Below are positions 1 to 64,000 of a DNA stretch of 64,000 nt, in pieces. The stretch spans positions 505,947 to 569,946 of the forward strand of contig JACJZF010000001.1 of NCBI GenBank assembly GCA_020635725.1. Direction: 5' to 3'. Position 1 is the first letter of the stretch, and the number at the start of each line of letters is the position of its first letter. The DNA is from Flavobacteriales bacterium. Its GTDB lineage: Bacteria; Bacteroidota; Bacteroidia; Flavobacteriales_F; PHOS-HE28. The translations under genes were made by a program, and so were the position numbers. Below the pieces are notes generated by a model. It was not told the origin of the DNA and did not search any database. It saw nothing but the letters and a program-made list of their open reading frames with translations.

Positions 1-331
1 CGAAACGAGAATCCGCTGTAACGAGCTGCAGGCTGAGGAAGGCCGCTGTGGCGGCGATGACCGCATCGGGGAATTTCATCCGGTACTTGCGCCGAAGCAC
101 GATGGTTCGCTCTTGGATCACATGAGTGAACTCCATCACCTTGACCTGGCCGAGCAACGCCCGGATCACCTCCTCCCCGTTGGCATCCAGATCCGGACGG
201 CTCAACAGTTCAACTTTGGTGATCACCGAGATGAAGACCGTACTGTCTTGAAGTAAGGCCTCCAATTCATCATCGCCATTCAGCAGGTACTGGACGATGT
301 TGGTGTCCAGCACCAGACTAGGCCCACTCAT
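1..331 (-). CDS. Type II toxin, PIN-domain (VapC-like). The C-terminal end is cut off by the window edge.
   Basis: Reverse translation from ATG (complement of 329-331) gives MSGPSLVLDTNIVQYLL...PDAVIAATAAFLSLQLVTADSRF. The conserved PIN acidic residues are present (LDTN near the N-terminus, PDAVIAATA, TADSRF). Confidence 0.7.
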   Translation of the reverse strand, partial: MSGPSLVLDTNIVQYLLNGDDELEALLQDSTVFISVITKVELLSRPDLDANGEEVIRALLGQVKVMEFTHVIQERTIVLRRKYRMKFPDAVIAATAAFLSLQLVTADSRF

Positions 332-489
332 CCCGAAGCTTGCGCTGATGCTTCACGGGATCGCCCTTCAGAGGCAATGCACCGTTGAAGCGCTTGGCAT
401 CGAAGCCCGATGCCTTCTTGGTCCGGCCCTTCTTCAAGAGGCTCTTCAGCTTGCGGGGCGTGGTATTCCGCTTGACGATGACCACCATG
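318..489 (-). CDS. Small antitoxin-like protein (56 aa) upstream of, and overlapping, the PIN toxin
   Basis: Reverse ORF MVVIVKRNTTPRKLKSLLKKGRTKKASGFDAKRFNGALPLKGDPVKHQRKLRDEWA. Its stop overlaps the toxin start by 14 nt, the usual VapB-VapC arrangement. It is shorter than 60 aa, so it is absent from the ORF track. Confidence 0.45.
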
Positions 490-665
490 ATGGTCAAAGA
501 TATGCGCCCTTGGTCGGCATGACCCCAGCGGCGTGGTCTTCGCCGGCCTCACCAAGAAGCACCTGCCACGCGGGAAATGGCGCCACCTGAGCGAGAAGGA
601 GGTGCTGTTCCTGACGAAGAGGAAGTAGGCACGGCCGGGTTTTCTGCCAGACCGAGCAAGCGCGG

Positions 666-968
666 CTACTTCTTCCGTCGCTTGAGTTTCGTCCGTGGCT
701 GTTGGCTGGTATGGAACACGCGGTACACCACCAGCTCGCCATGTCAGGTGCCGAAGACCAATACGTATGGGAATCCCTTCAAGGGAGTCTGACGCATGTG
801 CCTGTGCACCACCGGAGCACCTTTGGGAAACTGCCGTACGAGCGCTTCACACGCGAGCACGGCCTCCAGGAATCGCTCATCCAGCCCGTCTTGCTGGGCG
901 CGGTAGCAGCGCATCGCCTCGGCGATATCAGCGATCGCCTCGTCCCGGTAAACGACACGGAGCGTCAT
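666..968 (-). pseudogene. ParE/RelE-family toxin interrupted by an in-frame TGA (complement of 744-746)
   Basis: The 74-aa ORF MTLRVVYRDEAIADIAEA...FPYVLVFGT stops at TGA. The same frame then continues HGELVVYRVFHTSQQPRTKLKRRKK*, which is the conserved ParE C-terminus (YRV..H...P motif). Confidence 0.6.
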
Positions 969-1216
969 CCACGCACGGCCTTCCGCACGCGTCGCACCAT
1001 TTGCTCACGCGAATAGCTCTTGCCTTCACCGCGCAGATAGCGTGAGTGCGCCGCGTCGAGCTGGGCCTTCTGGTCATCGCTCATCTCGAAACTGAATCCT
1101 TGGTTCAGCACCATGTCAACAGACCGCAGCTCGGACTCATCGTCCGATTCGAGGATCTGCTTCGCCAAGGCGACCTTGAGTTCTGTGAGCTTCATGGCTG
1201 ACTGCGCTTGATCCAA
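965..1216 (-). CDS. Putative addiction-module antidote (TIGR02574-like) paired with the ParE-like toxin
   Basis: MDQAQSAMKLTELKVALAKQILESDDESEL...MSDDQKAQLDAAHSRYLRGEGKSYSREQMVRRVRKAV. There is a 4-nt ATGA overlap with the downstream toxin start. Confidence 0.55.
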   Translation of the reverse strand: MDQAQSAMKLTELKVALAKQILESDDESELRSVDMVLNQGFSFEMSDDQKAQLDAAHSRYLRGEGKSYSREQMVRRVRKAVRG

Positions 1217-1269
1217 AGATAGCCTTGTGCCCTAGCGATGATTCAGATGCGGGGAGGAGGCCAGGTATG

Positions 1270-1600
1270 GCGCGCTCACTCCACGATCAGCCGCTGCGCC
1301 TCTAGGCGCCCATCAGTTCCCATGAGCTCGAGCAGGTACAACCCGCTCTCCGGAATCCGCATCGTTTCAGTGGGGCCGCTCACGGAGCGCTCAAGAACGA
1401 CCCGGCCCATGGCATCGCGCACCATCACGCGGCAGCGGCCGAGCCGTGGGTCGAGGGAGAGCCGCACTTCTCCATTGCTCGGGTTGGGATACGCGCTGAA
1501 CAATTGATTCGCGGCAACCGATGGCAGGCCATTCGGGTCCTGCGCCAGCTTGATCACGAACGCGTTCCCTGGGTCGGGGTGGTCGAAGGAGTCCACACCC
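1270..1600. repeat. Copy A of a ~330-bp near-identical segment (the 3' end of the SBBP paralog)
   Basis: Direct comparison with 3020-3350 shows about 98% nucleotide identity. Confidence 0.8.
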
Positions 1601-2904
1601 ACATTGAAGGGATGGCTCCCGGTGGCGCCCACCAGGAAAAGGTCTGAGCCGCTCACGAGCAGGTTGCCGGCCAGATCCAAGGAGGTGCCGCCCATCTGCA
1701 GGTCAGAGACCATGCTGCCAGCGTTGTCGAAGACCTGCAACCTCATGTCCTTGGACCCGTAGCCCGAGAGGTTGCCGTCCACAGACCAGGCGGTGCCCGT
1801 GAACTCGGAGAGCATGAGAATGTCCGAGTCCCACAGTTGGATGTCCTGGGCGAAGCTCTCGCCTTGCTCCCAGTACGGCGGAACCGTCACCCAGAGCCGC
1901 TCGCCATCGGGGGAGAAGGCGGTGAGGAACCACTGGGCCTCCCCGCCATTCTGCGGCCCCACGGCCGGGTATCCGTTGGAAAAGCGGAGCATCGAGTCGG
2001 CATAGGTGCCCGCAAGCACCACGTCTCCGGTCGCGGTGCATGTTAAGCCTACGAACGCCGATACCTCACCCCAGATGTTGCAATACACGTAGCGCACCCA
2101 CTGGACGGAGCCTTCGGTATCATATTTCGCCAGGAAGGAGGCGATGTACGCGGTTCCCGGCAGGCTCATGCTCAGATTGTCGAAGTGGGCGATGCCTGGT
2201 GAATCCAAGTACCCTATGATGTACACGTTCGATTGAGCGTCCGTACTAATCGCATAGGCTCTATCCGCTCCATTTGCGACTCCTGCGGTTCTCCTCCAAA
2301 TGAGGTCGCCCTGCCCAGTGAATTTCGAGAGGAAGACCTCCCCAGCGTCCATCCCGGTCAGTAGAATCTCCCCCTCAGCATTGAGCACGATTCCGCGTAC
2401 CCCAGCATGATCGCCTTCTATTTCTGCCGTCCAGATCGTATCGCCTTGGGTATTGAGCTTCAACAGCTCGATACCAACGGTGCCCGATGCTCCGGATTCA
2501 TTCCCAAAGAAGTGGAGTTCATCTGTGTAGCTCGCGGCAACAATGAGGTTGCCCGATGCATCAGACGCCGTGGAGCACCACATCGTATAGCCGCCAACGG
2601 TAACGAAGTTCTCCGCGATTCGCTTTGTCCATAGTGGATTTAGGTCACTATCGAGTCGTGCACAGTAAACAGCGCGTGTAGCTTCCGTGCGTAGAGTGTC
2701 CTGGCCGATTATCAAGGATTCCGAGAACAACCCAACAACGTAGCAGCCACCATCAGGTGCGGTCACGACGGATCGATTGTAGTACATGGAGCTGGTGCCC
2801 TCTGGGCCGAGAATTATCTGATCGGCAATGGAAAATGATTGTGCATGACTACAGAGCTGAAGCAGCTGGGTGGCGATTCCTAACCAATAGTAGAGCTCGC
2901 GCAT
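1276..2904 (-). CDS. T9SS-sorted secreted protein with SBBP-type beta-propeller repeats and a Por_Secre_tail C-terminal domain
   Basis: Signal peptide MRELYYWLGIATQLLQLCSHAQS (start moved to the internal Met at 2904). Repeated Y..GG.G.D.G.AI..D..GN.Y..G motifs. The C-terminus is NPSNGEVRLSLDP...GLYLLELMGTDGRLEAQRLIVE. Confidence 0.7.
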   Translation of the reverse strand: MRELYYWLGIATQLLQLCSHAQSFSIADQIILGPEGTSSMYYNRSVVTAPDGGCYVVGLFSESLIIGQDTLRTEATRAVYCARLDSDLNPLWTKRIAENFVTVGGYTMWCSTASDASGNLIVAASYTDELHFFGNESGASGTVGIELLKLNTQGDTIWTAEIEGDHAGVRGIVLNAEGEILLTGMDAGEVFLSKFTGQGDLIWRRTAGVANGADRAYAISTDAQSNVYIIGYLDSPGIAHFDNLSMSLPGTAYIASFLAKYDTEGSVQWVRYVYCNIWGEVSAFVGLTCTATGDVVLAGTYADSMLRFSNGYPAVGPQNGGEAQWFLTAFSPDGERLWVTVPPYWEQGESFAQDIQLWDSDILMLSEFTGTAWSVDGNLSGYGSKDMRLQVFDNAGSMVSDLQMGGTSLDLAGNLLVSGSDLFLVGATGSHPFNVGVDSFDHPDPGNAFVIKLAQDPNGLPSVAANQLFSAYPNPSNGEVRLSLDPRLGRCRVMVRDAMGRVVLERSVSGPTETMRIPESGLYLLELMGTDGRLEAQRLIVE

Positions 2905-3019
2905 AGTCAATGACTTCCTTTTGGTAACGGAATGTGAGTCAACTCGGCCATCCACTGTGTCGTTGATTACTGTGGCCTGCTCACTCGGGGATGGTCTTCC
3001 AGCGTAGGCATCAGTTCAT

Positions 3020-3350
3020 CGCGCTCACTCCACGATTAGCCGCTGCGCCTCAAGGCGCCCATCAGTTCCCATGAGCTCGAGCAGGTACAAGCCGCTCTCC
3101 GGAATCCGCATCGTTTCAGTGGGGCCGCTCACGGAGCGCTCAAGAACGACCCGGCCCATGGCATCTCGCACCACCACGCGGCAGCGGCCGAGCCGTGGGT
3201 CGAGGGAGAGCCGCACTTCTCCATTGCTCGGGTTGGGATACGCGCTGAACGACTGATTCGCGGCAACCGATGGCAGGCCATTCGGTTCCTGCGCCAGCTT
3301 GATCACGAACGCGTTCCCCGGATCGGGGTGGTCGAAGGAGTCCGATCCAA
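3020..3350. repeat. Copy B of the ~330-bp near-identical segment
   Basis: Same as above. The two genes diverge 5' of this block. Confidence 0.8.
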
Positions 3351-4653
3351 CATGCAATGGATGACTGAAAGTGCTGGCCAAAACAACCACACCTTCATTC
3401 GAGGCATGCAACTCGCCTCCTACTTCAATCAGGCTGCCTCCGATCTGATAATCCTCTTCAAGCGCCCCGGCGCTATCGTAGAGTCGTACCCGAAGGTCAT
3501 CCCATCCGTAACAGGATATCATCCCTTGGGTAGAGGTGACGTTTCCGTAGAATTGGTCAAGTACGGCGTATGAGTCGCCATACTTGTCGATGTCTTGTGC
3601 ACGACTGTAGCCTTGGTCGGAATAATCATCGGTGGTCACCCAGATGCGCTCTCCGAAGTCGTCGAAGGCCACCAAGAATGAGACCGGGGACCCCGCTGGC
3701 CTTGATCCTACTGGAGAGAGACCATTCGAGAACCGCAGAACCGCATCCTCATAATTGCCCACGAGGACCACTCCGCCGCTAGGTGGACAGCACAATGCGG
3801 TGAAGAACGTCCCCTCGGCCCAAAGCGCGCTGTACACATATCGGACCCATTGAACGGTTCCGAAAGAATTGTACTTAGCGACAAAGGACACATTGAAAGC
3901 GCCACTTGCCAGGGGGACAACCAGGCCATCGAAGTTGGCAACACCAGGTGGGGCAAGGATCCCGACGACATACACATTCGAGAACGCGTCTACCTCTATG
4001 GCGTACCCTTGGTCAAAACCGCTCGGGGTGCCCGCTGTCCTTCGCCAGAGAAAGTCACCGGCAGAACTGTACTTGGCGATGAAAACATCCCCAGAGTCTT
4101 GACCTGTGATGAATATCTCGCCCAGTGAATTGGTTGTTATGCCCTTCCCTCCGAGTTTATCCCCTTGAACGGTTCGAGTCCAAACTGTATCGCACTGCTC
4201 ATTCAGCCTGATGAGTTCTATTCCCATACCTCCAGTGTCGCCAATCGTTTGTTCGAAGAGGAATAGTTCATCGGTGAAGCTCATGCCTACGATGCATCCA
4301 CCGACGCCATCTGGGGCTGTCGAAACGGTCATGTGATAGGTGCCCTCGGTCACCCGGTTCTCGGCGATTCTCCGGAACCAGATTGGCTCGAGTTCGGCAC
4401 TCAGCCGAATGTGATAGACCGCATCTGTTTCCGAAGTTCGGAGGGTGTCGAGCCCGTAGAAGACTGAATCTGGGAACACGCCCGTTATGTATTGGCCATC
4501 GTTGATGGCCTCAGCCATGCTGCGCGTCAGATAGATGGATGAAGATGTCTCATTGACCAACGGCGATGACTGACCGAGGGCAAGGGATTGTGCCGACGAG
4601 GAATGCTGGAGGAGAAGCCAGCATAGCAAGAATTGAAAGGCCGTCCGCGCCAT
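3025..4653 (-). CDS. Paralogous T9SS-sorted SBBP beta-propeller protein
   Basis: Signal peptide MARTAFQFLLCWLLLQHSSSAQS. The repeat architecture matches 1276-2904, and the last ~110 aa are nearly identical to that gene, including the T9SS C-terminal domain. Confidence 0.7.
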   Translation of the reverse strand: MARTAFQFLLCWLLLQHSSSAQSLALGQSSPLVNETSSSIYLTRSMAEAINDGQYITGVFPDSVFYGLDTLRTSETDAVYHIRLSAELEPIWFRRIAENRVTEGTYHMTVSTAPDGVGGCIVGMSFTDELFLFEQTIGDTGGMGIELIRLNEQCDTVWTRTVQGDKLGGKGITTNSLGEIFITGQDSGDVFIAKYSSAGDFLWRRTAGTPSGFDQGYAIEVDAFSNVYVVGILAPPGVANFDGLVVPLASGAFNVSFVAKYNSFGTVQWVRYVYSALWAEGTFFTALCCPPSGGVVLVGNYEDAVLRFSNGLSPVGSRPAGSPVSFLVAFDDFGERIWVTTDDYSDQGYSRAQDIDKYGDSYAVLDQFYGNVTSTQGMISCYGWDDLRVRLYDSAGALEEDYQIGGSLIEVGGELHASNEGVVVLASTFSHPLHVGSDSFDHPDPGNAFVIKLAQEPNGLPSVAANQSFSAYPNPSNGEVRLSLDPRLGRCRVVVRDAMGRVVLERSVSGPTETMRIPESGLYLLELMGTDGRLEAQRLIVE

Positions 4654-4895
4654 GATTTAGAATGCTCTAATCGGCATCCGAACGAATGAGAATTCACTCA
4701 TGATGTGCATGATGAATCGCTGTGAACGCGGTGTTCCGAAGGTAGGGTGTCCGCGAGACATGGACCGGGTTATTGGCCCATCAAGTGTGTTGACTTTACA
4801 GATACTCCAGCCCCACCTCACATTGCCCTGTGAACGAACTGCACGGCAATTGCCGTTAGGGGCTATAGGGTGCGGGTAGCTTTCGCACCTTCCCC

Positions 4896-7541
4896 ATGCT
4901 GCGCAAGGCCCGCAACCTCCTTTTGGCATTCGCCGCCCTGCTGGCGCTGGGCTTCGGGGTGCTGCTGGTGCTGGCCAACGTGTACGAGGATGAGGTGAAG
5001 GCCCGGCTGCTCGGCGCCGTGAACGAGCGGCTGCGCGCCCCGGTGAGCGTAGGTGCCATCGACCTCACCCTCATCGCCCGCTTCCCCATGGCCAGCCTGC
5101 GCCTGCGCGATGTGAAGGTGGATGAGGTGCGCACCGACTCCCTGCCCGCCGATACCCTGCTCACGGCCGACGAGGTCTTCCTGGAGTTCAACCTCCTCGC
5201 GCTCTTCGGCGGCAGCCAGACCGTGGAGCGCATCCACACGGCCAACGTGGCGCTCTTCCCCGCGCTGGACCGCAACGGCGTGGAGAACTACATCATCTGG
5301 CGCAGCGATTCCGCCTCCGCCTCTTCGCCGGTGGAACTGGAGCGGCTCACCTTCGATGGCTTGCACGTGCGCTTCACCGACGCCCGCAATGGCCTGCACA
5401 TCGCGGCCGAGAGCGAGGACCTGCTGCTCGCCGGCCGTTTCGGGGAGGAGAGCCAGCTGCGCGCCGAAGGCGATGTGCACCTGCTCTCGCTGGAGCGCGA
5501 CGGGAAATCCCTCCTCGACGAGCGCCGGGCGCAACTGGCCCTCGATATGAGCTTCGGCAAGGAGGCCTTCCAGATATCCAAGGGTGAAGTGCAGCTGGGC
5601 AAGGTTCCGCTGCAGCTCACCCTGGCGCTCACCCAAGGAGCAAAGGGTCGCGAGATAGACCTGCGCGCCAACGGCCTCGGCCTGGACCTCGGTCGGGTGA
5701 TGGAGCAGCTGCCCGCGTCGATCCAGGGCCCGATGAAGCGTTTCGGCCTTTCGGGGGGCATCGACCTGGCCATCAAGTACGCGGGCTCGTTGGAAGGCGA
5801 TGGTCCGCCGCTCTCCATTGGTGCGCAGGTGAGCCAGGGGCGCATGAAGGAGCGCACGAGCGGCACGCAGTTCACCGAGATCAACGGCGAGCTGGCCATG
5901 GACATCGCGCCCGACGGCAGCATCCGCAAGCTGAAGGTGAAGGACCTGAGCGCGCGCAGCGGCTCGGGCAGTTTGCGTGCCGACTGGTCCTCCGGCGGCG
6001 TGAAGAAGGCGCCGGTGAAGGCCGATATCCGCTGCGACATCGCCATCGCCGACCTGCTGCGCATGGCCGGCGTGGATACCCTGGAGCAGGCCGCGGGCCG
6101 TTTCGTCGCTGACATCAAGGTCGATGGCACCCTGCGCGACATGGCCGACCTGCGCGTGAGCGACCTGAAGGCCGTGCGCGTCACGGGCCATGCCGCCTTG
6201 CGCGATGCCGGCTTGAAGCTGAAGGGCGTGCGCCACCGCGTGGAGCACCTGGACGCTGAGCTGGCGCTGAACGGGAACGACGCCACGGTGCGCGGGTTGA
6301 AGGCGGATATCGCCGGATCGCCGATCGAGCTGAGCGGCACCCTGCGCAACCTGGTGCCCTACGCGCTCTTCGAGCAGGAGCACCTGGTGATCGAGGCCAA
6401 AGGCCGCAGTCCGCGCATCGACCTGGGCGCCTTGCTGCAAGGCGATGAATCCGGTCATGGAACGGCCTACGCGCTGGTACTGCCGGCGGCCATCGAGCTG
6501 GACCTGCGCGCGCAGGTGGATGAGCTGGTCTTCGAGGACTTCAAGGCCACCGGCATCAACGGCACCATCCGCATGAAGGACCGCGTGCTGCGCGCCTCGC
6601 CGCTCTCCTTCGCCACCGCCGACGGTGCCGTGCTGGGCAGCTTGGAGCTCGATGCACGCGGCGGCGGCTCGGCCAGCTGGTATCCGCTGGCGATCGAGGC
6701 CGACGTGAAGGACATCGCGATCCAACAACTCTTCGCCGAGTTCCGCGATTTCGGGCAGGAATTCATCGGCCAACGGCACCTCAGCGGGCGCGCGCGGGCC
6801 AGCATCGCCTTCCGCGCGCCGCTGTCACCCGCCATGCGCATCGACCGCGACCGCATCGCGTGCACCATCGACATCGCCGTGGAGAACGGCGGCATCAAGG
6901 GCCAGGGCCAGCTCATCGCCGTGGCCGACTACCTGAAGAAGAACAAGCTCGTGGCGCCCTTCGTCGATACCGAAGAGCTGCGGCGACGCCTGGCCGATGT
7001 GCGCTTCGCGAAGCTGGAGAACCGCGTGGAGATCAAGGACGGCGCCGTGCATGTACCGCTGATGGAGGTGCGCAGCAACGCTCTTGACATCGAGCTGAGC
7101 GGCACGCACTGGTTCGACGACCGCATCGATCACCACCTCAACTTCCGTCTCGGCGACCTCTTCCGCCTGGGCAAGCCCACCGCCGATGAGTTCGGTCCCA
7201 TCGCCGATGACGGCACCGGCATGCGCGTCTTCCTGCACATGCACGGCACCGCCCAGGCCCCGCTCTTCGAGAACGATGGCGCCATGGCCGCCAACAGGCG
7301 ACGCCAGCAGTTCCAGCAGGAGAAGCAGCAGCTGCGCACCATCCTGCGCGAGGACATACTCGGTCACAAGTCGGAAGGCACTACCACCGCGCAGGCTCCC
7401 ACGGGTGGCCGGGTGATCATCGAACAGGAAGGAGATAGCACCCGCAACGAGCTGGTGGTGGCCCCGAAGAAGCCGAAAGGGCGCCTCTTCGCCGAGCCCA
7501 AGGAGAAGAAGGAGCCGGGGCGGATCATCATCGAGGACTGA
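4896..7541 (+). CDS. AsmA-family outer-membrane biogenesis protein
   Basis: N-terminal transmembrane helix followed by VSVGAIDLTLIARFPMASLRLRDVKVDE, which is characteristic of the AsmA N-terminal domain. The remainder is a long beta-rich region of 881 aa. Confidence 0.65.
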   Translation: MLRKARNLLLAFAALLALGFGVLLVLANVYEDEVKARLLGAVNERLRAPVSVGAIDLTLIARFPMASLRLRDVKVDEVRTDSLPADTLLTADEVFLEFNLLALFGGSQTVERIHTANVALFPALDRNGVENYIIWRSDSASASSPVELERLTFDGLHVRFTDARNGLHIAAESEDLLLAGRFGEESQLRAEGDVHLLSLERDGKSLLDERRAQLALDMSFGKEAFQISKGEVQLGKVPLQLTLALTQGAKGREIDLRANGLGLDLGRVMEQLPASIQGPMKRFGLSGGIDLAIKYAGSLEGDGPPLSIGAQVSQGRMKERTSGTQFTEINGELAMDIAPDGSIRKLKVKDLSARSGSGSLRADWSSGGVKKAPVKADIRCDIAIADLLRMAGVDTLEQAAGRFVADIKVDGTLRDMADLRVSDLKAVRVTGHAALRDAGLKLKGVRHRVEHLDAELALNGNDATVRGLKADIAGSPIELSGTLRNLVPYALFEQEHLVIEAKGRSPRIDLGALLQGDESGHGTAYALVLPAAIELDLRAQVDELVFEDFKATGINGTIRMKDRVLRASPLSFATADGAVLGSLELDARGGGSASWYPLAIEADVKDIAIQQLFAEFRDFGQEFIGQRHLSGRARASIAFRAPLSPAMRIDRDRIACTIDIAVENGGIKGQGQLIAVADYLKKNKLVAPFVDTEELRRRLADVRFAKLENRVEIKDGAVHVPLMEVRSNALDIELSGTHWFDDRIDHHLNFRLGDLFRLGKPTADEFGPIADDGTGMRVFLHMHGTAQAPLFENDGAMAANRRRQQFQQEKQQLRTILREDILGHKSEGTTTAQAPTGGRVIIEQEGDSTRNELVVAPKKPKGRLFAEPKEKKEPGRIIIED

Positions 7542-7600
7542 GCGGGCCGGTCTGAGCAACAGCGCATCGGCACCAAAGCCCCTTTGGCGATCTTCACGCC

Positions 7601-9106
7601 GTGGACCTCTATTCCCGCAAACAACGCTGGAAACTGGTGCTGGCCGCCGTGGCCATGCTGCTGGTGGGCGCTTCGCTGTGGTACAGCAGCCGCATCGTAG
7701 AGGGCATCCGTGCCGAGGAGCGCCGCAAAGTGCGCCTCTGGGCCGAGGCCGTGCAGAACCGCGCGCAGCTGGTGAACTACACCGAGAAGCTCTTCGACCG
7801 GCTGCGCGAGGAGGAGCGTAAGAAGGTGCAGCTCTTCGCCGATGCGATGCAGCGGCTGGGCAAGGCCGAGGAGACCGACTTCTCCTTCTACCTGCGCGTG
7901 GTGCAGGACAATACCACCGTGCCCGTGGTGATCGTGGACGACCGCGACGAGGTGAAGTTCCACCGCAACCTCGACAGCGCCATCGTGAACCATCCCGAGC
8001 GGTTGAAGGCGGAGGTGGATTCCATGGCGGCGCTGCGGCCCGCGATCGAGATCGCGATCCATGGCAACCAGAAGCAATACCTCTACTACAAGGACAGCAA
8101 GGTGTTCACCGAGCTGCAGGAGGTGATGGATGGCATCATCCGCTCCTTCATCTCCGAGACGGTGATGAGCACGGCCTCGGTGCCGGTGATCTTCACCGAC
8201 AGCTCGCGCACGCGGGTGCTGGAGACCGCGAACATCGATGAGAACGTGCGGCAGGACACCACGGCGCTGCGTGCCCGTATCGCCGCGATGGAGCAGGTGA
8301 ACGCGCCCATCGCCTTCGACCTGCCCGGCAAGGGACGCAACTACATCTTCTACGAGGAGAGCATCGTGATCACGCAGCTGCGCTACTTCCCCTACGTGCA
8401 GCTCGCCATCCTCGCGCTCTTCCTGCTGGTGGCCTATGCGCTCTTCAGCGTGTTCCGCAACGCCGAGCAGAACCAGGTGTGGGTGGGCATGGCCAAGGAG
8501 ACGGCGCACCAGCTGGGCACGCCGCTCAGCTCGCTCATGGCGTGGATGGAGCTGCTCAAGGATCAGGGCGTTGACCCCAGCGCCATCAACGAGATGCGCA
8601 AGGACCTCGACCGATTGGAAGTGATCACCGAGCGCTTCAGCAAGATCGGATCAGCGCCGGAGCTCACCGCCGAGAAGCTCTACCACACGCTGCGCGCCAC
8701 CGTGCTCTACCTGCGTCCGCGATTGCCGGCGCGCGTGCGCATCGAAGTGAACGCGCCGACGGACACCGAGCTCATGGTGCCCTTGAACAGGCCGCTCTTC
8801 AGCTGGGTGGTGGAGAACCTGATCCGCAACGCGGTCGATGCCATGGAGGGCGAAGGCTCCATCACCATCGACATCACCAAGGACCTGAGCGGCGTGCATG
8901 TGGATGTGACCGACAGCGGCAAGGGCATCCCGCAGGCGCAGCAGAAGACCGTCTTCCAGCCCGGCTTCACGACCAAGAAGCGCGGCTGGGGCCTGGGCCT
9001 CTCGTTGAGCAAGCGCATCATCGAGCAATACCATGGTGGCCGGATCTTCGTGAAGCGCAGCGCGCCAGGGAAGGGGACGACGTTCAGGATCACGTTGAAA
9101 GGGTGA
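7601..9106 (+). CDS. Sensor histidine kinase (membrane-bound, orphan)
   Basis: GTG start. Two transmembrane segments. H-box HQLGTPLSSLMAWMELL. HATPase_c motifs NLIRNAVDAM and DSGKGIP...GWGLGLSLSKRIIEQYHGGRI. Confidence 0.8.
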   Translation: MDLYSRKQRWKLVLAAVAMLLVGASLWYSSRIVEGIRAEERRKVRLWAEAVQNRAQLVNYTEKLFDRLREEERKKVQLFADAMQRLGKAEETDFSFYLRVVQDNTTVPVVIVDDRDEVKFHRNLDSAIVNHPERLKAEVDSMAALRPAIEIAIHGNQKQYLYYKDSKVFTELQEVMDGIIRSFISETVMSTASVPVIFTDSSRTRVLETANIDENVRQDTTALRARIAAMEQVNAPIAFDLPGKGRNYIFYEESIVITQLRYFPYVQLAILALFLLVAYALFSVFRNAEQNQVWVGMAKETAHQLGTPLSSLMAWMELLKDQGVDPSAINEMRKDLDRLEVITERFSKIGSAPELTAEKLYHTLRATVLYLRPRLPARVRIEVNAPTDTELMVPLNRPLFSWVVENLIRNAVDAMEGEGSITIDITKDLSGVHVDVTDSGKGIPQAQQKTVFQPGFTTKKRGWGLGLSLSKRIIEQYHGGRIFVKRSAPGKGTTFRITLKG

Positions 9107-9492
9107 TGGAACGGAGCCATGGCCGCAAAGGCGCAGAGACGCCGAGCATACGCGACCGTGCCTTCATCATATGGTTGAGCGCAGGCCTCGCGACCGTGTT
9201 GATCTGCACGATGACCTTTAGGTACAACGTGGACTTCGATATCGGGGTGAACCACGGCATCATGTCGATGTGGTATGCTGTCGCTGATCTGCCGTTCTAC
9301 GTCGCGCTGCCCATGCTCGCGGCCTGGCTGTTGACGAGAGCGCTTCGACCATTGATCGGCATGAGGATGTTGATTGCCCTGCTGGCGATGGCCCTGCTGA
9401 GCTATCTGCTGATCGACCTGCACTACTGGCGCTATCCAAGTCCTGTACTCGAATATTCCTGGTCGGATCTTTGGTCCCGGCTGCTGAACTGA
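9103..9492 (+). CDS. Hypothetical integral membrane protein translationally coupled to the kinase
   Basis: The ATGATGG start overlaps the kinase stop. Three to four hydrophobic helices. Confidence 0.4.
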   Translation: MMERSHGRKGAETPSIRDRAFIIWLSAGLATVLICTMTFRYNVDFDIGVNHGIMSMWYAVADLPFYVALPMLAAWLLTRALRPLIGMRMLIALLAMALLSYLLIDLHYWRYPSPVLEYSWSDLWSRLLN

Positions 9493-9495
9493 GCC

Positions 9496-10620
9496 ATGGC
9501 AGGCCTCTACTTCCACATTCCGTTCTGCAAGCGCGCCTGCACGTACTGCGACTTCCACTTCAGCACGACCGGCGAGCAAGAGCCGTTACTCGCTGCGATG
9601 GAGCGGGAACTCATTGCGCGGGCTCGTGAGCTGGGTGATGCGCCCGTAAGCACCATCTACTTCGGCGGCGGCACGCCAAGCCTCCTCGAAACAGAGCGTA
9701 TCGCTTCAATCATGCAATTGACTCGTGACCTCTTTCGCGTCCAGCGTGATGCCGAAGTGACCCTGGAGGCGAATCCAGACGACATCGCGGCCGATCGGCT
9801 TGAAGCCTGGAAGGCTGCGGGTATCACGCGGCTGAGCCTGGGCACGCAGAGCTTCCGCGAGGATCGCTTGCGATGGATGGGGCGCGCGCACGATGCCGAT
9901 CAAGCCTTGCGCAGCATCGAACTCATCGCGAAGGCCGGCTTCGCCTCCTGGACCATCGACCTGATCTATGGCCTTCCGGGAATGAGCATCACGGAATGGG
10001 AGGAGCAGCTCTCCATCGCGCTGGACCATGGCATGCCGCACCTGAGCGCATACTGCCTCACGGTTGAGCCGCGTACCGCCCTGGCGCATCAAGTGAAGAA
10101 GCGCATCGTGGCCATGCCCGGTGATGAGGCGCAGAGCGCGCAGTTCGATCACCTGATGGTGCGCATGGAACGCGCGGGCCTAGAGCATTACGAGATCAGC
10201 AACTTCGGCAGGCCCGGTCATCACGCGCGCCACAACAGCAGTTATTGGGAGGGCGTGTCCTACCTCGGCATCGGCCCATCGGCGCATTCGTACGATGGCC
10301 TGAATCGGCGCTGGAACGTAGCGAACAACGCGCGCTACACGAAGGCGGTGACCGGCGGCGAGCCCTACTGGGAAGAGGAGCGGTTGACACCTGCGCAGCG
10401 CACCAACGAGCGCCTGCTCACCGGTTTGCGCACGAGCAAGGGCGTTGAGCTCGCCCAGCTGGAATTGGATCCGCTCCGTCTTCAACCCAAGGCCGTTGAG
10501 CGATGGACGGCCAGCGGGCATCTGCTCCAGGCCGATGGGCGGTTAGTTTTGACCAAGGCGGGCAGGCACTTCGCGGATCGCATCGCGAGCGACCTGTTCG
10601 TGGACGACGATGATCGCTGA
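9496..10620 (+). CDS. hemW: Radical SAM heme chaperone HemW (coproporphyrinogen III oxidase-like)
   Basis: YFHIPFCKRACTYCDF radical-SAM CxxxCxxC motif. YFGGGTPSLL. Confidence 0.85.
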   Translation: MAGLYFHIPFCKRACTYCDFHFSTTGEQEPLLAAMERELIARARELGDAPVSTIYFGGGTPSLLETERIASIMQLTRDLFRVQRDAEVTLEANPDDIAADRLEAWKAAGITRLSLGTQSFREDRLRWMGRAHDADQALRSIELIAKAGFASWTIDLIYGLPGMSITEWEEQLSIALDHGMPHLSAYCLTVEPRTALAHQVKKRIVAMPGDEAQSAQFDHLMVRMERAGLEHYEISNFGRPGHHARHNSSYWEGVSYLGIGPSAHSYDGLNRRWNVANNARYTKAVTGGEPYWEEERLTPAQRTNERLLTGLRTSKGVELAQLELDPLRLQPKAVERWTASGHLLQADGRLVLTKAGRHFADRIASDLFVDDDDR

Positions 10621-11374
10621 GATCACCCATCGCGGACGGCACTTCAAGGTGGACCTCTCGAGGCCCTTGGACCTCTCGTTGCCCCTGCGCGAGGGAGAAC
10701 AAGGTGCGCGCGCTTGGTACGTGGGCCCGGTGCGCATGGAACCCGTGCGCATGGGCGAGAAGGTCTTCGCCGTGAAAGAAGGCGCGCCGGTGAACTTCCG
10801 CGATCTGGCCTTCAACCCCCACGGGCACGGCACGCATACCGAGAGCGTCGGGCACATCACCCCGGAAGTGCATCCCGTTGGCGATATGCTGAAGCGCTAC
10901 TTCTTCACCGCTCAGCTGGTGAGCGTACGTCCGGAGACGCGCCGTGCCCCCGATCAGCTAGAGGACCGCGTGATCACCCTGGAGCAATTGCGCGGCCTGG
11001 TGAATGAGCGTCCGCCCGAGGCGCTCGTGATCCGCACGCTGCCGAATGACCAGGAAGCGGACCGCCATCAATGGAGCGGCACCAACCCCTGTTATCTGCA
11101 GAGCACGGCCTGCGCCTGGCTGCGGAGCATCGGGGTGAAGCACCTGCTGCTCGATCTGCCCAGCGTGGACCGCGAGGAGGACGGCGGGGTGCTGGCCGCG
11201 CACCACGCCTTCTGGGACTATCCGGCTTCCATCGACCTGGAGCGCACCATCACCGAGCTGATCCATGTGCCTTCGGCGATTGCCGATGGCGACTACCTGC
11301 TCGAATTGCAGCTGCCGCATCTGATCAACGATGCAGCGCCCAGCCGTCCGGTGCTCTACGCGCTGCTGCCATGA
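10610..11374 (+). CDS. Putative cyclase-family protein (arylformamidase-like)
   Basis: PHGHGTHTESVGHI matches the HxGTHxD cyclase motif. Confidence 0.55.
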   Translation: MIAEITHRGRHFKVDLSRPLDLSLPLREGEQGARAWYVGPVRMEPVRMGEKVFAVKEGAPVNFRDLAFNPHGHGTHTESVGHITPEVHPVGDMLKRYFFTAQLVSVRPETRRAPDQLEDRVITLEQLRGLVNERPPEALVIRTLPNDQEADRHQWSGTNPCYLQSTACAWLRSIGVKHLLLDLPSVDREEDGGVLAAHHAFWDYPASIDLERTITELIHVPSAIADGDYLLELQLPHLINDAAPSRPVLYALLP

Positions 11375-11727
11375 CCATCGACGCGCTGCAGGCCTATTGC
11401 GCAACGAAGCCCGGCGTGAGCTGGGACACGCCCTTCGGCCCAGAGGCGCTCGTGTTCCGTGTGGCCGGGAAGATCTTCGCCATTGCCCCGTTGGACCTCT
11501 TCGTCACCATCAACCTGAAGTGCGAGCCGGAGCGGGCGATTGAATTGCGCGAACGGTACGAGGGGATCATCCCTGGCTGGCACATGAACAAGCGCCATTG
11601 GAACACCGTGGATGTCACTGGCTCGGTGCCGCACAAGCTGCTGCTCGAGCTCATCGACCATAGCTACGCCCTGGTGCGGGCCAGTTTGCCGAAGAAGGTG
11701 CGCGACCAGCTGGGTATCGCTGGTTGA
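11371..11727 (+). CDS. MmcQ/YjbR-family DNA-binding protein
   Basis: MTIDALQAYCATKPGVSWDTPFGPEALVFRVAGKIFAI... The start overlaps the previous stop (ATGA). Confidence 0.65.
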   Translation: MTIDALQAYCATKPGVSWDTPFGPEALVFRVAGKIFAIAPLDLFVTINLKCEPERAIELRERYEGIIPGWHMNKRHWNTVDVTGSVPHKLLLELIDHSYALVRASLPKKVRDQLGIAG

Positions 11728-11800
11728 TCGTTGAGCCTCGGGCGCAACGGCCAACGCCCGAACCAAGACAAGCTCCAACTGCTCGGAATACCTTCGCCCC

Positions 11801-12379
11801 ATGTCGTTCGATTCGCGCAGCACAGGGCGGGTGATCCTGGGGTATTTCTTCCGGGGCCTGCTGCTGCTCGTTCCGGTCACCGTGATCGTGTGGGCCGCTT
11901 GGCGCGCGCTGGCCTTCCTCGACGGCATCATCCCAACGGATATCCCGGGGCTCGGGATCCTGATCCTGCTCGCGATCATCACGGTGGCCGGCTGGTTGGG
12001 CACCACCATCCTGTTCCAGCCGTTGGCCGAGATCGGCAACGAAGTGCTCCAGCGCGTACCGGTGGTGAAGACCATGTACGGCGCCCTGAAGGACATGATG
12101 GAAGCCCTCGTGGGCAGCAAGCGGAAATTCGACCGGCCCGTGCTGGTGCGGTTCGGCGGCGGGGTGGATGCGGAACGCGTCGGCTTCATCACCCAAGAGG
12201 ACCTGGAGCACCTGGGCATCGGCGCGGAGAAGGTGGCCGTGTACTTCCCGCACTCCTTCGCCTGGAGCGGGAACCTGCTGATCGTGCCCAGGACGAACGT
12301 GACGCCGCTGGACGCCAACGCGGCCGATATCATGAAATTCGCCGTGAGCGGTGGCGTATCGAAGGTGGAGGAAGAGTGA
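11801..12379 (+). CDS. DUF502-family membrane protein
   Basis: Two N-terminal transmembrane helices followed by a conserved C-terminal region (VPRTNVTPLD...). Confidence 0.65.
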   Translation: MSFDSRSTGRVILGYFFRGLLLLVPVTVIVWAAWRALAFLDGIIPTDIPGLGILILLAIITVAGWLGTTILFQPLAEIGNEVLQRVPVVKTMYGALKDMMEALVGSKRKFDRPVLVRFGGGVDAERVGFITQEDLEHLGIGAEKVAVYFPHSFAWSGNLLIVPRTNVTPLDANAADIMKFAVSGGVSKVEEE

Positions 12380-12412
12380 CCTGAAGGCACTCGGCACGTC
12401 CATTGTCATACC

Positions 12413-13285
12413 ATGCGCATGCGACAACCCCTACTCACGACACTCCTGTTCCTTTCGGCGCTCTCTTCCGTGGCGCAAACCACCATCGGCACGGGCGCCT
12501 ATGGCTTCAGCAACGGGGTGCACCCCACGCTCACCTGCATCCTCGAAGGCACCGATGCGCGCTTCGTGGAGAGCTGGTGGAAGGACGAGCTCAAGCGGAT
12601 CAGCATGGAGGTGAGCAACAAGAAGGAGCTCATCGGCGCCGCGGCCCTTGTGCCCAACGTATCGCCGGATACGGTGCGGATCATGGTGAAGGCCGAGCAG
12701 CGCAAAGGCAGCCCCATGCTGACCCTGCACGTGGCCATGCTCACCACCGCCGGGTGGGTGGGGCCGGACAGCGATCAGCGCGCGCTCGAAGGAGGCAAGG
12801 CCTTCGTGCGTGATCGCTGCACCCAGCTCCGTCGGCAACTGGCCCAGCAGGAGCTCACGGATGCGGAACGCGCGCTGGCCCGCCTGAACAACGAGCTGAA
12901 TGGGTTGCAACGGGAGAAGGAGCGCGCGGAATCGGGGATCACCCGCAGCAAGCAGCGCGGCCAGGAGGCGCTCGCGGACGAGGAGAAGCTGTCGCAGGAG
13001 GTGGCGGACAAGGAGAAGGCGCTGGAGAAGCTCCGGGCCGAGACCGGGCCCGCGCCCACCGAGGCCGATGCCAAGCTGATCGCCGACCAGGAGAAGCAGC
13101 TGGGCAAATCGCGGGATAAGCTGCGACGCGCCCAGGATGAGCAGCGCGACATGGTGAAACGGGCGCAGGAGCTGGCCTGGGACGTGAAGAAGAACGAAGA
13201 GGACCAAGGGCGCAAGCGCACCGAGATCGAGCGGCAGGAGCAAATGGTGAAGCAGCTCCGCGAGAAGCTCGAGGCCATTCACTAG
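12413..13285 (+). CDS. Secreted coiled-coil protein (hypothetical)
   Basis: Signal peptide. A long charged heptad-rich C-terminal half. Confidence 0.45.
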   Translation: MRMRQPLLTTLLFLSALSSVAQTTIGTGAYGFSNGVHPTLTCILEGTDARFVESWWKDELKRISMEVSNKKELIGAAALVPNVSPDTVRIMVKAEQRKGSPMLTLHVAMLTTAGWVGPDSDQRALEGGKAFVRDRCTQLRRQLAQQELTDAERALARLNNELNGLQREKERAESGITRSKQRGQEALADEEKLSQEVADKEKALEKLRAETGPAPTEADAKLIADQEKQLGKSRDKLRRAQDEQRDMVKRAQELAWDVKKNEEDQGRKRTEIERQEQMVKQLREKLEAIH

Positions 13286-13314
13286 GCCGCTACCTTGGCG
13301 CCTTGTAAGCGCAC

Positions 13315-14226
13315 ATGCGCAGCCGCACCCAGGCCCTTTGGCTCCTGCACCTCACGGTCTTCCTCTGGGGCTTCACGGGCATCTTCGGCAAGCTCATCCA
13401 GCAGGGCACCCTGCACCTGGTTTACACACGCACCATCATCGCGGCGCTGGGCCTCGCATTGGCCGCCTGGTGGATGGGCCGTTCGCTCTCCTGGCGCACG
13501 CCCAAGCTGGGCATCTACCTGCTCACCGGCCTGATCATCACCGGGCATTGGATCACCTTCTACGGCGCCATCAAGATCAGCACGGCCAGCATCGCGGCGG
13601 CCTGCCTCAGCACCAGCACGGTCTTCACCGCGTTGCTGGAACCCATCTGGTTCAAGCGGCGCGTGCTGGCCTATGAGGTGGTCCTCGGGCTCATCGTCAT
13701 CGCCGCGCTGCTGCTCATCTTCGGCTTGGAGACGGATTACCGCATGGGCATCGCGGTGGGCGTGCTCAGCGCCCTGCTCAGCGCGTGGTTCAACATCATC
13801 AACGCCGTGCTGGTGCGGCACGATGATCCCGTGCGCATCAGCTTCTACGAGATCGCCAGCGTGGCTGTGGCGCTGGGCATCGGGCTGCTGGTAGCGGGCG
13901 ACCTGCCCCCGCCGCTCTGGGACCTGCCCACCAGCGACATCGTCTATCACCTGCTCCTGGGACTGGCCTGCACCTCCTTCCCCTTCGTCACCGGTATCCT
14001 GGTCATGCGGAAGCTCTCGCCCTTCACCGTGATGCTCACCGTGAACCTCGAGCCGGTCTACACGATCCTCATCGCGCTGCTCATCTGGGGCGAAGAGGAG
14101 CGCATGCGCACGGGCTCCTACCTGGGCATCGCGCTGATCCTGATCTGCCTCTTCGTGAACGGCTGGTTCCAGCGCCGGCGCGATGCCGCTGAGCTGGCTG
14201 AGCCGGATCCCCTCGCGCACGGGTAG
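13315..14226 (+). CDS. EamA/DMT-family transporter
   Basis: About 10 predicted transmembrane helices with duplicated EamA-like halves. Confidence 0.7.
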   Translation: MRSRTQALWLLHLTVFLWGFTGIFGKLIQQGTLHLVYTRTIIAALGLALAAWWMGRSLSWRTPKLGIYLLTGLIITGHWITFYGAIKISTASIAAACLSTSTVFTALLEPIWFKRRVLAYEVVLGLIVIAALLLIFGLETDYRMGIAVGVLSALLSAWFNIINAVLVRHDDPVRISFYEIASVAVALGIGLLVAGDLPPPLWDLPTSDIVYHLLLGLACTSFPFVTGILVMRKLSPFTVMLTVNLEPVYTILIALLIWGEEERMRTGSYLGIALILICLFVNGWFQRRRDAAELAEPDPLAHG

Positions 14227-14285
14227 AGGGCCGAACCCGGCCGCCCTCCCGGTTGTTCCCGGGTATCTTCGTGCCCACTTGAGCC

Positions 14286-16238
14286 ATGCCTGAATCCGCA
14301 CTGATCGCTCCTTGGCAGTATTGCCCCAGCCTTACGCGCTACGAGCGCTGGCGCACGCGTGAGGTGCGCGTGGGCAGCGTGGGCATCGGCGGCACGAATC
14401 CGATCCGGGTGCAGAGCATGACCACCACGGATACCATGGACACAGCGGCCACCGTGGCGCAGAGCATCCGCATGATCGAGGCGGGCTGCGAGCTGGTGCG
14501 CATCACGGCACCGAGCAGGAAAGAGGCCGAGAACCTCCAGGTGATCAAAGAGCAGCTACGCGCCGCCGGCTTCGAGACCCCGCTCGTCGCCGACATCCAC
14601 TTCACGCCGAATGCCGCGGAGATCGCCGCGCGCATCGTGGAGAAGGTGCGCGTGAACCCTGGCAACTACGCGGATAAGAAGCGGTTCGATGTGCGCGAGT
14701 ACACCGACGCGGAATACGCCGATGAACTGGACCGCATCCGTGAGCGCTTCACCCCGCTGGTGCGCATCTGCAAGGAGCACGGCACCGCCATGCGCATCGG
14801 CACCAACCACGGCAGCCTCAGCGACCGCATCCTGAACCGCTACGGCGACACGCCCGAGGGCATGGTGGAGAGCGCCTTCGAGTTCCTGCGCATCTGCCGC
14901 GACGAGAACTACCACGAGATCGTGCTAAGCATGAAGGCCAGCAACGTGCAGGTGATGGTGCAGGCCTATCGCCTGCTCGTGCACCGCATGATGTCCGAAG
15001 GCTGGGACTACCCGCTGCACCTGGGCGTCACCGAAGCCGGCGATGGCGAGGACGGCCGTATCAAGAGTGCGGCGGGCATCGGGGCGCTGCTCGAAGACGG
15101 CCTGGGCGATACCGTGCGCGTGAGCTTGACCGAGGAGCCGGAAGCGGAGATCCCGGTTGCGCGGGGGTTGGTGGCCCGCTGCACAGCGCGTGCAGGGCAT
15201 GACGTGATTCCCGAAGTGGCGCGGGCACCGTGCAATCCGTTCTCGCATGAACGGCGGCTCGCGCGCGAGGTGCTGAACATCGGCGCGCGCCATGTGCCCG
15301 TGGTGATGGCCGACCTCAGCAATCGCAAGGCGATCACCCCTGCCGCGCTCTTCGCATGGGGCTATCGCTACAGCGTGCCGCTGGACAAGTGGAACATCAC
15401 CGATCAGGCCTGCGACTATGCCTTCATTGGCAAGAACACCATCGACTTCGAGATACCCGGCACCTTGGGGATCATCCAAGAGCACGCCACCTGGCTCGGC
15501 AACAATGGCAAAGAGCGGCACTACCCGTTCCTGAACAAGCGGGAATACCTCGGCGGCGCGCAACGGCACCCGCACTTCAACCTGGTGTACGCCACCTGGC
15601 CGGATCTGGATGATGCCTTCATCGCCGCGCTGAAGGCCGATTCCGCGGCCGTGCTGCTTATCGACACGTACAACGCGCACGGCATGGCCGAGCAGCGCCG
15701 GCTCTTCTTCGAACTGATCGCGCAGGAATGTCCGGTGCCGGTGATCATCGGCAGGGCCTATGGCGTTATCACCAACGATGCGCTGGTGCTCGACAGCAGC
15801 ACGGACATGGGTCCGCTGCTGATTGACGGCCTGGGCGATGGCATCTTCATCGCTGATGAACAAGGTGGCCGCGAGGACCTCGTGTGCCGCACGGCCTTCG
15901 GCATCCTGCAGGCCACGCGCACCCGCACCAGCAAGACCGAGTACATCAGCTGCCCCAGCTGCGGCCGCACGCTCTTCGACCTGCAGGAGACCACGGCCAA
16001 GATCCGCGCGCGCACGAGTCACCTGAAAGGAGTGAAGATCGGCATCATGGGATGCATTGTGAACGGCCCCGGCGAGATGGCCGACGCCGACTTCGGCTAC
16101 GTGGGCACCGGTCCGGGTGTGATCACACTGTACCGCGAGAAGGAAGTGGTGAAGCGCAATGTGCCCAGCGCGCAGGCCGTGGATGAGCTGATCGCACTGA
16201 TCAAGGAGCACGGGATGTGGGTGGAGGCGGAAGCCTGA
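14286..16238 (+). CDS. ispG: 4-hydroxy-3-methylbut-2-en-1-yl diphosphate synthase (long-form IspG/GcpE)
   Basis: RTREVRVGSVGIGGTNPIRVQSMTTTDTMD... and the C-terminal CPSCGRT Fe-S motif. Confidence 0.9.
   Translation: MPESALIAPWQYCPSLTRYERWRTREVRVGSVGIGGTNPIRVQSMTTTDTMDTAATVAQSIRMIEAGCELVRITAPSRKEAENLQVIKEQLRAAGFETPLVADIHFTPNAAEIAARIVEKVRVNPGNYADKKRFDVREYTDAEYADELDRIRERFTPLVRICKEHGTAMRIGTNHGSLSDRILNRYGDTPEGMVESAFEFLRICRDENYHEIVLSMKASNVQVMVQAYRLLVHRMMSEGWDYPLHLGVTEAGDGEDGRIKSAAGIGALLEDGLGDTVRVSLTEEPEAEIPVARGLVARCTARAGHDVIPEVARAPCNPFSHERRLAREVLNIGARHVPVVMADLSNRKAITPAALFAWGYRYSVPLDKWNITDQACDYAFIGKNTIDFEIPGTLGIIQEHATWLGNNGKERHYPFLNKREYLGGAQRHPHFNLVYATWPDLDDAFIAALKADSAAVLLIDTYNAHGMAEQRRLFFELIAQECPVPVIIGRAYGVITNDALVLDSSTDMGPLLIDGLGDGIFIADEQGGREDLVCRTAFGILQATRTRTSKTEYISCPSCGRTLFDLQETTAKIRARTSHLKGVKIGIMGCIVNGPGEMADADFGYVGTGPGVITLYREKEVVKRNVPSAQAVDELIALIKEHGMWVEAEA
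16202..16228. repeat. 27-bp direct repeat, left copy (last codons of ispG)
   Basis: caaggagcacgggatgtgggtggaggc is identical to 17500-17526. Confidence 0.85.
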
Positions 16239-16301
16239 GGCGCGCTGCGCAGAACAGCCGGCCATAACCGCTTGATGTTCAGACAACCAACATGGTTGGG
16301 T

Positions 16302-16336
16302 ACAATTTCGGAATCAGATTCCGAAATTGTACCTTT
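16302..16336. promoter_or_regulatory. Perfect 17-bp inverted repeat (GGTACAATTTCGGAATC A GATTCCGAAATTGTACC) 5 nt upstream of the ATPase start
   Basis: Exact palindrome read directly. It is AT-richer than the surroundings. The weak T-tract after it argues for an operator or recombination site rather than a terminator. Confidence 0.5.
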
Positions 16337-16340
16337 GGGC

Positions 16341-17498
16341 ATGGTACAGCGTGAAGCGGAGTCCGTGCTACTCCAGTTGGCAGCGGAGTTCAAGGCCGTG
16401 GCCGTGGTAGGACCGCGACAATCCGGCAAGACCACCTTGGTGCGTTCGGCCTTTCAGGACAAGCCGTACGTGAGCCTCGAAGATCCGGACGTACGCACCT
16501 TCGCGACCGAGGACACCCGAAGCTTTTTAGCACAGTACCCGACAGGAGCGGTGCTCGATGAAGCGCAACGGGTGCCAGCGCTCTTCTCCTATCTCCAGCG
16601 GATACTGGATGATAGTCGTGAGCGGGGGAAGTTCATCCTGACCGGCTCGAACCACTTTCTGATGCAGGACAACATCTCCCAAAGCCTGGCAGGCCGCATC
16701 GCGTACCTCGAACTGCTTCCATTCACCCTGAACGAACTACCGCCAGGCGCAGTTGATGACGCGGACGATTGGATGCTGAAGGGTGGATATCCTGCCATCC
16801 ATGAGGGAGGTATCGGTCGCACCAGTTGGTTCGCTAATTACATCCGCACCTATGTGGAGCGCGACGTCCGCCAGATCAAGAATATTTCGGACCTCCACGT
16901 ATTCGAGCGCTTCCTGCGGCTCTGCGCAGGCCGCACCGGTCAGCTGCTGAACATGAGCAACCTCGCACTTGAAACAGGCGTGGACAGCAAGACCATCGCG
17001 AGCTGGATCGGTATCCTGGAAAGCTGCTTCATCGTTCACCTGTTGCGTCCCTACCACGTCAACTTCAACAAGCGCGTGGTGAAGACCCCCAAGCTTCTGT
17101 TCCTCGATACAGGTCTGGCCTGTGCCCTGCTGGGTATCTCCGATCGGAAACAGCTCGCCCTGCATCCCATGCGCGGATCGCTCTTCGAGAACCTGGTCAC
17201 TTCGGAGCTGATCAAACGACTTGGACATCAAGGACGCCATGCCCAGAGCTGGTTCTGGCGCGATCAGAAAGGCCATGAGGTGGATCTGTTGATCGAAGAA
17301 GCAGGTCGTATCATCCCGATCGAGATCAAGTCCGGGCGCACCATCCAAGGGGAATTCTTCGGAGGCCTTGAATACTGGACCAAGCTCAGCGGCGGAACGG
17401 CTGGCGTAATGATCCATGGCGGCGATGCGAGCCAAGAGCGGTCGAATGGCATAAAGGTCCTTCCATGGAACAGGCTGTTCGAAGCGATTGACGCATGA
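16341..17498 (+). CDS. AAA+ ATPase (AAA_14 plus DUF4143 family)
   Basis: Walker A VVGPRQSGKTTL. Walker B/DEAQ LDEAQRV. The C-terminal region is DUF4143-like. The start is moved to the ATG at 16341. Confidence 0.8.
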   Translation: MVQREAESVLLQLAAEFKAVAVVGPRQSGKTTLVRSAFQDKPYVSLEDPDVRTFATEDTRSFLAQYPTGAVLDEAQRVPALFSYLQRILDDSRERGKFILTGSNHFLMQDNISQSLAGRIAYLELLPFTLNELPPGAVDDADDWMLKGGYPAIHEGGIGRTSWFANYIRTYVERDVRQIKNISDLHVFERFLRLCAGRTGQLLNMSNLALETGVDSKTIASWIGILESCFIVHLLRPYHVNFNKRVVKTPKLLFLDTGLACALLGISDRKQLALHPMRGSLFENLVTSELIKRLGHQGRHAQSWFWRDQKGHEVDLLIEEAGRIIPIEIKSGRTIQGEFFGGLEYWTKLSGGTAGVMIHGGDASQERSNGIKVLPWNRLFEAIDA

Positions 17499-17499
17499 G

Positions 17500-17526
17500 C
17501 AAGGAGCACGGGATGTGGGTGGAGGC
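17500..17526. repeat. 27-bp direct repeat, right copy (a vestigial ispG 3' end reading KEHGMWVEAGG*)
   Basis: Identical 27-mer starting 2 nt after the ATPase stop. It is in-frame with a stop after 3 further codons. Confidence 0.85.
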
Positions 17527-17545
17527 AGGGGGCTAACTTTCCGGC

Positions 17546-18160
17546 ATGATGCGCCCCTTGCTGCTGCTCGGCTTCACCCTCCTGTTCCTTCCCGCAGGGG
17601 CCCAGCGTACCCGGGCCCTGGAACTGCTGGCCTCTGCCATGGAGGGTTCATACACCAGTGCGGAGCAGGCCGCGACGGACACGAGCTACTTCGAGATCGA
17701 GCTGGAGATGGTGCGGATCTGGCCCAAGCGGCGCGATGGTGCCTGGTTCTACGTGGAGCAGGCCACGGCGGCCCGCAAGGACAAACCCTACCGCCAGCGC
17801 GTGTATCACCTCCAGCAGGTGGATGACAGCACCTTCACCAGCAGCATCCTCACCATCCGTGGCGGGGAGGCCTGGTACGGCGCCTATGGCGACCCGATGC
17901 GCTTGGCCACCCTGTCTCCCGATTCCCTTGATGCGCTGGAGGGCTGCACCATCACCCTGCGCCGTCAGCAGAGCATCTATACCGGCAGCACGCACGGCCG
18001 CGATTGCCCCAATAGCCGCGGCGGTGCGGCCTATGCCACGAGTGAAGTGAGCCTGCTCAGCGACCGGATGATCAGCTGGGACCGCGGCTTCGATGCCGAC
18101 GGCAAGCAGGTGTGGGGTGCGGAGAAGGGCGGTTACGTCTTCATCAAGCGCTCCCGCTGA
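17546..18160 (+). CDS. Secreted CpcT/CpeT-like (DUF1001) beta-barrel protein
   Basis: Signal peptide. SYFEIELEMVRIW...GAWFYVEQA...RQRVYHL resembles the non-cyanobacterial CpcT family. Confidence 0.45.
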   Translation: MMRPLLLLGFTLLFLPAGAQRTRALELLASAMEGSYTSAEQAATDTSYFEIELEMVRIWPKRRDGAWFYVEQATAARKDKPYRQRVYHLQQVDDSTFTSSILTIRGGEAWYGAYGDPMRLATLSPDSLDALEGCTITLRRQQSIYTGSTHGRDCPNSRGGAAYATSEVSLLSDRMISWDRGFDADGKQVWGAEKGGYVFIKRSR

Positions 18161-18165
18161 ACACG

Positions 18166-18195
18166 CCGAAGCCGTGCCTTACGGGGCACGGCTTC
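18166..18195 (+). terminator. Candidate hairpin terminator (10-bp stem aagccgtgcc/ggcacggctt, 6-nt loop)
   Basis: Lies directly after the stop of the 17546-18160 gene. The U-tract is weak. Confidence 0.35.
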
Positions 18196-18461
18196 AGCGT
18201 ATGGTGTATGGATGTGGTTCAGTCGTTGGCCGCCACCTGCGCGGTGACATTCTCCTGCTTGGGGCTGCTGCCATTGCTGGCGGCCACGCATACGAGCAGG
18301 ATGAGGAGTACGGCTGCTTGGAGGAGAGTGCGGTACTTCGGTTCCATGTTTTGGATCGGTTCGGTGGTTCTGAGCCTGTGAACGGGCGCTTTCCCCATCG
18401 GTTCTGCCTTTTCGACGGATCCGGAGTGGTGATCGATGGAGCTTGTCAAGCCCATGTCCGC

Positions 18462-18749
18462 CTATTTCCCCAAGTAGCCCTTGATCGCCGCCACATAGGC
18501 CTCGAACGCCCGCAGGCCTTGCGCGGATACGCGGCAGGCGGTGTTGGGGTAGTTGTCCTTGAAGCTCTTCGTCACTTCGATGTAGCCTGCCTCCTTCAAC
18601 TTGGTGATCTGCACGCTCAGGTTGCCACGCGTGGCGCCGGTGCGCTCCAGCAGGTAGTTGAAATCGGCGCTATCCACGGCCACCAGCAGGCTCATCACGG
18701 CCAGGCGGAGCTGGTTGTGCAGGATCGGGTCAAGCGGTGCGAAGCCCAT
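18462..18749 (-). CDS. Winged-helix transcriptional regulator
   Basis: 95 aa with an HTH_34-like pattern (LLERTGATRGNLSVQITKLKEAGYIEV). Confidence 0.55.
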   Translation of the reverse strand: MGFAPLDPILHNQLRLAVMSLLVAVDSADFNYLLERTGATRGNLSVQITKLKEAGYIEVTKSFKDNYPNTACRVSAQGLRAFEAYVAAIKGYLGK

Positions 18750-19317
18750 CTTCCTGGCGTTTGAGCATGAGGCCCGGGATGATGTAGCCCAGTACCATGG
18801 CCCCGCAGTATAGGGCGGTGAGGATGCCGGCCTCCGTGGTGAAGTGCATGGCGATGCCGCAGGCCCAGAACAGCAATCCGCCGAGGATGAGCGGCCGGAA
18901 ACGGAGGATCTGGCCGGTAAGGAAGGTGGGCAGCCCGGTAAGCAGGGTGATGGGGGCCCCGGGGTCGATACCGTTGCGGAGCGTGCCGAAGAGCAACAGC
19001 AGCATGGTGATGACGAAGCCGCCCCAAACCCAGCCGACGATCCGGTCCATCGGGTTGTTCACCGGCTCATGCTTCGATTGGCGCGCGCCATAAACGGAAC
19101 TGATAAGGCCCCCTGCAATGCCTGCCACACCCCAAGGCAGACCATGCCGGATCGATGGCTCAAGGTCGTCCAGCAGGTAAGTGGCGAGCATGGCGCCGGT
19201 GAGCAGCACGCCCCAGAGCAGGAAGTAGAAACTCAGGCGACTGAAGCTGCGCTTGGCCTGTCCGATCATGCTTTCGATGACTTTCAGGCTCTCTTCGGGT
19301 GTGAGGGTCTGTTCCAT
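18730..19317 (-). CDS. Hypothetical integral membrane protein, overlapping and co-oriented with the regulator
   Basis: Four to five transmembrane helices. 20-nt overlap with the downstream regulator. Confidence 0.45.
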   Translation of the reverse strand: MEQTLTPEESLKVIESMIGQAKRSFSRLSFYFLLWGVLLTGAMLATYLLDDLEPSIRHGLPWGVAGIAGGLISSVYGARQSKHEPVNNPMDRIVGWVWGGFVITMLLLLFGTLRNGIDPGAPITLLTGLPTFLTGQILRFRPLILGGLLFWACGIAMHFTTEAGILTALYCGAMVLGYIIPGLMLKRQEDGLRTA

Positions 19318-19392
19318 GGCGGTGATGTTTGGTGATGCAAGTATATAGATAAGTTTATGTGATAAACAATAAGCGGTGAGGATCTTTGCGGC

Positions 19393-20040
19393 ATGCGAAT
19401 TCTACTGGCAGGGGCATCGGGTCTGGTAGGCGCTTCCGTGCTGGAACGCGCGCTGGCCTCTCCCCAGGTCTCCGGGTTGGTCCTGCTTGCCCGGCGACCC
19501 AGCGGGCAGGTCCATCCGAAGCTCTCCGAATGGCCGAGTACGCCCGGCGACCTGCTCACGGCGCTTCGTGCGGAGCCGGTAGACGCGGTGATCTGCAGCT
19601 TGGGGACCACCATGCGCGACGTAGGCGGTGACAAGGCCAGGTTCATCCACGTGGACAAGGACTTGGTGGTCGGGCTGGCGCGCTGGGCGAAGGAGCGCGG
19701 GGTGCGGGACTTCGCGGTGGTGAGCGCCATAGGGGCCGATGCGGGATCGCGGGTCTTCTATAACCGCGTGAAAGGCGAGATGGAGGCGGAACTGAAGGCC
19801 ATCGGTCTACCTGCCGTGCACATCTTCCATCCGTCGATCCTCACCGGGCCGCGCAAGGAGAAACGGTTCGGTGAGCGCGTGGGGATTGTGGTCATGAGCG
19901 CGATCGCGCCACTGCTTCCTGCGCGCTACAGGCCCATGCCGCATGATGTGCTGGGACGGGCGCTCTTGAATTGCATCGGCCAGCCGAGCGCGACGTACAC
20001 CTATTCCGGGATCCGCGCGCTCGCAGCCATCAGAAGTTGA
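19393..20040 (+). CDS. NAD(P)H-binding oxidoreductase (atypical SDR/HTATIP2-like)
   Basis: N-terminal ILLAGASGLVG Rossmann motif. Confidence 0.6.
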   Translation: MRILLAGASGLVGASVLERALASPQVSGLVLLARRPSGQVHPKLSEWPSTPGDLLTALRAEPVDAVICSLGTTMRDVGGDKARFIHVDKDLVVGLARWAKERGVRDFAVVSAIGADAGSRVFYNRVKGEMEAELKAIGLPAVHIFHPSILTGPRKEKRFGERVGIVVMSAIAPLLPARYRPMPHDVLGRALLNCIGQPSATYTYSGIRALAAIRS

Positions 20041-21304
20041 CCAAGCGCCCGTGCGCCGAGGCCAGCTCCGATTCATCGAGGCGATTGCTCAGGCTGTCGC
20101 GCAGGATGTTGAATGCGGGCCTCTCCGCGGCAGCGATGGGCTCCGCGCTCGGCAGCTCCTCGCGCCGGGGATCCACCTGCACGCCGTTCTTCCAGAATCG
20201 GTAGCACACATGCGGTCCGGTGGCCAAGCCGGTGCTGCCCACCTCGCCGATCACATCGCCCTGCTGCACGCGTTGCCCCTGCCGCACCAGGATCTTGCGC
20301 ATGTGGAGGTATTGCGTGCTGTAGGTGCCGTTGTGCCGGATCTTCACGAAGTTGCCGTTGCCGCCCGTGCGGCCGGCCTGTTCTACAATGCCATCGCCCA
20401 CAGCGAGGATCGGCGTGCCGTAGGGCGCGGCGTAATCGGTGCCCAAGTGTGCCTTGAACACCTTTTGCACGGGGTGAAGCCGCTTGCGCGTGAACCCTGA
20501 GGTGATCCGGCTGAACTTGAGGGGAGCCTTGAGGAAGGCTTTGCGCAGGCTGTTGCCGTCGTCATCGAAGTACTGCGCGCCCTTGCCCTCGCCATAGCGG
20601 AAGGCATCCTTCACGGTGCCGGCACTGCTGTAGCGCGCGGCCAGGATCGTGGGCTGGCCCACGCGTTCGCCTTCCACGGTGCGCTCCTCGTACACCACGC
20701 TGAACACATCGCCCTTCTGGATCCGGTAGAAATCAACCGTCCACGCGAACACCTCGCTGAGCAGCATGGCCAGGGCCGGGTCGGCGCCAGCGGTCGCGAG
20801 GTCGTTATACAGCGCGCCGGTCACCGTGCAGGCAATGCCGTGCTCGCTGAAGGTCACCGGGCGTGAACCCTGGCGCACGCCCAGGCTATCGGGCTGCAAG
20901 TCGAAGACGAGGTAGTCGATTGGATCCACCTCATAGATGAAGTGACTGGGCAGTCCGCCCCCTTCGGGTGCGATGAAGGCGTAGGGATGACCGGCGCGCA
21001 GCAGTCGAACATCGAACACATCGCGCGCGTGCTCCACGAGGCTATTCACCAAGGTCATCGGTAGGCCTTGTGCGGCGAGCAGATGGCTGAAGGAGGAGCC
21101 GCTGGGAACGCGTCCTTCCAGAAGCTTGCGGCCTTCCATGACGATGCCGTAGGCCGTGGGTGAAGGAAGCGGAACGGTAGCCGTATCGGGCTCCACGGCA
21201 TCGGCCACATACTCCTCATGCGGCGCCAGGTCCACCCCGATGAACAGGTACACGGCACCGGCGAGCGCCGCCGCGCCCAGCCCCCACTTCATCCAGCGCT
21301 TCAT
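20030..21304 (-). CDS. M23-family peptidase
   Basis: HLGTDYAAPYGTPILAVGDG...YLHM...GSTGLATGPH zinc-site motifs. N-terminal transmembrane segment. Confidence 0.8.
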   Translation of the reverse strand: MKRWMKWGLGAAALAGAVYLFIGVDLAPHEEYVADAVEPDTATVPLPSPTAYGIVMEGRKLLEGRVPSGSSFSHLLAAQGLPMTLVNSLVEHARDVFDVRLLRAGHPYAFIAPEGGGLPSHFIYEVDPIDYLVFDLQPDSLGVRQGSRPVTFSEHGIACTVTGALYNDLATAGADPALAMLLSEVFAWTVDFYRIQKGDVFSVVYEERTVEGERVGQPTILAARYSSAGTVKDAFRYGEGKGAQYFDDDGNSLRKAFLKAPLKFSRITSGFTRKRLHPVQKVFKAHLGTDYAAPYGTPILAVGDGIVEQAGRTGGNGNFVKIRHNGTYSTQYLHMRKILVRQGQRVQQGDVIGEVGSTGLATGPHVCYRFWKNGVQVDPRREELPSAEPIAAAERPAFNILRDSLSNRLDESELASAHGRLVNF

Positions 21305-21374
21305 GGAGCGGCAAGAAACAGCAGCGCCCCGGCCATTCGGCCCGGGGCGCTGCTGCGCTTTCCACGATGCGGTG

Positions 21375-22199
21375 TTACAGCTTGGCGATGGGGTGCGCGA
21401 GGCCTTCGTATCCGCTCAGCTCCATCTTGATCGAGCCCACCAGCACCTTGGCCTGTGCGAGCACGGGGATCTTGTTGCCATCGTCGGTGATCCACACGTT
21501 CAGGTCGTCGTTGCCCTTGAAGATGCGGCCCTCTTGCACCACGGGCTGGAACTTCATGCAGCGGTACTTGCCGTTGCGGAGTTTGATCGTCTCCTTGCCC
21601 ATGTACTTCATGCGCAGCGGCCACAGCTCATTGTCCAGGAAGCACTCGATGGTGTACACATCGCCTTCCTTGGCATTGCTGAAGTCGATCGTGCGGGCGT
21701 AGTAGAACGCGCTCAGCATGTCCTGCACGCCGGATGGTACCGCGTAGGTCTTGTTCTCCTGCGTGGTCACCTCCTTGCGGTGCTGCTTGTACATGTAGTC
21801 CTGGCTGAACTCGTAGCCCCCTTCGCTCACGCGGCGCTGGAAGATCCACGGGAACACGCCCTGAGCGTCGAAGTAGGATTCGTAGTGGTCATCCACGCGG
21901 TAGAAGGCATTGAAGGCGCCGAGGCTTCGGCCCTTGCCCACGGCGCGCCACACCTTGCGGCCCATGATGTCGGATTCGCTCTCCTTCAGCTCCACGACCG
22001 CCTCACCCGCGTTCACGATGCCGTAGTGGACCACGTAAGTGAGCTTCTCGCCGGGCTTGAAGGCGTCGTGCGTGATGGTGCGCAGCTGAACCGGCTCGGA
22101 GCCCGCATTGGGTAGCGGCGACTCAGGACGATCAACTTGGGTGAAGGCCGTTGCGAACAGGCCGAATCCCATCAGCAGGAAGGTGGACTTGCGTGCCAT
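21375..22199 (-). CDS. DUF3108 domain protein
   Basis: Signal peptide. Conserved DUF3108-like core. Lies immediately downstream of leuS. Confidence 0.6.
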   Translation of the reverse strand: MARKSTFLLMGFGLFATAFTQVDRPESPLPNAGSEPVQLRTITHDAFKPGEKLTYVVHYGIVNAGEAVVELKESESDIMGRKVWRAVGKGRSLGAFNAFYRVDDHYESYFDAQGVFPWIFQRRVSEGGYEFSQDYMYKQHRKEVTTQENKTYAVPSGVQDMLSAFYYARTIDFSNAKEGDVYTIECFLDNELWPLRMKYMGKETIKLRNGKYRCMKFQPVVQEGRIFKGNDDLNVWITDDGNKIPVLAQAKVLVGSIKMELSGYEGLAHPIAKL

Positions 22200-22257
22200 G
22201 CCCCTTTGAACGCAAAAGCGGTGCCGATCGGTACGAATACGGCCGCTGGCTCCTGCG

Positions 22258-25200
22258 CTAGACCACGATGTTCACGATGCGCTTGGGCACCACGATCACC
22301 TTCTTGGGCGCCTTGCCTTCGAGGCGTTGCTGCACCTCGGGATTGGCCAGCACGGCCGCCTCTATGCTCTTGGGGTCCAGGGCTATGGGGAATTCCAGCT
22401 GCAGGCGGGTCTTGCCGTTGAAGCTGATCGGGTAGCTGAAGCTGTCCTCCACCAGGTACTCCGCGTTCCATTGGGGCCAAGGCGCCCCGGTCACACTGTC
22501 AGCATGCCCGAGCTTCTGCCAGAGCTCCTCGGCGATGTGCGGCGCGAAGGGTGCCAGCGCGATCACCAGCGGCTCCAGCACCGCGCGCTTATCGCACTTC
22601 AGGCTGCCCAGCTCGTTCACGGCAATCATGAACTGCGCCACGCTCGTGTTGAACGACATCTTCTCGATGTCCTCGCTCACCTTCTTCAATGTGGCGTGCA
22701 GGATCTTCAGTTCGGGTTTGGTGGGGGCGTCATCGGAAACGCCGAACGCATCACCAGCGCCGTGGAACAGGTTCCAGAATTTCCGCAGGAAACGGAAGGT
22801 GCCTTCGATGCCGTTGGTGTCCCACGGTTTGCTCTGCTCCAAGGGGCCGAGGAACATCTCGTAGAGCCTCAATGTGTCGGCGCCGTACTTCTCGATGATG
22901 TCGTCGGGGTTGACGACGTTCCATCTCGACTTCGACATCTTGTCCACCTGTCGAAGGCATACAACGCGCCCCTTCCACTCAATGAACTCTGCTCTGCTAA
23001 ACAGGTTGTTCTGTTTCAGTTTGAGAATATCAACGGTCTCTTCATCTTCACCGATACACTCAATGGGTATTAGGATGCCTTTGTTGAACAAATCAGGTCG
23101 TCCGACGGAAAAGTCCGGGTAGACCTTTCCTTCGGGATAGGTGACGTTGTAGAAGTTGGTTATGTAGTCGACGACGTACTGACGTGCAGTCTTGTATTCG
23201 GCGTGATCAGGCTGGCAAAGGAGGTAGTGAAGGTCAAAGCCCATAAAGACCTCCGGTGCTTTCTCGTAGGGAAGATCCTTCGGCAAGTCTTTGTTCCCTC
23301 TGTGAAGGAATACTCTAACCAGGCCAGCAGATTTACCCTGTATCATCCCCTGATTCACCAGCTTCTTCGCGGGCTCGTCGAAGTCGATCCAACCGCGGTC
23401 GTGCAGGAATTTGGTCCAGAAGCGGAAGTAGAGCAGGTGGCCGGTGGCGTGCTCGCTGCCGCCCACGTAGAGGTCGATCTGCTTCCAATAGTTGAGGGCT
23501 TCGGGTGATGCGAAGCGCTCAGGGTTGTGCGGGTCCATGTAGCGCAGGAAGTACCAGCTGCTGCCGGCCCAGCCGGGCATGGTGGTGGTCTCGATCGGGT
23601 ATACCTCACCCCCGGCCCCTCTCCCGGGGAGAGGGGAGTAGCTCCAGTCCTTCGCGCGAGCGAGCGGAGGTTCACCTTCGGCGGTAGGTAGGAACTTGTC
23701 CACCTCGGGCAGCTTCAGCGGCAGCTCGCTCTCGGGCAGCGGGTAAGGGATGCCATCCTTGTAGTAGATGGGAATGGGCTCGCCCCAATAGCGCTGTCGG
23801 CCGAAGGCGGCATCGCGCAAACGGAAGTTCACCTTGCCTTCCCCCGCGCCGAGCTTCTCCAATTCCTGGATCGCTCGCGTGATCGCCTGCGGCACCTTCA
23901 TGCCTTTCAGGAATCCTTCGCTGCTGATGGTGGCGTCCTTGCGCTCGTCGGCCTCCTTGTCTATGTCGGCGCCCTCCGTTACGGCGATGATCGGCAGCCC
24001 GAAGTGCTTCGCGAAGCGCCAATCGCGCTGATCGCCGCCGGGCACGGCCATCACCGCGCCGGTGCCGTAGCCCGCGAGCACGTAGTCGCCAACCCATACG
24101 GGCACATCGGCGCCGGTGAAGGGGTGCTTCGCGTAGCTGCCGGTGAACACGCCGCTCACCTTGTCCACCTCGGCCTGGCGCTCGCGCTCGCTGCGGTTCT
24201 TCGCCTTCTCGACGTACGCTTCGACCTCGGCCTTGCGGTCCGCATTGGTCAGTATCGGCACCAGCTCATGCTCGGGGGCAAGGGTGATGAAGGAGACGCC
24301 GAAGAGGGTGTCGGGGCGGGTGGTGAAGACTTCGATTACCTCACCCCCCGACCCCTTCTCCGAGGGAGAAGGGGAGGAATGCGCGACGTTCGGCCGGGCA
24401 TCGAGTGTTGCTTTGATGGTATCGACAACACGCGGCAGCTCCGCCATCACCTCGTCATTCGTGAATCGCAAAACGTCGAAGCCCAACTCCTTCAACCGAG
24501 CGGTTCGTGCGGCGTCCTCTTCTTGCCGCGCCTCATGGATGCTGCCGTCCACTTCGATCACCAATCGCTTGGGCAGGGAGACGAAATCGACGATGTAGCG
24601 GTCGATGATGTGCTGCCTTCGAATGCGCCCTCCTGTCGCATGCGCTCGGATTTGCTGCCATAGCTTTTCCTCTGCTTCAGTGGGCGCTTTGCGGTTCTCT
24701 CGCGCCAGGTCCTGCAGTTTCCCTGCGACAGTTCCATCGGCGGTTAAGTAGCCAGGCCGCTCGGCCCAGGTCGGCTGAGCGGTCCCCCTCTCCCTCGGAG
24801 AGGGGTTAGGGGTGAGGGCAAATCGCACGGTAGCCCCCTCGCTGCGACCGATCCAATTGCGCTGCGCTTCCTTGATGCTCTCGCTCCAATCGAGCGTGTC
24901 GAGTCCGTCGAGCAGGCGCTGGGCGTAGGCGGTGATGCGCAGGCTCCATTGCTTCATGCGCTTGCGCTCCACGGGATGGCCGCCGCGCTCGCTCACGCCA
25001 TCCTTCACCTCGTCGTTGGCGAGCACAGTGCCCAGTGCGGGGCACCAGTTCACCCAGGCATCGCTGATGTATGCGAGGCGGAAATGCTGCAGCACGAGCT
25101 GTTTGGTGCGCTCATCGAACGACTTCCATTCCGCCGCGCTGAATTCGCCGATGAATTCCTCCACATCGCCGGTGAGCACACTGGCATCCTGACCGGTGCA

Positions 25201-25704
25201 GCCTTGAGCCTCGAAGCGCGCGATCAGTTCCGCGATGGGCCGGGCCTTGTCCAGTGCGGGGTCGTACCAGCTATCGAAGAGCTGGAGGAAGATCCACTGC
25301 GTCCACTTGTAGAACGAGGGGTCGCTGGTGCGCACCTCGCGGCTCCAATCGAAGCTGAAGCCGATGTTGTCCAACTGTTCGCGGTACCGCGCCACATTCA
25401 CCTCGGTGGTCTTCGCCGGGTGCTGGCCGGTCTGTATGGCGTACTGCTCAGCGGGCAGGCCGAAGCTGTCGTAGCCCATGGGGTGCAGCACATTGAAGCC
25501 TTGGTGCCGCTTGAAGCGCGCTACGATGTCGCTGGCGATGTAGCCGAGCGGGTGCCCCACGTGCAGCCCTGCGCCGCTGGGGTAAGGGAACATGTCGAGC
25601 ACGTAGTACTTCGGCCTGGAGGGGTTGTTCTCCACGCGGTAGGTCTTGCGCTTCGCCCATTCCGCGCGCCACTTCTTCTCGATCTCCTTGTGCTCGTAGG
25701 CCAT
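22258..25704 (-). CDS. leuS: Leucyl-tRNA synthetase with an in-frame insertion of about 160 aa containing a DUF559 domain
   Basis: MAYEHKEIEKKWRAEW...YVLDMFPYPSGAGLHVGHPLGY (HIGH motif), TTRPDTLFG, and a KMSKS-type region. At 1148 aa it is about 170 aa longer than expected. Confidence 0.9.
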   Translation of the reverse strand: MAYEHKEIEKKWRAEWAKRKTYRVENNPSRPKYYVLDMFPYPSGAGLHVGHPLGYIASDIVARFKRHQGFNVLHPMGYDSFGLPAEQYAIQTGQHPAKTTEVNVARYREQLDNIGFSFDWSREVRTSDPSFYKWTQWIFLQLFDSWYDPALDKARPIAELIARFEAQGCTGQDASVLTGDVEEFIGEFSAAEWKSFDERTKQLVLQHFRLAYISDAWVNWCPALGTVLANDEVKDGVSERGGHPVERKRMKQWSLRITAYAQRLLDGLDTLDWSESIKEAQRNWIGRSEGATVRFALTPNPSPRERGTAQPTWAERPGYLTADGTVAGKLQDLARENRKAPTEAEEKLWQQIRAHATGGRIRRQHIIDRYIVDFVSLPKRLVIEVDGSIHEARQEEDAARTARLKELGFDVLRFTNDEVMAELPRVVDTIKATLDARPNVAHSSPSPSEKGSGGEVIEVFTTRPDTLFGVSFITLAPEHELVPILTNADRKAEVEAYVEKAKNRSERERQAEVDKVSGVFTGSYAKHPFTGADVPVWVGDYVLAGYGTGAVMAVPGGDQRDWRFAKHFGLPIIAVTEGADIDKEADERKDATISSEGFLKGMKVPQAITRAIQELEKLGAGEGKVNFRLRDAAFGRQRYWGEPIPIYYKDGIPYPLPESELPLKLPEVDKFLPTAEGEPPLARAKDWSYSPLPGRGAGGEVYPIETTTMPGWAGSSWYFLRYMDPHNPERFASPEALNYWKQIDLYVGGSEHATGHLLYFRFWTKFLHDRGWIDFDEPAKKLVNQGMIQGKSAGLVRVFLHRGNKDLPKDLPYEKAPEVFMGFDLHYLLCQPDHAEYKTARQYVVDYITNFYNVTYPEGKVYPDFSVGRPDLFNKGILIPIECIGEDEETVDILKLKQNNLFSRAEFIEWKGRVVCLRQVDKMSKSRWNVVNPDDIIEKYGADTLRLYEMFLGPLEQSKPWDTNGIEGTFRFLRKFWNLFHGAGDAFGVSDDAPTKPELKILHATLKKVSEDIEKMSFNTSVAQFMIAVNELGSLKCDKRAVLEPLVIALAPFAPHIAEELWQKLGHADSVTGAPWPQWNAEYLVEDSFSYPISFNGKTRLQLEFPIALDPKSIEAAVLANPEVQQRLEGKAPKKVIVVPKRIVNIVV
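23605..23646. repeat. Solo third copy of the GC-rich hairpin motif, in-frame within leuS (encodes SPLPGRGAGGEVYP)
   Basis: cctcacccccggcccctctcccggggagaggggag, in the same orientation as the 24346-24385 copy. Confidence 0.55.
24340..24830 (-). mobile_element. In-frame insertion within leuS: a DUF559 (Vsr-like endonuclease fold) domain flanked by inverted GC-rich hairpin repeats
   Basis: Encoded segment ALTPNPSPRERG...EKLWQQIRAHATGGRIRRQHIIDRYIVDFVSLPKRLVIEVDGSIHEARQEEDAARTARLKELGFDVLRFTNDEV...SPSPSEKGSGGE. Flanking nucleotide motifs: cctcaccccccgaccccttctccgagggagaagggg (24346-24385) and its inverted counterpart cccctctccctcggagaggggttaggggtgagggc (24783-24820). Confidence 0.45.
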
Positions 25705-25784
25705 GTCCGTGATTCGATGCGCGAAAGTAGCCGGGCCTGCCCACTAGGGCCGCTTATGGCCATGCGGGATACCTTCGCCGCCCG

Positions 25785-26663
25785 ATGAGCGCCTCCCGCC
25801 GCATCAAATCGCGCACCCGCACCACCAGCCTGGGCACCGTCATCGGCATCACCTTGGTGCTGTGGATGCTCGGCATCCAGGGCTTCGTGCTCTTCAATGC
25901 CCGCGCGCTGGAGCGCTACTTCAAGGAACAGGTGAAGGTGGAGCTCTTCCTGAAACGTGACCTGAAGGAGGTGGATGTGATGCGGCTGCGCAAGGAACTG
26001 GACCTGGAGCTGTGGAGCGCCGGCAATGTGCTGGTGACCCCGGATCAGGCCGCAGCGGCCATGAAGGAGGAGCTGGGCGAGGATTTTTTGGAAGTGCTGG
26101 GCGGGGTGAGCCCCATCGACCCGAACATCCAGCTGAGCATCAAGCCTGCCTATGCGCAGCCGGACAGCATGCGCTGGATCGTGGACGGCCTGCGCAAGGA
26201 TGCGCGCCTGAACGACGTGTCCTACAACGCCGCCGTGATCGACAACATGGAGCGCAACTTCACCGCTCTGAACATCGGCGGGCTGGTGGTGCTGGGCCTG
26301 CTGCTGATCGTGGCGGTGGCGCTGATCAACAACACCATCCGACTGGCGATCCACAGCCAGCGCTTCCTGATCCGCACCATGCACCTGGTGGGCGCCACCC
26401 GCTGGTTCATCAAGCGGCCTTTCCTGCTCGGCGGCCTGTGGCAGGGCCTGGTGGCGGCGGCGCTGGCCATCGGTGGGCTATTGGCCGTGGTCTGGGGCAT
26501 CCGCCGCTATTTCCCCGACCTGCTGGCCTTCACGGATGCGACTTCCTTGGCGGCCATCTTCGCCGTGGTCATCGCCGCGGGGCTGCTCATCGCGCTGGTA
26601 TCCACGTGGATCGCCGTGGGCCGCTACCTTCGCATGGACCACGAAGCATTGCACTGGAGCTGA
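25785..26663 (+). CDS. ftsX: Cell-division protein FtsX (permease-like)
   Basis: N-terminal transmembrane helix, periplasmic domain, three C-terminal transmembrane helices. Conserved RTMHLVGATRWFIKRPF. Confidence 0.75.
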   Translation: MSASRRIKSRTRTTSLGTVIGITLVLWMLGIQGFVLFNARALERYFKEQVKVELFLKRDLKEVDVMRLRKELDLELWSAGNVLVTPDQAAAAMKEELGEDFLEVLGGVSPIDPNIQLSIKPAYAQPDSMRWIVDGLRKDARLNDVSYNAAVIDNMERNFTALNIGGLVVLGLLLIVAVALINNTIRLAIHSQRFLIRTMHLVGATRWFIKRPFLLGGLWQGLVAAALAIGGLLAVVWGIRRYFPDLLAFTDATSLAAIFAVVIAAGLLIALVSTWIAVGRYLRMDHEALHWS

Positions 26664-26669
26664 ATCAAC

Positions 26670-26927
26670 ATGGCCAAGAAGGACCACTTCAACGATCTGG
26701 CGTTCACCGCCACCAACTATCGTCTGCTGCTCATCGGCCTGGCCATCGTGGTGGTGGGCTACCTCCTCATGAGCGGCGGTGGCAACGGCGACCCCAACTC
26801 CTTCGATGCGTCTGAGATCTTCAGCGCCCGCCGCATCACCGTGGCGCCCATCGTCACGCTGGTGGGCTACCTCTTCGTGGTGTACGCCATCCTGAAGCGC
26901 GACCACAGCACGGGGGCCGGTCAATGA
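26670..26927 (+). CDS. DUF3098 small membrane protein
   Basis: 85 aa with two transmembrane helices. Conserved position between ftsX and uppP. Confidence 0.6.
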
Positions 26928-27718
26928 CGCTCCTGCAGGCCATCATCCTGGCCATCATCGAAGGGCTCACCGAGTTCCTGCCGGTCTCCAGCACCGGCCA
27001 CATGATCATTGGCTCGGCCATCATGGGCATCGAGAAGGATGAGTTCGTGAAGCTGTTCACGGTGGCCATCCAGTTCGGCACCATCCTCAGCGTGGTGGTG
27101 CTGTATTGGAAGCGCTTCTTCCAGAGCTTCGATTTCTACCTGAAGCTGCTCGTCGCTTTCATCCCGGCGGTGATCGCGGGCCTGCTCTTCAAGGATTACA
27201 TCGACTTGCTGCTTGAGAACGTGGTGGTGGTGGGCGTGGCGCTCTTCGTGGGCGGCATCGTCTTCCTCTTCATCGATCGGTGGGCGCCGGGCGGAACGGA
27301 TACAGGATCTCAGCCCATTGGTTGGAAGAAGGCCTTCACCATCGGCGTATGGCAGTGCGTGGCCATGGTGCCGGGCGTATCGCGCTCAGCGGCCACCATC
27401 ATCGGTGGCCTCACCCAAGGCCTCACGCGGAAGCATGCGGCCGAGTTCAGCTTCTTCCTTGCCGTGCCCACCATGTTCGCCGCTACGGTGAAGAGCCTCT
27501 ACGATTACCTGAAGGAAGGAGGCGACTTCACCCATGAGCACATGCAGCTCTTCGCCGTGGGCAACGTGGTGGCCTTCGTGGTGGCCATCATCGCCATCCG
27601 TGGCTTCATCGGCTTCCTCACCAAGCACGGCTTCAAGGCCTTCGGCTGGTACCGCATCGTGGTGGGCGGGGCCATCATCGCGCTCTACCTGCTGGGCGTG
27701 CCCATGCAGATGCTCTAG
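26924..27718 (+). CDS. uppP: Undecaprenyl-diphosphatase
   Basis: [27 protein letters not shown] BacA motif. ATGA overlap with the previous gene. Confidence 0.85.
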
Positions 27719-27721
27719 CCG

Positions 27722-28435
27722 GTGATCGATACGCATGTCTTCGACCCTGTTGGCGGTGGCCTGATCCTGGTGGACAAGCCCCTCGGCTGGACCAGCTTCG
27801 ATGCGGTGAGCAAGATCCGCGGGGCGATGCGCAGCGTGGTGCAGCGCCGCAACTTCAAGGTGGGCCACGCCGGTACGCTCGATCCCTTGGCCAGCGGCCT
27901 GCTGATCATGGCCTACGGTCCGCGCACGAAGGAACTGCCGCACCTCACCGGGCTGGAGAAGACTTACACCGGCACGATTACGCTGGGCAGCACCACGCCG
28001 AGCTACGACCTCGAAACCACGCCGGAGCTTGCGGGCGAATGGGCGCATCTGAGCGAGACGGAGGTACGCGAAGCTTTCGCGCGTTTCATCGGCGAGGTGG
28101 ACCAGCGGCCGCCGCTCTATTCCGCGAAGCGCCACAAGGGTGAGCGCGGCTATCACCTAGCGCGAGAGGGGGCGCAGATCGAGATGCCGGCCGTCAAGGT
28201 GCTGATCACGAGCCTGGAGGTCACGGCCATCCGGGGAGCGGAGGTCGACTTCGAGGTGCACGTGAGCAAGGGCACCTATATCCGATCTCTGGCGCACGAT
28301 ATCGGCCAAGTGCTGGGCTGCGGGGCCCACCTGAGCGCCCTGCGGCGCACGGCCATCGGGCCCTACAGCGTGGCCGATGCGCATTTCCCGGTGGACTGGG
28401 CCCAGCACATCGCTCCGCTACCGGACCGCGATTGA
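27722..28435 (+). CDS. truB: tRNA pseudouridine(55) synthase
   Basis: LILVDKPLGWTSFDAV...GHAGTLDPLASGLLI. Confidence 0.85.
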   Translation: MIDTHVFDPVGGGLILVDKPLGWTSFDAVSKIRGAMRSVVQRRNFKVGHAGTLDPLASGLLIMAYGPRTKELPHLTGLEKTYTGTITLGSTTPSYDLETTPELAGEWAHLSETEVREAFARFIGEVDQRPPLYSAKRHKGERGYHLAREGAQIEMPAVKVLITSLEVTAIRGAEVDFEVHVSKGTYIRSLAHDIGQVLGCGAHLSALRRTAIGPYSVADAHFPVDWAQHIAPLPDRD

Positions 28436-28563
28436 GCCGGTGGGCCAACGGGAATCTCGCATACCAACGGGCTGATTCGCAAGTACTTTGACGCTGGCTT
28501 CACACTGCGCTTATATTCGGCCCCCCAAATATCGGCGTGGCCCCGTAAGACCACCACAACCCC

Positions 28564-29613
28564 ATGAAACTCAACGCGTTCAAGTTCAACCTCCCGAAGG
28601 AGCAGGTAGCCCTCTATCCCACCAAGGACCGCGACGGCAGCAAATTGATGGTGCTCCACAGCAAGGATGGGAAGATCGAGCACAAGAAGTTCAAGAACAT
28701 CCTGGACTACTTCGACGAGGGCGACACCTTCATCCTGAACAACACGAAGGTGTTCCCGGCGCGCATGTGGGGCAACAAGGAGAAGACCGGCGCCAAGATC
28801 GAGGTGTTCATGCTGCGCGAATTGAACCGCGACAGCCTCCTCTGGGACGTGATCGTGGACCCGGCCCGCAAGATCCGCATCGGCAACAAGCTCTATTTCG
28901 GCAAGGATGATGAACTCGTAGCTGAGGTGATCGACAACACCACCAGCCGCGGCCGCACGCTGCGCTTCCTCTTCGACGGCACCTACGACGAGTTCAAGCG
29001 CACCATCACCGAGATGGGCGAGACGCCGCTGCCGCGCTACATCCGTCGCGAGACCGAGGCGAGCGATGCCGAGCGCTACCAGACTATCTACGCCAAGCAT
29101 GAAGGCGCCGTGGCCGCACCGACCGCGGGCCTGCATTTCAGCCGTGAGCTCATGAAGCGCATGGAACTGAAGGGCATGAACTTCGCCGAGGTGACCCTGC
29201 ACGTGGGCCTGGGCAGCTTCCGCCCGGTGGAGGTGGAGGACCTCACCAAGCACAAGATGGACAGCGAGCAGGTGATCATCACCCGCGAGGCCTGCGACAT
29301 CGTGAACAAGGCGAAGGACACGAAGAAGCGCGTGTGCTGCGTGGGCACCACCACCATGCGCGCAATCGAGAGCAGCGTGAGCACCGAGAACCACATGAAG
29401 CCGCTGAACGGGTGGACGAACAAGTTCATCTTCCCGCCCTACGACTTCAGCATCGCTGATAGCATGATCACCAACTTCCACATGCCCGAGAGCACCTTGC
29501 TCATGCAGGTGGCGGCCTTCGGCGGCTACGACCACGTGTGGAACGCCTACAAGGTGGCCATCAAGGACAAGTACCGCTTCTTCAGTTACGGGGACGCGAT
29601 GTTGATCATCTGA
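28564..29613 (+). CDS. queA: S-adenosylmethionine:tRNA ribosyltransferase-isomerase
   Basis: [19 protein letters not shown]... full-length QueA. Confidence 0.9.
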
Positions 29614-29635
29614 AGAAACCAGCCGCAGAGACGCT

Positions 29636-29674
29636 GAGGCGCAGAGTGGAGAAGCTCTGCGCCTCATTTCTTTG
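29636..29674 (+). terminator. Rho-independent terminator after queA
   Basis: 10-bp stem gaggcgcaga/tctgcgcctc with a 10-nt loop, followed by atttctttg. Confidence 0.55.
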
Positions 29675-29722
29675 TGGCGGATTCAGCATTCTCCGCGTCT
29701 CCGCGCCTCTGCGGCCAAACCC

Positions 29723-30391
29723 ATGCATCGCTCCACCATCATCGTCGCCGGAGGCTCCGGTAAGCGCCTGGGCGGACCGGTGCCCAAGCAGTTCCAGGCC
29801 GTCAAGGGACGTCCGTTGCTCATGTGGACGATCGAGGCCTTCCACCGCTTCGATCCCGAGTTGGCGCTCATCGTCGTGCTGCCCAAGGAGCACTTCGACA
29901 TCTGGCGAGCCCTCTGCCTCGGGCATCGCTTCTTCATCGAGCACGAGGTGGTCGCTGGCGGTGAGCAGCGCTGGCACAGCGTGAAGGCCGGTCTCGAGAA
30001 GGTCGAGGGCAACGGGCTGGTAGCCGTGCACGATGGTGTACGACCCTTGGTGAGCGCCAAGCTGATCGAACGGTGCTTCGCCGCTGCGGATGAGAAGGCC
30101 GCGGCCATCCCCGTGGTGCCGGTGGTGCCCAGCATCCGCGAGACCACGGCAGAGGGAAGCCGGGCGCTCGACCGCTCCAAGCTGCTCGCGGTGCAGACCC
30201 CGCAATGCTTCCACTCCGACCTGCTGCGCAAGGCCTTCGAACAGCCCTATGATGCGGCCTTCACCGATGAGGCTGCGCTCGTGGAACGCATGGGCGTAAA
30301 GGTGGCGCTGGTAGAGGGCGAGGAGAACAACATCAAGGTGACCACCGCGATGGACATGCGGCTGGTGGAGCTGGTGCTCGGCCCGGCCTAG
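29723..30391 (+). CDS. ispD: 2-C-methyl-D-erythritol 4-phosphate cytidylyltransferase
   Basis: MHRSTIIVAGGSGKRLGGPVPKQF... Start moved to the internal ATG at 29723. Confidence 0.8.
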   Translation: MHRSTIIVAGGSGKRLGGPVPKQFQAVKGRPLLMWTIEAFHRFDPELALIVVLPKEHFDIWRALCLGHRFFIEHEVVAGGEQRWHSVKAGLEKVEGNGLVAVHDGVRPLVSAKLIERCFAAADEKAAAIPVVPVVPSIRETTAEGSRALDRSKLLAVQTPQCFHSDLLRKAFEQPYDAAFTDEAALVERMGVKVALVEGEENNIKVTTAMDMRLVELVLGPA

Positions 30392-30410
30392 GCCTGCCTA
30401 TCTTTCGGGC

Positions 30411-30599
30411 ATGAAAGGCGTGAGCATCCTGTACGACGAGCGGCGTAAGAAGCGCATCGTGCAGATTGACATGGATGCCATCAGCAAAGAGCCTGAGGCC
30501 ATTGAGGACCTGATGGATGTATTGGTGGCGGAGAGCCGTCGCGGCGAGCCCACCATCAGCCTAGATGATTATCTCACGGCAAAGCAGCATAGGAAGTAG
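30411..30599 (+). CDS. Hypothetical 62-aa protein in a low-GC patch
   Basis: MKGVSILYDERRKKRIVQIDMDAISKEPEAIEDLMDVLVAESRRGEPTISLDDYLTAKQHRK. Local GC is about 52% against about 65% in the flanks. Confidence 0.3.
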   Translation: MKGVSILYDERRKKRIVQIDMDAISKEPEAIEDLMDVLVAESRRGEPTISLDDYLTAKQHRK

Positions 30600-30607
30600 A
30601 GACCCCC

Positions 30608-30826
30608 GTGCTGATTCAGAAGCTCGGCTCACCACTCTTTTTCATTGCGTTCGGGGCTTGGCAGGTTGTCGTATTCGCCTCGCTGCTCTTGCTCAACGGT
30701 TTCTGGACCACCGCCAAGGCGTTGGTGTTCTTTCCGTTTGTTGAATACCGTACAGGGTACGACCCATGCACAGTTGAGAATTGGAGGTGCAGAATTGAGC
30801 GCGGCACTTGGGAAGGGTGTTACTAA
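30608..30826 (+). CDS. Hypothetical 72-aa membrane peptide in the same low-GC patch
   Basis: One or two hydrophobic helices. ORF only. Confidence 0.2.
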   Translation: MLIQKLGSPLFFIAFGAWQVVVFASLLLLNGFWTTAKALVFFPFVEYRTGYDPCTVENWRCRIERGTWEGCY

Positions 30827-30850
30827 TGTGGGCTGACCGACCTTTGCATC

Positions 30851-31912
30851 GTGAACGCCCCCACCGACATCCGCTCCCTTTCCCTCGACGAGATCAAGTC
30901 CCTCGTCGCGGAGCTCGGTGAGAAGCCCTACCGCGCCAAGCAGCTCTGGGAATGGCTCTGGAAGAAGAAGGCCCGCTCCTTCGACGACATGAGCGACCTG
31001 CCCGAGGGGTTCCGAGCGGTGCTGGCGGAGCGCACGGTGCTGCGCCCGCTGGTGCTGGTGGAGGAGCAGCGCAGTCAGGATGGCACGGTGAAATGCGCCT
31101 TCAAGACGTACGACGGCCACGTGGTCGAGGGGGTTCTCATCCCCACGCCCACGCGACTCACCGCCTGCATCAGCAGCCAGATCGGATGCAGCCTCACGTG
31201 CAGCTTCTGCGCCACAGGCAAGCTCAAGCGCATCCGCAACCTCGATGCGGCCGAGATTGTGGACCAGGTGGTGCTCATCGACCAGCTCGCGCAGAAGTAC
31301 TACAAGCAGGGCCTGACGAACATCGTGTACATGGGCATGGGCGAGCCGCTGCTCAACTACGCCAACACCCTGCGCAGCGCGGAACGCATCATGGCGGAGG
31401 ATGGGCTCGGCATGGGCGCACGGCGCATCACCGTGAGCACGGCGGGCATCGCCAAGATGATCCGCAAGCTGGCCGATGACGGCGCGCGTTTCAACCTCGC
31501 GCTATCGCTCCATGCCGCGAACGACGCCAAGCGCGACCGCATCATGCCCATCAACGAGCAGAACTCGCTCACGGAACTGAAGGACGCGCTGCGCTACTAC
31601 ACGCGCACCACGGGCAAGGATGTCACCTTCGAGTACATCCTGCTGCGCGGCTTCAACGACTCGCTGGCCGATGCGCAGGAACTCGTCCGCTACGCGAGCG
31701 ACGTGCACGCCAAGGTGAACCTCATCGAATACAACCCGATCGATGGGGGCGAGTTCGGCCGCACCGACAGCAAGGATGCCGAGGCCTTTCAGCAATACCT
31801 GGACAAGAAGGGCATCATGGCGCGCATCCGCCGGAGCCGTGGCCGCGATATCGATGCGGCATGCGGGCAGCTCGCCAACAAGAACAAGGCGGTTGCGAAG
31901 GCCGGGGGTTGA
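30851..31912 (+). CDS. rlmN: 23S rRNA/tRNA (adenine-C2)-methyltransferase, radical SAM
   Basis: GTG start. CISSQIGCSLTCSFCATG radical-SAM cluster. MGMGEPLLN. Confidence 0.85.
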   Translation: MNAPTDIRSLSLDEIKSLVAELGEKPYRAKQLWEWLWKKKARSFDDMSDLPEGFRAVLAERTVLRPLVLVEEQRSQDGTVKCAFKTYDGHVVEGVLIPTPTRLTACISSQIGCSLTCSFCATGKLKRIRNLDAAEIVDQVVLIDQLAQKYYKQGLTNIVYMGMGEPLLNYANTLRSAERIMAEDGLGMGARRITVSTAGIAKMIRKLADDGARFNLALSLHAANDAKRDRIMPINEQNSLTELKDALRYYTRTTGKDVTFEYILLRGFNDSLADAQELVRYASDVHAKVNLIEYNPIDGGEFGRTDSKDAEAFQQYLDKKGIMARIRRSRGRDIDAACGQLANKNKAVAKAGG

Positions 31913-32024
31913 GGGTTGCCAAGGTTGGGAGCTGAACGTTGTTGACGTTGCGGGTGGTGAATTCAACCTTCAACCACTAGGACGTGGCCCGTGCGTCGGA
32001 ACAACCTCCAATTCGCTTTCCTAC

Positions 32025-32741
32025 TCAGAACCCCACCCCGAACTTCACCCCGAGGAAGAACGCCGGCACGTTGTCGGTGATCTCGTCAATGGTGTAGGTG
32101 TACTGGTCGGTGGTCAGGTCGAGGCGCTCGTTCACGATCACCATGTTGCGGTTACGGAAGCCAACGCCGCCATAGAAATCGAGCATCCAGTTGCTGCTGT
32201 AGCTAAGCGTCTGGTAGCCGAAGAGCACGCGCAGATCGTTATAGGTCCGCTCATCTCGGAACCGTAGCTCGGTGAAGCTGCCATCGGACTGCCGCTCCCG
32301 GATGTCCATGGAGTACACCAGATGCCCCCAGGTCGGCTGCACGTAGGGTCCTTGCGGTTCTAAGTCGTCGTTCAGGTAGAAGCGGGCCGCCATGTGGTAG
32401 CTCAGGTTCGGGATGATCTCCGTGCCCGCGCCGAAGTCATCGGCGTTGGGGTGGTCACCGGCGAAGGAGAGCGCGAGGTAGTTGCGCAAGGTGACACCAA
32501 GGCCCACCTCCAGGCTCAATCGCGGCGTCAATGCCCGCTCGTAATAGATCGGGAGCTCCCCCCGGAAGAAGAGCAGCGGGTTGATCTTGAAGAGGTTCTT
32601 CACCACATCCACCGTGTCGAACTGCTGCGCCAGCTTCTCGCGGTACAGCACCACGCGCGCCTTGCCGGGCTGCTGTTTCTTCTCCTGGGCGGCCAACGGC
32701 AGGGCGAGCGCCAGCAGCAGAGCGATGGAAAGAAGGCGCAT
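32025..32741 (-). CDS. Outer-membrane beta-barrel protein (hypothetical)
   Basis: Signal peptide. Alternating amphipathic strands. C-terminal F. Confidence 0.45.
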   Translation of the reverse strand: MRLLSIALLLALALPLAAQEKKQQPGKARVVLYREKLAQQFDTVDVVKNLFKINPLLFFRGELPIYYERALTPRLSLEVGLGVTLRNYLALSFAGDHPNADDFGAGTEIIPNLSYHMAARFYLNDDLEPQGPYVQPTWGHLVYSMDIRERQSDGSFTELRFRDERTYNDLRVLFGYQTLSYSSNWMLDFYGGVGFRNRNMVIVNERLDLTTDQYTYTIDEITDNVPAFFLGVKFGVGF

Positions 32742-33184
32742 GGGGGCGAATAGGGAGGAAAGGTAGTCGCGAGGGCCGCTTCTTCATGGACGAGCGCCGC
32801 AGGCCGGGGTTGTCCGTTCCGCGCGATGCTTATGACCCGGGTTGTCTCCTGCCGTCAGAGGAAAGAAAGGTCAGCAGGAAGAGGGAAATGGATATCCGAG
32901 GTCTCTCGGGCTGGCTTCGATGATTCAGGTTCAGCGTGCGGTGGGCGTCCACGATCCGCGCGGGACAGGCGGTCGGCGTGCCGGTGCGTAGAGCTTGCGC
33001 GGTAGACGAGCCGCCTGGACTTGGTTAGCCTGCCCCGGCCTACGAGCCGGGGTGGTCGCCTTTTGGCTCCACCTTTTGGCGAAGCAAAAGGTGGAAAGAG
33101 CTATTTGGATTTCCTGTCGCTTCCGCCACGTTCCGGAGTAACGATTCATGAGCCGCGCGCCGGCGTTGACCATCTTTGCCCGCC

Positions 33185-34159
33185 ATGGTCACCATCGAGC
33201 AGGTGCAGCAGCCCATCGCCGAGGAGCTGAAAGCCTTCGAGCCACGCTTCCGCGAGGCCATGCGCAGCCGTGCCGCCCTGCTCGACCGCATCATGCATTA
33301 CATCGTGAAGCGCAAGGGCAAGCAGATGCGGCCCATGTTTACGCTGCTCAGCGCACGGCTATTCGGCCCGGTGAACGAGGGCGCCTTCACCGCCGCGAGC
33401 CTCATCGAACTGCTGCATACCGCCACGCTGGTACACGACGATGTGGTCGATGGCAGTCCCATGCGACGTGGCTTCTTCAGCATCAACGCCCTCTGGAAGA
33501 ACAAGATCGCCGTGCTCGTGGGCGACTACCTCCTGAGCCGTGGCCTGCTGCTGGCAGTGGACAAGCAGGAGTTCGAGCTGCTGCGCATCGTGAGCCGCGC
33601 CGTGCGTGAGATGAGCGAGGGCGAGCTGCTGCAGCTGGAGAAGACACGCGGCCTCAACTTCAGCGAGGAGGTGTACTTCGACATCATCCGCCAGAAGACC
33701 GCGAGCCTCATCGCCGCGTGCTGTGCCAGCGGGGCCAGCGCGGCCGGGCAGGACGCCGATACCGTCGAGCGCATGCGTCGCTTCGGCGAGCTGGTCGGCA
33801 TCGCCTTCCAGATCAAGGACGATCTCTTCGACTACGGCACCGGCGAGGGCATCGGCAAGCCCAGTGGACTCGACATCAAGGAGAAGAAGCTCACGCTCCC
33901 GCTCATCCACGCGCTGCAACAGGTGCCCAAGAGCGATCGGCGCTGGATGGTGGATGTGGTGAAGAACAAGAACGAGAACGGCAAGGAGGTGGCGCGCGTG
34001 ATCGAACGCGTGGTGCAGGCCGGCGGCATCGACCATGCCCGCAAGCGCATGCATGAGTACCGCGACGAGGCCATCGCCATGCTGCATGCATTCCCGCGGA
34101 ATGAGGCGCGCGATGCGCTGGAGGGCCTGGTGCAGCTCACTGTGGAACGAACGAAATAG
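33185..34159 (+). CDS. Polyprenyl (octaprenyl/solanesyl-type) diphosphate synthase
   Basis: LVHDDVVDG (first DDxxD) and IAFQIKDDLFDY (second). Start moved to the ATG at 33185. Confidence 0.8.
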   Translation: MVTIEQVQQPIAEELKAFEPRFREAMRSRAALLDRIMHYIVKRKGKQMRPMFTLLSARLFGPVNEGAFTAASLIELLHTATLVHDDVVDGSPMRRGFFSINALWKNKIAVLVGDYLLSRGLLLAVDKQEFELLRIVSRAVREMSEGELLQLEKTRGLNFSEEVYFDIIRQKTASLIAACCASGASAAGQDADTVERMRRFGELVGIAFQIKDDLFDYGTGEGIGKPSGLDIKEKKLTLPLIHALQQVPKSDRRWMVDVVKNKNENGKEVARVIERVVQAGGIDHARKRMHEYRDEAIAMLHAFPRNEARDALEGLVQLTVERTK

Positions 34160-34165
34160 AGGACC

Positions 34166-34588
34166 ATGAGGATCGCTATTTGCATCATGATCGCCGCGTT
34201 GGCGGCTGGCTGCGGTTCACCGGAGGTGACGGATCCTGCCCAACCTTCACCGGCTGCGAAGGATAGCGCGGCCGCGCCTCCCGCGCAGACAGAAGGGCAT
34301 CAGGTGATCGGCACGAGGGATGGCGGGCGCATGGAGGGGTTCCTCCGCGACGGCAAACGCGATGGGCCGTGGGTCTCCTACTTCGCCCATGGCGGCGTGC
34401 GCAGCAGAATCAGCTATGTCGATGGCGTGGAGGAGGGCTCCACGGAGGTTTATCAGGAGAATGGCATGACCTATTACACCGGGCAGTACCGGAAGGGAGC
34501 TACAGTCGGCGAGTGGATCTTCTACGACCCGCAGGGCAAGGAGCTGAAGCGCGTGGTGTACGACAGCCTCGGCGCCGTGATCAAGTAG
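34166..34588 (+). CDS. Lipoprotein with MORN-variant repeats (YwqK-like)
   Basis: Lipobox AAGC. Repeats of the G.W..Y..G type. Confidence 0.5.
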   Translation: MRIAICIMIAALAAGCGSPEVTDPAQPSPAAKDSAAAPPAQTEGHQVIGTRDGGRMEGFLRDGKRDGPWVSYFAHGGVRSRISYVDGVEEGSTEVYQENGMTYYTGQYRKGATVGEWIFYDPQGKELKRVVYDSLGAVIK

Positions 34589-34962
34589 CCTGTTGGCTTG
34601 GTGTTGATGCTGGAGTAGTGCAAGGCGGCACACGTGCGCGGCCGGAATTGTTGAAAGCGGCTGATAACCTGTCGAGTGCGCGGAATCCGTTGATGGGCGC
34701 GGCTTTCCGTGGCGCTTTTTCAACAGGTCCCTGCGCTTCCGGAATTCCTTGAACACCTCCGGCCAGGCCGACGGCCCCGTGTAATTTCACGGCCCTTTTC
34801 AGCATTCGGCTCCAACCCGAACGGTCATTGCGGGTCAAGAACCAACCAGCAATTTTCCACAACGGAACCCCTGCAACTCTCAACCCCCAACCTCCCAACC
34901 CCTCAACCTCCAACCCTCCCCCCTTGATCTCTCCCTCCGCCATCCAACAAGTGAAGGACGCC

Positions 34963-36876
34963 ATGCGCGTAGAGGAGGTCGTGGGCGATTTCGTCGCGCT
35001 CAAGCGGAAGGGCCCGCGCTACTTGGGGCTGTGTCCTTTCCACAACGAGAAGACACCCAGCTTCAACGTCAGTCCTAACCTCGGCATCTTCAAATGCTTC
35101 GGTTGCGGAAAGGCGGGCGACTCCATCACCTTCCTTCAGGAGCATGAGCACCTGAGCTATGTCGAGGCGATCCGGTGGCTCGCCAAGCGTTACCAGATCG
35201 AGCTTCCGGAGGAGGAGCAGACGCCGGAGCAGGCGCTGGAACAGAGCGAGCGCGAGAGCCTCGCTGTGGCGCAGCAATGGGCCATGAACTGGAGCATCGA
35301 GCAGCTCTGGAACACCGATGAGGGCAAGCGCATAGGCCTCTCGTACTTCCACGAGCGCGGCTTCACCGATGCCACCATCAAGGCCTTCCAACTGGGCTAT
35401 GTACCGGAGCAGGGCAATGCCTTCGCCATCGCCGCGCAGGCCAATGGCTTCAATCCGGAGATCCTGGAGAAGGCCGGCTGGATCAAGCGGCGCGAGGACG
35501 GCACGGCGTGGGACTTCTTCGCGGGCCGCGTCACCTTTCCGGTTTTCGGACTAAGCGGCCAACCTATCGCGTTCGGCGCGCGCACGCTCAAGAGCGACAA
35601 GAAACTCCCCAAGTACTTCAACTCGCCGGAGAGCGTCCTCTACGTCAAGAGCCGCTCGCTCTACGGCATCTACCACGCGAAGAAATCCATCGTCGAGCAG
35701 CAGCTCTGCTACCTCGTCGAGGGCTACACCGATGTGATCTCGTTGCATCAGGCGGGCATCACCAACGTGGTGGCCAGCAGCGGCACCAGCCTCACCGAGG
35801 ACCAGGTGCGGCTGATCAAGCGGTACGCGCCCACGGTGTGCATCCTCTACGATGGCGATGCGGCCGGCATGAAGGCCAGTTTGCGCGGCATCGACCTCGT
35901 CCTGAAGGAGGGCCTCAACGTCAAGGTAGTCACCTTCCCCGAGGGCGAGGACCCCGACAGCTTCGCCAAGAGCCACAGCAGCTCCGAGGTGAACGACCAC
36001 CTCACCCGCAGCGCGCAGGATTTCCTCGTCTTCAAGGCCGGCCTGCTCACCCAGGATGTCGGCGACGACCCGCTGAAGAAGGCGGCGGCCATCCACGACA
36101 TCGTCGAGAGCATCGCGCTCGTGCCCGATCAGGTGCTGCGCTCGCTCTACATCCAGCAATGCGCGCGCCTGCTCACCGTGAACGAGCAGGCCCTCATCAG
36201 CGAGATGAACAAAGTGCTGCGCCGGCAGTACCGCAAGCAAGTCGGCGGCGAACAGCCCGTTCCGGAGGAAGTCATCCCCGAGGCGATCGCGCCGCCGCAG
36301 CCCGTCATCGAGGACCTCGGCACCACGCCACAGGAAGCGAACATGCTGCGCATGCTCGTGGCCTACGGGCACAAGCGCGTCATGGTGCCGCTCGAGTCGG
36401 AGGATGGGGGCGAGGCCGAAGAAGAAGAGGCCAGCCTGGCCGAGCTCATGTTCGAGCTGCTCGCGCTGGATGACATCATGTTCGACGATCCGCTCTTCCG
36501 CGCCATCTACCTCGACTACCGCCACACCAGCAACATGGGCGAAGCGGTCGACACCGCGCGCTACGTGCAGCACGAGCAGGAGGAATGGCGGCAGCTCGCC
36601 ATCGGCATGCTCACCGAGAAGCACACGCTCAGCCCCAACTGGAAGGAACGCCACAAGATCCACGTGAAGCATGAGAGCGACCAGCTCTACGATGCCCTGC
36701 AGGAGGCCGTGGACATCCTCAAGGAACGCCGCGTCGACGTCATGGTGCGCGACCGCCAGGAGCAGCTCAAGACCGCCGATGACGAGTCGATGATGATCCT
36801 CCTCGCCGAGATCAAGGCCCTCAACGAGGTGAAGTGGAAGCTGGCGAAAAGGACGGGAAGGGTGGTGGTGGGCTGA
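34963..36876 (+). CDS. dnaG: DNA primase
   Basis: CHC2 zinc finger CPFHNEKTPSFNVSPNLGIFKCFGCGKAGD. TOPRIM region EGYTDVISLHQAG. Start set at the ATG at 34963. Confidence 0.85.
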   Translation: MRVEEVVGDFVALKRKGPRYLGLCPFHNEKTPSFNVSPNLGIFKCFGCGKAGDSITFLQEHEHLSYVEAIRWLAKRYQIELPEEEQTPEQALEQSERESLAVAQQWAMNWSIEQLWNTDEGKRIGLSYFHERGFTDATIKAFQLGYVPEQGNAFAIAAQANGFNPEILEKAGWIKRREDGTAWDFFAGRVTFPVFGLSGQPIAFGARTLKSDKKLPKYFNSPESVLYVKSRSLYGIYHAKKSIVEQQLCYLVEGYTDVISLHQAGITNVVASSGTSLTEDQVRLIKRYAPTVCILYDGDAAGMKASLRGIDLVLKEGLNVKVVTFPEGEDPDSFAKSHSSSEVNDHLTRSAQDFLVFKAGLLTQDVGDDPLKKAAAIHDIVESIALVPDQVLRSLYIQQCARLLTVNEQALISEMNKVLRRQYRKQVGGEQPVPEEVIPEAIAPPQPVIEDLGTTPQEANMLRMLVAYGHKRVMVPLESEDGGEAEEEEASLAELMFELLALDDIMFDDPLFRAIYLDYRHTSNMGEAVDTARYVQHEQEEWRQLAIGMLTEKHTLSPNWKERHKIHVKHESDQLYDALQEAVDILKERRVDVMVRDRQEQLKTADDESMMILLAEIKALNEVKWKLAKRTGRVVVG

Positions 36877-36891
36877 TCCTACCTTCGCCCC

Positions 36892-37824
36892 ATGGCCCAC
36901 GACCATCCCGGTCACGCCCACTCTGCGGGCCACGCCCAGCACGAGCATGCGCATGGCCAGGCCAGCGCCACCAGCGCCCGGGCCTTGAGCCTGGCCTTCT
37001 TCGTGAACCTCGCCTTCACGCTGGTGGAGGCCGTCGGTGGCTGGTGGACGGACAGCATCGCCGTGCTCACCGATGCCGTGCATGACGGGGGCGACTGCCT
37101 GGTGCTCGGCACGGCGTGGTACCTCCAGCGCGTGGCCATGAAGGGGCGCGATGCCGACTACAGTTATGGTTACGGACGGTATAGCATGCTGGGCGGCTGG
37201 CTCACCAGCGTGGTGCTCATCGTGGGCGCGGTCTTCATGCTGGTGGTGAGCGTGCCGCGCCTCTGGGCGCCCGAGCTGCCTGATGCGGAGGGCATGATCC
37301 TCATCGCTGTCTTCGGTTTGGTGATGAATGGCTTCGCCGCATGGCGCTTGCACGCGGGCGCCAGCCTGAACGAGCGCGGTGCCTATCTGCATCTGCTGGA
37401 GGATGTGCTGGGCTGGGCCGCGGTGCTCGTCGGCGGCATCGTCATCCGCTACACGGGCTGGGCCGCGGTGGATGCCCTGCTGAGCATCGGCATCAGCCTG
37501 TTCATCCTGTACAATGCGGTGGGCACCTGGCGACGCGGCACCGGCATCCTCATGCAGCAGACGCCGCATGGCATCGACATGCAGGCCGTGCGCGGAAGAC
37601 TCATGGCCATACCGCACGTGGTGGACCTGCATGATCAGCATACCTGGACCCTGGATGGCAGCTTCATGATCCACACGGTGCACATCGTGGTTGCTGATGT
37701 GGGCCACAAGGAAGCTTTGGCGATCAAGTCACGCGCGCGGCAGGAATTGGGCGCCCTCGGCATCCAGCACGCCACCATCGAACTGGAGTGGGAGGGCGAG
37801 CCCTGTGAGCTTCAGCACCACTGA
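36892..37824 (+). CDS. Cation diffusion facilitator transporter
   Basis: His-rich N-terminus. SLAFFVNLAFTLVEAVGGWWTDSIAVLTDAVHD. Confidence 0.8.
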   Translation: MAHDHPGHAHSAGHAQHEHAHGQASATSARALSLAFFVNLAFTLVEAVGGWWTDSIAVLTDAVHDGGDCLVLGTAWYLQRVAMKGRDADYSYGYGRYSMLGGWLTSVVLIVGAVFMLVVSVPRLWAPELPDAEGMILIAVFGLVMNGFAAWRLHAGASLNERGAYLHLLEDVLGWAAVLVGGIVIRYTGWAAVDALLSIGISLFILYNAVGTWRRGTGILMQQTPHGIDMQAVRGRLMAIPHVVDLHDQHTWTLDGSFMIHTVHIVVADVGHKEALAIKSRARQELGALGIQHATIELEWEGEPCELQHH

Positions 37825-38001
37825 CGCATGAAGAAGATGCTTTTTCGATTCCTGGCTCGCCTGAACAGGTTGCTGCTCCCCAAATTGTGGAACAAAGACC
37901 TCACTCGGCTGTCGGGCACCCAACGCGCGATCGCCGCTTGGCGCTACTATGTGACGCGGAACGCGCTCTAAGGGCAGGGAACTTGTCAAGCTCGGTCAGC
38001 C

Positions 38002-38562
38002 ATGCACATCAATGGCCCACCGATGTTCGACAAGCACCTCAACCGATTCCGCGAAGGCTTCAAGAAACGGAGCTCCGCCATCAATGAACTGGGATTCGTG
38101 TACAAGCGATTGGAGCGACTGCTGCCAGCGCTCGTGCGCCGTGTGCGCGAGCCGGCCCTCACGGAGGTCCTGCGCGACCAGCACCAAGTGGATGTGGACA
38201 GCAAGGACCGCCTGATACGCGTCGCTCAGGACATGGGTCAGCCGCCGGGCGCCTGTTCCTGCAAGGAGGCGAATGCCTTGGTCGAGGACATCTATTACGC
38301 GGACCGCTCCGCGCCGAATGCCGACTCGCGGACCCGAGGAATCGTGCAATCCCTGAAAGCCGTGCGTTCCTTCCTGGTGCGCACCTGGGGGCGTCTGCTC
38401 GATGAGCTCAGCATGGATGCGCTGGGAGCCTTCCGTGATGAAGCCGCGGCGCTGCAGCAGCAGGAGGCCTCGCAGCACGGTCGCCTCGTGGCCTTCACCA
38501 AGGAACTCGATGCGCATCACCGCCAGGCCCCGGGCACGGACGATGGTCTTCGAGCCGGCTGA
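38002..38562 (+). CDS. Ferritin-like DUF892 (YciE/YciF-like) protein
   Basis: Weak pattern match (L..L...EVLRDQHQVDVDSKDRLIRVAQDMGQPP..C). The strand choice is uncertain. Confidence 0.35.
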   Translation: MHINGPPMFDKHLNRFREGFKKRSSAINELGFVYKRLERLLPALVRRVREPALTEVLRDQHQVDVDSKDRLIRVAQDMGQPPGACSCKEANALVEDIYYADRSAPNADSRTRGIVQSLKAVRSFLVRTWGRLLDELSMDALGAFRDEAAALQQQEASQHGRLVAFTKELDAHHRQAPGTDDGLRAG

Positions 38563-38595
38563 CGATCGCCGGTCGTACGCACCGCGCCGACCTGC

Positions 38596-39465
38596 TCACG
38601 GGATCCACCTCCCCTTGCCGAATTGCGGCTTGCGCTTCTCCAGAAAGGCATTGCGTCCCTCCTTGGCCTCATCGGTCATGTAGGCCAGGCGCGTGGCCTC
38701 ACCGGCAAAGACCTGCTGGCCCACCATGCCATCATCGGTGAGGTTGAAGGCGAACTTCAGCATCTTGATCGATGTGGGCGATTTGGCCAGGATCTCCTGC
38801 GCCCATTGCCAGGCGGTGTCCTCCAGTTCGGCGTGCGGTACGCTGGCGTTCACCATGCCCATCTCGTAGGCGCGGTCCGCGCTGATGTCGCGGCCGAGGA
38901 AGAAGATCTCGCGAGCGCGCTTCTGTCCCACCATCTTGGCGAGGTAGGCGCTGCCGTAGCCGCCATCGAAGCTGGTCACGTCGGCATCGGTCTGCTTGAA
39001 CACCGCGTGCTCCTGGCTCGCGAGGCTCAGGTCGCACACCACGTGCAGGCTATGCCCGCCGCCCACGCACCACCCGGGCACCACCGCGATCACCGCTTTC
39101 GGCATGAAGCGGATCAGGCGTTGCACCTCCAGGATGTTCAGGCGCGGCATGCCGCTGTCATCCACATAGCCTTGGTGTCCGCGCGCGCGCTGGTCGCCGC
39201 CGCTGCAGAAACTCCACACGCCATCCTTCGGGCTCGGTCCCTCGGCGCTGAAGAGCACCACGCCGATCTCGGTGTCCTGGTGCGCGTCGTGGAACGCATC
39301 GAGCAATTCGCTCACCGTATGCGGACGGAAGGCGTTGCGCACCTCCGGTCGGTTGAACGCGATGCGCGCCACGCCTCCGCTCTTGCGATAGGTGATGTCG
39401 GTGTACGTCTTCGCCTCCCGCCATTGCGGCGGGTCGGCCTTTAGCTGCATGCGTGCCTTGGTCAC
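38596..39465 (-). CDS. menB: 1,4-dihydroxy-2-naphthoyl-CoA synthase
   Basis: Full-length crotonase fold with a MenB-specific N-terminus and C-terminus (…KRKPQFGKGRWIP). Confidence 0.9.
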   Translation of the reverse strand: MTKARMQLKADPPQWREAKTYTDITYRKSGGVARIAFNRPEVRNAFRPHTVSELLDAFHDAHQDTEIGVVLFSAEGPSPKDGVWSFCSGGDQRARGHQGYVDDSGMPRLNILEVQRLIRFMPKAVIAVVPGWCVGGGHSLHVVCDLSLASQEHAVFKQTDADVTSFDGGYGSAYLAKMVGQKRAREIFFLGRDISADRAYEMGMVNASVPHAELEDTAWQWAQEILAKSPTSIKMLKFAFNLTDDGMVGQQVFAGEATRLAYMTDEAKEGRNAFLEKRKPQFGKGRWIP

Positions 39466-39475
39466 TTCAGTGCAA

Positions 39476-40204
39476 TCAATGATTTGCTTCGAATCGGATG
39501 AGCATGGTGCGTACGAGGGTTTTCCTCAGTTCTTTCGTTTGGTTGAACATATCAAAGCCCTTCTTGAACATCTGCTGCATCAATTCCGTGTAGCTATCCC
39601 CTGCAATGCTCGGGCGCTCAGATATAGCGATGATATTTCCCAATTGAAGATCGCTTGCTTTAGCTATGGCTTCGGCCTCAGCGCGTGCTCGTCCGATTAC
39701 GCGCGCATGGAAGGACGGGTATTGGGGATCCGGCTGAGCGTAGAATACCTCGTGCACACTCCCTTGATATCCCTCAATTCCCTTCAATAGTTTCTGCAAG
39801 CGGGCAAGCTCTTCCCTTGAGTGCAACGTGACGAGCAATGCCTCGCCGGCCTGCTTCTTTCCTGCCAGCGGAAGCCAACTATTAGGAGTGAGCTCTTCGC
39901 CACTTGCCTTCTGTACTGCCCTGAAATCATTTTTCTGCAACAGCACCTGTACCATTTCGAGGTCCATGGATGGAGGGTGATTTTCGTCCTCGGTATCCAC
40001 GGGAAGCTTGACTCCCATGAAACTGACCTCTTTTCCGCTATCAATCCGGTAAACGATTGATGTGGCCTCGAGGTAGATGGTATCGGTTACTGCAATCTCG
40101 ATGAATGGTGCTTGTGCCTTGACTAAGCACGAGCAGGACACTACAATAAACGCAAGGAGTGAACGGCACATGGAGCGTACGAATGGGGTGTTCTTTGGGG
40201 TCAT
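39476..40204 (-). CDS. SIMPL (DUF541)-like periplasmic protein in a low-GC patch of about 50%
   Basis: Signal peptide MCRSLLAFIVVSCSCLVKAQA. ...RARAEAEAIAKASDLQLGNIIAISE pattern. Confidence 0.45.
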   Translation of the reverse strand: MTPKNTPFVRSMCRSLLAFIVVSCSCLVKAQAPFIEIAVTDTIYLEATSIVYRIDSGKEVSFMGVKLPVDTEDENHPPSMDLEMVQVLLQKNDFRAVQKASGEELTPNSWLPLAGKKQAGEALLVTLHSREELARLQKLLKGIEGYQGSVHEVFYAQPDPQYPSFHARVIGRARAEAEAIAKASDLQLGNIIAISERPSIAGDSYTELMQQMFKKGFDMFNQTKELRKTLVRTMLIRFEANH

Positions 40205-40244
40205 TGGTTAGTTGTGGAGCGCACGGGGAAGGCTACGAATATCG

Positions 40245-41735
40245 CTATGATGATGAGCTTCCGCGCCTTACGGTGCTTGTGCTCTGAGAAGCGTGGGAGT
40301 TGAAGACGAACGCCGCGCACGCCACGCCGATGAAGAGCACAGGCAGGGTGTAGCGCTCCTCCACACCGCGCTGCACGTAGGCGAGGTAGAACAGGTAGAG
40401 CACCGCACCCGCCGCGGTCCAGCGCACGGGCGTTGGGATGCCCGGGAGAAGAGCGAGCGCCACGCAGCAGAAGAGGGCAACATGCAGCAAGGCGCTTAGC
40501 CACCGAAGGACCTCCAACCACCAGATGCCGCGCAGTTTGTGCTGGAAGAGGAAGAGGTTCAGGTTCGAGTGGGCGATGAGATGCTGGAGCACGCGCATCG
40601 GAACCACCACATGATAGTGGAACGGATGCTCATTACGCCAGTCACTGGTAATGCGGGCGAGCGAGGCGTTGATCCGCGCTTCGAGCGCAGTGCTCGTGTG
40701 CAGGGTGCCAGATGAGGATCGCAGGGCCGGACCGAGCTCGATGCAATTGAAGCGCTGCCAGTCGTGGAATGCGCTGGTGACAGCATCGTGCTGCGAGGTG
40801 GACAGCAGGTCATGCGGAGCCAGGTCGAGGTAGCGCTTCGCGTAGGATTCAGCGGTATCACACACCAGCGCGGCACGGAAAGCCGGCTCCATGGTCACAT
40901 GGAAGGCATCGCCGCTCGCGCCCCAGCTCTTCGCCAACTCCCAGAATGCGCCGTGCGCGGGCCGGTTGATGCCGGGTTCGTCAATCCGGTACACGGGATG
41001 AAGGCCGATCAGCTCACCGGCCTTCATGCTGTTCGCGACCCACCATAGGCATGTAGGCAGCGCCGCAAGCACGATCAGGAGAGTCCCGCGAACCGGGCGG
41101 CTGCTCATTAGCGGGGGCATCAGGGCGAAGCCCACCCACCCAAGTGCCGGCCGGGTGAGGATCAGCAAGGACCAAGTGACGAGACCGAGCGTCAGCCAAC
41201 GCTTGTCGGATGTCAGGTGGCCCATGAGCGCGCTGCAGAGCACGATGAGCGAGAGGGCCGGCGTGACCCCTTCGGTGAGTGTGTGGAAGAGGAAGCCGTG
41301 GAAGGTGGGCATCGCCGCGAACGCGATGATCAACGGCCAACGGATGCGCGGATCGATGCCGAGGCGTAAGAGCGTTTCCCATAACAGCGCGACGGAGGCG
41401 GCGTACAGGAGGCATTGAAGGAACACCAGCACGCTGAGCGCGGGCAGGGGTTCCAGGAAGAGCCGCGGCAGCAGGTACCAGATCCGGTAGCCCGGGGAGC
41501 GCAGGTCCACCCGGGCGTGCATCGGCCCGCGCTCCAGGTCTGGCCGGTCGCCGAGCAGCCGGTCCACGGCCTGCAGGTAGGAGGGCGCATCCACCGAGCT
41601 GAGCACGCGGCCATCGATCACCCCGCCGCGCGCGTTGGGCGTTCGTTCCATCTCGTGGATGTTCCACCGGTTCCACGCCTGCGCGCTTGCGAAGGCGAGC
41701 AGGGCGACCAGCAGGTGCACGCGGTAGCGCCGCAT
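40245..41735 (-). CDS. Hypothetical protein with multiple predicted transmembrane segments
   Basis: Start moved to the internal Met (MRRYRVHLLVALLAFASAQAW). About 10 predicted transmembrane segments. Confidence 0.45.
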   Translation of the reverse strand: MRRYRVHLLVALLAFASAQAWNRWNIHEMERTPNARGGVIDGRVLSSVDAPSYLQAVDRLLGDRPDLERGPMHARVDLRSPGYRIWYLLPRLFLEPLPALSVLVFLQCLLYAASVALLWETLLRLGIDPRIRWPLIIAFAAMPTFHGFLFHTLTEGVTPALSLIVLCSALMGHLTSDKRWLTLGLVTWSLLILTRPALGWVGFALMPPLMSSRPVRGTLLIVLAALPTCLWWVANSMKAGELIGLHPVYRIDEPGINRPAHGAFWELAKSWGASGDAFHVTMEPAFRAALVCDTAESYAKRYLDLAPHDLLSTSQHDAVTSAFHDWQRFNCIELGPALRSSSGTLHTSTALEARINASLARITSDWRNEHPFHYHVVVPMRVLQHLIAHSNLNLFLFQHKLRGIWWLEVLRWLSALLHVALFCCVALALLPGIPTPVRWTAAGAVLYLFYLAYVQRGVEERYTLPVLFIGVACAAFVFNSHASQSTSTVRRGSSSS

Positions 41736-41796
41736 GCCGACGAAAGTACCTGCCCGGCTTGCACGGCAAAGGCATGCTCGCCAGCTTGCGCCACCC

Positions 41797-43695
41797 ATGC
41801 GGAACGTATTCCTTCTTCTGGTCCTCCTCGGACTCGTGCACGCACGCGCGCAGGACACCTTGCACGTGCGCGCCCACGACCGCGCCACCGTGGTCACGGA
41901 CCGCTCCACCGGCAACCATCCGTATCCCGTGGCGGTGCGCTTCCCGGCGAAGGAGCTGCCCGTGCGGCGAGTGGTCCTCACGCTCACCCTGGCCTGCCCG
42001 GATGGCATGCGCTGCGGCGATTGGGATTACCTGGACCGCATACTCATTCGGCCGATGCACCGCACGGACACCTTCGAGGTGGCGCGTATGCTCACGCCCT
42101 ACGGTGGCCTGTTCGGGAAGGAATGGCGATTCAGCTGGCAGAGCGATGTCACCGACTTCTCCACGCTGCTCCGCGACAGCGTGGAGGTGATCTACGCGCA
42201 CGGCGGATACGAAGCGAGCGAGGATCGCGGATGGGCCGTGACCACCGACTTCCACTTCGTGCTCGGGCCGCCACCGGCGGAAGTGCTCGCCATCACCGAA
42301 CTGTATCGCGTCACCTTCGTCTATGGCGATCGGTCGCGCAGCATCGAGGCTGATCTGCCTGCTCGATCCATCAGCACCGATGCCCGTGCCGCGCTGCTGA
42401 GGATACGCACCCACCAGACCGGGCACGGCATGAATGCCGATGATGGCTGCGGCGAGTTCTGCAGCAAGTGGCGCAGCATCAAGGTGGATAAGAAGGAGGT
42501 GGGCCGGCGCGCGCTGTGGAAGGGCTGCGGCAGCAACCCGCTCTTCCCGCAGGCGGGCACCTGGCTCTTCGACCGGGCGGATTGGTGCCCCGGCGCGCTC
42601 TACGAGGCCGAGGCGCTCACCGTGCCCATCGCCGCTGGCGCTCACGTGGTCGATATCGACATGGAACCGTACGCGCACGACAGTAGCGAGGCCACCACGG
42701 ACATCGCCGCGTATGCCATTCAGCTGGCCAAGCCGCGCGCGGAATACGATGCGGCCATAGAGGCCATCCTCATCCCGAACGACGATCCCCGCTACGGGCG
42801 CTTCAACCCGGCCGTGCACGAACCGCAGGTGGTGGTGCGCAACCTGGGCAGCGAGCCCATGGACATGGTGCTGGTCGAATACGGCACCGAGGGCTTCCCC
42901 ATGCGCCTCTTCGTGCACGGCAAACGCCTGCGCTTCGGCGAGTCGGACACCGTGATGCTGCCGCACCTCATCGACATGAAGCCGGGGCTCAACACCTTCG
43001 TGGCGAAGCTGAGCAAGCCGGGCAGCCACAAGGATGCCTGGAAGGGGGATAACGTCATGCGCGCCACCTTCACCGCCCCGGATATGCTGGACAGCGTGCT
43101 GGTGGTGCAGCTCCGGACCAACGCGCAACCCGAGCAGAACAGCTTCCGGCTCGCGAACACGAAGGGCCACGCATACATCGATCACCCCCTCGGCAGCCTG
43201 AAACCCGATTCGCTCTACACCGATACGCTGCGCCTGCCGCCCGCGGGTTACGTGATGCAGCTCGCCGACACCGCCGGTGATGGCCTCACCTTCTGGTACA
43301 ATGCCGAAGGCGGCAGCGGGTACCTGCGCCTGCTCGATGGCCAGGGCCGCTTGCTGAAGCGCTTCGAGAGCGATTGCGGCGACGGCCTCACCTACCAGTT
43401 CCGCGTGGGCGATGCTCCAACGCTGCCCGTGGATGACCAGCCCGCGATCAGCGTGTTCCCTTCGCTCACCGCTGGCCCAACCGTGCTCGATTACTTCGCG
43501 AATGAAGCGGCCGCCATCCGCCTGGAGCTGCGCGACGAGCAAGGCACCGTGGTCTGGAGTGAGGCGCTCGCCGATGCGCCCAAGCAGTTCCGCCATTCCT
43601 TGGATCTCTCCAACCAACCCCGCGGCCGCTACACGCTGAAGGTGCTGCGCGATGAGCAGGAGGTCTTCAGCGGCAGGCTGCGGCTGATTGAATAG
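41797..43695 (+). CDS. PNGase F-like (peptide-N-glycosidase F family) protein with a T9SS C-terminal sorting domain
   Basis: CPDGMRCGDWDY...DVTDFSTLL...DFHFVLGPP and GCGEFC...WLFDRADWCPGA align with PNGase F CPNKTCDEWDRY/DVTDFKSLL/GCAEWC/APDRAGWCPGM. The C-terminus carries a Por_Secre_tail. Confidence 0.6.
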   Translation: MRNVFLLLVLLGLVHARAQDTLHVRAHDRATVVTDRSTGNHPYPVAVRFPAKELPVRRVVLTLTLACPDGMRCGDWDYLDRILIRPMHRTDTFEVARMLTPYGGLFGKEWRFSWQSDVTDFSTLLRDSVEVIYAHGGYEASEDRGWAVTTDFHFVLGPPPAEVLAITELYRVTFVYGDRSRSIEADLPARSISTDARAALLRIRTHQTGHGMNADDGCGEFCSKWRSIKVDKKEVGRRALWKGCGSNPLFPQAGTWLFDRADWCPGALYEAEALTVPIAAGAHVVDIDMEPYAHDSSEATTDIAAYAIQLAKPRAEYDAAIEAILIPNDDPRYGRFNPAVHEPQVVVRNLGSEPMDMVLVEYGTEGFPMRLFVHGKRLRFGESDTVMLPHLIDMKPGLNTFVAKLSKPGSHKDAWKGDNVMRATFTAPDMLDSVLVVQLRTNAQPEQNSFRLANTKGHAYIDHPLGSLKPDSLYTDTLRLPPAGYVMQLADTAGDGLTFWYNAEGGSGYLRLLDGQGRLLKRFESDCGDGLTYQFRVGDAPTLPVDDQPAISVFPSLTAGPTVLDYFANEAAAIRLELRDEQGTVVWSEALADAPKQFRHSLDLSNQPRGRYTLKVLRDEQEVFSGRLRLIE

Positions 43696-43745
43696 CGCGC
43701 CGCTCTCCCGCGAGCGCTGCGCGGCTACTTTTGCCGCCCTATCCT

Positions 43746-43817
43746 GACCCCATAGTTCAATGGATAGAATAGGAGTTTCCTAAACTCTTGATCCAGGTTC
43801 GACTCCTGGTGGGGTCA
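43746..43817 (+). tRNA. tRNA-Arg (anticodon CCT)
   Basis: Hand-folded cloverleaf. Acceptor stem gacccca/tggggtc, D-stem gttc/gaat, anticodon stem ggagt/actct with loop ttCCTaa, T-arm ccagg-ttcgact-cctgg. Confidence 0.8.
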
Positions 43818-43963
43818 CGACCTTGGATTTGCTCGGCGCGGCGATCAGCACCCCCCTCCACACCGCCCTGTGTGAAAGTGCGGGGCCCGTGCGGCCGGGC
43901 GCCCACAGCCTGTCTTGACCTTCGGCACGGCCGCACCTGCGTGCGGTCCGCTGCGCCGTACTC

Positions 43964-44956
43964 ATGCACCGAGCCCTTTCCGCACTCCTGGTCCTGCCGG
44001 CCCTGCAGGCCTTGGCGCAGCCGCCGAACAGCGATTGCTCCACCGCGGCATTGCTCTGCGCCGAGCAGCCCATGGCTGGCAACAACACCGGCGCCACCGG
44101 TGCGCTGCCGGGGTTCTGCCCGAGCACCGATCTGCTGCTCTGGTACACCTTCTTCACCAACAGCGTGGGCGGAACGGTGGATGTGCAGCTCAACGGATTG
44201 GATTGCCCGGATGTGGTGGGCATGGGTGATCAGCTGAGCGTGGTGGTGCTCGCGGGCGATGGCAGCTGCACGCCGGCTTCCTTCACGGCAGTGTCGGTTT
44301 GCGCCCAGGACGATGCCGATTTCACCACGACCACCCAAGCGCTGCTGCCGAGCACGCAATACTGGGTGGTGGTGGCGGGAGCCACGAATGGCGGAGCGAC
44401 CATCGCGGCGCAATGCGACTTCGGGATCGTGGTGCAGGGCCCGGGCGCGGATGTGATCGGGGTCGATTTCGATGCCGGCCCCGATCTGGAGGTGGTGGCC
44501 GGATCATCGGTGCAGCTCGAGGTCATCGGAGGCACCAACTGGAACTGGACGCCTACCTCGGGGCTGAGCGGCAATGGCATTCCCAATCCCATCGCCCTGC
44601 CGCAGGAGACCACCCTGTACGAGGTGAGCACCCAGAGCAACGGCTGCACCTACACCGATACGGTGGTGGTGAACGTGCTGGAGCTGATCAATCCGCCGAA
44701 CACCTTCTCGCCCAATGGCGATGGCATCAACGATACCTGGGAGGTGCCCGGCATCGCCGACTACCCGGGCTCCGAAGTGATCATCTGGGACCGCTGGGGG
44801 CAGAAGGTCTTCAGCAGCAACGGCTACCGCGAGGCCTGGGACGGCACCAACAAGGGTCGCGACCTTTCCGAGGGCACGTATTACTACTTCATCCAGCTCA
44901 ACGAGATCGAGGGCCGCAGCGCGCCCTACCTGGGCTTCGTCTCCATCATCCGATGA
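43964..44956 (+). CDS. T9SS type-B (gliding-motility-associated) C-terminal-domain protein
   Basis: Signal peptide. C-terminal FSPNGDGINDTWEV...IWDRWGQKVF...GTYYYFIQ CTD-B. Confidence 0.75.
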   Translation: MHRALSALLVLPALQALAQPPNSDCSTAALLCAEQPMAGNNTGATGALPGFCPSTDLLLWYTFFTNSVGGTVDVQLNGLDCPDVVGMGDQLSVVVLAGDGSCTPASFTAVSVCAQDDADFTTTTQALLPSTQYWVVVAGATNGGATIAAQCDFGIVVQGPGADVIGVDFDAGPDLEVVAGSSVQLEVIGGTNWNWTPTSGLSGNGIPNPIALPQETTLYEVSTQSNGCTYTDTVVVNVLELINPPNTFSPNGDGINDTWEVPGIADYPGSEVIIWDRWGQKVFSSNGYREAWDGTNKGRDLSEGTYYYFIQLNEIEGRSAPYLGFVSIIR

Positions 44957-45891
44957 GGTACGCGCTGCTCCCCCTTCTGTGCATCGCCGCGCTCAGCGCC
45001 GGGGCGCAGCAGCTCTCGCAGTACACGCAATACGTGTTCAATGCCTTCAGCGTGAACCCGGCCGTGGCGGGTAGCAAGGATTGCCTGGACCTGCGCCTGG
45101 GCTACCGCAAGCAGTGGACGGGCTTCGAGGGCGCGCCGGTCACGGGCTGGGCCAGCTTGCATGGCACGCTGCGGACCAAAGGCAAGCCCTTCGTGGCCAA
45201 CAAGCACGGCATCGGCATGTTCGTGGAATCGGACAATGCGGGCAACTGGGGCTACACGCGCATGCTGCTGGCCTATGCCTACCACATGCAGATGTCCCGC
45301 GATTACTACCTCTCCTTCGGGTTCTTCGGCGGGGCGCAACAGGTGAAGTACGATGTGGGCGGGAGCACGGTGGTGAACTACAACGACCCGGCCCTCGACA
45401 GCCGCTCCAGCGTGGTGGTGATCCCGGAGATCACGCCCGGTGTCTGGGCGTACACCAAGGTGGCGTGGGGCGGCATCAGCATGCACCAGGCATTGGGCAA
45501 CAAGATCAACGGCATCGGCACCGATTCGCGCCTGGCGCGCCAATTCATGCTCACCGGCGGCTACAAGTACCGCATCGGGCGCAAGACCGCGCTGGTGCCG
45601 AGCGCCCTGATCAAGCTCTCCAAGGGCGCGCCCGCCGCCATGGACCTCAACGCCATGGTGGAATGGAACCGCCAGTTCGCCCTGGGCGCCGGTTACCGCA
45701 GCGGCGATGCCGTCACCTTCCTGCTCAAGGTGAGCTTCGCCAAGTACTTCCAGCTCGGTTACAGCTACGATGTGACAACCAGCAACATCCGGCTCGCCAG
45801 CAGCAACACGCACGAGGTGATCCTCGCCATCACCCCGTGCGGCAAGGAGGACATGAGCCGCCGGATGATCAATTGCCCCGCCTTCGATTAG
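44953..45891 (+). CDS. PorP/SprF-family T9SS outer-membrane protein
   Basis: QQLSQYTQYVFNAFSVNPAVAG N-terminal signature. ATGA coupling to the upstream CTD-B gene. Confidence 0.8.
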   Translation: MRYALLPLLCIAALSAGAQQLSQYTQYVFNAFSVNPAVAGSKDCLDLRLGYRKQWTGFEGAPVTGWASLHGTLRTKGKPFVANKHGIGMFVESDNAGNWGYTRMLLAYAYHMQMSRDYYLSFGFFGGAQQVKYDVGGSTVVNYNDPALDSRSSVVVIPEITPGVWAYTKVAWGGISMHQALGNKINGIGTDSRLARQFMLTGGYKYRIGRKTALVPSALIKLSKGAPAAMDLNAMVEWNRQFALGAGYRSGDAVTFLLKVSFAKYFQLGYSYDVTTSNIRLASSNTHEVILAITPCGKEDMSRRMINCPAFD

Positions 45892-45903
45892 AACCCTGAC
45901 GCG

Positions 45904-48900
45904 ATGCGCACCAACGCCCTCTACGCCCTTACGATCGCCGCGCTGCTCTCGCACACCGCTTCCGCGCAGCATGCCGGAGGCCGTACCCTGCATTGGGTGG
46001 GCGGCAGCGGTCACTGGTCCGATGCGGAGCACTGGAGCCTGCAAGCGCAAGGCGCGGGTGGTGCGGCGGTACCGGGCCTGGCGGACAATGCGGTCATCGC
46101 TGCGGATGCGGAGCTGACACTGGTGATCGATGGAAGCGCGCGCTGCCATGACCTGCAGGTGGATGCGCGCGCGGGCTTCGTGCGCGTGCAAGGCGATGAA
46201 CGCGCGGAGCTGCGCGTGCTTGGCGATTGGCGCATGCAGGGCAGCATCCATTGGGACCTGCGAGGCCGTGTGCGTCTGATGGGCGACGCGGCAGGCTTGG
46301 TGGTGGATACGCGCGGCATCCCGCTCGCCGGGCAATTGACCTTCGATGGTGCGGGTTCGTGGACGCTGATGAGCGACCTGCTCCTCCGCGAGGGCGACAT
46401 CACCTTCAAGGAAGGGACCGTGCATTCCGCAGGAGGTCTGCTGACGGCGCGCACCTTGTGCAGCGAAGGCCGCGCACCGAAACAGCTGATGGCGGGCAGC
46501 GGCCTGGTGCAGCTGGCGCAAAGGCCAGAGGCTGGTGTGCTGGAGCGCACCGTGAACGCGCAGGACGCGATCCTTACCGTTGGTGGTGAGCCCACGGACT
46601 GGCCGCAGCGCCCGGTCATGGAACGGGATGCGCGTGATGTGAACGTGTGCGCCACCGGCGCGGGGCAGACACCCTTCACCGCAACCACCAGCGCCCTCAG
46701 CAACTACAGCGGATTCAATGTGCGCTGCCGCGGCGAATGCAACGCCACGGTGACCGTGAACGTGGCCGGTGGCATCGGCCCGTTCACCTATTCATGGCTA
46801 TTCGGAGGTCCGGCCACGCAGACCTGGACCACGGCCTGCGGTGGGCCACAGATTGTGGTGGTGACCGACCAAGGGCAGGGCGTTAGCTGCGGCGTGACGC
46901 TGAACGTGACCGAGCCGAGCCCGCTGGGCGTGATCTTCTTCGGCCAGGGAACGCCGCCCACCTGCGCCGATGTGTGCAACGGAACTCGCACGGCATTGGC
47001 GATCGGAGGCGTGACACCGCATACCTATAATTGGAACAATGGCGCGGGTTCGGGTTCCTCCTTCAACCAGCTGTGCGCCGGGGTGAATTCGCTGCGGATC
47101 ACCGATGCGAACAACTGCACCTTCGACACCACCTTCACCTTCAACCTGCAGCCCATCTCGCCCGGGCTCACCTTCACCAGCAACAGCTGCTTCGGCGATT
47201 GCAACGGCACGGCCACGGTGAATCCCACCGGTGGAACAGCGCCCATTTTGGCCACCTGGAGCCCGGCGCCCGGCGGCGGGCAGGGCACCTACAACGCCAC
47301 CGGCCTGTGCGCGGGCAATTACACGGTGCTGCTTTCCGACGCGAACGGCTGCGATACCACCGTCGCCTTCATCATCACGCAGCCGCCCCCCATCCTGCCC
47401 AACGCTCTTGTGACGAACGCGACCTGCTTCGGTGCGTGCGACGGAGCGGCTACTGTTACGCCTTCCGGCTCGCCGGGTCCCTTCGATTACAACTGGACAC
47501 CCTCGCCCGGCGGTGGCCAGGGCACAGGCTCGGCCACCGGCCTCTGCGCAGGCAATTACACGGTGCTGATCACCGACCAGGTGAGCGGTTGCGACACCTT
47601 GGTGCCGATCCTGATCGATGCGCCTCCATCCATCGATATCCAAGGAACCGTAACCGACGCCAGCTGTTCCAATACCTGCGACGGCGAGATCGGCATCGTG
47701 GTCAACGGTGCCGTGCCTCCGTTCACCATCACGTGGTCGCCGGCACCGCCTAGCGGCCAAGGGACCCAAGCCATCAGTGGCCTTTGTCCAGGTGATTGGA
47801 GCTGCACCTTCACCAATTCCAACGGCTGCGACACCACGGTGACCTTCACCGTGAACGCGCCGCCGCCCTTGGTCGCCTCGGTGCAGACCACCGATGTGAC
47901 CTGCGCGGGTGAGTGCGACGGCATGGCCACGTGCCCAGCGGTGACCGGCGGAACAGCACCCTACGCGTTCCTGTGGTCTCCTGCGCCCGGTTCCGGACAG
48001 GGAACCGATACTGCCCAGGACCTCTGCGCCGGCAACTACACCGTGCTCATCTACGATGCGAACGGGTGCGATACCACCATCGCCTTCGTGATCAACGAGC
48101 CGCCACCGTTGCAGGTGGTGCCGAGCCAGACCAACGTGACCTGCGGCGGCCAATGCGATGGCACGGCGAGCGTGCTGGTCTCCGGCGGGGTGCCGACCTA
48201 TACCTATCAATGGACCCCTGAGCCGGGTGGCGGGCAAGGCACGGCCAACGCCACCGGCCTCTGCGCGGGAGCGTATTCCGTGCTGATCACCGATGCGAAC
48301 GGATGCACCTTCACGCAGCCATTCATCATCCTGGATGCCGTGGCGCTGCAGATCTCGTTGCAGGTGCTGCCCGCGAGCTGTCCGGGTGATTGCGATGGCT
48401 CGGCTGGTGTGATCGTCACCGGAGGACAAGCGCCTTACAGCTACAATTGGCAACCGGCACCGGGTGGTGGCCAGGGCACGCCGAATGCCACCGGCCTCTG
48501 CGCGCAGGCCTATTCGCTCACCATCACCGATTTCCTCGGCTGCGACAGCACCATCGCCTTCACCGTGCCTGCGCCGCCACCGATCATGGTGTCGAGCACA
48601 TTGAATGAGCCCACGTGCAGCGGCGATTGCGATGGCACGATCGACCTGGTGGTCTCCGGTGGGAATGGCGCCTTCACCTACAGTTGGTCGCCGCCCCCCG
48701 GCAGCGGACAGGGAACCGCCAATGCGGGCGGGCTCTGCGCGGGCAGCTATCAAGTGGTGATCGCGAGCGGTGCGTGCGACACCACGCTCACCTTCCAGCT
48801 CACGGCCCCGCCGCCCATCGATGCGGCGCTGACCACTACCGACCCCAGTTGCGCGGGTGCGTGCGATGCCACGGCGAGCCTTTCCGTCTCGGGAGGAACG

Positions 48901-51900
48901 CCGCCCTACGGTTATGTATGGGCGCCTGCTCCCGGCGGCGGCCAAGGAACGCCCGATGCGGTTGACCTCTGCCCGGGCAACTACACGGTGCAGGTGACCG
49001 ATGCGGCAGGCTGCGACACGCTCATCGCATTCGTGATCAACGATCCGCCGCCGATCACCGTGGATCTGGAGACCACGCCGGCGAGCTGCGGTGGGGCATG
49101 CGACGCAACAGCCACGGCCACGGTTACCGGCGGCGTGCAGCCCTACACCTACGATTGGCAACCAGCGCCGGGCGGCGGGCAAGGAACGCCCAACGCCACG
49201 GGCCTCTGCCCAGGAGCATACGTGCTCACGGTCTCCGATGCGAACGGATGCACGGTGGATCTGCCCTTCACCATCAGCACGCCATCGGGGATCGATGCCC
49301 AATTCACCTCCACACCAGCGAGCTGCGGGAACAATTGCGACGGCACGATCAATGTGGTGGCGAGCGGCGGGATCCAACCCTATACGTGGACCTGGTCGCC
49401 GGAGCCGGGCGCGGGGCAGGGCACGCCGAATGTGAGCGGATTGTGCCCCGGCACCTACACGCTGCAGATCACCGATGCCGCGCAATGCGATACCGTGATC
49501 CAGGTGCTCATCACCTCGCCGCCGCCCATTGTCCCGAACGGCAGCTCCACCGATGAGACCTGCAACGGACCATGTGACGGCACCGCTACGGTGAATCCCT
49601 CGGGCGGGCAGCCGCCGTTCAGCTTCGTCTGGAATCCCGCGCCACCTGTGGGCCAGGGCACCAACAGCGCATCGCTCCTGTGCCCGGGCCTGTGGAGCGT
49701 GACCATCACCGATGCGATCGGCTGCGACACCACCATCACCCTGGAGGTGATGCCCAAGGACCCCATCGTCGATGGCTTGGTATGGACCAACGCCACCTGC
49801 CCGAACGCCTGCGACGGCACGGCCAGCGTGAACCCCACAGGCGGCATTCCTCCGATCACCGATATCCTGTGGATTCCTGATCCCCCCGTCGGACAGGGCA
49901 CTCCGAACGTGAGCGGCCTCTGCCTCGGGTCGTGGGAAGTGCGCGTATTCGACTCGGTGGGCTGCTTCAGTTCCACCACCTTCTTCGTGAGCGCGCCGCC
50001 GCCTTTCCAGAGCGGCTTGGTGACCACCCCGGAGACCTGCGACGGACCATGCACGGGCACCGCTACCGTCACGCCCTCGGGCGGCACGGGCAGCATCGGG
50101 GTGTTCTGGGATCCGCCTCCTGGTGGCGGTCAGGGCACCACGGCGGCCACTGGTCTTTGCGCCGGCATCACCTACAGTGTCACGCTCACCGATGACAGCG
50201 GATGCGATAGCACCTTCACGTTCACCATTGATCCGTTCGCGGCTATCGTGCCCAATAGCAGCAGCACGCCGGTGAGCTGCTTCAACGTGTGCGATGGCAC
50301 CGCAATGGTGAGCCCTACTGGTGGAGTTGGGCCGTATACCTACAGCTGGTCTCCCGAGCCTGGTGGCGGGCAGAACACGCCGCAGGCAACGGGCCTGTGC
50401 GCAGGCATTGCCACGGTTACCATCACCGACCTCAACGGATGCTCGATCGAAGCGGAGATCCTGATCGATGGGCCGCAGCCGATCCTGGACAATGCCACGG
50501 TGGAAGCGATCACCTGCGCGGGCACCTGCGATGGTTCGGTCACGCTCGCGGTCACCGGCGGTGTCGCCCCCTACACCTATCAGTGGACACCGGTGCCGCC
50601 CAACGGTCAGGGCCAGCCAACGGCGACCTCGCTCTGCCCCGGTAATTACACGGTGGTCGTCACCGATGCGGCCGGCTGTGCAGCGAGCTTCAGCTACGAC
50701 CTGTCCGCGCCGCCTCCCTTGGTGCTCTCGCTCACCCTCACGCCGAGCGAATGCCAGAACTGCATCGGCGCGGCATCGGTCTCGATCAATGGTGGCGCGT
50801 TGCCCTATGGCATCGAATGGCTTGGCCCTGGTGGTGCGGTCATCGGCACGGACCCGGACATCATCGATCTGTGCGCAGGGCTGTACAGCGTGCGGGTCAC
50901 CGATGGCAACGGTTGCATCGCACAGCAGGCCGTGGTGATCACGGATTCCGATGGCGAGGCGATCACCACCACCGATGGCACCACCGGCTGCCCGAACACC
51001 TGCGACGGCGCTGTGAGCGTGAGCTTCACCTGTTCCGATCCGCCCTGCGTGATCGCTTGGAGCGACGCGCTGGGCAATGATCTCGGCCAGAGCGGCACTG
51101 CGTTGAGTGGCCTCTGCCCCGGCGACTACCTCGTGAGCGTGACGAATGGCTCGGGCTGCCTGAGCATCGATACGGCAACGGTGGTGGCGCCGCCGCCGAC
51201 CACCTTGCTCATCAGCAGTTCGCCCGTGAGCTGCGCCGGTGCATGCGATGGCGTGGCCACCGTGGGGGTCAGCGGCGGGATACCGCCGTACCAATTGACG
51301 TGGACACCAGCACCCGGCGGCGGTCAAGGCACGCCGCAGGCCACCGGGCTCTGTGCCGGAGTGTACGAGGTGCTCATCAGCGATGACGGCGGATGTGATA
51401 CCACCGCGCAGGTCTTGATCACGGAGCCTGGCCCCTTGGTCACCGGCGCGATCGTGCTCGGTGTCTCCTGCTCGGGGCAATGCGACGGCAGCGTCACGCT
51501 GGCCATCGATGGCGGCACACCGCCCTATGCGGTGATCTGGTCGCCTGTTCCGCCGAGCGGGCAGGGCGTGCCGGGCGCGTTCGGCCTGTGCGCCGGCGAT
51601 TGGACCGCGACCATCACCGATGCCAACGGCTGCACCTTGGTGGAGACCTATGCCATCGCGGAGCCGCAGCCCTTGCTCGTGAGTGTGAACACCACGCCGA
51701 GCACCTGCCCCAATTGCGACGGCCAGGCCGAAGCGATCATCAGCGGCGGTACCCAGCGCTACGACGTGAGCTGGACCTTGGGCGCCACGGTGGTGAGCAC
51801 CGATCCGCTGGCTACCGATCTCTGCGGCGGACTGTACCGGCTCACGGTGAGCGACGCCAACGGCTGCTCGGTGACGCAGGCCGTGCAAGTGCCCGATGGC

Positions 51901-54900
51901 AACGCGGAAGTGCTGACGCCGCAGAACGGGCAGACCACCTGCGCGAATAATTGCGATGGCACCGTGGGCGTGAGCTTCACCTGCACTTCGCCGGCGTGCA
52001 ACGTGGTGTGGACCGATAGTGACGGCAATGTCATCGCCACCAACACCCCGACCGTATCGAACCTGTGCGTGGGCGTGTACACCGCTCAGGTCACCAACGG
52101 GAGCGGCTGCGTGAGCTTCATCGATGCGGAGGTGCTGCCATCGCAATCGATCATCCCCAACCTGAGCAGCACGCCTGCGAGCTGCTTCGGGCTCTGCGAT
52201 GGAACGGCCACGGTGAATCCGGTAGGCCTCACGGGCACGCCGACCTTCACGTGGTCGCCCGAGCCCGGTGGCGGGCAGAACACGGCGCAGGCCACGGGGC
52301 TGTGCGTCGGTGTGTACACCGTGCTGATCGCCGATGCGACCGGATGCGATACGCTCGTGCAGGTGCTCATCACCGGTCCGGATGAGATCGCGATCGATGG
52401 CATCGTTCAGGATGTGACATGCCAAGGCGCGTGCGATGGCGCGGTGGATGCCGTGGTTTCCGGCGGAACGGCACCTTATCTCTATGACTGGTCGCCGGCG
52501 CCCGCTCTCGGCCAGGGCACGCCCAACCCGCGCGGGTTCTGCGCCGGCCCGGTGACACTGATCATCACCGATGCGAACGGATGCACCAGCCAGCAGGTCT
52601 TCGACATCGCCGAGCCTGCCTTGCTCCAGGCCGCGTTGAGCACCACGCAGAGCCAATGCAACATCTGCAATGGCACGGCCTCGGTCGCGGTGAGCGGCGG
52701 CACGCAACCCTACTTCGTCACGTGGTACCACGGCGCGAGCGTATTGGGCACCGGCGAGAGCATCGCGGGCCTCTGCGCGGGCTTCTACACGGTCAACATC
52801 ACCGATTCCGCGCTCTGCTCGCTGGTGCAAACCGTTGTGATCAGCGACATCGACGGTGAGGAGCTCACCGCGACGGATGATGTCACCAGCTGCCCTGGCG
52901 CATGCGATGGCGAGGTGAGCGTGTCGTTCAACTGCCAGGATCCGCCTTGCCAGGTGGCGTGGTTCGACGCGGGCGGCAACGATCTGAATGAGCCCGGCAA
53001 CGTGCTGGGCGCCCTGTGCGCGGGCTTGTACTTCGCGCAGGTCACCAATGCATCGGGCTGCGTCAGCATCGATACGGCCTTTGTCACCGAGCCCGATCCG
53101 ATCGTGCCCAACCTGAGCACCACGCCCGTTACGTGCGCGGGTCTCTGCGATGGCACGGCTACCGTTGGCCCATCCGGCGGCATGCCCGGCTACACCTTCT
53201 TGTGGAGCCCCGGCGGCGAGGACACGCCGCAGGTCACCGGGCTGTGCGCGGGGACTTACAGTGTCACCATCGGTGACATGGCAGGCTGCTCCATCGTGGT
53301 GGATGTGCTGATCACCGGCCCGCAGCCGCTCACGGCCAGCGAGACCATCTCGCCCATCACCTGCAACGGCGCATGCGATGGCGCCATCACCGTGGTGCCC
53401 GGCGGAGGAACGCAGCCATACACCTATAGCTGGTCACCGCCGCCACCGGGCGATCCCACGCAGCCCACGGTCATTGATCTGTGCGCAGGTGATTGGTCTG
53501 TGACCATCACCGATGCCAACGGCTGCGACACCACCATCACCTACACCTTGGTCGATCCGGAAGTGCTGGATGCCCAGCTCAATACCACGGACAATGCGTG
53601 CTTCGGCGATTGCCAGGGCACTGCGGCGCTCACCCTCAGCGGGGGCGTGCCTCCGTATGGCATCACCTGGTTCAACAGCCTGGGCGCGGTGATCTCGCAA
53701 GACATGACCGATATCGCCGATCTGTGCGTGGACGATTACAGCGTGGAAGTGGTGGATGCCAACGGATGCACCGTGACCCTGCCCTTCAGCATCGGGCAGG
53801 GCCCGGCGATCGAGGCCAACCTCACCTTCACCGGCGAGACGTGCTTCGGCCCCTGCGACGGCACGGCATCGGTCTCTCCGAGCGGCGGCATCGGCACCTT
53901 CATCATCGAATGGCGTGATGCCGATGGCAATCTGATCGCGCTCGATGTGACCGATGTGACCGGCCTGTGCGCCGGGGACCATTCCGTTACCATCATCGAT
54001 CAGCTGGGGTGCGACAGCACGTATGCCTTCACCATATTGCCGTACACCGCGATCGCCGATGGCGCCACCGTGACCGATGTGCGGTGCAATGGTGCCTGCG
54101 ATGGAAGCATCGTCTTGAGCGCCACCGGTGGCGTTGGACCGTTGAGCTATGATTGGAACCCGGTTCCGCCCAATGGCCAGGGCAATGCGGAGGCTACCGA
54201 CCTCTGCCCCGGCACGTACAGCGTGACGATCACCGATGGCGCGGGCTGCGGCGCTTCCTTCTCCTACACCATCAATGAGCCCAGCGCGATCACGGTAACG
54301 GTTGATGCGGTGACCGATGCGAGCTGCGCGAACGCAATGGATGGCGCGATCAGCATCACCGCTGCCGGCGGCGTCCCCGACCTGGGCTTCGCTTGGTCTG
54401 GGCCAGGCGGATTCAGCTCGTCGGCGGAGGACCTAACGGGTATCGCGCCAGGCGCCTATGTGCTCACGGTGACCGATGGCAACAACTGCACGCTCACGGT
54501 GCCGATCACGGTGAACGCGCTCTCTACCGTTCAGGCCGATGCCGGTGCCGATGTGACCGAGTGCGCCGGTGTGGACATCACCTTGGATGGAAGCCTGAGC
54601 ATCGGTGCGCTCACCTATCAGTGGCTCGATGACCAAGGCAACGAAGTGGGCACCGCGCCGACCGTGGCACTATCGGGGTTGACCGCAGGCGTCTACGTGT
54701 ACACGCTCAATGTGGCCGACGGACCCTGCACTTCCACGGACCAGGTGACCGTGACGGTGCTGGACCTGCCACTGGCAGACGCGGGCAATGACCAGACGAT
54801 CTTCCTAGGCGATTTGGTGACCTTGGGCGGCGCGCCCACCGCGCCTTCGGGCTCCACCATCTACTGGCAGCCCGATTCACTGGTGAGCGACGCCGCGAGC

Positions 54901-55275
54901 GCGAATCCCACCACCTCGCCGCTGGTCACCACCTGGTACAGTGTGCTGATCACCTCGCCCAACGGCTGCGTGTCACTCGATTCCGTGCTCGTTACCGTGG
55001 TGCCCGAAGTGGTGATCCCCACAGGGTTCACGCCGAACGGCGACGGCTGGAACGAGACCTGGCAGATCGACTTCATTGACCTCTTCCCCGAATGCGAGGT
55101 CGAGGTCTACAACCGCTGGGGCGACCAGCTCTTCCGCAGCGTGGGTTATCAGAAGCCTTGGGATGGCAAGTACAACGGCGGCTTCGTGCCGGTGGGCACG
55201 TACTACTACGTGATCCAGCTCAACGATCCCAGGTTCCCAGAAGCATACACCGGCCCGCTCACCGTGATCCGCTGA
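45904..55275 (+). CDS. SprB-like giant cell-surface adhesin (3123 aa) with a T9SS type-B C-terminal domain
   Basis: More than 30 SprB-type repeats (C.G.CDG.A.V..SGG..PYTY.W.P.PGGGQGT..ATGLCAG.Y.V.ITDANGC). C-terminal FTPNGDGWNETWQI...VYNRWGDQLF...GTYYYVIQ. Confidence 0.85.
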   Translation: MRTNALYALTIAALLSHTASAQHAGGRTLHWVGGSGHWSDAEHWSLQAQGAGGAAVPGLADNAVIAADAELTLVIDGSARCHDLQVDARAGFVRVQGDERAELRVLGDWRMQGSIHWDLRGRVRLMGDAAGLVVDTRGIPLAGQLTFDGAGSWTLMSDLLLREGDITFKEGTVHSAGGLLTARTLCSEGRAPKQLMAGSGLVQLAQRPEAGVLERTVNAQDAILTVGGEPTDWPQRPVMERDARDVNVCATGAGQTPFTATTSALSNYSGFNVRCRGECNATVTVNVAGGIGPFTYSWLFGGPATQTWTTACGGPQIVVVTDQGQGVSCGVTLNVTEPSPLGVIFFGQGTPPTCADVCNGTRTALAIGGVTPHTYNWNNGAGSGSSFNQLCAGVNSLRITDANNCTFDTTFTFNLQPISPGLTFTSNSCFGDCNGTATVNPTGGTAPILATWSPAPGGGQGTYNATGLCAGNYTVLLSDANGCDTTVAFIITQPPPILPNALVTNATCFGACDGAATVTPSGSPGPFDYNWTPSPGGGQGTGSATGLCAGNYTVLITDQVSGCDTLVPILIDAPPSIDIQGTVTDASCSNTCDGEIGIVVNGAVPPFTITWSPAPPSGQGTQAISGLCPGDWSCTFTNSNGCDTTVTFTVNAPPPLVASVQTTDVTCAGECDGMATCPAVTGGTAPYAFLWSPAPGSGQGTDTAQDLCAGNYTVLIYDANGCDTTIAFVINEPPPLQVVPSQTNVTCGGQCDGTASVLVSGGVPTYTYQWTPEPGGGQGTANATGLCAGAYSVLITDANGCTFTQPFIILDAVALQISLQVLPASCPGDCDGSAGVIVTGGQAPYSYNWQPAPGGGQGTPNATGLCAQAYSLTITDFLGCDSTIAFTVPAPPPIMVSSTLNEPTCSGDCDGTIDLVVSGGNGAFTYSWSPPPGSGQGTANAGGLCAGSYQVVIASGACDTTLTFQLTAPPPIDAALTTTDPSCAGACDATASLSVSGGTPPYGYVWAPAPGGGQGTPDAVDLCPGNYTVQVTDAAGCDTLIAFVINDPPPITVDLETTPASCGGACDATATATVTGGVQPYTYDWQPAPGGGQGTPNATGLCPGAYVLTVSDANGCTVDLPFTISTPSGIDAQFTSTPASCGNNCDGTINVVASGGIQPYTWTWSPEPGAGQGTPNVSGLCPGTYTLQITDAAQCDTVIQVLITSPPPIVPNGSSTDETCNGPCDGTATVNPSGGQPPFSFVWNPAPPVGQGTNSASLLCPGLWSVTITDAIGCDTTITLEVMPKDPIVDGLVWTNATCPNACDGTASVNPTGGIPPITDILWIPDPPVGQGTPNVSGLCLGSWEVRVFDSVGCFSSTTFFVSAPPPFQSGLVTTPETCDGPCTGTATVTPSGGTGSIGVFWDPPPGGGQGTTAATGLCAGITYSVTLTDDSGCDSTFTFTIDPFAAIVPNSSSTPVSCFNVCDGTAMVSPTGGVGPYTYSWSPEPGGGQNTPQATGLCAGIATVTITDLNGCSIEAEILIDGPQPILDNATVEAITCAGTCDGSVTLAVTGGVAPYTYQWTPVPPNGQGQPTATSLCPGNYTVVVTDAAGCAASFSYDLSAPPPLVLSLTLTPSECQNCIGAASVSINGGALPYGIEWLGPGGAVIGTDPDIIDLCAGLYSVRVTDGNGCIAQQAVVITDSDGEAITTTDGTTGCPNTCDGAVSVSFTCSDPPCVIAWSDALGNDLGQSGTALSGLCPGDYLVSVTNGSGCLSIDTATVVAPPPTTLLISSSPVSCAGACDGVATVGVSGGIPPYQLTWTPAPGGGQGTPQATGLCAGVYEVLISDDGGCDTTAQVLITEPGPLVTGAIVLGVSCSGQCDGSVTLAIDGGTPPYAVIWSPVPPSGQGVPGAFGLCAGDWTATITDANGCTLVETYAIAEPQPLLVSVNTTPSTCPNCDGQAEAIISGGTQRYDVSWTLGATVVSTDPLATDLCGGLYRLTVSDANGCSVTQAVQVPDGNAEVLTPQNGQTTCANNCDGTVGVSFTCTSPACNVVWTDSDGNVIATNTPTVSNLCVGVYTAQVTNGSGCVSFIDAEVLPSQSIIPNLSSTPASCFGLCDGTATVNPVGLTGTPTFTWSPEPGGGQNTAQATGLCVGVYTVLIADATGCDTLVQVLITGPDEIAIDGIVQDVTCQGACDGAVDAVVSGGTAPYLYDWSPAPALGQGTPNPRGFCAGPVTLIITDANGCTSQQVFDIAEPALLQAALSTTQSQCNICNGTASVAVSGGTQPYFVTWYHGASVLGTGESIAGLCAGFYTVNITDSALCSLVQTVVISDIDGEELTATDDVTSCPGACDGEVSVSFNCQDPPCQVAWFDAGGNDLNEPGNVLGALCAGLYFAQVTNASGCVSIDTAFVTEPDPIVPNLSTTPVTCAGLCDGTATVGPSGGMPGYTFLWSPGGEDTPQVTGLCAGTYSVTIGDMAGCSIVVDVLITGPQPLTASETISPITCNGACDGAITVVPGGGTQPYTYSWSPPPPGDPTQPTVIDLCAGDWSVTITDANGCDTTITYTLVDPEVLDAQLNTTDNACFGDCQGTAALTLSGGVPPYGITWFNSLGAVISQDMTDIADLCVDDYSVEVVDANGCTVTLPFSIGQGPAIEANLTFTGETCFGPCDGTASVSPSGGIGTFIIEWRDADGNLIALDVTDVTGLCAGDHSVTIIDQLGCDSTYAFTILPYTAIADGATVTDVRCNGACDGSIVLSATGGVGPLSYDWNPVPPNGQGNAEATDLCPGTYSVTITDGAGCGASFSYTINEPSAITVTVDAVTDASCANAMDGAISITAAGGVPDLGFAWSGPGGFSSSAEDLTGIAPGAYVLTVTDGNNCTLTVPITVNALSTVQADAGADVTECAGVDITLDGSLSIGALTYQWLDDQGNEVGTAPTVALSGLTAGVYVYTLNVADGPCTSTDQVTVTVLDLPLADAGNDQTIFLGDLVTLGGAPTAPSGSTIYWQPDSLVSDAASANPTTSPLVTTWYSVLITSPNGCVSLDSVLVTVVPEVVIPTGFTPNGDGWNETWQIDFIDLFPECEVEVYNRWGDQLFRSVGYQKPWDGKYNGGFVPVGTYYYVIQLNDPRFPEAYTGPLTVIR

Positions 55276-55279
55276 AGCC

Positions 55280-56212
55280 ATGAAGAACATCCGCCTCCTT
55301 CTTCCGCTCGTCGCGATGCTCTGGGCGCTCCCCGGCCGGGCGCAGCAGTTGCCGCAGCTCACGCAATACGTCGCCAACGACTACCTCTTCAACCAGGCCG
55401 TAGCCGGCAGCCGTCCATTCTTCGAGCTGCGCAGCGGGCATCGCTACCAATGGGTGGGCGTGCAGGATGCGCCGCGCACCTTCACGCTTAGCGGCTCCAC
55501 CCCGCTGGGCGCCAAGATGGGCGTGGGCGGATACCTCTTCACCGACATCGTGGGCCCCACGCGCCGCACCGGCATCCAATTCTCCTGGGCCTATCACCTG
55601 CGCATCACGGGCGATGTGAAGCTCTCCATGGCGCTCTCCGGCGGACTGCTTCAGTTCCTGATCGATGGGTCGAAGATCCAGTTGCACGACCAGGGCGACC
55701 CCACGCTGGACAATCAGCTGCGCGGCGAGCTGAAGCCCGATGCCACCTTCTCTTTCCTCTTCTATCACCCCCGGTGGTGGGTGGGGGCCGCTGCCCCGCA
55801 GTTGCTCAACAACGAAGTGGTCTTCCTGCACGAGAACACCGGCACGCTCAGCCGCATGGACCGCCATTACTACGCCATGGGCGGCTATCGCCTGCCCATC
55901 GGCGCCGACCTGAAGCTGGAGCCCTCGTTCATGCTGAAGTACGTGGACCCCGTGCCCATGAAGGTCGACATCAACCTCACCGCCCGCTACAAGGATGCGT
56001 TCTGGATCGGCGCCGGATACCGCACCAACGATGCCTGGTGCGCCATGCTCGGGTACTGGCACAAGCAGCAGTTCCAGTTCGGCTATTCCTACGACGTGAT
56101 CACGAGCAACCTGCGCAATTACAGCACCGGTACGCATGAGGTGATGCTGGCCATCACCATCGGCCGCGGCCGGGCCGAAGCGGCTGCCGCGGCCTCGCCC
56201 ACGACGCCGTAA
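55280..56212 (+). CDS. PorP/SprF-family T9SS outer-membrane protein (second copy)
   Basis: QQLPQLTQYVANDYLFNQAVAG. Starts 5 nt after the SprB-like stop. Confidence 0.8.
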   Translation: MKNIRLLLPLVAMLWALPGRAQQLPQLTQYVANDYLFNQAVAGSRPFFELRSGHRYQWVGVQDAPRTFTLSGSTPLGAKMGVGGYLFTDIVGPTRRTGIQFSWAYHLRITGDVKLSMALSGGLLQFLIDGSKIQLHDQGDPTLDNQLRGELKPDATFSFLFYHPRWWVGAAAPQLLNNEVVFLHENTGTLSRMDRHYYAMGGYRLPIGADLKLEPSFMLKYVDPVPMKVDINLTARYKDAFWIGAGYRTNDAWCAMLGYWHKQQFQFGYSYDVITSNLRNYSTGTHEVMLAITIGRGRAEAAAAASPTTP

Positions 56213-56334
56213 GACACGGTTCGTCGGCCAAGGTGTGTCAATGGTCGACCACGCTTAGAGCAGCAAGCGATTCCGCTGGACGGAGGGGTGGCTTATCCGT
56301 ACCTTGTGCCCCCTTTTTACCCGACGGGCAGCTC

Positions 56335-59300
56335 GTGGTGCAAACATCCTCCTCTGCGTCATTCCCCAAGCTGTTGCGCCTTGGCCTGCTCCTGAACGGG
56401 TTGCTGGTAGGCGCGCTCGGCTTCGCGCAGGTGAATGCCTGCACCGGGCTGTTCCTGGACTCCGGCGGTGCGGCAGGCAATTACGGGAACAACGAGGACC
56501 AGACGGTCACGATCTGTCCGGAGGGCGGTTCGGGTTCCGGCCCGAGCACCTCGGTACGCTTCACGGACTTCGCCATAGCGGCCGGGCCGGGCGATACGTT
56601 GTGGGTGCATGATGGCTCGGATCTGCTCGCGCCGATTATTGCCACGGGCACCTCGGCCAGCTCCCTCGTGGGCAATACCTACACCAGCTCCGATCCGTCG
56701 GGCTGCCTCACCTTCCGGTGGAAGAGCAATGCCGCCGGTGTAGCCGCCGGCTGGTTCGCGCGGATCGTGACCACGCCGCACCCGGGCGACAATTCCAGCG
56801 CCACCCTCTGCTCCGCGGCAGCGCCGGTCTCGCTCTTCTCCTTGCTCTCCGGCAACCCCGATCCCGGCGGTTCATGGAAGGACCCCTTGGGAGCGCCGCA
56901 TGGCGATACGTTCAATCCGGCGGTGGACCCGGGAGGCAATTGGGTGTACACGCATTCCGGCCCATCGCCGTGCTCACCGGCTTCCGCTACGCTCACACTC
57001 ACCAAGGTGCAGGCACCGGACCCCGGTACCAACAGCACATTGACCCTGTGCGCCACCGATGGACCAACGAGCCTGTTCAGCGCCTTGGGCGGGAGCCCCG
57101 ATCCGGGCGGCAGTTGGACCGCGCCCGGCGGTGGCGCGCATAGCGGAACATTCAATCCGGCCACTGATCCGGCAGGCTTGTACACCTACACGGTAACCGG
57201 CACCTCGCCCTGCCTGTCTGCTTCGGCCACCGTCACGGTCACGGTGAATGCCCCGCCCAACGCCGGTAATGACGCCACCACCACCGTCTGCAGCAATGGC
57301 GCGCCCTTCAGCCTGTTCGCCTTGCTCACCGGCTCCCCGAGCGTCTCCGGCGCATGGACCGGACCGGGCGGAGGCCCCGTGAGCGGCACCTATACCCCCG
57401 GCACCAGCACGCCCGGCGTCTATACCTATACGGTCGCCGGCCTGCTGCCTTGTGCTCCCGATGCGGCAACCGTCACGGTAACGCAGGTGGCTGCGCCCAA
57501 TGCCGGCACCTCCGCGTCGACTACGGTATGCAGCGACGATGCGCCTTTCTCGATGCGCTCGTTATTGGGCGGCAGCCCTGCGGCTGGCGGAACGTGGGTT
57601 GGTCCTGGCGGCCCCCACGCCGATCAGTTCAATCCGGCAGTGGATCCAGCTGGGGTGTACACCTATACCGTTGCTGGTACGCCGCCTTGCGCGAATGCCA
57701 CCGCCACCTTGACCATCACGGTGCGACCAGCGCCGAATGCCGGCACCGATGGGGCCGTCACCCTGTGCAGCACCGATGGGGTCTTCCAGCTCTTCGGCGC
57801 GCTCGGTGGCTCTCCGGATGTGGGCGGAACGTGGCGTGATCCGGCCAATCAGATCCACTCCGGCAGTTTCACCCCGGGCACCAGCACGCCGGGCATCTAC
57901 ACCTATACCGTTACCGGCCTCTCGCCTTGCGACCCGGATGTATCGCAGGTGACCGTGACCGTGAACGCCGCGCCCAATGCCGGTATCGGAGCTACCGTGA
58001 CCCGTTGCTCCAATGCCGCGAACGTGAACCTGTTCAATCAGCTCGGCGGTTCACCGAACGCCGGTGGCACATGGACCGGGCCTTCGGGGGCGCACAGCAA
58101 CATCTTCGATCCCGATGTGGATCCGGCAGGCGCGTACACGTACACGGTCGTAGGACTCACGCCCTGCGCGAATGCACAGGCCACGATCACCATGGTGGTG
58201 GTGCAGGAGCCGGATGCGGGCACCAACGGCTCCATCACGGTGTGTGGCAACGATGCGCCTTTCAGCCTCTTCGGCGTGTTGGGCGGTACTCCGGACGGAA
58301 ACGGCACATGGACCGCTCCGGGCGGTGGCGCCTCCACCGGGACCTTCACGCCTGGAACGAGCACGTCGGGGGTTTACACCTACACGGTCGCGGGAACACC
58401 GCCTTGCGCGAATGATCAGGCCACGGTGACCGTTTCCGTGGTGGCCCCACCGAACCCCGGGACCAATGGAAGCCTGACCGTGTGCAGCAACAATGCCGCG
58501 GTCGATCTCTTCACGCTGCTCGGCGGCACGCCTCAAGCGGGTGGCACGTGGACCCGGCCCAACGGCACGGCGCACACCGGCACCTATCTGCCGGCAACGG
58601 AACCGAGCGGCAACTACACCTATACCGTTGCCGGCACCCCGCCCTGCGCCTCGCGCAGCGCCGTGGTGCAGGTCACTCGGGTGATCGCGCCGAACGCAGG
58701 AATCAATGGCAGCATCACCGTGTGCAGCACCAACGCGGCCTTCGACATGATCACCGTGCTGGGTGGCTCGCCGGGCGGAGGCGGCGCGTGGTTCAATGCG
58801 GCACTTGCCTCGGTCCCCGCGGTGTTCACCCCGGGCACCACCGTCCCCGGCAACTATGCGTACGTGCTTCAAGGCACCGCGCCCTGCGCCAACGATACCG
58901 GCTTCGCCACGATCAATGTGAACACCGCGCCGAATGCGGGGCAGAATGCGTCGATCACCGTATGCAGCAGCGACGCGCCTTTCCAGCTCATCGATGAGCT
59001 GAACGGCACACCCGATGCGGGCGGAACCTGGACCCGGCCCAACGGCACCGCGCACAACGGCACCTTCACGCCGGGCACCTCCGCGCAGGGTGGCTACACC
59101 TATACCGTGGCAGGCCTCACGCCGTGCGTGAATGCCAGCGCCGTGGTGGTGGTGAGCGTGAACACCCAGCCCAACGCGGGCATCAGCGACAGTTTCACAC
59201 GATGCAGCACCAGTGGTCCCGTGGACCTCTTCGATGAGCTCAATGGTTCGCCGAATCCGGGGGGCACTTGGGTCGGTCCTTCGGGCCCGAGTTCAGGAAT

Positions 59301-62300
59301 CTTCCAGCCGGGCACTTCCACCCCGGGCGTGTACACCTACACTGTTGTTGGCATCGCGCCGTGCACCAACGCAACGGCCACCATCACGGCCAACGTGAAC
59401 CAAGCGCCCAATGCCGGCGGCGATGGTGCAGTGACCATTTGCCAAGGGACGGCATCGATCGATCTCTTCACCGTGCTCACCGGCACCTTCGACCTGAATG
59501 GAACGTGGCAGGACGAGGACAACACCGGCCAGCTTTCCGGCAGCTTCTTCAATACCTCCACCATGGGTCCTGGCACCTATGAGTTCCGGTATGAGGTGCC
59601 GGCCAACGGCGCGTGCCAAGCGGATCATGCGCATGTGGAAGTGACCATCGTGGCGTTGCTGGAGGCTGGTTCCAACAGCAGCACGAACACGTGCAGCAGC
59701 AACACGCAGGTGAATCTCTTCAACCTGTTGGGCGGCAATCCGCAGCCCGGTGGCACCTGGATCGACCTCAGTGGAACCGGCGCTTTGAGCGGGCAGCTCT
59801 TCAACGCGCAGCAGGCGGGGCCCGGGAGCTATCAGTTCCGTTACCTCTTGACCGGCACGATCGGCTGCAGCTCGGATTCGGCGCAGGTGACGCTCTCGGT
59901 GATCGCCGCGCCCAACGCGGGCGGCAACGGCAGCGCGATCACGTGCAGCAACGCGGGCCCGTTCAACATGTTCCCCTTCCTCAGCGGTACGCCGCAAGGG
60001 GGCGGATCATGGTTCGCGGGCGCTCCGAACGGAAGCCCGCACGCGGCCACCTATGATCCGGCCACCGACAATCCCGGCGATTTCTACTACAAGGTGAACG
60101 GCGTGTCGCCGTGCGCGAGCGCCTTTGCCAAGGTGACCGTGACTGAGGTGCAGGCGCCGTGGGCGGGCAATGATGCGAACACCACGGTGTGCTCCAACGG
60201 CGCGCCGTTCAGCATGACGGCGCTGCTCACCGGCAACCCGAACGCGGGCGGTACCTGGTACCTCAACAACCAGAACCATGGCGATCTCTTCGTGCCCGGG
60301 CAGGATGTGCAGGGCGTGTACGAGTACCGCGTGACCGGGCAGGCCCCGTGCACGCCCGATGCCGCTTTCCTCACGGTGTCCGTTACCACGGCTGCCAACG
60401 CGGGCTGCAGCGGCTCGGTCACGGTATGCGATAACGCCTTGCCCTTCGTGCTCTACAACGTGCTCACCTGCAACCCGCAGAGCAACGGCGCCTGGTTGGG
60501 CCCTGACCTGATGCCGCACAACGGCACGTATCAACCTGGCGTGTCGCAGGTCGGCGACTACCTGTACATCGTGCAGGGCGATGCGCAGTGCGCGAGCGAC
60601 ACCAGCGTGGTAACCGTGTTCGAGACTCCGGCGGCCAACGCGGGCTGCCCGGGCGCAGGGTCCTTCTGCTCGAACAACGCGCCGGTGAATCTCTTCACGC
60701 TCTTGGGTTGTTCCCCGGATCCCTTTGGCACGTGGACGGGTCCGGGGAATCAGCCATCCGATGGTTTCTTCAATCCGGCCACCGGCACATCGGGCACCTA
60801 TACCTACTCGGTCACGAACGGATGCGGTTCGGCGAGCGCCACGGTGGTGGTAACGCTGAATCAGCAGCCCAATGCCGGGTGCAACCGCACGATCACCCGC
60901 TGCACCAACAGCCAGGCCTTCGCCATGATCGATGAGCTGGGCTGCAACCCGCAATCGGGTGGGGTGTGGACCGGGCCCTTGCCTGCGACAACGGTCATGA
61001 ACGGGGTCTTCATCCCCGGCGTGACGGCCCCGGGCACGTATCGCTACCGCATCACCGGGCAAGGCGCTTGCGCGAATGCCTCCGCGCAACTGACGATCAA
61101 TGTGAACACGATGCCCAATGCAGGCATCGACAACGATACGCTGCTGTGCGCCACTTCCGGACAGGTGAACCTCTTCCCGCTACTTGGTCCCACGGCCATG
61201 GTCGGTGGCAGCTGGTTCTTCAATGGGATCACGCCGCACACGGGCATCGTGAACCCGCAGACCGACGCCACCGGCAACTATGTGTACCGGCTCACCGGCC
61301 AATCGCCCTGCGCCAACGATGAGGCCATCGTTTACGTGCAGATCTCGCAACCGCCCAACGCCGGCTTCGATGGCCTCGCTCAGGTCTGCAGCGATGATGG
61401 TGCATTCCCGCTCATCGGATACTTGGGCGGATCGCCCATGCTGAATGGCAACTGGACCAATCCTTCGGGCGCCAATCACAACGGACTGTACGTACCCGCC
61501 ATCGATGGTCCCGGCCTGTACAAGTACAAGCTCCCCGGCAATGGCGGCTGCGGACCGGACAGCTCGTATGTGACCGTGCTCGAGTACGATGCAGTGGAGG
61601 CCGGCACCGGCAGCGTAACGGTGGTGTGCAGCAATTCGGCTGCTTTCCCGCTGTTCAGCTTGATCACCGGCGGGCAGACTGGCGGTACCTGGACCGACCC
61701 ATTCGGTAACGCCTTCACCGGCACCTTCATACCAGGTGTCTCTGAGCCGGGTGGGTACACCTACCGCCTGCAGGGCACAGCACCCTGCGAGAACGATTCC
61801 GCCCTGGTCACGGTATTCGTGAACGATGCCGCCGATGCGGGCATCAGCACACTGGCCTCGGTATGCTCCAGTTCCGATGCGGTGACATTGATCTCGCTGC
61901 TCGGTGGCACGCCCGACAACAACGGCACGTGGACCTACAATGGCGACCCCACCGATCCCATCTTCGATCCAGATGTGGACGATCCTGGCGTGTACATGTA
62001 TACCGTGGAGGGCGCAACGCCTTGCACCACGGCTACGGCACAAGTGGTGGTGACCATTACCCAGCAGGCATCGGCGGGTGAGGACGGCTCGCTGACGGCT
62101 TGTGTGGGAGCCGATGCGGTGCAGCTCTTCGACGGGCTCGGAGGATCGCCGGACCCCGGCGGTGTCTGGTCCAACAACTGCGGCTTGGGCGGGCTCAACG
62201 GCGGCATCTTCGACGCATCGGCGCTGGCTGCAGGAAGCAGCTGCACCTTCACCTACACGCAGCCCGCCGATGGCCCATGCGATGCGGTGAGCGCGCAGGT

Positions 62301-64000
62301 CACCTTGGAGATCGTAGATGCCTTGGATGCCGGCGCGGACAGCAGTTCCGCGGCTTGCCAGGGCCAGGTGGTCGATCTTTACGCGTCCATCGGCGGCGCT
62401 CCGCAGCCGGGCGGCTTCTGGATCAACGTGGACAATGCGCCCGGCGTGTTCGGCGGCTTCTTCAACACCGCGGCCGTGAGCGCGGCGGGCAGCGTGTGGC
62501 ACTTCGATTACGTGCTGCCTGGCAGCGCGGCGTGCGTATCGGATACCGCCCATGTGACCGTGGAGGTGCTTGAAGGGCCCTTCGCCGGTTGCGATGGAAC
62601 GCTCTCGCTGTGCAGCATCTCGCCACCGGTGATGCTGGCCACGGCGCAGAGCTGCGGGCCGAATGCGAGCGGCTTCTGGCTGAATCCAGCGGGCGGCTCG
62701 CACTCCGGCAGCTTCATCGCCGCTACGGATCAGGCCGGAGCCTACAAGTTCGTGGTGGAGGGCCTGGGCGCTTGCCCGAGCGATACGGCCGTGGTTACCG
62801 TGAACCTTACGCAGGCGGCCAACGCGGGTACCGATGCCGCATTGAGCATCTGCTCCGATGACCTGCCCGCGGACATGTTCGCCTTGCTCGGCCCGAACGC
62901 GCAAGCCGGAGGCAACTGGACCTACAACCCGGGCGGCCCGCCGATCCCGCACAGCAACGTGTACAATCCGGCGGTCGATCTGCAGGGTTCCTACGTGTAC
63001 ACCGTGCAGGGCAATTTCCCTTGCCCGAGCCGCTCGGCGATCGTCACGGTAACCGAGTCGCCGGCCCCGAATGCCGGATGCGACAGCGAAGTGTCCGTGT
63101 GCTCGAGCGATGGCCCCATCAACATGCGCCTGGCGCTGGGCTGCAACGCGCAGGCCGGCGGTACTTGGGTGTACGTGACCGGAGGTGACACGCCGCACGG
63201 GAACTTCTTCGATCCGGCGGTGGACCTGCCCGGTGATTACCGGTACACGGTCACGGGTCAGGCACCTTGCGAACCGGCCACCGCCCTGCTCACCGTGAGC
63301 TTGATCACGGCGGGCAATGCAGGCACCACCACCACCGTGCAGGCTTGCGTGACCCAGACTTCCGTGGACCTGCTCGCCGAACTGGGCGCGCAACCAGGAG
63401 GCACGTGGACCGATCAGAACAACTCACAGGCCCTCACGGGCAACATCTTCGACCCAAGCGTAGCGGGCAATGGCACATGGCCCTTCCTGTACACGGTCCT
63501 GGGCAGCGGGCCATGCCCCACGGTGAGCGCCACGGTCACGGTGCAGGTCGGCACGGGCAGCAGCGCGGGCAACGACACCAGCATCACCATCTGTGGCAGC
63601 ATCACCGACCTCGACCTCTTCACCCAGCTGGGCGGCAATCCCACGGCAGGCGGAAGCTGGCTCGACATCAATGGCAATGGCGCGCTCTCTGCGAGCGGCG
63701 TGCTCAATGCCACCCTGCTCCCCGTGGGTGGCACACAGCCCTTCGGATACACAGTGGTCGACCCAGGTTGCGGCGATGTGAGCAGCGTGATCCTGGTGAC
63801 CACCACGGCCTACCCGCAACCCGGATCCTCCGCGAGCATCACGCTATGCAGCGATGGGGCACCGGTGGACCTCTTCACTCAGCTGGGCGGCGCACCGGAG
63901 AGCGGCGGCACCTGGCGCGATCCGGATGGCGCGATCCACTCGAGCACCTTCGACCCGGCGACCGATTCCCAAGGAGGCTACTCCTACACGGTCGTTGGCA
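56335..64000 (+). CDS. Giant secreted protein (partial; continues beyond the window). N-terminal CUB-like domain followed by at least 28 tandem two-cysteine repeats of about 80 aa.
   Basis: Frame 1 is open from the GTG at about 56335 to the window end, which is why it has no entry in the ORF track. Signal peptide VQTSSSASFPKLLRLGLLLNGLLVGALGFAQVNA. CUB-like segment CTGLFLDSGG...TICPEGG...VRFTDFAIAAGPGDTLWVHDG...CLTFRWKSN. Repeat unit APNAG.D...T.CS....F.LF..LGGSP..GG.W..P.G..HSG.F.P.T..PG.YTYTV.G..PCA...A.VTVTV. Confidence 0.7.
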   Translation, partial: MVQTSSSASFPKLLRLGLLLNGLLVGALGFAQVNACTGLFLDSGGAAGNYGNNEDQTVTICPEGGSGSGPSTSVRFTDFAIAAGPGDTLWVHDGSDLLAPIIATGTSASSLVGNTYTSSDPSGCLTFRWKSNAAGVAAGWFARIVTTPHPGDNSSATLCSAAAPVSLFSLLSGNPDPGGSWKDPLGAPHGDTFNPAVDPGGNWVYTHSGPSPCSPASATLTLTKVQAPDPGTNSTLTLCATDGPTSLFSALGGSPDPGGSWTAPGGGAHSGTFNPATDPAGLYTYTVTGTSPCLSASATVTVTVNAPPNAGNDATTTVCSNGAPFSLFALLTGSPSVSGAWTGPGGGPVSGTYTPGTSTPGVYTYTVAGLLPCAPDAATVTVTQVAAPNAGTSASTTVCSDDAPFSMRSLLGGSPAAGGTWVGPGGPHADQFNPAVDPAGVYTYTVAGTPPCANATATLTITVRPAPNAGTDGAVTLCSTDGVFQLFGALGGSPDVGGTWRDPANQIHSGSFTPGTSTPGIYTYTVTGLSPCDPDVSQVTVTVNAAPNAGIGATVTRCSNAANVNLFNQLGGSPNAGGTWTGPSGAHSNIFDPDVDPAGAYTYTVVGLTPCANAQATITMVVVQEPDAGTNGSITVCGNDAPFSLFGVLGGTPDGNGTWTAPGGGASTGTFTPGTSTSGVYTYTVAGTPPCANDQATVTVSVVAPPNPGTNGSLTVCSNNAAVDLFTLLGGTPQAGGTWTRPNGTAHTGTYLPATEPSGNYTYTVAGTPPCASRSAVVQVTRVIAPNAGINGSITVCSTNAAFDMITVLGGSPGGGGAWFNAALASVPAVFTPGTTVPGNYAYVLQGTAPCANDTGFATINVNTAPNAGQNASITVCSSDAPFQLIDELNGTPDAGGTWTRPNGTAHNGTFTPGTSAQGGYTYTVAGLTPCVNASAVVVVSVNTQPNAGISDSFTRCSTSGPVDLFDELNGSPNPGGTWVGPSGPSSGIFQPGTSTPGVYTYTVVGIAPCTNATATITANVNQAPNAGGDGAVTICQGTASIDLFTVLTGTFDLNGTWQDEDNTGQLSGSFFNTSTMGPGTYEFRYEVPANGACQADHAHVEVTIVALLEAGSNSSTNTCSSNTQVNLFNLLGGNPQPGGTWIDLSGTGALSGQLFNAQQAGPGSYQFRYLLTGTIGCSSDSAQVTLSVIAAPNAGGNGSAITCSNAGPFNMFPFLSGTPQGGGSWFAGAPNGSPHAATYDPATDNPGDFYYKVNGVSPCASAFAKVTVTEVQAPWAGNDANTTVCSNGAPFSMTALLTGNPNAGGTWYLNNQNHGDLFVPGQDVQGVYEYRVTGQAPCTPDAAFLTVSVTTAANAGCSGSVTVCDNALPFVLYNVLTCNPQSNGAWLGPDLMPHNGTYQPGVSQVGDYLYIVQGDAQCASDTSVVTVFETPAANAGCPGAGSFCSNNAPVNLFTLLGCSPDPFGTWTGPGNQPSDGFFNPATGTSGTYTYSVTNGCGSASATVVVTLNQQPNAGCNRTITRCTNSQAFAMIDELGCNPQSGGVWTGPLPATTVMNGVFIPGVTAPGTYRYRITGQGACANASAQLTINVNTMPNAGIDNDTLLCATSGQVNLFPLLGPTAMVGGSWFFNGITPHTGIVNPQTDATGNYVYRLTGQSPCANDEAIVYVQISQPPNAGFDGLAQVCSDDGAFPLIGYLGGSPMLNGNWTNPSGANHNGLYVPAIDGPGLYKYKLPGNGGCGPDSSYVTVLEYDAVEAGTGSVTVVCSNSAAFPLFSLITGGQTGGTWTDPFGNAFTGTFIPGVSEPGGYTYRLQGTAPCENDSALVTVFVNDAADAGISTLASVCSSSDAVTLISLLGGTPDNNGTWTYNGDPTDPIFDPDVDDPGVYMYTVEGATPCTTATAQVVVTITQQASAGEDGSLTACVGADAVQLFDGLGGSPDPGGVWSNNCGLGGLNGGIFDASALAAGSSCTFTYTQPADGPCDAVSAQVTLEIVDALDAGADSSSAACQGQVVDLYASIGGAPQPGGFWINVDNAPGVFGGFFNTAAVSAAGSVWHFDYVLPGSAACVSDTAHVTVEVLEGPFAGCDGTLSLCSISPPVMLATAQSCGPNASGFWLNPAGGSHSGSFIAATDQAGAYKFVVEGLGACPSDTAVVTVNLTQAANAGTDAALSICSDDLPADMFALLGPNAQAGGNWTYNPGGPPIPHSNVYNPAVDLQGSYVYTVQGNFPCPSRSAIVTVTESPAPNAGCDSEVSVCSSDGPINMRLALGCNAQAGGTWVYVTGGDTPHGNFFDPAVDLPGDYRYTVTGQAPCEPATALLTVSLITAGNAGTTTTVQACVTQTSVDLLAELGAQPGGTWTDQNNSQALTGNIFDPSVAGNGTWPFLYTVLGSGPCPTVSATVTVQVGTGSSAGNDTSITICGSITDLDLFTQLGGNPTAGGSWLDINGNGALSASGVLNATLLPVGGTQPFGYTVVDPGCGDVSSVILVTTTAYPQPGSSASITLCSDGAPVDLFTQLGGAPESGGTWRDPDGAIHSSTFDPATDSQGGYSYTVVG
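57017..64000 (+). repeat. Tandem coding repeat array of about 240 bp (at least 28 units) inside the partial giant gene
   Basis: The recurring ccNaaYgcSggc (PNAG) motif appears at about 240-bp spacing from about 57.0 kb to the window end. Confidence 0.7.

What the first reader, a model, noticed from the sequence alone, without database searches (positions are those of the whole stretch)
23605..23646. Solo in-frame copy of the same hairpin motif further inside leuS
A third copy of the motif (cctcacccccggcccctctcccggggagaggggag) lies about 700 bp downstream within leuS and has no adjacent DUF559.
- It encodes SPLPGRGAGGEVYP.
- It sits immediately before the conserved TTTMPGWAGSSWYFLRY block, where other LeuRS proteins have only R-E-T-D-T.
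- This supports the view that the motif is a dispersed, insertion-competent repeat that can occupy coding sequence in-frame.
Basis: seen in the sequence. Interest (0 to 1): 0.5.

Follow-up and report, generated by a model that had tools for sequence, protein, structure and literature searches.

The report
Mobile hairpin repeat translated inside leuS
A 35-base hairpin repeat that is scattered through Bacteroidota genomes sits in-frame in a surface loop of the essential leucyl-tRNA synthetase gene, and it appears to be the smallest form of a so far undescribed selfish element whose full form carries a DUF559 nuclease.

Summary
The unit is at 23604-23638: tail CCTCACCCC, a 3-nt spacer, a 9-bp stem, a 3-nt loop. 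It lies in-frame in leuS (22258-25704, minus strand) and encodes SPLPGRGAGGEV. Chance expectation is 0.

It is not a LeuRS feature. The nearest relative (7% core divergence, syntenic) lacks it, as do most of 120 homologues. About 26 homologues carry variant units at the same loop, always in the same orientation. These differ in stem variant, reading frame and copy number (1 to about 8).

The same unit occurs in 49 viral-collection and more than 120 genome stretches, almost all Bacteroidota. There are 193 distinct flanks, and the unit boundaries are sharp. It comes in three forms:
- 165 solos;
- 16 short inverted doublets with tails outward (against 1 inward);
- DUF559 cassettes flanked by tail-outward copies, as at 24339-24817 in this gene.

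Units and cassettes also lie in-frame in AspRS, IcmF-like mutase, Lhr, MiaB-like and phage portal genes. Five of six frames are open.

The best reading is a non-autonomous unit of a DUF559-associated hairpin element, tolerated as a flexible loop. The insertion mechanism and the role of DUF559 are inferred. No target duplication was found. No paper describing it turned up in six full-text searches of the held library.

The parts
23604..23638 (+). Solo hairpin unit, written tail-first on the + strand: CCTCACCCC-CGG-CCCCTCTCC-CGG-GGAGAGGGG-AG. It is read on the minus strand as SPLPGRGAGGE(V) of LeuRS.
   Evidence: Exact single match, 0 expected. Translation. The same unit is found in 169 loci from other organisms.
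23604..23612 (+). Conserved 9-nt tail, CCTCACCCC. This is the outward-facing end in doublets and DUF559 cassettes.
   Evidence: The tail was fixed by the search pattern, so its constancy is not a result. What the data show is that flank information content drops to about 0 beyond -5 and that the tail faces outward in 16 of 17 close inverted pairs.
23616..23636 (+). Hairpin with a 9-bp stem (23616-23624 / 23628-23636) and loop CGG (23625-23627).
   Evidence: Stem variants elsewhere stay complementary (TT/AA in copy B, L002 and L173; T..A in L080; shortened on both sides in L164). Loop and spacer vary.
22258..25704 (-). leuS, the host gene: 1148 aa, carrying three units and a DUF559 domain in-frame.
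   Evidence: ORF list and translation. Pfam finds tRNA-synt_1, the LeuRS editing domain, Anticodon_1 and DUF559.
24339..24376 (+). Right-end unit of the DUF559 cassette: CCTCACCCC-CCGA-CCCCTTCTCC-GAG-GGAGAAGGGG-AG. It reads SPSPSEKGSGGEV and has the same orientation as the solo copy.
24388..24759 (-). DUF559 (Vsr-like PD-(D/E)XK nuclease) domain, translated as LeuRS residues about 316-439.
   Evidence: Pfam PF04480 E=6e-32 over aa 330-434. tblastn span. PDB 3HRL E=9e-18 and I-Bth0305I (3R3P) E=0.55. The RRQH, IVDF and EVDG..H positions are at least 95% conserved in 51 LeuRS-embedded copies.
24783..24817 (-). Left-end unit of the DUF559 cassette, inverted on the + strand: CCTCACCCC-TAA-CCCCTCTCC-GAG-GGAGAGGGG. 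It reads LTPNPSPRERG.

Best explanation
The solo copy is one unit of a dispersed DNA repeat family of Bacteroidota, about 35 nt long. Each unit has a conserved tail (CCTCACCCC), a 2-4 nt spacer, and an 8-10 bp hairpin of the CCCCTCTCC/GGAGAGGGG type with a 3-nt loop.

The family occurs in three forms:
- cassettes in which two tail-outward units flank a DUF559 (Vsr-like) nuclease ORF;
- miniature tail-outward doublets;
- solos, the commonest form.

The unit entered leuS as DNA, at a surface loop that in other bacteria holds a Zn knuckle. It persists for three reasons. Five of its six reading frames are open. The net length change is a multiple of three. The Pro/Gly/Ser-rich peptide is tolerated as a flexible loop. 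It is therefore translated as part of LeuRS and needs no splicing.

Shown: the unit anatomy, its dispersal, its sharp boundaries, the orientation rules, the in-frame occupancy of several genes, and presence/absence with recurrent variant alleles at this loop.

Inferred: the DUF559 nuclease, acting in trans from the cassette in the same gene or from free-standing copies, makes the break that drives copying of units and cassettes into new or empty sites, by homing or gene conversion with imprecise junctions. Solos would be its non-autonomous passengers or leftovers. leuS would be a preferred target, not just a permissive one.
For: 1. Dispersal. The pattern CCTCACCCCN{2,4}CCCCTCTCCNNNGGAGAGGGG hits 49 viral-collection stretches and 120 or more genome stretches. 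Almost all are Bacteroidota of several orders, with several hits per genome on different contigs. There are 193 non-redundant flanks, and flank information is about 0 beyond -5 and +2.
2. Polymorphism. L003 is empty against the window (84% nt identity, syntenic). L173 is filled against L174 empty (core distance 0.023; +36 nt). L175 is filled in another frame (PLSPGEGSGVR) against L176 empty (+36 nt). Filled alleles are scattered among empty ones in a clustering of the conserved core. They carry different stems, frames and copy numbers, from 1 to about 8.
3. The constraint is on DNA, not protein. The same DNA is read as SPLPGRGAGGEV, PLSxGEGxGVR, LTPNPSPxERG or PHPxPLSxGEG. The variable residue (P/L/H/V/I/N) is the codon spanning the stem-loop junction (my reading of the peptides against the DNA).
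4. Family architecture. At least one unit lies within 300 bp of the DUF559 hit in 18 of 20 loci, and units on both sides (tails outward) in 11. Close inverted doublets are 16 tail-outward against 1 inward. There are 165 solos among 235 units.
5. In-frame units or cassettes occur in AspRS, MiaB-like, IcmF-like mutase, Lhr, ResIII and Mu-like portal ORFs. A further one lies in a 996-aa ORF that I took for a DNA methyltransferase without scanning it.
6. leuS preference. 14 of the 120 loci fetched by motif alone lie in leuS, at three loops. By my estimate, assuming a 3-kb gene in a genome of about 4 Mb, that is roughly 150 times its genomic share. In Chitinophagaceae a full cassette sits at this very loop and ends ...SPLPGRGVGGEV|KRETSTMPGYAG, in the same orientation and frame as the window's solo.
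7. The nuclease looks active and mobile. Catalytic-type positions are at least 95% conserved. DUF559 divergence is almost uncorrelated with host LeuRS divergence (Spearman 0.095). Different DUF559 subtypes occupy the same site in near relatives.
8. The AlphaFold model gives low confidence and no secondary structure for all three unit-encoded peptides, and pLDDT 80-90 for DUF559.
Against: - No target-site duplication or clean junction was found. Filled and empty alleles differ by +30 or +36 nt with extra substitutions at both junctions, so the insertion chemistry is unknown.
- In the window and in seven syntenic neighbourhoods of about 20 kb, every copy is inside leuS. Dispersal in the source genome itself is therefore unproven.
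- All of about 26 filled alleles at this loop share one orientation. This also fits a single old insertion followed by loss, gene conversion and recombination, as opposed to repeated insertion.
- No experiment links DUF559 to the hairpin. The association is partly ascertained, because the loci were picked by motif.
- Folding energy is not better than that of shuffled GC-rich sequence (z = -0.1 to -1.8).
- The structure model is poor overall (pLDDT 65, pTM 0.35).
Confidence: 0.7

Rival explanations
1. The solo is the remnant of a complete DUF559 cassette that once occupied this loop. An internal deletion removed the left unit and the nuclease and left only the right-end unit. This would be the late stage of a homing cycle. 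It overlaps with the best explanation, because the element family is the same.
For: In Chitinophagaceae and Ferruginibacter (L057, L082, L105, L109) a full cassette sits at exactly this loop. Its right end reads SPL[PL]xRGxGGEV directly before (K)RETSTMPGYAG, in the same orientation and frame as the window's solo. The solo has a right-end-type spacer (CGG, not TAA). All filled alleles at the loop have this orientation.
Against: None of 120 Flavobacteriales-clade LeuRS has DUF559 at this loop. Solos make up 70% of all units and lie in many places where no cassette is evident. Tandem arrays of 2, 3 and about 8 units at this loop (P0007, P0009, P0068) are not what a deletion leaves behind.
Confidence: 0.25
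2. The solo arose inside the gene, by ectopic gene conversion or template switching from the right-end unit of the resident DUF559 cassette 735 bp away. On this view no dispersed element transposed.
For: Within each genome the two copies share their outer junction: GGTGAGG-TA in the window at both sites, and G[GA]TGAGG-GGCATTA[CT] in L002 at both sites. They also have the same orientation.
Against: Solos at the same loop occur in LeuRS that have no DUF559 cassette at all (P0086/L173, P0052, P0088, P0067). Within the window the two copies differ in stem (CTCTCC against CTTCTCC), loop and spacer.
Confidence: 0.12
3. The 12-14 aa are a host-selected LeuRS loop, for example a replacement for the lost Zn knuckle, and are conserved for protein function. 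The DNA repeat would then be incidental.
For: Thermus and Neisseria LeuRS have a segment of similar length (CPKCGGPAKR) at this position. The insert is kept in-frame in many lineages.
Against: The insert is absent from the nearest relative and from most of the clade. The same DNA is read in different frames, giving unrelated peptides at the same loop (SPLPGRGAGGEV against PLSPGEGSGVR). The identical DNA unit occurs in non-coding, AT-rich contexts and in unrelated genes. There are no Cys or His residues for metal binding.
Confidence: 0.04
4. Chance low-complexity GC-rich sequence, or an assembly artefact.
For: The window is 58-68% GC. Shuffled sequences fold about as well.
Against: Zero matches are expected by chance. 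The same allele is present in an independent assembly (L001, 90% nt identity). The identical 27 specified bases recur in more than 200 places elsewhere.
Confidence: 0.01

Closest known systems
Rickettsia palindromic elements (RPE; Ogata et al. 2000, from my own knowledge; cited in PMC1779305 and the MITE review PMC10969869 found)
   Same: Both are selfish palindromic DNA repeats. [quoted passage not shown] They are translated as extra surface peptide segments without destroying function. They also occur in non-coding DNA.
   Different: RPEs are about 100-150 bp, are restricted to Rickettsia, and have no associated nuclease gene. This unit is about 35 nt, occurs across Bacteroidota, has a conserved non-palindromic tail, and forms the termini of a DUF559 cassette. 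No sequence similarity to RPEs was tested or is expected.
REP / REPIN elements with their RAYT genes (from my own knowledge of Nunvar 2010, Bertels & Rainey 2011 and Ton-Hoang 2012)
   Same: Both are short hairpins (20-40 nt) with a conserved 5' tag. They occur as singlets, inverted doublets and clusters. The associated enzyme gene is flanked by two inverted copies. There is no target duplication.
   Different: The associated gene here is a DUF559 Vsr-like PD-(D/E)XK nuclease, not an HUH Y1 transposase (Pfam). The tag is CCTCACCCC, not GTAG. Units and the enzyme gene itself sit in-frame inside genes, whereas REPs are by definition extragenic.
Inteins and homing-endonuclease genes, including the Vsr-like (EDxHD) homing endonucleases I-Bth0305I (PMC3239194) and those of 'fractured genes' (PMC2677866)
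   Same: A nuclease ORF is inserted in-frame at recurrent sites of conserved essential genes. Its distribution among close relatives is patchy, and its phylogeny is decoupled from the host gene's. DUF559 has the Vsr-like fold (weak match to 3R3P, E=0.55; PADLOC 'HEase', E=0.002).
   Different: Pfam finds no Hint or splicing domain, and no intron was looked for (Rfam gave no credible match in 23400-25000). The insert stays in the mature reading frame. The cassette has hairpin terminal repeats, which also exist alone. Known homing elements lack this feature.
Bacterial MITEs (for example Correia and Nezha; review PMC10969869)
   Same: Both are short and non-coding, have inverted-repeat structure, and are numerous compared with a larger coding relative. 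Occasional in-frame insertions into genes are known.
   Different: The solo is a single terminal unit, not a TIR-bounded element. No TSD was found, and the larger relative encodes no recognisable transposase.

Membership tests
Rickettsia palindromic elements (RPE) | Palindromic repeat inserted in-frame in protein-coding genes and translated through | tested here: met
   The unit is in-frame in leuS and in AspRS, MiaB-like, IcmF-like, Lhr and portal ORFs. Translation is inferred from the preserved frame, not measured.
Rickettsia palindromic elements (RPE) | About 100-150 bp long, with sequence families RPE-1 to RPE-8 of Rickettsia | tested here: not met
   The unit is 33-38 nt and occurs in Bacteroidota. 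Similarity to RPE sequences was not tested.
REP/REPIN-RAYT | Short imperfect palindrome with a conserved 5' tag, present as singlets and inverted doublets | tested here: met
   A tail plus an 8-10 bp hairpin. There are 165 solos, and close inverted doublets are 16 tail-outward against 1 inward. The tag differs from GTAG.
REP/REPIN-RAYT | Associated gene is a RAYT (IS200/IS605-like Y1 HUH transposase) flanked by inverted REPs | tested here: not met
   The flanked gene is DUF559, PF04480 (E=6e-32), with no Y1 transposase domain.
REP/REPIN-RAYT | Extragenic location | tested here: not met
   This copy, and about 45 of 232 surveyed units, lie inside long ORFs. The rest appear to be intergenic.
MITE | Terminal inverted repeats bounding a short non-coding element, flanked by a target-site duplication | tested here: not met
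   The solo is a single unit. Filled/empty comparisons show no TSD, and flank profiles show no repeated flank. Doublets in other loci do have a TIR-like layout.
MITE | Derived from an autonomous IS that encodes a transposase | tested here: not met
   The larger relative encodes only a DUF559 nuclease of about 110 aa.
Intein | Hint (protein-splicing) domain with N- and C-terminal splicing blocks around the endonuclease | tested here: not met
   Pfam on the whole LeuRS finds only tRNA-synthetase domains plus DUF559/MTES_1575. The flanks are the hairpin-encoded peptides.
Homing endonuclease gene (Vsr-like / EDxHD family) | Nuclease that cleaves the empty allele at or near its own insertion site | not testable with these tools
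   The only evidence is indirect: recurrent sites, patchy distribution, a phylogeny decoupled from the host (Spearman 0.095) and conserved catalytic positions.
Homing endonuclease gene (Vsr-like / EDxHD family) | Sequence membership in the I-Bth0305I family | tested here: inconclusive
   3R3P E=0.55; PADLOC HEase E=0.002. The best solved relative is 3HRL, an 'endonuclease-like protein', at 9e-18.
DUF559 (PF04480): applies to the neighbouring cassette, not to the solo | Match to the Pfam model above the gathering score | tested here: met
   110.1 bits against a cut-off of 20.6, over aa 330-434. The solo has no DUF559 next to it.
Known RNA families (Rfam 15) | Match at or above a family's gathering score | tested here: not met
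   There are only four sub-threshold hits (E=0.07-0.47), and all lie at copy B, not at the solo.

The most novel reading that the evidence does not exclude
The solo unit would be the minimal form of an undescribed class of selfish element in Bacteroidota and their phages. The full form is a hairpin-terminated cassette encoding a Vsr-like DUF559 nuclease. It homes in-frame into surface loops of essential genes (LeuRS at three loops, AspRS, IcmF-like mutase, Lhr, MiaB-like). It stays in the mature protein with no intein or intron splicing. The hairpin units act both as its termini and as translatable flexible linkers, and they spread on their own as non-autonomous passengers. In effect this is a coding-tolerant counterpart of REP/RAYT, driven by a PD-(D/E)XK nuclease.
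Probability: 0.35. Interest if true: 0.8.

Novelty: new variant of a known kind. Interest (0 to 1): 0.62.

Why it matters
If the reading is right, an abundant protein family of unknown function (DUF559, usually annotated 'endonuclease domain-containing protein' or 'very-short-patch-repair endonuclease') gets a concrete role as the engine of a mobile hairpin element.

It would be a second, independent case, after the Rickettsia RPEs, of selfish DNA living inside essential proteins. It is phylum-wide and comes with a candidate enzyme that can be tested in vitro.

There are practical consequences too. The units create spurious 'PLSxGEGxGVR / SPLPGRGAGGE' peptides and length variation in housekeeping proteins used as phylogenetic markers. 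They mark permissive insertion loops in LeuRS, a drug target. They also give a ready presence/absence marker for strain-level population genetics.

Tried and rejected
- **Exact-protein look-up of the window's LeuRS:** not on record, so neither the source genome nor a genome-wide count could be obtained.
- **Target-site duplication:** three filled/empty DNA comparisons (window/L003, L173/L174, L175/L176) gave net +30, +36 and +36 nt with untidy junctions and no TSD. Flank profiles of 193 units show only a weak A/T preference at -7..-3 and purines at -2/-1.
- **Shared target sequence:** I compared by eye the empty-allele DNA at leuS sites 1 and 2 and the peptide flanks in the other host genes. 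I saw no convincing common motif. This was not tested formally.
- **Thermodynamic support for the hairpin:** z-scores were -0.1 to -1.8, uninformative in GC-rich sequence.
- **Rfam:** no family.
- **Literature:** six full-text searches of the held library (DUF559; palindromic in-frame selfish elements; the stem sequences; Vsr-like homing endonuclease plus Bacteroidetes; the encoded peptides) found no description.
- **AlphaFold model of the whole LeuRS:** too poor (pLDDT 65, pTM 0.35) to place the loop on the surface with confidence. I relied instead on the sequence alignment to 1H3N.
- **Translational bypassing, as in T4 gene 60:** considered and rejected. The unit has no in-frame stop, and the reading frame is kept across inserts of different length.
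- **NJ tree with Biopython:** timed out. I replaced it with average-linkage clustering on 864 core columns. That is adequate for nearest-neighbour statements but is not a phylogeny.
- **The second protein search, with the cassette peptide:** returned mostly free-standing DUF559 and not the LeuRS-embedded ones, so it gave no census of host proteins.
Full report
**1. Observation**

None is expected by chance at up to 3 mismatches.

Its anatomy is as follows:
- tail CCTCACCCC (23604-23612);
- spacer CGG;
- stem CCCCTCTCC (23616-23624);
- loop CGG;
- stem GGAGAGGGG (23628-23636);
- AG.

It lies in the 1148-aa leuS ORF, 22258-25704 on the minus strand. Pfam finds class-I synthetase, LeuRS editing and anticodon-binding domains there. 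It is read as SPLPGRGAGGEV, between ...ARAKDWSY and YPIETTTMPGWAGSSWYFLRY.

Two more copies lie in the same gene. Copy B is at 24339-24376, in the same orientation, with stem CCCCTTCTCC/GGAGAAGGGG. Copy C is at 24783-24817, inverted. Together they flank, tails outward, the only DUF559 domain of the window (PF04480, E=6e-32, LeuRS aa 330-434). No other copy exists in the 64 kb.

**2. It is an insertion, not a LeuRS feature**

The 120 best LeuRS homologues are all Flavobacteriales-type MAG proteins, 64-86% identical. Aligned, most read ...NW[SN]Y-[QNE]-G-[HFY]-PLETTTMPGW, with nothing in between.

The nearest relative outside the window/P0001 pair is P0022 (core amino-acid distance 0.07). Its locus L003 has the same gene order and 84% nucleotide identity in leuS. 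It lacks both the solo copy and the DUF559 cassette. An independent assembly at 90% nucleotide identity (L001) has the same three copies.

About 26 homologues carry unit-like inserts at this same loop, but they are not the same insert:
- SPL[PLHVIN][GR]RGAGGE, where the variable residue is the codon spanning the stem-loop junction;
- the TT/AA stem variant, SPSPSEKGTGDEG;
- another reading frame of the same strand, PLSPGEGSGVR;
- two, three or about eight tandem units (P0007, P0009, P0068).

Filled alleles are scattered among empty ones in a clustering on 864 conserved columns. Some occur in LeuRS without any DUF559 (P0086, P0052, P0088, P0067).

Very close filled/empty pairs exist. L173 against L174 has core distance 0.023 and differs by +36 nt. 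L175 against L176 has core distance 0.052, differs by +36 nt, and uses the other frame.

The junctions are not clean. Besides the unit there are substitutions and 2-6 extra nucleotides on either side. No target duplication is visible.

Distant LeuRS are not empty here. Thermus (1H3N) and Neisseria enzymes have a Zn-knuckle segment, TCPKCGGPAKRDTDT, at this position. The loop is therefore a naturally variable surface element that this clade had reduced to about 3 residues.

**3. The unit is a dispersed repeat of Bacteroidota**

I searched for the exact pattern CCTCACCCCN{2,4}CCCCTCTCCNNNGGAGAGGGG, which has 27 specified bases. It hits 49 stretches of the viral collection.

The named organisms are almost all Bacteroidota: Hymenobacter, Chitinophagaceae, Ferruginibacter, Flavobacteriales, Cytophagales, Prevotellaceae, Sphingobacteriales, Mucilaginibacter and Capnocytophaga. 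A few fall outside the phylum. Several genomes have hits on different contigs.

Across 193 non-redundant copies, flank information content falls to about zero beyond position -5 and +2. Spacer and loop vary: CAG, CGG, TAA and AA for the spacer; AAA and GAA for the loop. Many copies sit as GC-rich islands in AT-rich flanks.

Copies not selected by the search pattern show stems of 8-10 bp that stay complementary when they change. Examples are CCCCTTCTCC/GGAGAAGGGG, TCCTCTCC/GGAGAGGA, CCCCTCCCCTT/AAGGGGAGGGG and CCCCCTCC/GGAGGGGG. A few are decayed.

Folding energies are unremarkable for such GC-rich sequence. No Rfam family matches.

**4. Three forms and an orientation rule**

In 169 loci I counted 235 units:
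- 165 solos;
- 16 close inverted doublets with tails outward (gaps of 28-85 bp), against 1 with tails inward;
- 11 tail-outward pairs 200-600 bp apart;
- 8 direct pairs.

Six of those 11 wider pairs (L053, L057, L082, L084, L096, L105) enclose a DUF559 hit. At least one unit lies within 300 bp of the DUF559 hit in 18 of the 20 loci that contain DUF559, and units on both sides (tails outward) in 11 of them. The unit upstream of the ORF typically reads LTPNPSPxERG, and the downstream unit reads SPLPGRGAGGEV. The window's solo is of the downstream (right-end) type.

**5. Coding sequences are regular hosts**

Five of the six frames of a typical unit are open. About 45 of 232 units lie in ORFs with at least 80 codons on both sides.

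Pfam identifies the hosts:
- LeuRS, many times;
- AspRS, with solos (L132; L092 shows the same flanking peptide but was not scanned);
- a MiaB-like radical-SAM enzyme (L090);
- an IcmF-like mutase with a whole DUF559 cassette (L080);
- Lhr helicase, with DUF559 in-frame (L165);
- a ResIII helicase (L106);
- Mu-like phage portal proteins (L045, L046).

A MAG of the window's own LeuRS clade (JADKJM01, which also gave L175) has an in-frame solo in a 996-aa ORF. I took this for a DNA methyltransferase but did not scan it. The same contig, which is not the leuS contig, also carries a free-standing DUF559 (L063).

Fourteen of the 120 genome loci retrieved by the motif alone lie inside leuS. By my estimate, assuming a 3-kb gene in a genome of about 4 Mb, that is roughly 150 times the gene's share of a genome. 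They sit at three loops:
- site 1, between WIGxSxGAxxxF and IEVFTTRPDT, where the window has its cassette;
- site 2, where the window has the solo;
- site 3, after FWNLFH.

In Chitinophagaceae and Ferruginibacter (L057, L082, L105, L109), site 2 holds a full cassette. It ends ...SPLPGRGVGGEV|KRETSTMPGYAG, in the same orientation and frame as the window's solo.

**6. The nuclease**

The embedded DUF559 matches the solved 'endonuclease-like protein' 3HRL (E=9e-18). It matches the Vsr-like homing endonuclease I-Bth0305I (3R3P) only weakly (E=0.55), and a PADLOC 'homing endonuclease' model at E=0.002.

In 51 LeuRS-embedded copies the RRQH, IVDF, EVDG..H and RF.N.EV positions are at least 95% conserved. 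Overall the domain diverges twice as fast as the host core. Its pairwise distances are almost uncorrelated with host distances (Spearman 0.095).

Different DUF559 subtypes (WAERPGYLTAD..., RFRETTNGFLWSKL..., DLRFDTANK...) occupy site 1 in closely related LeuRS. The closest DUF559 relatives of the window's copy (64% and 61% identity) end in sequence that I read as mutase-like. I did not test that reading.

Some free-standing DUF559 proteins of Bacteroidota carry hairpin-type peptides at their ends, of several sequence families. Examples are SPSFGGGGEV at both ends of P0125, SPPLEGLGEV and NLTPSPSPKERG. A regex tuned to this window's unit found few of them: 1 N-side and 3 C-side among 120. The examples hint that the hairpin-DUF559 association may extend beyond this unit, but I did not quantify it.

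**7. Explanation**

I conclude that the solo copy is a non-autonomous unit of this hairpin/DUF559 element family. It is fixed in-frame in a permissive LeuRS loop and translated as a flexible Pro/Gly/Ser-rich segment.

The AlphaFold model is poor overall (pLDDT 65). It gives low confidence and no secondary structure for all three unit-encoded peptides, and 80-90 for the DUF559 domain.

How the unit gets in is inferred, not shown. These observations fit break-induced copying (homing or gene conversion) better than classical cut-and-paste transposition:
- there is no TSD;
- the junctions vary;
- the same loops recur across orders;
- orientation at site 2 is constant;
- tandem build-up occurs;
- the two right-end-type copies of one genome share their outer junction (GGTGAGG-TA in the window; G[GA]TGAGG-GGCATTA[CT] in L002).

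The DUF559 nuclease is the obvious candidate for making the break.

Three alternatives remain. The solo could be the leftover of a full cassette at site 2. It could have been copied intragenically from the site-1 right end. There could have been a single old insertion followed by loss and recombination. The first two are variants within the same element family. Neither is excluded.

A host-function reading is unlikely, because the conserved entity is the DNA and not the peptide.

**8. Comparison with known systems and novelty**

- **In behaviour**, the closest known case is the Rickettsia palindromic elements: selfish palindromes translated inside essential proteins.
- **In architecture**, the closest is REP/REPIN with RAYT: a tagged hairpin, singlets and inverted doublets, and an enzyme gene flanked by inverted copies.
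- **In genomic strategy**, the cassette resembles inteins and homing-endonuclease genes.

It fails defining tests for each family:
- against RPE, on size and taxon;
- against REP/RAYT, because the enzyme is not a Y1 transposase and the location is not extragenic;
- against MITEs, because there is no TSD and no transposase;
- against inteins, because there is no Hint domain.

Six full-text searches of the held library found no description of the unit, its peptides, or a mobile DUF559 cassette. I therefore rate it a new variant of a known kind. If the nuclease link and in-frame homing were shown experimentally, it would be a new class.

Noticed in passing
window 22900-23350 (leuS aa ~785-920): This stretch is 45-51% GC inside a gene that is about 63% GC. 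It corresponds to the segment between LVNQGMIQG and KMSKS. That segment cannot be aligned even between LeuRS that differ by 2-5% in the core, which suggests a recombining, mosaic insertion domain.
   Followed up: partly
window 24339-24817: A complete DUF559 cassette, with two tail-outward units and a Vsr-like nuclease ORF, is translated in-frame within the LeuRS editing-domain entry loop. It is present in about half of the clade, with several DUF559 subtypes, and is decoupled from the host phylogeny.
   Followed up: partly
LeuRS relatives P0001-P0120, loop after FWNLFH (window aa ~980, about nt 22760): A third variable loop carries other short repeat-like in-frame peptides in relatives: APVASTHR, SAEASAKAGR, ESANQQSAI, GKGGESGE. 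In L115 it carries the CCTCACC unit. The window has no insert there.
   Followed up: no
P0084, P0105, P0114, P0117 at site 2; P0065, P0084 at site 3: A different short repeat (RVVGPSGVEDH / VPSPSGVEG) occupies the same LeuRS loops. These loops therefore accept more than one repeat family.
   Followed up: no
L008, L011, L018, L037, L051, L028, L119, L160 (see for coordinates): Some units have a second small palindrome nested in the spacer between the tail and the main hairpin, for example CCTCACCCC-TCCCGATAGCTATCGGGA-CTCTCC.... These are either nested insertions or composite subfamilies.
   Followed up: no
L036 10425-11881: Five tandem repeats of about 335 bp each contain a tail-outward doublet of the unit. 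They lie in an IMG/VR contig.
   Followed up: no
L045 1319-3868, L046 10455-13019: Mu-like phage portal/F fusion ORFs carry a solo unit in-frame (PLSFGEGxGVR). Phages may carry the repeat between hosts.
   Followed up: partly
L063 3914-3946 and 4282-4839: In a MAG of the same LeuRS clade, a 996-aa ORF holds an in-frame solo (PLTPSPSPKERG). I took this ORF for a DNA methyltransferase without scanning it. It is followed by a free-standing DUF559 ORF bordered by variant hairpins.
   Followed up: partly
window 16299-16333; 18168-18195; 33068-33095: A perfect 16-bp palindrome (GGTACAATTTCGGAAT-cag-ATTCCGAAATTGTACC) and two 11-bp hairpins. None is related to the unit.
   Followed up: no
window 2001-5000 and 39001-41000: Stretches with lower GC (54-60%) than the 62-68% of the rest of the window.
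   Followed up: no

Follow-up and report, generated by a model that had tools for sequence, protein, structure and literature searches.

In the window analysed here, a stretch of 64,000 nucleotides from a Flavobacteriales bacterium, lie five genes that open a conserved T9SS type B block of seven, and each cargo of this block is probably held by the carrier encoded directly downstream of it. The remaining two genes were read in a close relative (L005), and the complete order is cargo 1, SprF-1, cargo 2 (SprB-like), SprF-2, cargo 3 (a rod of 31 Ig-like domains), SprF-3 and a PorE-like gene, with successive junctions of -4, +12, +4, +122, -4 and +1 nt. No terminator-like site was found on the + strand within the array. 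In two long assemblies the block starts with cargo 1, and the genes upstream of the block differ between them. The block is a real yet ordinary Bacteroidota surface-protein operon, with three type B cargos that are each followed by their own carrier. The genes named in an earlier note on this DNA were confirmed at the positions it gave, with family matches far above chance, and its domain calls were correct (PF13585/TIGR04131 and PF11751/TIGR03519 matches). The N-termini of the cargos, read by eye, are hydrophobic and end in AQ or AQQ. Additionally, the window encodes two proteins with a type A C-terminal sorting domain (CTD), at TIGR04183 scores of 23.6 and 23.4 bits (cut-off 23). Together with the PorE-like gene they point indirectly to a T9SS in the host, as far as the window and the flanks of up to 10 kb read in relatives show. 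This host belongs to an uncultured high-GC Flavobacteriales lineage, and several genomes of the clade come from wastewater-plant metagenomes, as judged by isolate names.

Cargo 1 (43964..44956, + strand) is a protein of 330 aa with a CHU_C match (PF13585, 7.6e-26); its type B CTD occupies aa 243-326 (44690..44941, + strand; TIGR04131 74.7 bits against a cut-off of 35). A putative signal peptide, an N-terminal beta-sandwich domain and an Ig-like domain precede this CTD, and the AF2 model is all-beta with a mean pLDDT of 88.9. Length is constant in the family at ~330 aa, while identity ranges from 55 to 98%. The gene overlaps that of SprF-1 by an ATGA at 44953-44956, read directly from the sequence as previously described. 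SprF-1 (44953..45891, + strand; 312 aa) is a PorP/SprF-family outer-membrane carrier (PF11751, 3.2e-64; TIGR03519 221.3 bits against a cut-off of 90.55). Its C-terminal tail (45838..45888, + strand; PCGKEDMSRRMINCPAFD) includes Cys296 and Cys308 in the pattern C-x12-C-P-A-F, the second cysteine being in a near-terminal C-P-x-[FY] context. Both cysteines are kept in 18/18 orthologs, as well as in L030 and L032, and SprF-1 is the only one of the three carriers with conserved tail cysteines. This spacing is C-x12-C and not the C-x-C motif described in PMC12635249; by that motif none of the three carriers is a SprF in the strict sense of a track-coupled gliding-adhesin carrier. These C-tail cysteines are a detail newly noted here.

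Cargo 2 (45904..55275, + strand) is a SprB-like protein of 3123 aa with 24 SprB-repeat stretches (5.5e-176) and a type B CTD at aa 3038-3121 (55015..55266, + strand; TIGR04131 61.3 bits against a cut-off of 35; CHU_C match 7.7e-22, aa 3038-3108). Its orthologs measure 3107-3129 aa where they are read as an intact single ORF. SprF-2 (55280..56212, + strand; 310 aa; PF11751 2e-74; TIGR03519 244.5 bits against a cut-off of 90.55) starts 4 nt past the cargo 2 stop, at the junction TGA-agcc-ATG; the close spacing reported previously holds, while the 5-nt gap becomes one of 4 nt (55276-55279), a counting difference only. The SprF-2 tail is Pro/Ala-rich, varies in sequence and length among orthologs and lacks Cys in 25/25 sequences. 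When considered as a SprB ortholog, cargo 2 combines SprB repeats, a type B CTD and a downstream sprF, but its operon context differs, as the genes upstream encode a CTD-B protein and a PorP/SprF, and its length is 3123 aa.

Cargo 3 (56335..64000, + strand) begins with a GTG and forms an ORF that is open to the window end, where it is cut at aa 2555; a Pfam search of these 2555 in-window residues returned no match, and its type B status is not visible within the window since the CTD lies beyond the window end. A 100%-identical contig (L001) extends the gene by only 603 nt. The complete cargo 3 is present in L005 (97.2% DNA identity), with 2832 aa and a CTD-B at aa 2746-2832; P0001, the 98%-identical full-length protein of 2832 aa, has a CHU_C match at aa 2746-2830 and a TIGR04131 score of 52.8 bits against a cut-off of 35 (aa 2746-2832). 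The earlier note had the array run into a third cargo at the window edge; this cargo is not open-ended, its stop lying ~277 aa beyond that edge in the relative. The extension proposed in that note shows cargo 3 closing with a CTD-B and another sprF following, as seen in the 97%-identical relative and not in this exact genome; the ending without a CTD-B that the note had named as refuting is thus not what the relative has. In this relative a putative signal peptide leads into an N-terminal domain of ~110 aa, for which no family was matched; 31 Ig-like repeats come next, and ~90 aa of spacer separate them from the type B CTD. Thirty of the 31 tandem repeats, the last one cut, were located in the window with a repeat HMM (56767..63999, + strand; ~80 aa each), and according to this HMM and the alignment every repeat carries two invariant Cys as well as G..W and Y.Y motifs. 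Two repeats were modelled by AF2 with a pLDDT of 97.8, and at the top of the Foldseek matches stood Ig-like domains, both from Aureispira GhpA and from adhesion proteins of the animal Ig superfamily.

In L005, the third PorP/SprF gene follows cargo 3 with a 4-nt overlap and is itself followed by the PorE-like gene after a 1-nt gap. SprF-3 scores 282.8 bits with TIGR03519 (cut-off 90.55), and SprF-3 tails are without Cys, the sole exception being the frameshifted SprF-3 of L008. The PorE-like protein has a four-domain architecture composed of TPR (aa 25-122), PD40, CarboxypepD_reg (aa 435-497) and OmpA (aa 628-713), and its scores are below both NCBIfam cut-offs (NF052230, PorE, 333.1 against 600 bits; NF053607, CHU_0125 OmpA-like, 389.5 against 620 bits). 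Its best non-TPR PDB match is 6top, an 'OmpA family protein', and by inspection no lipobox cysteine was found in its signal peptide.

The proposal that each SprF is dedicated to the cargo encoded upstream, made in the earlier note, fits these data: the cargo-to-SprF spacings are tight (-4, +4 and -4 nt, the third pair being read in L005), pairs are kept as units and there is a precedent in F. johnsoniae. In that organism, type B substrates have their cognate sprF-like gene immediately downstream and depend on it for secretion (PMC12618676), and SprB remains bound to SprF (PMC9143113), so that the dedicated-carrier model is already demonstrated there and the present block is a known kind of system (PMC12618676, PMC9143113). 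In P. gingivalis, PorE, PorP and PG1035 are found together in a complex (PMC9143113). By analogy, each cargo would be exported by Sec and would pass through the SprA translocon by means of its type B CTD, whereupon the PorP/SprF-family beta-barrel encoded just downstream would collect the cargo, remain bound to it and anchor it at the cell surface. This pairing is the most likely one in view of the gene order, the translational coupling and the conserved synteny when these are set beside the experiments in F. johnsoniae. Crosstalk among carriers has, nevertheless, been documented, and adjacency alone is insufficient to fix the pairing because a carrier-before-cargo order exists elsewhere (L034). 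It was considered whether each SprF might serve the cargo downstream, so that the Cys-tail SprF-1 would carry the SprB-like giant, as in F. johnsoniae SprB/SprF. This would bring a Cys-tail carrier together with a SprB-like protein across a gap of merely 12 nt, and it finds parallels in L034, where the one CHU_C cargo nearby comes directly after a CxC-tail SprF, and in L038, where a Cys-tail SprF is followed by a giant ORF. However, such an offset is very unlikely, as it leaves cargo 1 and SprF-3 without a partner, the 4-nt overlaps sit at cargo-to-SprF junctions, SprF-2 and cargo 3 are 122 nt apart and, in F. johnsoniae, the tested carrier genes follow those of their cargos. Furthermore, a distant lineage (L036) has a stand-alone pair of small cargo and Cys-tail SprF-1-like carrier with no cargo downstream. 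L037 has a four-gene version of the block with the same tail pattern, and tail classes are conserved inside each carrier ortholog group.

Pairing of cargo and carrier downstream is accompanied by marked conservation. The block is syntenic, gene for gene, in 23 other Flavobacteriales species-level genomes, and gene order is identical across L005-L028. The three carriers are old paralogs rather than recent tandem copies, since they are mutually only 32-37% identical, as against 54-88% to their orthologs; the CTDs of the three cargos are 32-42% identical to one another. The suggestion that a cargo-adaptor cassette was duplicated repeatedly and evolves fast, yielding a diversifying adhesin repertoire, was not borne out. 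Three alternating pairs with differing passenger regions, and cargos less conserved among orthologs (45-67%) than carriers (54-88%), would agree with it, but the shared gene content and order, the near-invariant length of cargo 2, a cargo 3 repeat count of 30-32 in 107/120 homologs and the low identity among the paralogous carriers and among the CTDs render it extremely improbable. Likewise, the cargo 3 repeat HMM has no match in cargo 1 or cargo 2.

The fates of the three pairs are a further and weaker inference than the pairing. SprF-1 and the small cargo 1 may be mobile, a disulfide formed by the tail cysteines tying them to the gliding track, of which GldK is a part; cargo 3, SprF-3 and the PorE-like protein may form a static, peptidoglycan-tethered fibre; and the SprB-like cargo 2 with its Cys-less SprF-2 would have no covalent coupling to the track. 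In F. johnsoniae, the SprF tail cysteines form a disulfide with GldK Cys343; movement depends on these cysteines, whereas export does not. The C-x-C tail, without which movement is not sustained, is reported to occur invariably in close SprF homologs (PMC12635249). Additionally, the Fjoh_3952/3951/3950 triad, which includes a PorE-like protein, is static, while mobile F. johnsoniae cargos have no adjacent PorE-like gene. It is possible, though tentative, that the PorP/SprF C-tail constitutes a sorting code with a near-terminal Cys-or-Ser-Pro-x-x-aromatic signature, by which carriers with a Cys tail would be hitched covalently to the GldK track while those with a Ser tail, or with no tail, would keep their cargos static; cargo 1 and SprF-1 would then be the moving element. 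In this lineage, L036 and L037, the Cys-tail carrier is always paired with the conserved ~330-aa protein and not with the adjacent SprB-repeat giant; if the code is true, the SprB-like fibre would be static or moved only indirectly. PorG illustrates that the tail Cys pattern can vary.

Two other assignments of the fates were weighed against this sorting. Cargo 2 and SprF-2 could be the functional SprB/SprF gliding pair of the lineage, moving without a tail disulfide, the SprF-1 cysteines then being structural only. The SprB repeats, type B CTD and downstream sprF of cargo 2 are as expected for such a pair, and F. johnsoniae SprF is known to retain weak, disulfide-independent track interactions (PMC12635249). 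We consider it unlikely, given that SprF-2 tails are uniformly Cys-less and variable whereas the C-x-C tail is invariant in close SprF homologs and needed for sustained movement, that the upstream genes are unlike sprC and sprD, and that cargo 2 has half the length of SprB. The PorE-like gene, on the other hand, shares one operon with all three pairs and so could serve all three, in which case every pair would be static, a single PorE-like protein tethering all carriers to peptidoglycan, and the products would be a fixed coat or adhesion fibres unrelated to gliding. A single PorE-like gene does close the tightly packed array, PorE binds PorP in P. gingivalis and the PorE-linked cargos of F. 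johnsoniae are static; yet this gene is coupled specifically to SprF-3 (1-nt gap), L036 and L037 possess the cargo 1/SprF-1 pair without it, and the conserved SprF-1 tail cysteines are left unexplained, which makes an entirely static block quite improbable.

Overall, the block illustrates clearly, and in well-conserved form, a mechanism already known from Flavobacterium johnsoniae and Porphyromonas gingivalis, and its main value lies in the annotation of an uncultured Flavobacteriales clade. The carrier tail pattern, with its conserved Cys-tail and Cys-less classes, is the only part of possible wider relevance. If it does predict track-riding type B cargos, mobile and static adhesins would be separable by sequence across Bacteroidota, and the small, widespread 330-aa cargo would be flagged as a previously unnoticed track passenger.

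Among known systems, Aureispira GhpA is a giant T9SS-dependent fibre. The cargo 3 repeats find their closest structural counterparts in its Ig-like domains (PDB 9fly, 9flp and others; E 8e-6 to 1e-4), but identity is ~20% and the two-repeat TM-score is low (0.38-0.43). The likeness does not go beyond a generic Ig fold, and nothing points to hook formation or predation for cargo 3. In F. johnsoniae, SprB (~6500 aa) is encoded in a sprC-sprD-sprB-sprF operon, whereas the SprB-like cargo 2 has 3123 aa, is preceded by a CTD-B protein and a PorP/SprF instead of sprC and sprD, and is followed by a SprF-2 without the C-x-C tail. The type B substrate/PorP-SprF-like shuttle pairs of F. johnsoniae, such as SprB/SprF (Kulkarni 2019, as cited; Paillat 2025, PMC12618676; Gorasia 2022, PMC9143113), share with the present ones a type B CTD (TIGR04131) cargo followed by a PorP/SprF-family gene, and likewise involve large, repetitive, beta-rich surface cargos, one of which bears SprB repeats here; those pairs are described as separate operons, while three are concatenated in one block here. 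With the SprF-GldK disulfide (Liu et al. 2025, PMC12635249), SprF-1, a candidate for such coupling, shares two invariant cysteines in a periplasmic C-tail, and the one C-x-C example recovered (L034, ...ACACPKYSL) has a Pro after the second Cys, as does SprF-1; it differs in its C-x12-C spacing and in its partner, a 330-aa cargo instead of a giant adhesin. Finally, the triad that runs from cargo 3 through SprF-3 to the PorE-like gene, read in the relative of 97% identity, has a 4-nt overlap and a 1-nt gap and the same order as Fjoh_3952/Fjoh_3951/Fjoh_3950 and P. gingivalis PG1035/PorP/PorE, an arrangement linked to static, cell-wall-tethered cargos; it differs in its PorE-like protein, which is below the NCBIfam cut-offs and by inspection shows no lipobox Cys.

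The region from 43964 to the end of the window (GC content of the window approximately 64%) is a single run of plus-strand genes, in which the anticipated order of a type B CTD protein, an SprF-like, an SprB-like and a further SprF-like protein was borne out by matches to PF13585/TIGR04131, PF11751/TIGR03519 and the SprB repeat. Cargo 1 (43964–44956, +) encodes 330 aa with a C-terminal type B sorting domain (PF13585, 7.6e-26; TIGR04131, 74.7 bits, the cut-off of this type B CTD profile being 35 bits), and is followed by SprF-1 (44953–45891, +), a full-length PorP/SprF protein of 312 aa (PF11751, 3.2e-64; TIGR03519, 221 bits). Cargo 2 (45904–55275, +) specifies an SprB-like protein of 3123 aa, in which 24 stretches match the SprB repeat (5.5e-176) and aa 3038–3121 form a type B CTD, and SprF-2 (55280–56212, +) encodes a PorP/SprF protein of 310 aa (2e-74; 244.5 bits). 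Cargo 3 starts at 56335 (GTG, +) and its ORF is still open at the window end, with 2555 aa inside the window. Direct reading of the sequence confirmed the ATGA overlap of cargo 1 and SprF-1 (44953–44956), whereas the junction of cargo 2 and SprF-2 (55273–55282, TGA-agcc-ATG) has a gap of 4 nt rather than the 5 nt previously stated. A PDB sequence search with SprF-2 returned nothing at E≤0.01, and sigma-70 promoter and terminator scans for operon boundaries, which employed models not derived from Bacteroidota promoters, identified none above shuffled sequences.

The earlier note placed a third giant cargo at the window edge; the ORF was confirmed, but its type B nature is invisible within the window alone. 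Contigs that are 100% identical to the window (Logan) reach only 603 nt beyond its end. A protein search with cargo 3 identified P0001, a 98% identical protein of 2832 aa with CHU_C at aa 2746–2830, as well as more than 100 further homologs of very similar lengths from 'Flavobacteriales bacterium' MAGs, nearly all with a C-terminal CHU_C. An open-ended or CTD-less cargo 3 was rejected on the strength of P0001, and the outcome named in the earlier note as refuting, a giant ORF that terminates lacking a CTD-B, was thus not observed in this close relative. The ENA contig encoding P0001 (L005) shares 97.2% identity with the window across 17.7 kb, and in this close relative the end of cargo 3 and the further sprF gene sought by extension were both found: SprF-3 (305 aa; PorP/SprF, 9.8e-86, 282.8 bits) overlaps the end of cargo 3 by 4 nt. 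One nt after SprF-3 lies a gene for a 735 aa protein with TPR, PD40, CarboxypepD_reg and OmpA domains, the four-domain architecture that PMC12773672 describes for PorE. It is named PorE-like because it scores below the NCBIfam cut-offs (PorE, 333 versus 600; CHU_0125, 389 versus 620). As opposite-strand genes follow the PorE-like gene on L005, the block comprises seven genes.

The proposal that each carrier is dedicated to the cargo encoded upstream is upheld by the junctions, by distant loci and by the literature. Cargo-to-carrier junctions measure −4, +4 and −4 nt and carrier-to-next-cargo junctions +12 and +122 nt, and upstream pairing accounts for all six genes (three cargos and three carriers), whereas the alternative that each SprF serves the cargo downstream leaves two of them orphaned. 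Two more distant lineages, reached via a representative search, fit upstream pairing. In the first (L036), a stand-alone pair contains a small cargo 31% identical to cargo 1 over its full length (E 2e-45), and the gene after its SprF-1-like carrier lies on the other strand; in the second (L037), the order is small cargo, SprF-1-like carrier, SprB-repeat protein (2181 aa) and SprF-2-like carrier. These loci support cargo 1/SprF-1 and SprB-like/SprF-2 as evolutionary units. In F. johnsoniae, 12 type B substrates are known, with cognate sprF-like genes located directly downstream and needed for secretion, and with some crosstalk among carriers (PMC12618676). As a separate observation, on a metagenomic locus (L034, 10001–14044) a PorP/SprF protein whose tail has the C-x-C pattern (...GEQACACPKYSL) is encoded directly upstream of the sole CHU_C cargo next to it, a 1008 aa protein with PKD repeats, and the rule that the carrier follows its cargo is therefore not universal.

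Conservation was assessed with SprF-2 as query against one genome per species (GTDB), which yielded 24 loci, 23 of them orthologous, from Flavobacteriales-like MAGs, the closest being 86% identical. The order SprF-1, cargo 2, SprF-2, cargo 3, SprF-3, and PorE-like where reached, was the same at every sufficiently long locus. Identities to the window were 54–83% (SprF-1), 61–88% (SprF-2) and 60–79% (SprF-3) for the carriers, and 50–67% (cargo 2) and 45–65% (cargo 3) for the cargos. Cargo 2 measures 3107–3129 aa in orthologous genomes where it is read as a single ORF, and among 120 cargo 3 homologs 31 repeats were counted in 60, 30 in 28 and 32 in 19. The cargo 1 family (approximately 330 aa, 55–98% identity) supplies the first block gene in two long assemblies with differing upstream genes. 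Within the locus, the carriers are 32–37% identical to one another and the CTDs 32–42%; on account of the carrier identity of only 32–37%, a recent tandem duplication was rejected. The suggestion of a diversifying adhesin repertoire is not supported, given the constant gene order, the nearly fixed cargo 2 length and cargo 3 repeat count and the low paralog identity, and, judged from these sequences, the block is an old, stable module, neither a recently duplicating nor a diversifying array. In one long-read MAG (L008, JADJOG010000007.1, 683–20573), cargo 2, cargo 3 and SprF-3 are split into several ORFs, which are probably assembly frameshifts and not pseudogenes.

The passenger region of cargo 3 (2555 aa within the window) had no Pfam or NCBIfam domain match, and a sub-threshold 'invert_tail' match was disregarded. 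With an HMM derived from the repeats in the window, 31 tandem units of approximately 80 aa were resolved at aa 145–2655 of P0001, 30 of them within the window, each with two invariant Cys residues and conserved G..W and Y.Y motifs; this HMM had no match in cargo 1 or cargo 2. An AF2 model of two repeats (pLDDT 97.8) consists of two Ig-like beta-sandwiches, for which the PDB gave as best matches Ig-like domains from GhpA, the grappling-hook protein of Aureispira, and from animal adhesion proteins of the Ig superfamily. A long rod built of Ig-like domains is the best description of cargo 3. The AF2 model of cargo 1 (pLDDT 88.9) contains three beta-sandwich domains, and its fold search gave generic multi-Ig matches only, with low TM-scores, pointing to no function for the N-terminal domain.

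Several features were observed elsewhere in the window. At the left edge of the block, 145 nt ahead of cargo 1, is a tRNA-Arg (CCT; 43746–43818, +), and the genes upstream of the block differ in another assembly (L032), indicating that the block is movable relative to its surroundings. A 653 aa protein (41734–43692, +) carries a PNGase F C-terminal-like domain (5.2e-11), and a PNGase-like gene is also located upstream of the block in L030; a 587 aa ORF without family match (40248–42008, −) overlaps it by 275 nt on the opposite strand, and since GC3 is high in both, their true starts are ambiguous. Two adjacent paralogs of approximately 550 aa (1279–2955, −; 3028–4653, −), located in a stretch of lower GC (0.56 versus ~0.64), display weak SBBP beta-propeller matches and C-terminal type A T9SS sorting domains (TIGR04183, 23.6 and 23.4 bits, barely reaching the cut-off of 23), which provide indirect evidence of T9SS use by this genome. 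The leucyl-tRNA synthetase (22261–25704, −) is unusually long (1148 aa), a DUF559 insert (~24403–24717; Vsr-like endonuclease fold; aa 330–434, 6.3e-32) separating its N-terminal catalytic part from the editing domain. A CpeT/CpcT-family (DUF1001) protein (17546–18157, +; 1.7e-47) is present in this non-cyanobacterial genome.

The three carriers differ in their C-tails, and each tail type is kept among orthologs. The SprF-1 tail (...THEvILxiTPCGxEDxSRRxINCPAF[DE]) contains two Cys residues that are invariant in 18/18 orthologs, the window, L030 and L032; that of SprF-2 is variable, Pro/Ala-rich and without Cys in 25/25; and that of SprF-3 (...NYDLRFFTGRTVSPRYF) is without Cys, the sole exception being the frameshifted assembly L008. 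Alignment of the three carriers places Cys308 of SprF-1 opposite a Ser in both SprF-2 and SprF-3, each followed by an aligned Pro, and Ser-Pro is kept among orthologs in SprF-3 only. Among the nearest 150 50%-cluster representatives of SprF-1 (P0241–P0390), approximately 59 tails possess two Cys residues (C-x8-19-C), 31 a single Cys, 47 none and one C-x-C; in the last nine residues of the 143 full-length representatives, Cys-Pro was present in 73/143 and Ser-Pro in 13/143. The PorP/SprF C-tails of this sample thus commonly carry a [Cys/Ser]-Pro-x-x-[Phe/Tyr/Trp] motif close to their end, and among them C-x8-19-C tails are far commoner than the published C-x-C.

In PorG, tail cysteines vary in number and spacing. 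The C-tail Cys324-x-Cys326 of SprF disulfide-bonds GldK Cys343, which is required for sustained helical movement and not for export (PMC12635249). The Cys spacing of SprF-1 is unlike this C-x-C tested in F. johnsoniae, as compared with the published description of that SprF and one metagenomic example (L034). In F. johnsoniae, the CTD/shuttle pair determines whether a cargo is mobile on the gliding machinery or static, and the Fjoh_3952/3951/3950 triad is static (PMC12618676). SprB remains SprF-bound, and P. gingivalis forms a PorE-PorP-PG1035 complex; several F. johnsoniae porP-like genes adjoin porE-like genes and sprF does not, for which reason PorE-linked cargos were proposed to be static (PMC9143113). 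From tail and neighbourhood sequences, SprF-1 and the small cargo 1 are candidates for covalent coupling to the gliding track, the SprB-like giant is predicted to ride a carrier incapable of the disulfide, and cargo 3, SprF-3 and the PorE-like protein are predicted to constitute a static, wall-tethered fibre. The main interpretation of the earlier note is a correct restatement of the established model, and the locus adds a further example of a cargo/carrier arrangement already established; the conserved tail classes are the one detail beyond known systems, and offer a candidate, testable means of telling mobile from static type B cargos.

Follow-up and report, generated by a model that had tools for sequence, protein, structure and literature searches.

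The locus examined here raises the question of what kind of protein is encoded by a giant, incomplete reading frame that lies next to genes for an SprB-repeat protein and a PorP/SprF-family shuttle, and how such a protein would be exported and held at the cell surface. The window, i.e. the whole stretch of DNA that was analyzed (64,000 nucleotides), originates from a member of the Flavobacteriales that is uncultured and rich in GC (about 64%). Translation of frame 1 of the forward strand gave 2,555 codons without a stop, running to the window end, and the nearest upstream in-frame stop is located at 56137-56139. The frame is missing from the program-made ORF list because it runs past the end of the window. 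The genes and signals that frame the question are:

45904..55275, + strand: SprB-repeat protein of 3,123 aa with a type B T9SS sorting domain, the first gene of a five-gene module
55280..56212, + strand: PorP/SprF-family outer-membrane shuttle gene (Pfam PorP_SprF, E = 2e-74; TIGR03519, 244 bits)
56335..64000, + strand: partial CDS of a giant CUB and Ig-like-repeat T9SS surface protein, recognized by its stop-free frame and its orthologues; 3′ end outside the window
56335..56427, + strand: probable Sec signal peptide (aa 1-31; GTG start; ...LLVGALGFA/Q), read from the sequence

An earlier note on this DNA had described a frame open for more than 7.6 kb with a signal peptide at its head, and both statements agree with our analysis. 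The N-terminus carries K12 and R15, then a hydrophobic stretch ending in ...GFA/Q, and the orthologues share this layout, with basic residues, a hydrophobic stretch and A-Q placed directly before the CUB domain. This Sec-like arrangement suggests that the protein probably has the N-terminal signal peptide that T9SS type B substrates require.

Most of the frame is occupied by a repeat array. An HMM made from the repeats delimited 30 consecutive units, the last one cut by the window end:

56773..63999, + strand: array of Ig-like repeats, 29 complete and 1 truncated (aa 147-2555; 78-85 aa each)
Starts of units 1-15 (aa): 147, 227, 307, 387, 466, 546, 625, 705, 785, 865, 945, 1024, 1108, 1192, 1274
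Starts of units 16-30 (aa): 1353, 1433, 1511, 1593, 1673, 1753, 1832, 1911, 1996, 2081, 2161, 2244, 2326, 2408, 2493

The units were matched with E values between 5e-19 and 2e-34, far beyond chance, and the HMM matched nothing else in a six-frame translation of the window. Six columns of the window repeat are invariant (G5, C13, G33, W35, G55 and C67), and all 29 complete units hold either 2 or 4 cysteines, with C6 and C27 as the additional pair in units 16-18, 25 and 27. The same features mark the wider family, for which 1,754 instances from 201 proteins were aligned: G5 is conserved in 100%, C13 in 99.4%, C67 in 98.6% and W35 in 97.9% of the instances, and 96% of them have exactly two cysteines. 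From this conservation and the cysteine parity we infer one C13-C67 disulfide per repeat. The earlier note had counted at least 28 copies of an approximately 80-aa two-cysteine repeat, with the cysteines about 60 residues apart. The copy number and the conserved pair of cysteines stand, whereas the spacing between them is 53-59 residues, slightly less than proposed.

The unit period corresponds to 234-255 bp. Between-unit identity averages 39% for the protein (range 24-64%) and 50% for the DNA (range 39-66%), and Tandem Repeats Finder (minimum score 30) did not detect a 240-bp tandem array, the copies having diverged too far, so that the period exists at the level of the protein. This is the moderately conserved period of about 240 bp that had been noticed before. 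The repeat units pair with the units of the same ordinal number in the orthologues of other species, and the copy number is kept at 29-32, as expected from an array that had been characterized as old but constrained. Recent tandem amplification was considered and rejected, since identity between the units averages only 39% and the units have positional orthologues in other species.

Is this repeat a known domain? Searches of Pfam-A with the whole protein and with 29 units taken singly (E <= 10) returned no significant match, nor did those with the head and with a piece of three units. The best matches, each to a single unit, were to Big_9 (E = 0.043), K319L-like PKD (E = 0.045) and Big_12 (E = 0.11). 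Neither HYR (PF02494) nor Ig_7 (PF19081) was matched at E <= 10 by the whole protein or by any of the 29 units, and for PKD (PF00801, PF18911, PF22352) the match was that of 1/29 units to K319L-like PKD (E = 0.045). An NCBIfam scan of the protein gave nothing above cut-off, a PDB sequence search with the whole protein yielded nothing relevant, and the repeat had no significant Pfam match in 13 other proteins that carry it. The sub-threshold Pfam and NCBIfam noise included DUF3727, MtrF-like_dom-III and invert_tail. No confident match to HYR, PKD or Big having been found, the description of the repeat as unrecognized holds for the curated libraries tested; it is a genuine gap in these libraries, in the sense of being absent from Pfam-A and NCBIfam. 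The family is large: clustering at 50% identity gives at least 6,216 clusters of proteins with the repeat, and 3,224 of these were found at E <= 1e-10. Cultivable Marivirga species are among the bacteria that encode such proteins.

The predicted structure of the repeat has very high confidence and resembles Ig domains, so that on the model the fold is an Ig-like β-sandwich and hence not a new one. The alternative that has to be taken most seriously is that the repeat belongs, as a divergent offshoot, to one of the curated Ig-type families (Ig_7/PF19081, PKD or HYR) and was left unrecognized only through the thresholds of the HMMs. Of these, Ig_7 (“Ig-like domain CHU_C associated”) likewise has about 80 aa, occurs in Bacteroidota T9SS proteins and shows one cysteine near its start, a tryptophan in the middle and another cysteine near its end. 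An hhalign comparison of the repeat profile with 110 Ig_7 instances spans 65-70 columns with both cysteines and the tryptophan in register (P = 0.0018), but its probability is only about 15%. The two signatures also differ: AG at positions 4-5, LGG-P--GGtW and G-YtYtv in the repeat, WY...YYa...gCeS in Ig_7. Both domain types occur together in some proteins, but there the Pfam Ig_7 segments are not the repeat segments. In the PDB, the repeat profile gave weak matches to the PKD of KIAA0319L (E = 0.0039, C-terminal half only) and to a two-Cys domain of Anabaena All3314 (E = 0.011), and sub-threshold K319L-like_PKD matches were present in the related proteins P0045, P0046 and P0068. PKD domains carry a WxFGDG-type motif, however, and this motif is absent from the repeat; 0/29 units were significant against any Pfam model, and HYR was never seen. 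We consider such a derivation possible, with the balance of these observations against it.

The repeat is also distinct from that of the upstream giant, as had been claimed. The neighbour contains Pfam SprB in 22 stretches (E = 5.5e-176) together with CHU_C, and scores 67 bits with TIGR04131, whereas the window protein contains none (Pfam PF13573), and the repeat HMM was not significant on the neighbour, its best domain reaching 2 bits. An identity of the giant as an SprB-repeat protein was rejected on these grounds.

Between the signal peptide and the array a single further domain could be distinguished:

56431..56772, + strand: CUB domain (aa 33-146), assigned by profile match, Foldseek and the Cys pair C36/C61

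The window head alone gave no Pfam CUB match at E <= 0.1. A profile of 21 homologous heads, in turn, matched CUB domains in the PDB, i.e. those of cubilin (E = 6.7e-19), PCPE-1 (E = 5.5e-9) and neuropilin-2 (E = 1.7e-7), as well as the CUBs of TSG-6 and MASP, and PF00431 was matched by 6/21 of the head homologues (best E = 1.8e-11). In the AF2 model of the head (pLDDT 81), the top 50 Foldseek matches in the PDB were all CUB domains, with TM(query) scores of 0.52-0.72 and E values down to 1e-4. The CUB-like head noticed earlier is thus, by its family profile and its predicted fold, a true CUB domain. It shares with the animal CUBs (cubilin, PCPE-1, neuropilin, MASP/C1r/C1s; PF00431) the first canonical disulfide pair (C8/C33 of the head alignment, C36/C61 of the protein) and the D-x-L-x-I-x-DG strand, in which D59 is invariant among the head homologues. 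It differs from them in being bacterial, in occurring as a single N-terminal copy on a T9SS fibre, in lacking the second canonical disulfide pair and in having a nearly invariant extra Cys (“SGCLTF”); the window head taken alone also falls below the Pfam threshold for the family. One of the acidic residues expected at the canonical Ca2+-binding Tyr/Glu/Asp/Asp site of CUB domains is apparently Asn in the window (“KSNAAG”), and most homologues have “SD” at this place. No report of CUB domains in T9SS adhesins was found in the literature.

The remainder of the gene was approached through its orthologues, which were located with a seven-sequence alignment of CUB heads. They were found in more than 20 genomes, again with an SprB-like giant upstream. 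Their CUB heads are 46-65% identical to that of the window (36-42% in more distant CUB-bearing relatives), and the window protein is collinear with a full-length orthologue, P0045 (2,846 aa), at 41% identity over 2,540 aa. Full orthologues have 2,665-2,947 aa and combine 29-32 repeats with a constant spacer of about 85 aa and a type B sorting domain. A CHU_C-like tail was recognized in 19 full-length loci; P0045 and P0046 (2,844 aa) end in CHU_C (E = 1e-25 and 8e-24, respectively), and the tail of the orthologue at locus L005 scores 43 bits with TIGR04131, the type B sorting domain model (cut-off 35).

Genes downstream of the orthologues follow a constant order. A PorP/SprF gene lies directly after the giant in loci L001, L003-L011, L014-L022, L029 and L034 (TIGR03519, 283 bits in L005), and a PorE-like ORF comes after this PorP in at least 19 loci, that is, in every orthologous locus reaching far enough. 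At L001 the order is PorP, giant, PorP and then a 735-aa protein with CarboxypepD_reg, PD40 and OmpA domains, which matches NF052230 (T9SS_PorE) with E = 2e-112 and 376 bits, under the strict 600-bit cut-off of that model. Proteins of the PorE type are marked by TPR, β-propeller, CRD and OmpA_C parts. The genes compose a module of five (SprB-like giant, PorP/SprF, CUB-repeat giant, second PorP/SprF, PorE-like), present in at least 19 species-level Flavobacteriales genome bins, which are all 19 whose locus extends far enough. By comparison with these orthologues the window stops about 200-300 aa before the C-terminus of the giant, and its own sorting domain, downstream PorP/SprF gene and PorE-like gene would lie past the window end. 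The PorP/SprF gene at 55280..56212 is assigned by its position to the upstream SprB-like protein and not to the CUB-repeat giant, because a cognate shuttle is encoded directly downstream of its substrate (PMC12618676).

Taken together, we propose, with a probability of roughly 0.7, that the protein forms a fibre on the cell surface, which PorP and PorE fasten to the cell wall and which has a CUB binding tip about 120 nm out. The frame would represent the N-terminal ~90% of a fibre protein of about 2,750-2,900 aa. This would cross the inner membrane by the Sec pathway, and some 30 Ig-like domains would then fold in the periplasm, each with its C13-C67 disulfide. Export by the T9SS would depend on a type B C-terminal sorting domain located just past the window end. 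The giant would be received by the cognate PorP/SprF-family outer-membrane barrel encoded directly downstream, and a peptidoglycan-binding, OmpA-type PorE-like protein would link this barrel to the cell wall. Since the chain would be held at its C-terminus, its tandem Ig-like domains would make up a beads-on-a-string stalk, for which about 4 nm per domain gives an estimated length of about 120 nm, and the single N-terminal CUB would be a ligand-binding head at the far tip. Such a fibre may serve as a stationary adhesin or capture fibre.

The proposed anchoring follows an analogy with two known systems. PorE, PorP and PG1035 of Porphyromonas gingivalis form a complex, SprF binds SprB, and the authors of that work proposed two routes for type B cargo, PorP alone for cargo that moves and attachment to the wall via PorP-PorE for cargo that does not (PMC9143113). 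In Flavobacterium johnsoniae, Fjoh_3952, with genes for PorP-like Fjoh_3951 and PorE-like Fjoh_3950 downstream, gave static foci only (PMC12618676). The orthologues of the giant resemble both systems in having a type B domain followed by PorP/SprF and PorE-like genes; the likeness concerns the sorting domain and the gene order. A passenger of CUB and 30 repeats is defined for the present family only. Immobile foci or a PorP-PorE complex are known for Fjoh_3952 and PG1035 only (PMC12618676, PMC9143113). Static anchoring of the giant through PorP-PorE is predicted here from a single tested substrate of F. johnsoniae and a single complex of P. gingivalis.

The same neighbourhood could be read as that of a mobile, SprB-type gliding adhesin, which PorP/SprF hands over to the gliding track and which drives movement over substrata. 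Like SprB of F. johnsoniae with its partner SprF, the giant is predicted to be a very large, repetitive type B T9SS filament with a cognate PorP/SprF. Its gene adjoins that of an SprB-repeat giant and sits between PorP/SprF genes, and its orthologues share the type B sorting domain with SprB; moreover, SprB shares its mobility with several other type B substrates of F. johnsoniae (PMC12618676). A difference lies downstream. The sprB-sprF locus has no PorE-like gene (PMC9143113), whereas the orthologues of the giant have one, placed after the cognate PorP in every orthologous locus reaching far enough; in F. johnsoniae no such gene accompanies the mobile substrates, and the only substrate tested that does have one is static. 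The absence of significant similarity between the repeat HMM and the SprB-repeat neighbour also speaks against this reading. We regard mobility of the giant as unlikely. The SprB-like neighbour itself, having PorP/SprF and no PorE, is presumably mobile.

A PorP-PorE arrangement is also found with GhpA, the grappling hook protein of Aureispira sp. CCB-QB1, and the giant could accordingly be imagined as a multi-stranded appendage in which copies lie side by side to make a rigid hook of fixed length on PorP/PorE, catching prey cells, flagella or particles. GhpA is a Bacteroidota T9SS substrate with a Sec signal, an Ig-like stalk with disulfides and a C-terminal sorting domain, and a PorP homologue and a PorE homologue follow its gene, in the order ghpA-ghpB (PorP)-ghpC (PorE) shared with the orthologous operons. 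Conservation of 29-32 domains across species is what would be expected where length matters. Among the solved structures of GhpA (9g8b, 9flu, 9flx, 9flv, 9fls, 9fly), stem fragments 9g8b, 9flu, 9flx, 9flv and 9fls appeared in the Foldseek PDB top ten for the repeat model, with 19-28% identity over 86-88 alignment columns, making GhpA the closest solved bacterial structure. These scores are marginal, however (E = 6e-3 to 3e-2, TM-scores of only 0.46-0.55), and PDB sequence searches with the repeat profile (E <= 10) and the whole protein (E <= 1) returned no GhpA chain. In GhpA, residues 26-1402 constitute the hook and the stem is heptameric and hollow (bioRxiv 10.1101/2024.01.29.577165). The protein has 5,898 aa with a hook module of ~1,400 aa and 52 stem domains, and is twice as long as the giant, to which it has no detectable sequence similarity; the N-terminus of the giant is one 115-aa CUB, directly followed by the array of about 30 domains, and contains no hook module. 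According to its description, GhpA has disulfides between Ig-like domains that lie close together; the cysteine parity of the giant points instead to a pair within each domain. The GhpA stem is heavily glycosylated, while the giant shows no enrichment of the Bacteroidota O-glycosylation motif D-S/T-[AILVMT] (6 sites vs about 11 expected). A GhpA-like hook thus appears very doubtful.

In its boldest form this idea would give rigid T9SS appendages of fixed length a second family, independent of the grappling hook but analogous to it, in which bundled wall-anchored chains present a ring of CUBs for the capture of particles, prey or partner cells, alongside the mobile SprB-like adhesin, in uncultured Flavobacteriales of activated sludge and soil. 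We mention it as a long shot; if it were true, bacterial surface “ruler” fibres of a new class would be built from the 80-aa two-Cys repeat.

Finally, the frame might be no real gene, having arisen by chance or from repetitive GC-rich DNA, given that the window has 64-66% GC and contains long spurious antisense ORFs (e.g. 61180-63393 on the - strand, 737 aa), but this is ruled out for practical purposes by 2,555 stop-free codons, 30 units that strongly keep their structural residues, confident structure models, collinear orthologues with preserved synteny in more than 20 species and the 6,216 related protein clusters.

With the wall-anchored fibre as the preferred reading, the CUB-repeat giant joins an already known kind of T9SS surface protein, and the general picture of how T9SS adhesins work is unchanged by it. 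Its significance lies elsewhere. A large and well-defined repeat family has no entry in Pfam-A or NCBIfam, and as a consequence thousands of giant Bacteroidota surface proteins are annotated by their sorting domain only or called “hypothetical”; with the alignment and the very confident model presented here, a new family of the Ig clan can be defined. The five-gene module sets a PorP-only SprB-like giant beside a giant with PorP and PorE, a natural comparison that bears on a topical issue of T9SS biology, how type B domains and their shuttles choose between a mobile and a wall-anchored fate. The placement of a bacterial CUB domain at the outer end of a stalk that would be about 120 nm long also raises the tractable question of which ligands such fibres may bind.

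From position 56335 onwards, plus-strand frame 1 runs through 2,555 codons to the window end without a stop, in agreement with the giant open frame described in the earlier note. The nearest upstream in-frame stop is at 56137-56139, and the ORF is absent from the ORF list solely because its reading frame passes the window end. A repeat HMM, seeded with nine obvious units and then iterated on the window protein, revealed 30 contiguous units (aa 147-2555, DNA 56773-63999; per-unit E-values 5e-19 to 2e-34), of which 29 are complete and the last is clipped by the window end. The units recur with a period of 78-85 aa, so the monotonous array of about 80-aa units was correctly recognized. Six positions are invariant among the aligned units (G5, C13, G33, W35, G55 and C67) and Y59 is nearly so. 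The conserved Cys pair seen previously is present, with a measured spacing of 53-59 residues instead of the proposed 60 or so. Identity between units is moderate, as had been stated, with means of 39% (range 24-64%) for protein and 50% (39-66%) for DNA; because of this divergence the 240-bp array escaped Tandem Repeats Finder. The six-frame translation of the window contains no other match to the repeat HMM. The neighbouring SprB-repeat protein gives no significant score, which upholds the distinction drawn between the two repeats.

Cysteines occur in twos (23 complete units) or fours (six units), and five of the six four-Cys units share the same added pair. In a survey of 1,754 full-length repeat instances from 201 proteins, C13 was present in 99.4% and C67 in 98.6%, and 96% had exactly two Cys; extra Cys are rare in this wider family (less than 2% at any extra column). 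Because the cysteines come in twos or fours and C13 and C67 are nearly universal, each unit is predicted to contain one intradomain disulfide. Four-Cys units are found at matching ordinal positions in the nearest orthologues (loci L003 and L005). The unit variants distinguished within the array, the Cys pairs by their positions, are as follows:

59404-59907 and 62065-62574 (examples), plus strand: long unit sub-type of 82-85 aa (units 12, 13, 23, 24, 28 and 29), in which 'tGaLsG' is inserted behind the Trp strand and the Y-x-Y strand is altered
60391-61110, 62575-62814 and 63064-63309, plus strand: two extra Cys, at positions 6 and 27, never one without the other (units 16, 17, 18, 25 and 27)
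62065-62319, plus strand: extra Cys pair at positions 39 and 60 (unit 23)

The composition of the protein is extreme (Lys 0.4%, Arg 1.0%, Glu 1.2%, His 0.9%, Asp 5.2%), with Gly, Thr, Ala, Ser and Pro constituting 53% of residues. It is an acidic fibre nearly free of Lys and Arg, possibly an adaptation against trypsin-like proteases. Three very long ORFs antisense to the two giant genes are in all likelihood side effects of Gly/Thr/Ala-rich coding sequence with high GC (65%), not genes:

46798-52830, minus strand: 2,010 aa
61180-63393, minus strand: 737 aa
60007-61089, minus strand: 360 aa

No unit or combination of units from the window significantly matches Pfam-A or NCBIfam, and the repeat is indeed unrecognized, as the earlier note held. 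At E ≤ 10, the 29 units gave ten scattered Pfam matches, each to a single unit; the best were Big_9 (0.043) and a K319L-like PKD (0.045), and HYR was not among them. Thirteen other repeat-bearing proteins likewise lack a significant Pfam match on the repeat region. What does match significantly in them is chiefly a T9SS sorting domain (CHU_C or Por_Secre_tail); a PKD domain and a SprB repeat were also matched towards the C-terminal ends of two of these proteins. Modelled by AlphaFold with the other 28 window units as alignment, a single unit gives a very confident structure (pLDDT 97.5, pTM 0.85). Its Foldseek scores are marginal; AMIGO-1 aside, the best matches are five stem fragments of GhpA, the Aureispira grappling-hook protein (E 6e-3 to 3e-2, 19-28% identity), which is undetectable by sequence in searches with the repeat profile and the whole window protein. 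Some proteins carry, alongside the repeat, another two-Cys domain of 80 aa, Ig_7. Aligned profile to profile with 110 Pfam Ig_7 instances, the repeat has the two Cys and the Trp in register, though the probability is only 15% (P = 0.0018). A divergent Ig_7, PKD or HYR is unsupported at the family level and possible at that of the superfamily, where remote Ig/PKD kinship is plausible.

The repeat profile also weakly matches a two-Cys domain of All3314, a contractile-injection-system protein of the cyanobacterium Anabaena (PDB 7b5h chain AA; E = 0.011, 70 columns, both Cys aligned). This hints that the repeat domain may have relatives outside Bacteroidota.

When 1.84 billion representative proteins were searched exhaustively with the profile, 6,216 proved to carry the repeat at E ≤ 1e-3; the count falls to 3,224 for E ≤ 1e-10 and to 1,079 for E ≤ 1e-30. 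Many of these have 10-31 units. The named carriers are mainly from uncultured Flavobacteriales, and the repeat also occurs in Psychroserpens, Hanstruepera, Polaribacter and the Cytophagia genus Marivirga. Their source annotations are 'hypothetical' or derive only from the sorting domain.

The window head alone reaches no Pfam or NCBIfam model. Relatives sharing it were recovered by database searches, and an alignment of 21 homologous heads matches cubilin CUB domains (E = 6.7e-19) and the CUBs of PCPE-1, neuropilin-1, neuropilin-2, TSG-6 and MASP-2; six of the 21 individually pass Pfam CUB. The first 50 PDB matches of the AlphaFold model of the window head (pLDDT 81) are all CUB domains. From these profile, Pfam and structural matches the head, previously termed CUB-like, is a genuine, somewhat divergent CUB domain. 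Within the alignment, the first canonical CUB disulfide is kept (C36 and C61 of the window protein) and the second is missing. A third Cys of the window head, near-invariant among homologues (motif SGCLTF; Cys124, DNA 56704-56706), has no partner inside the domain.

A full-length relative of 2,846 aa, P0045, can be aligned collinearly with the window protein along 2,540 aa (41% identity, 2% gaps). This distant orthologue has a CHU_C domain at its C-terminus and likewise has long units at positions 12 and 13, aligned with those of the window. Scanning genomes for the head motif yielded 34 loci, nearly all in Flavobacteriales genome bins. An identical five-gene order was found in at least 19, i.e. 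in all 19 whose locus extends far enough:

Gene 1 (window 45904-55275, plus strand): SprB-like giant with CHU_C
Gene 2 (window 55280-56212, plus strand): PorP/SprF gene
Gene 3: CUB-repeat giant, 2,665-2,947 aa, 29-32 units
Gene 4: second PorP/SprF gene
Gene 5: PorE-like OmpA protein

The window holds genes 1 and 2 whole and most of gene 3; from orthologue lengths and module content, the full window gene should encode about 2,750-2,900 aa. The tail of the orthologue scores above the cut-off of the type B sorting domain model TIGR04131, and the genes that follow the giant match TIGR03519 (PorP family) and NF052230 (PorE; E = 2e-112). The last unit is always followed by a spacer of 83-87 aa, after which comes the sorting domain. 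This spacer is conserved, contains Cys, is unrelated to the repeat (e.g. L005, about 17850-18100, outside the window) and may be part of an extended targeting region.

Window units match those of closer orthologues best at the same ordinal position (24 of 29 in L003, with an offset of one; similarly in L005 and L007). Such matching indicates that the array predates these species and is not undergoing homogenization. Despite this age its length is kept at 29-32 units, and the description of the array as old and constrained was apt. The original observation was real and its interpretation correct.

Three genes lie immediately upstream of the module:

41734-43695, plus strand: 653-aa protein with signal peptide and PNGase F C-terminal domain (N-glycanase_C, E = 5e-11), directly preceding the adhesin cluster
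43964-44956, plus strand: third type B substrate, secreted, 330 aa, with CHU_C at the C-terminus (E = 8e-26)
44953-45891, plus strand: PorP/SprF gene of the 330-aa substrate, with a 4-nt overlap with the substrate stop codon

With this substrate/shuttle pair the window therefore has three consecutive type B cargo genes, the first two each followed by a PorP/SprF gene. The C-terminus of the 653-aa protein resembles a T9SS tail by eye, but a sorting domain was not detected.

Type B T9SS substrates require a cognate PorP/SprF shuttle encoded directly downstream, to which they remain bound at the surface. PorE binds PorP and also peptidoglycan (PMC9143113). Fjoh_3952, a type B substrate of F. johnsoniae, is followed by PorP-like and PorE-like genes, as are the orthologues of the window gene, and forms static foci only. 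The giant/PorP/PorE order of these orthologues is also that of the GhpA locus (bioRxiv 10.1101/2024.01.29.577165). By the logic of these precedents, the window protein would most likely be a wall-anchored, CUB-tipped fibre. It would be exported via Sec and then T9SS, with its C-terminus held on a wall-fixed PorP-PorE complex; its roughly 30 Ig-like domains would project about 120 nm (at our estimate of about 4 nm per domain) and carry the CUB domain, as a binding head, on their free end. The upstream SprB-like giant, with PorP but without PorE, would be the mobile partner. Of this scheme, the domain layout, the folds, the C-termini of the orthologues and the gene order are shown by the analysis, and the disulfides, fibre length, static anchoring and CUB-tip binding are inferred.

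A GhpA-like multi-chain hook is compatible with the operon and the conserved domain number, but the window protein has no hook module and no sequence similarity to GhpA. The PorE-like gene of the orthologous operons speaks against a mobile SprB-type adhesin. That the giant ORF is not a gene was excluded.

As a giant T9SS surface fibre, the window protein is an ordinary kind of object. It is built of an Ig-like domain family missed by curated libraries, carries a bacterial CUB domain at its tip and is encoded in a strikingly conserved two-adhesin locus. The useful outcomes are a new domain family that can be defined and what would be a natural pair of mobile and anchored adhesins.
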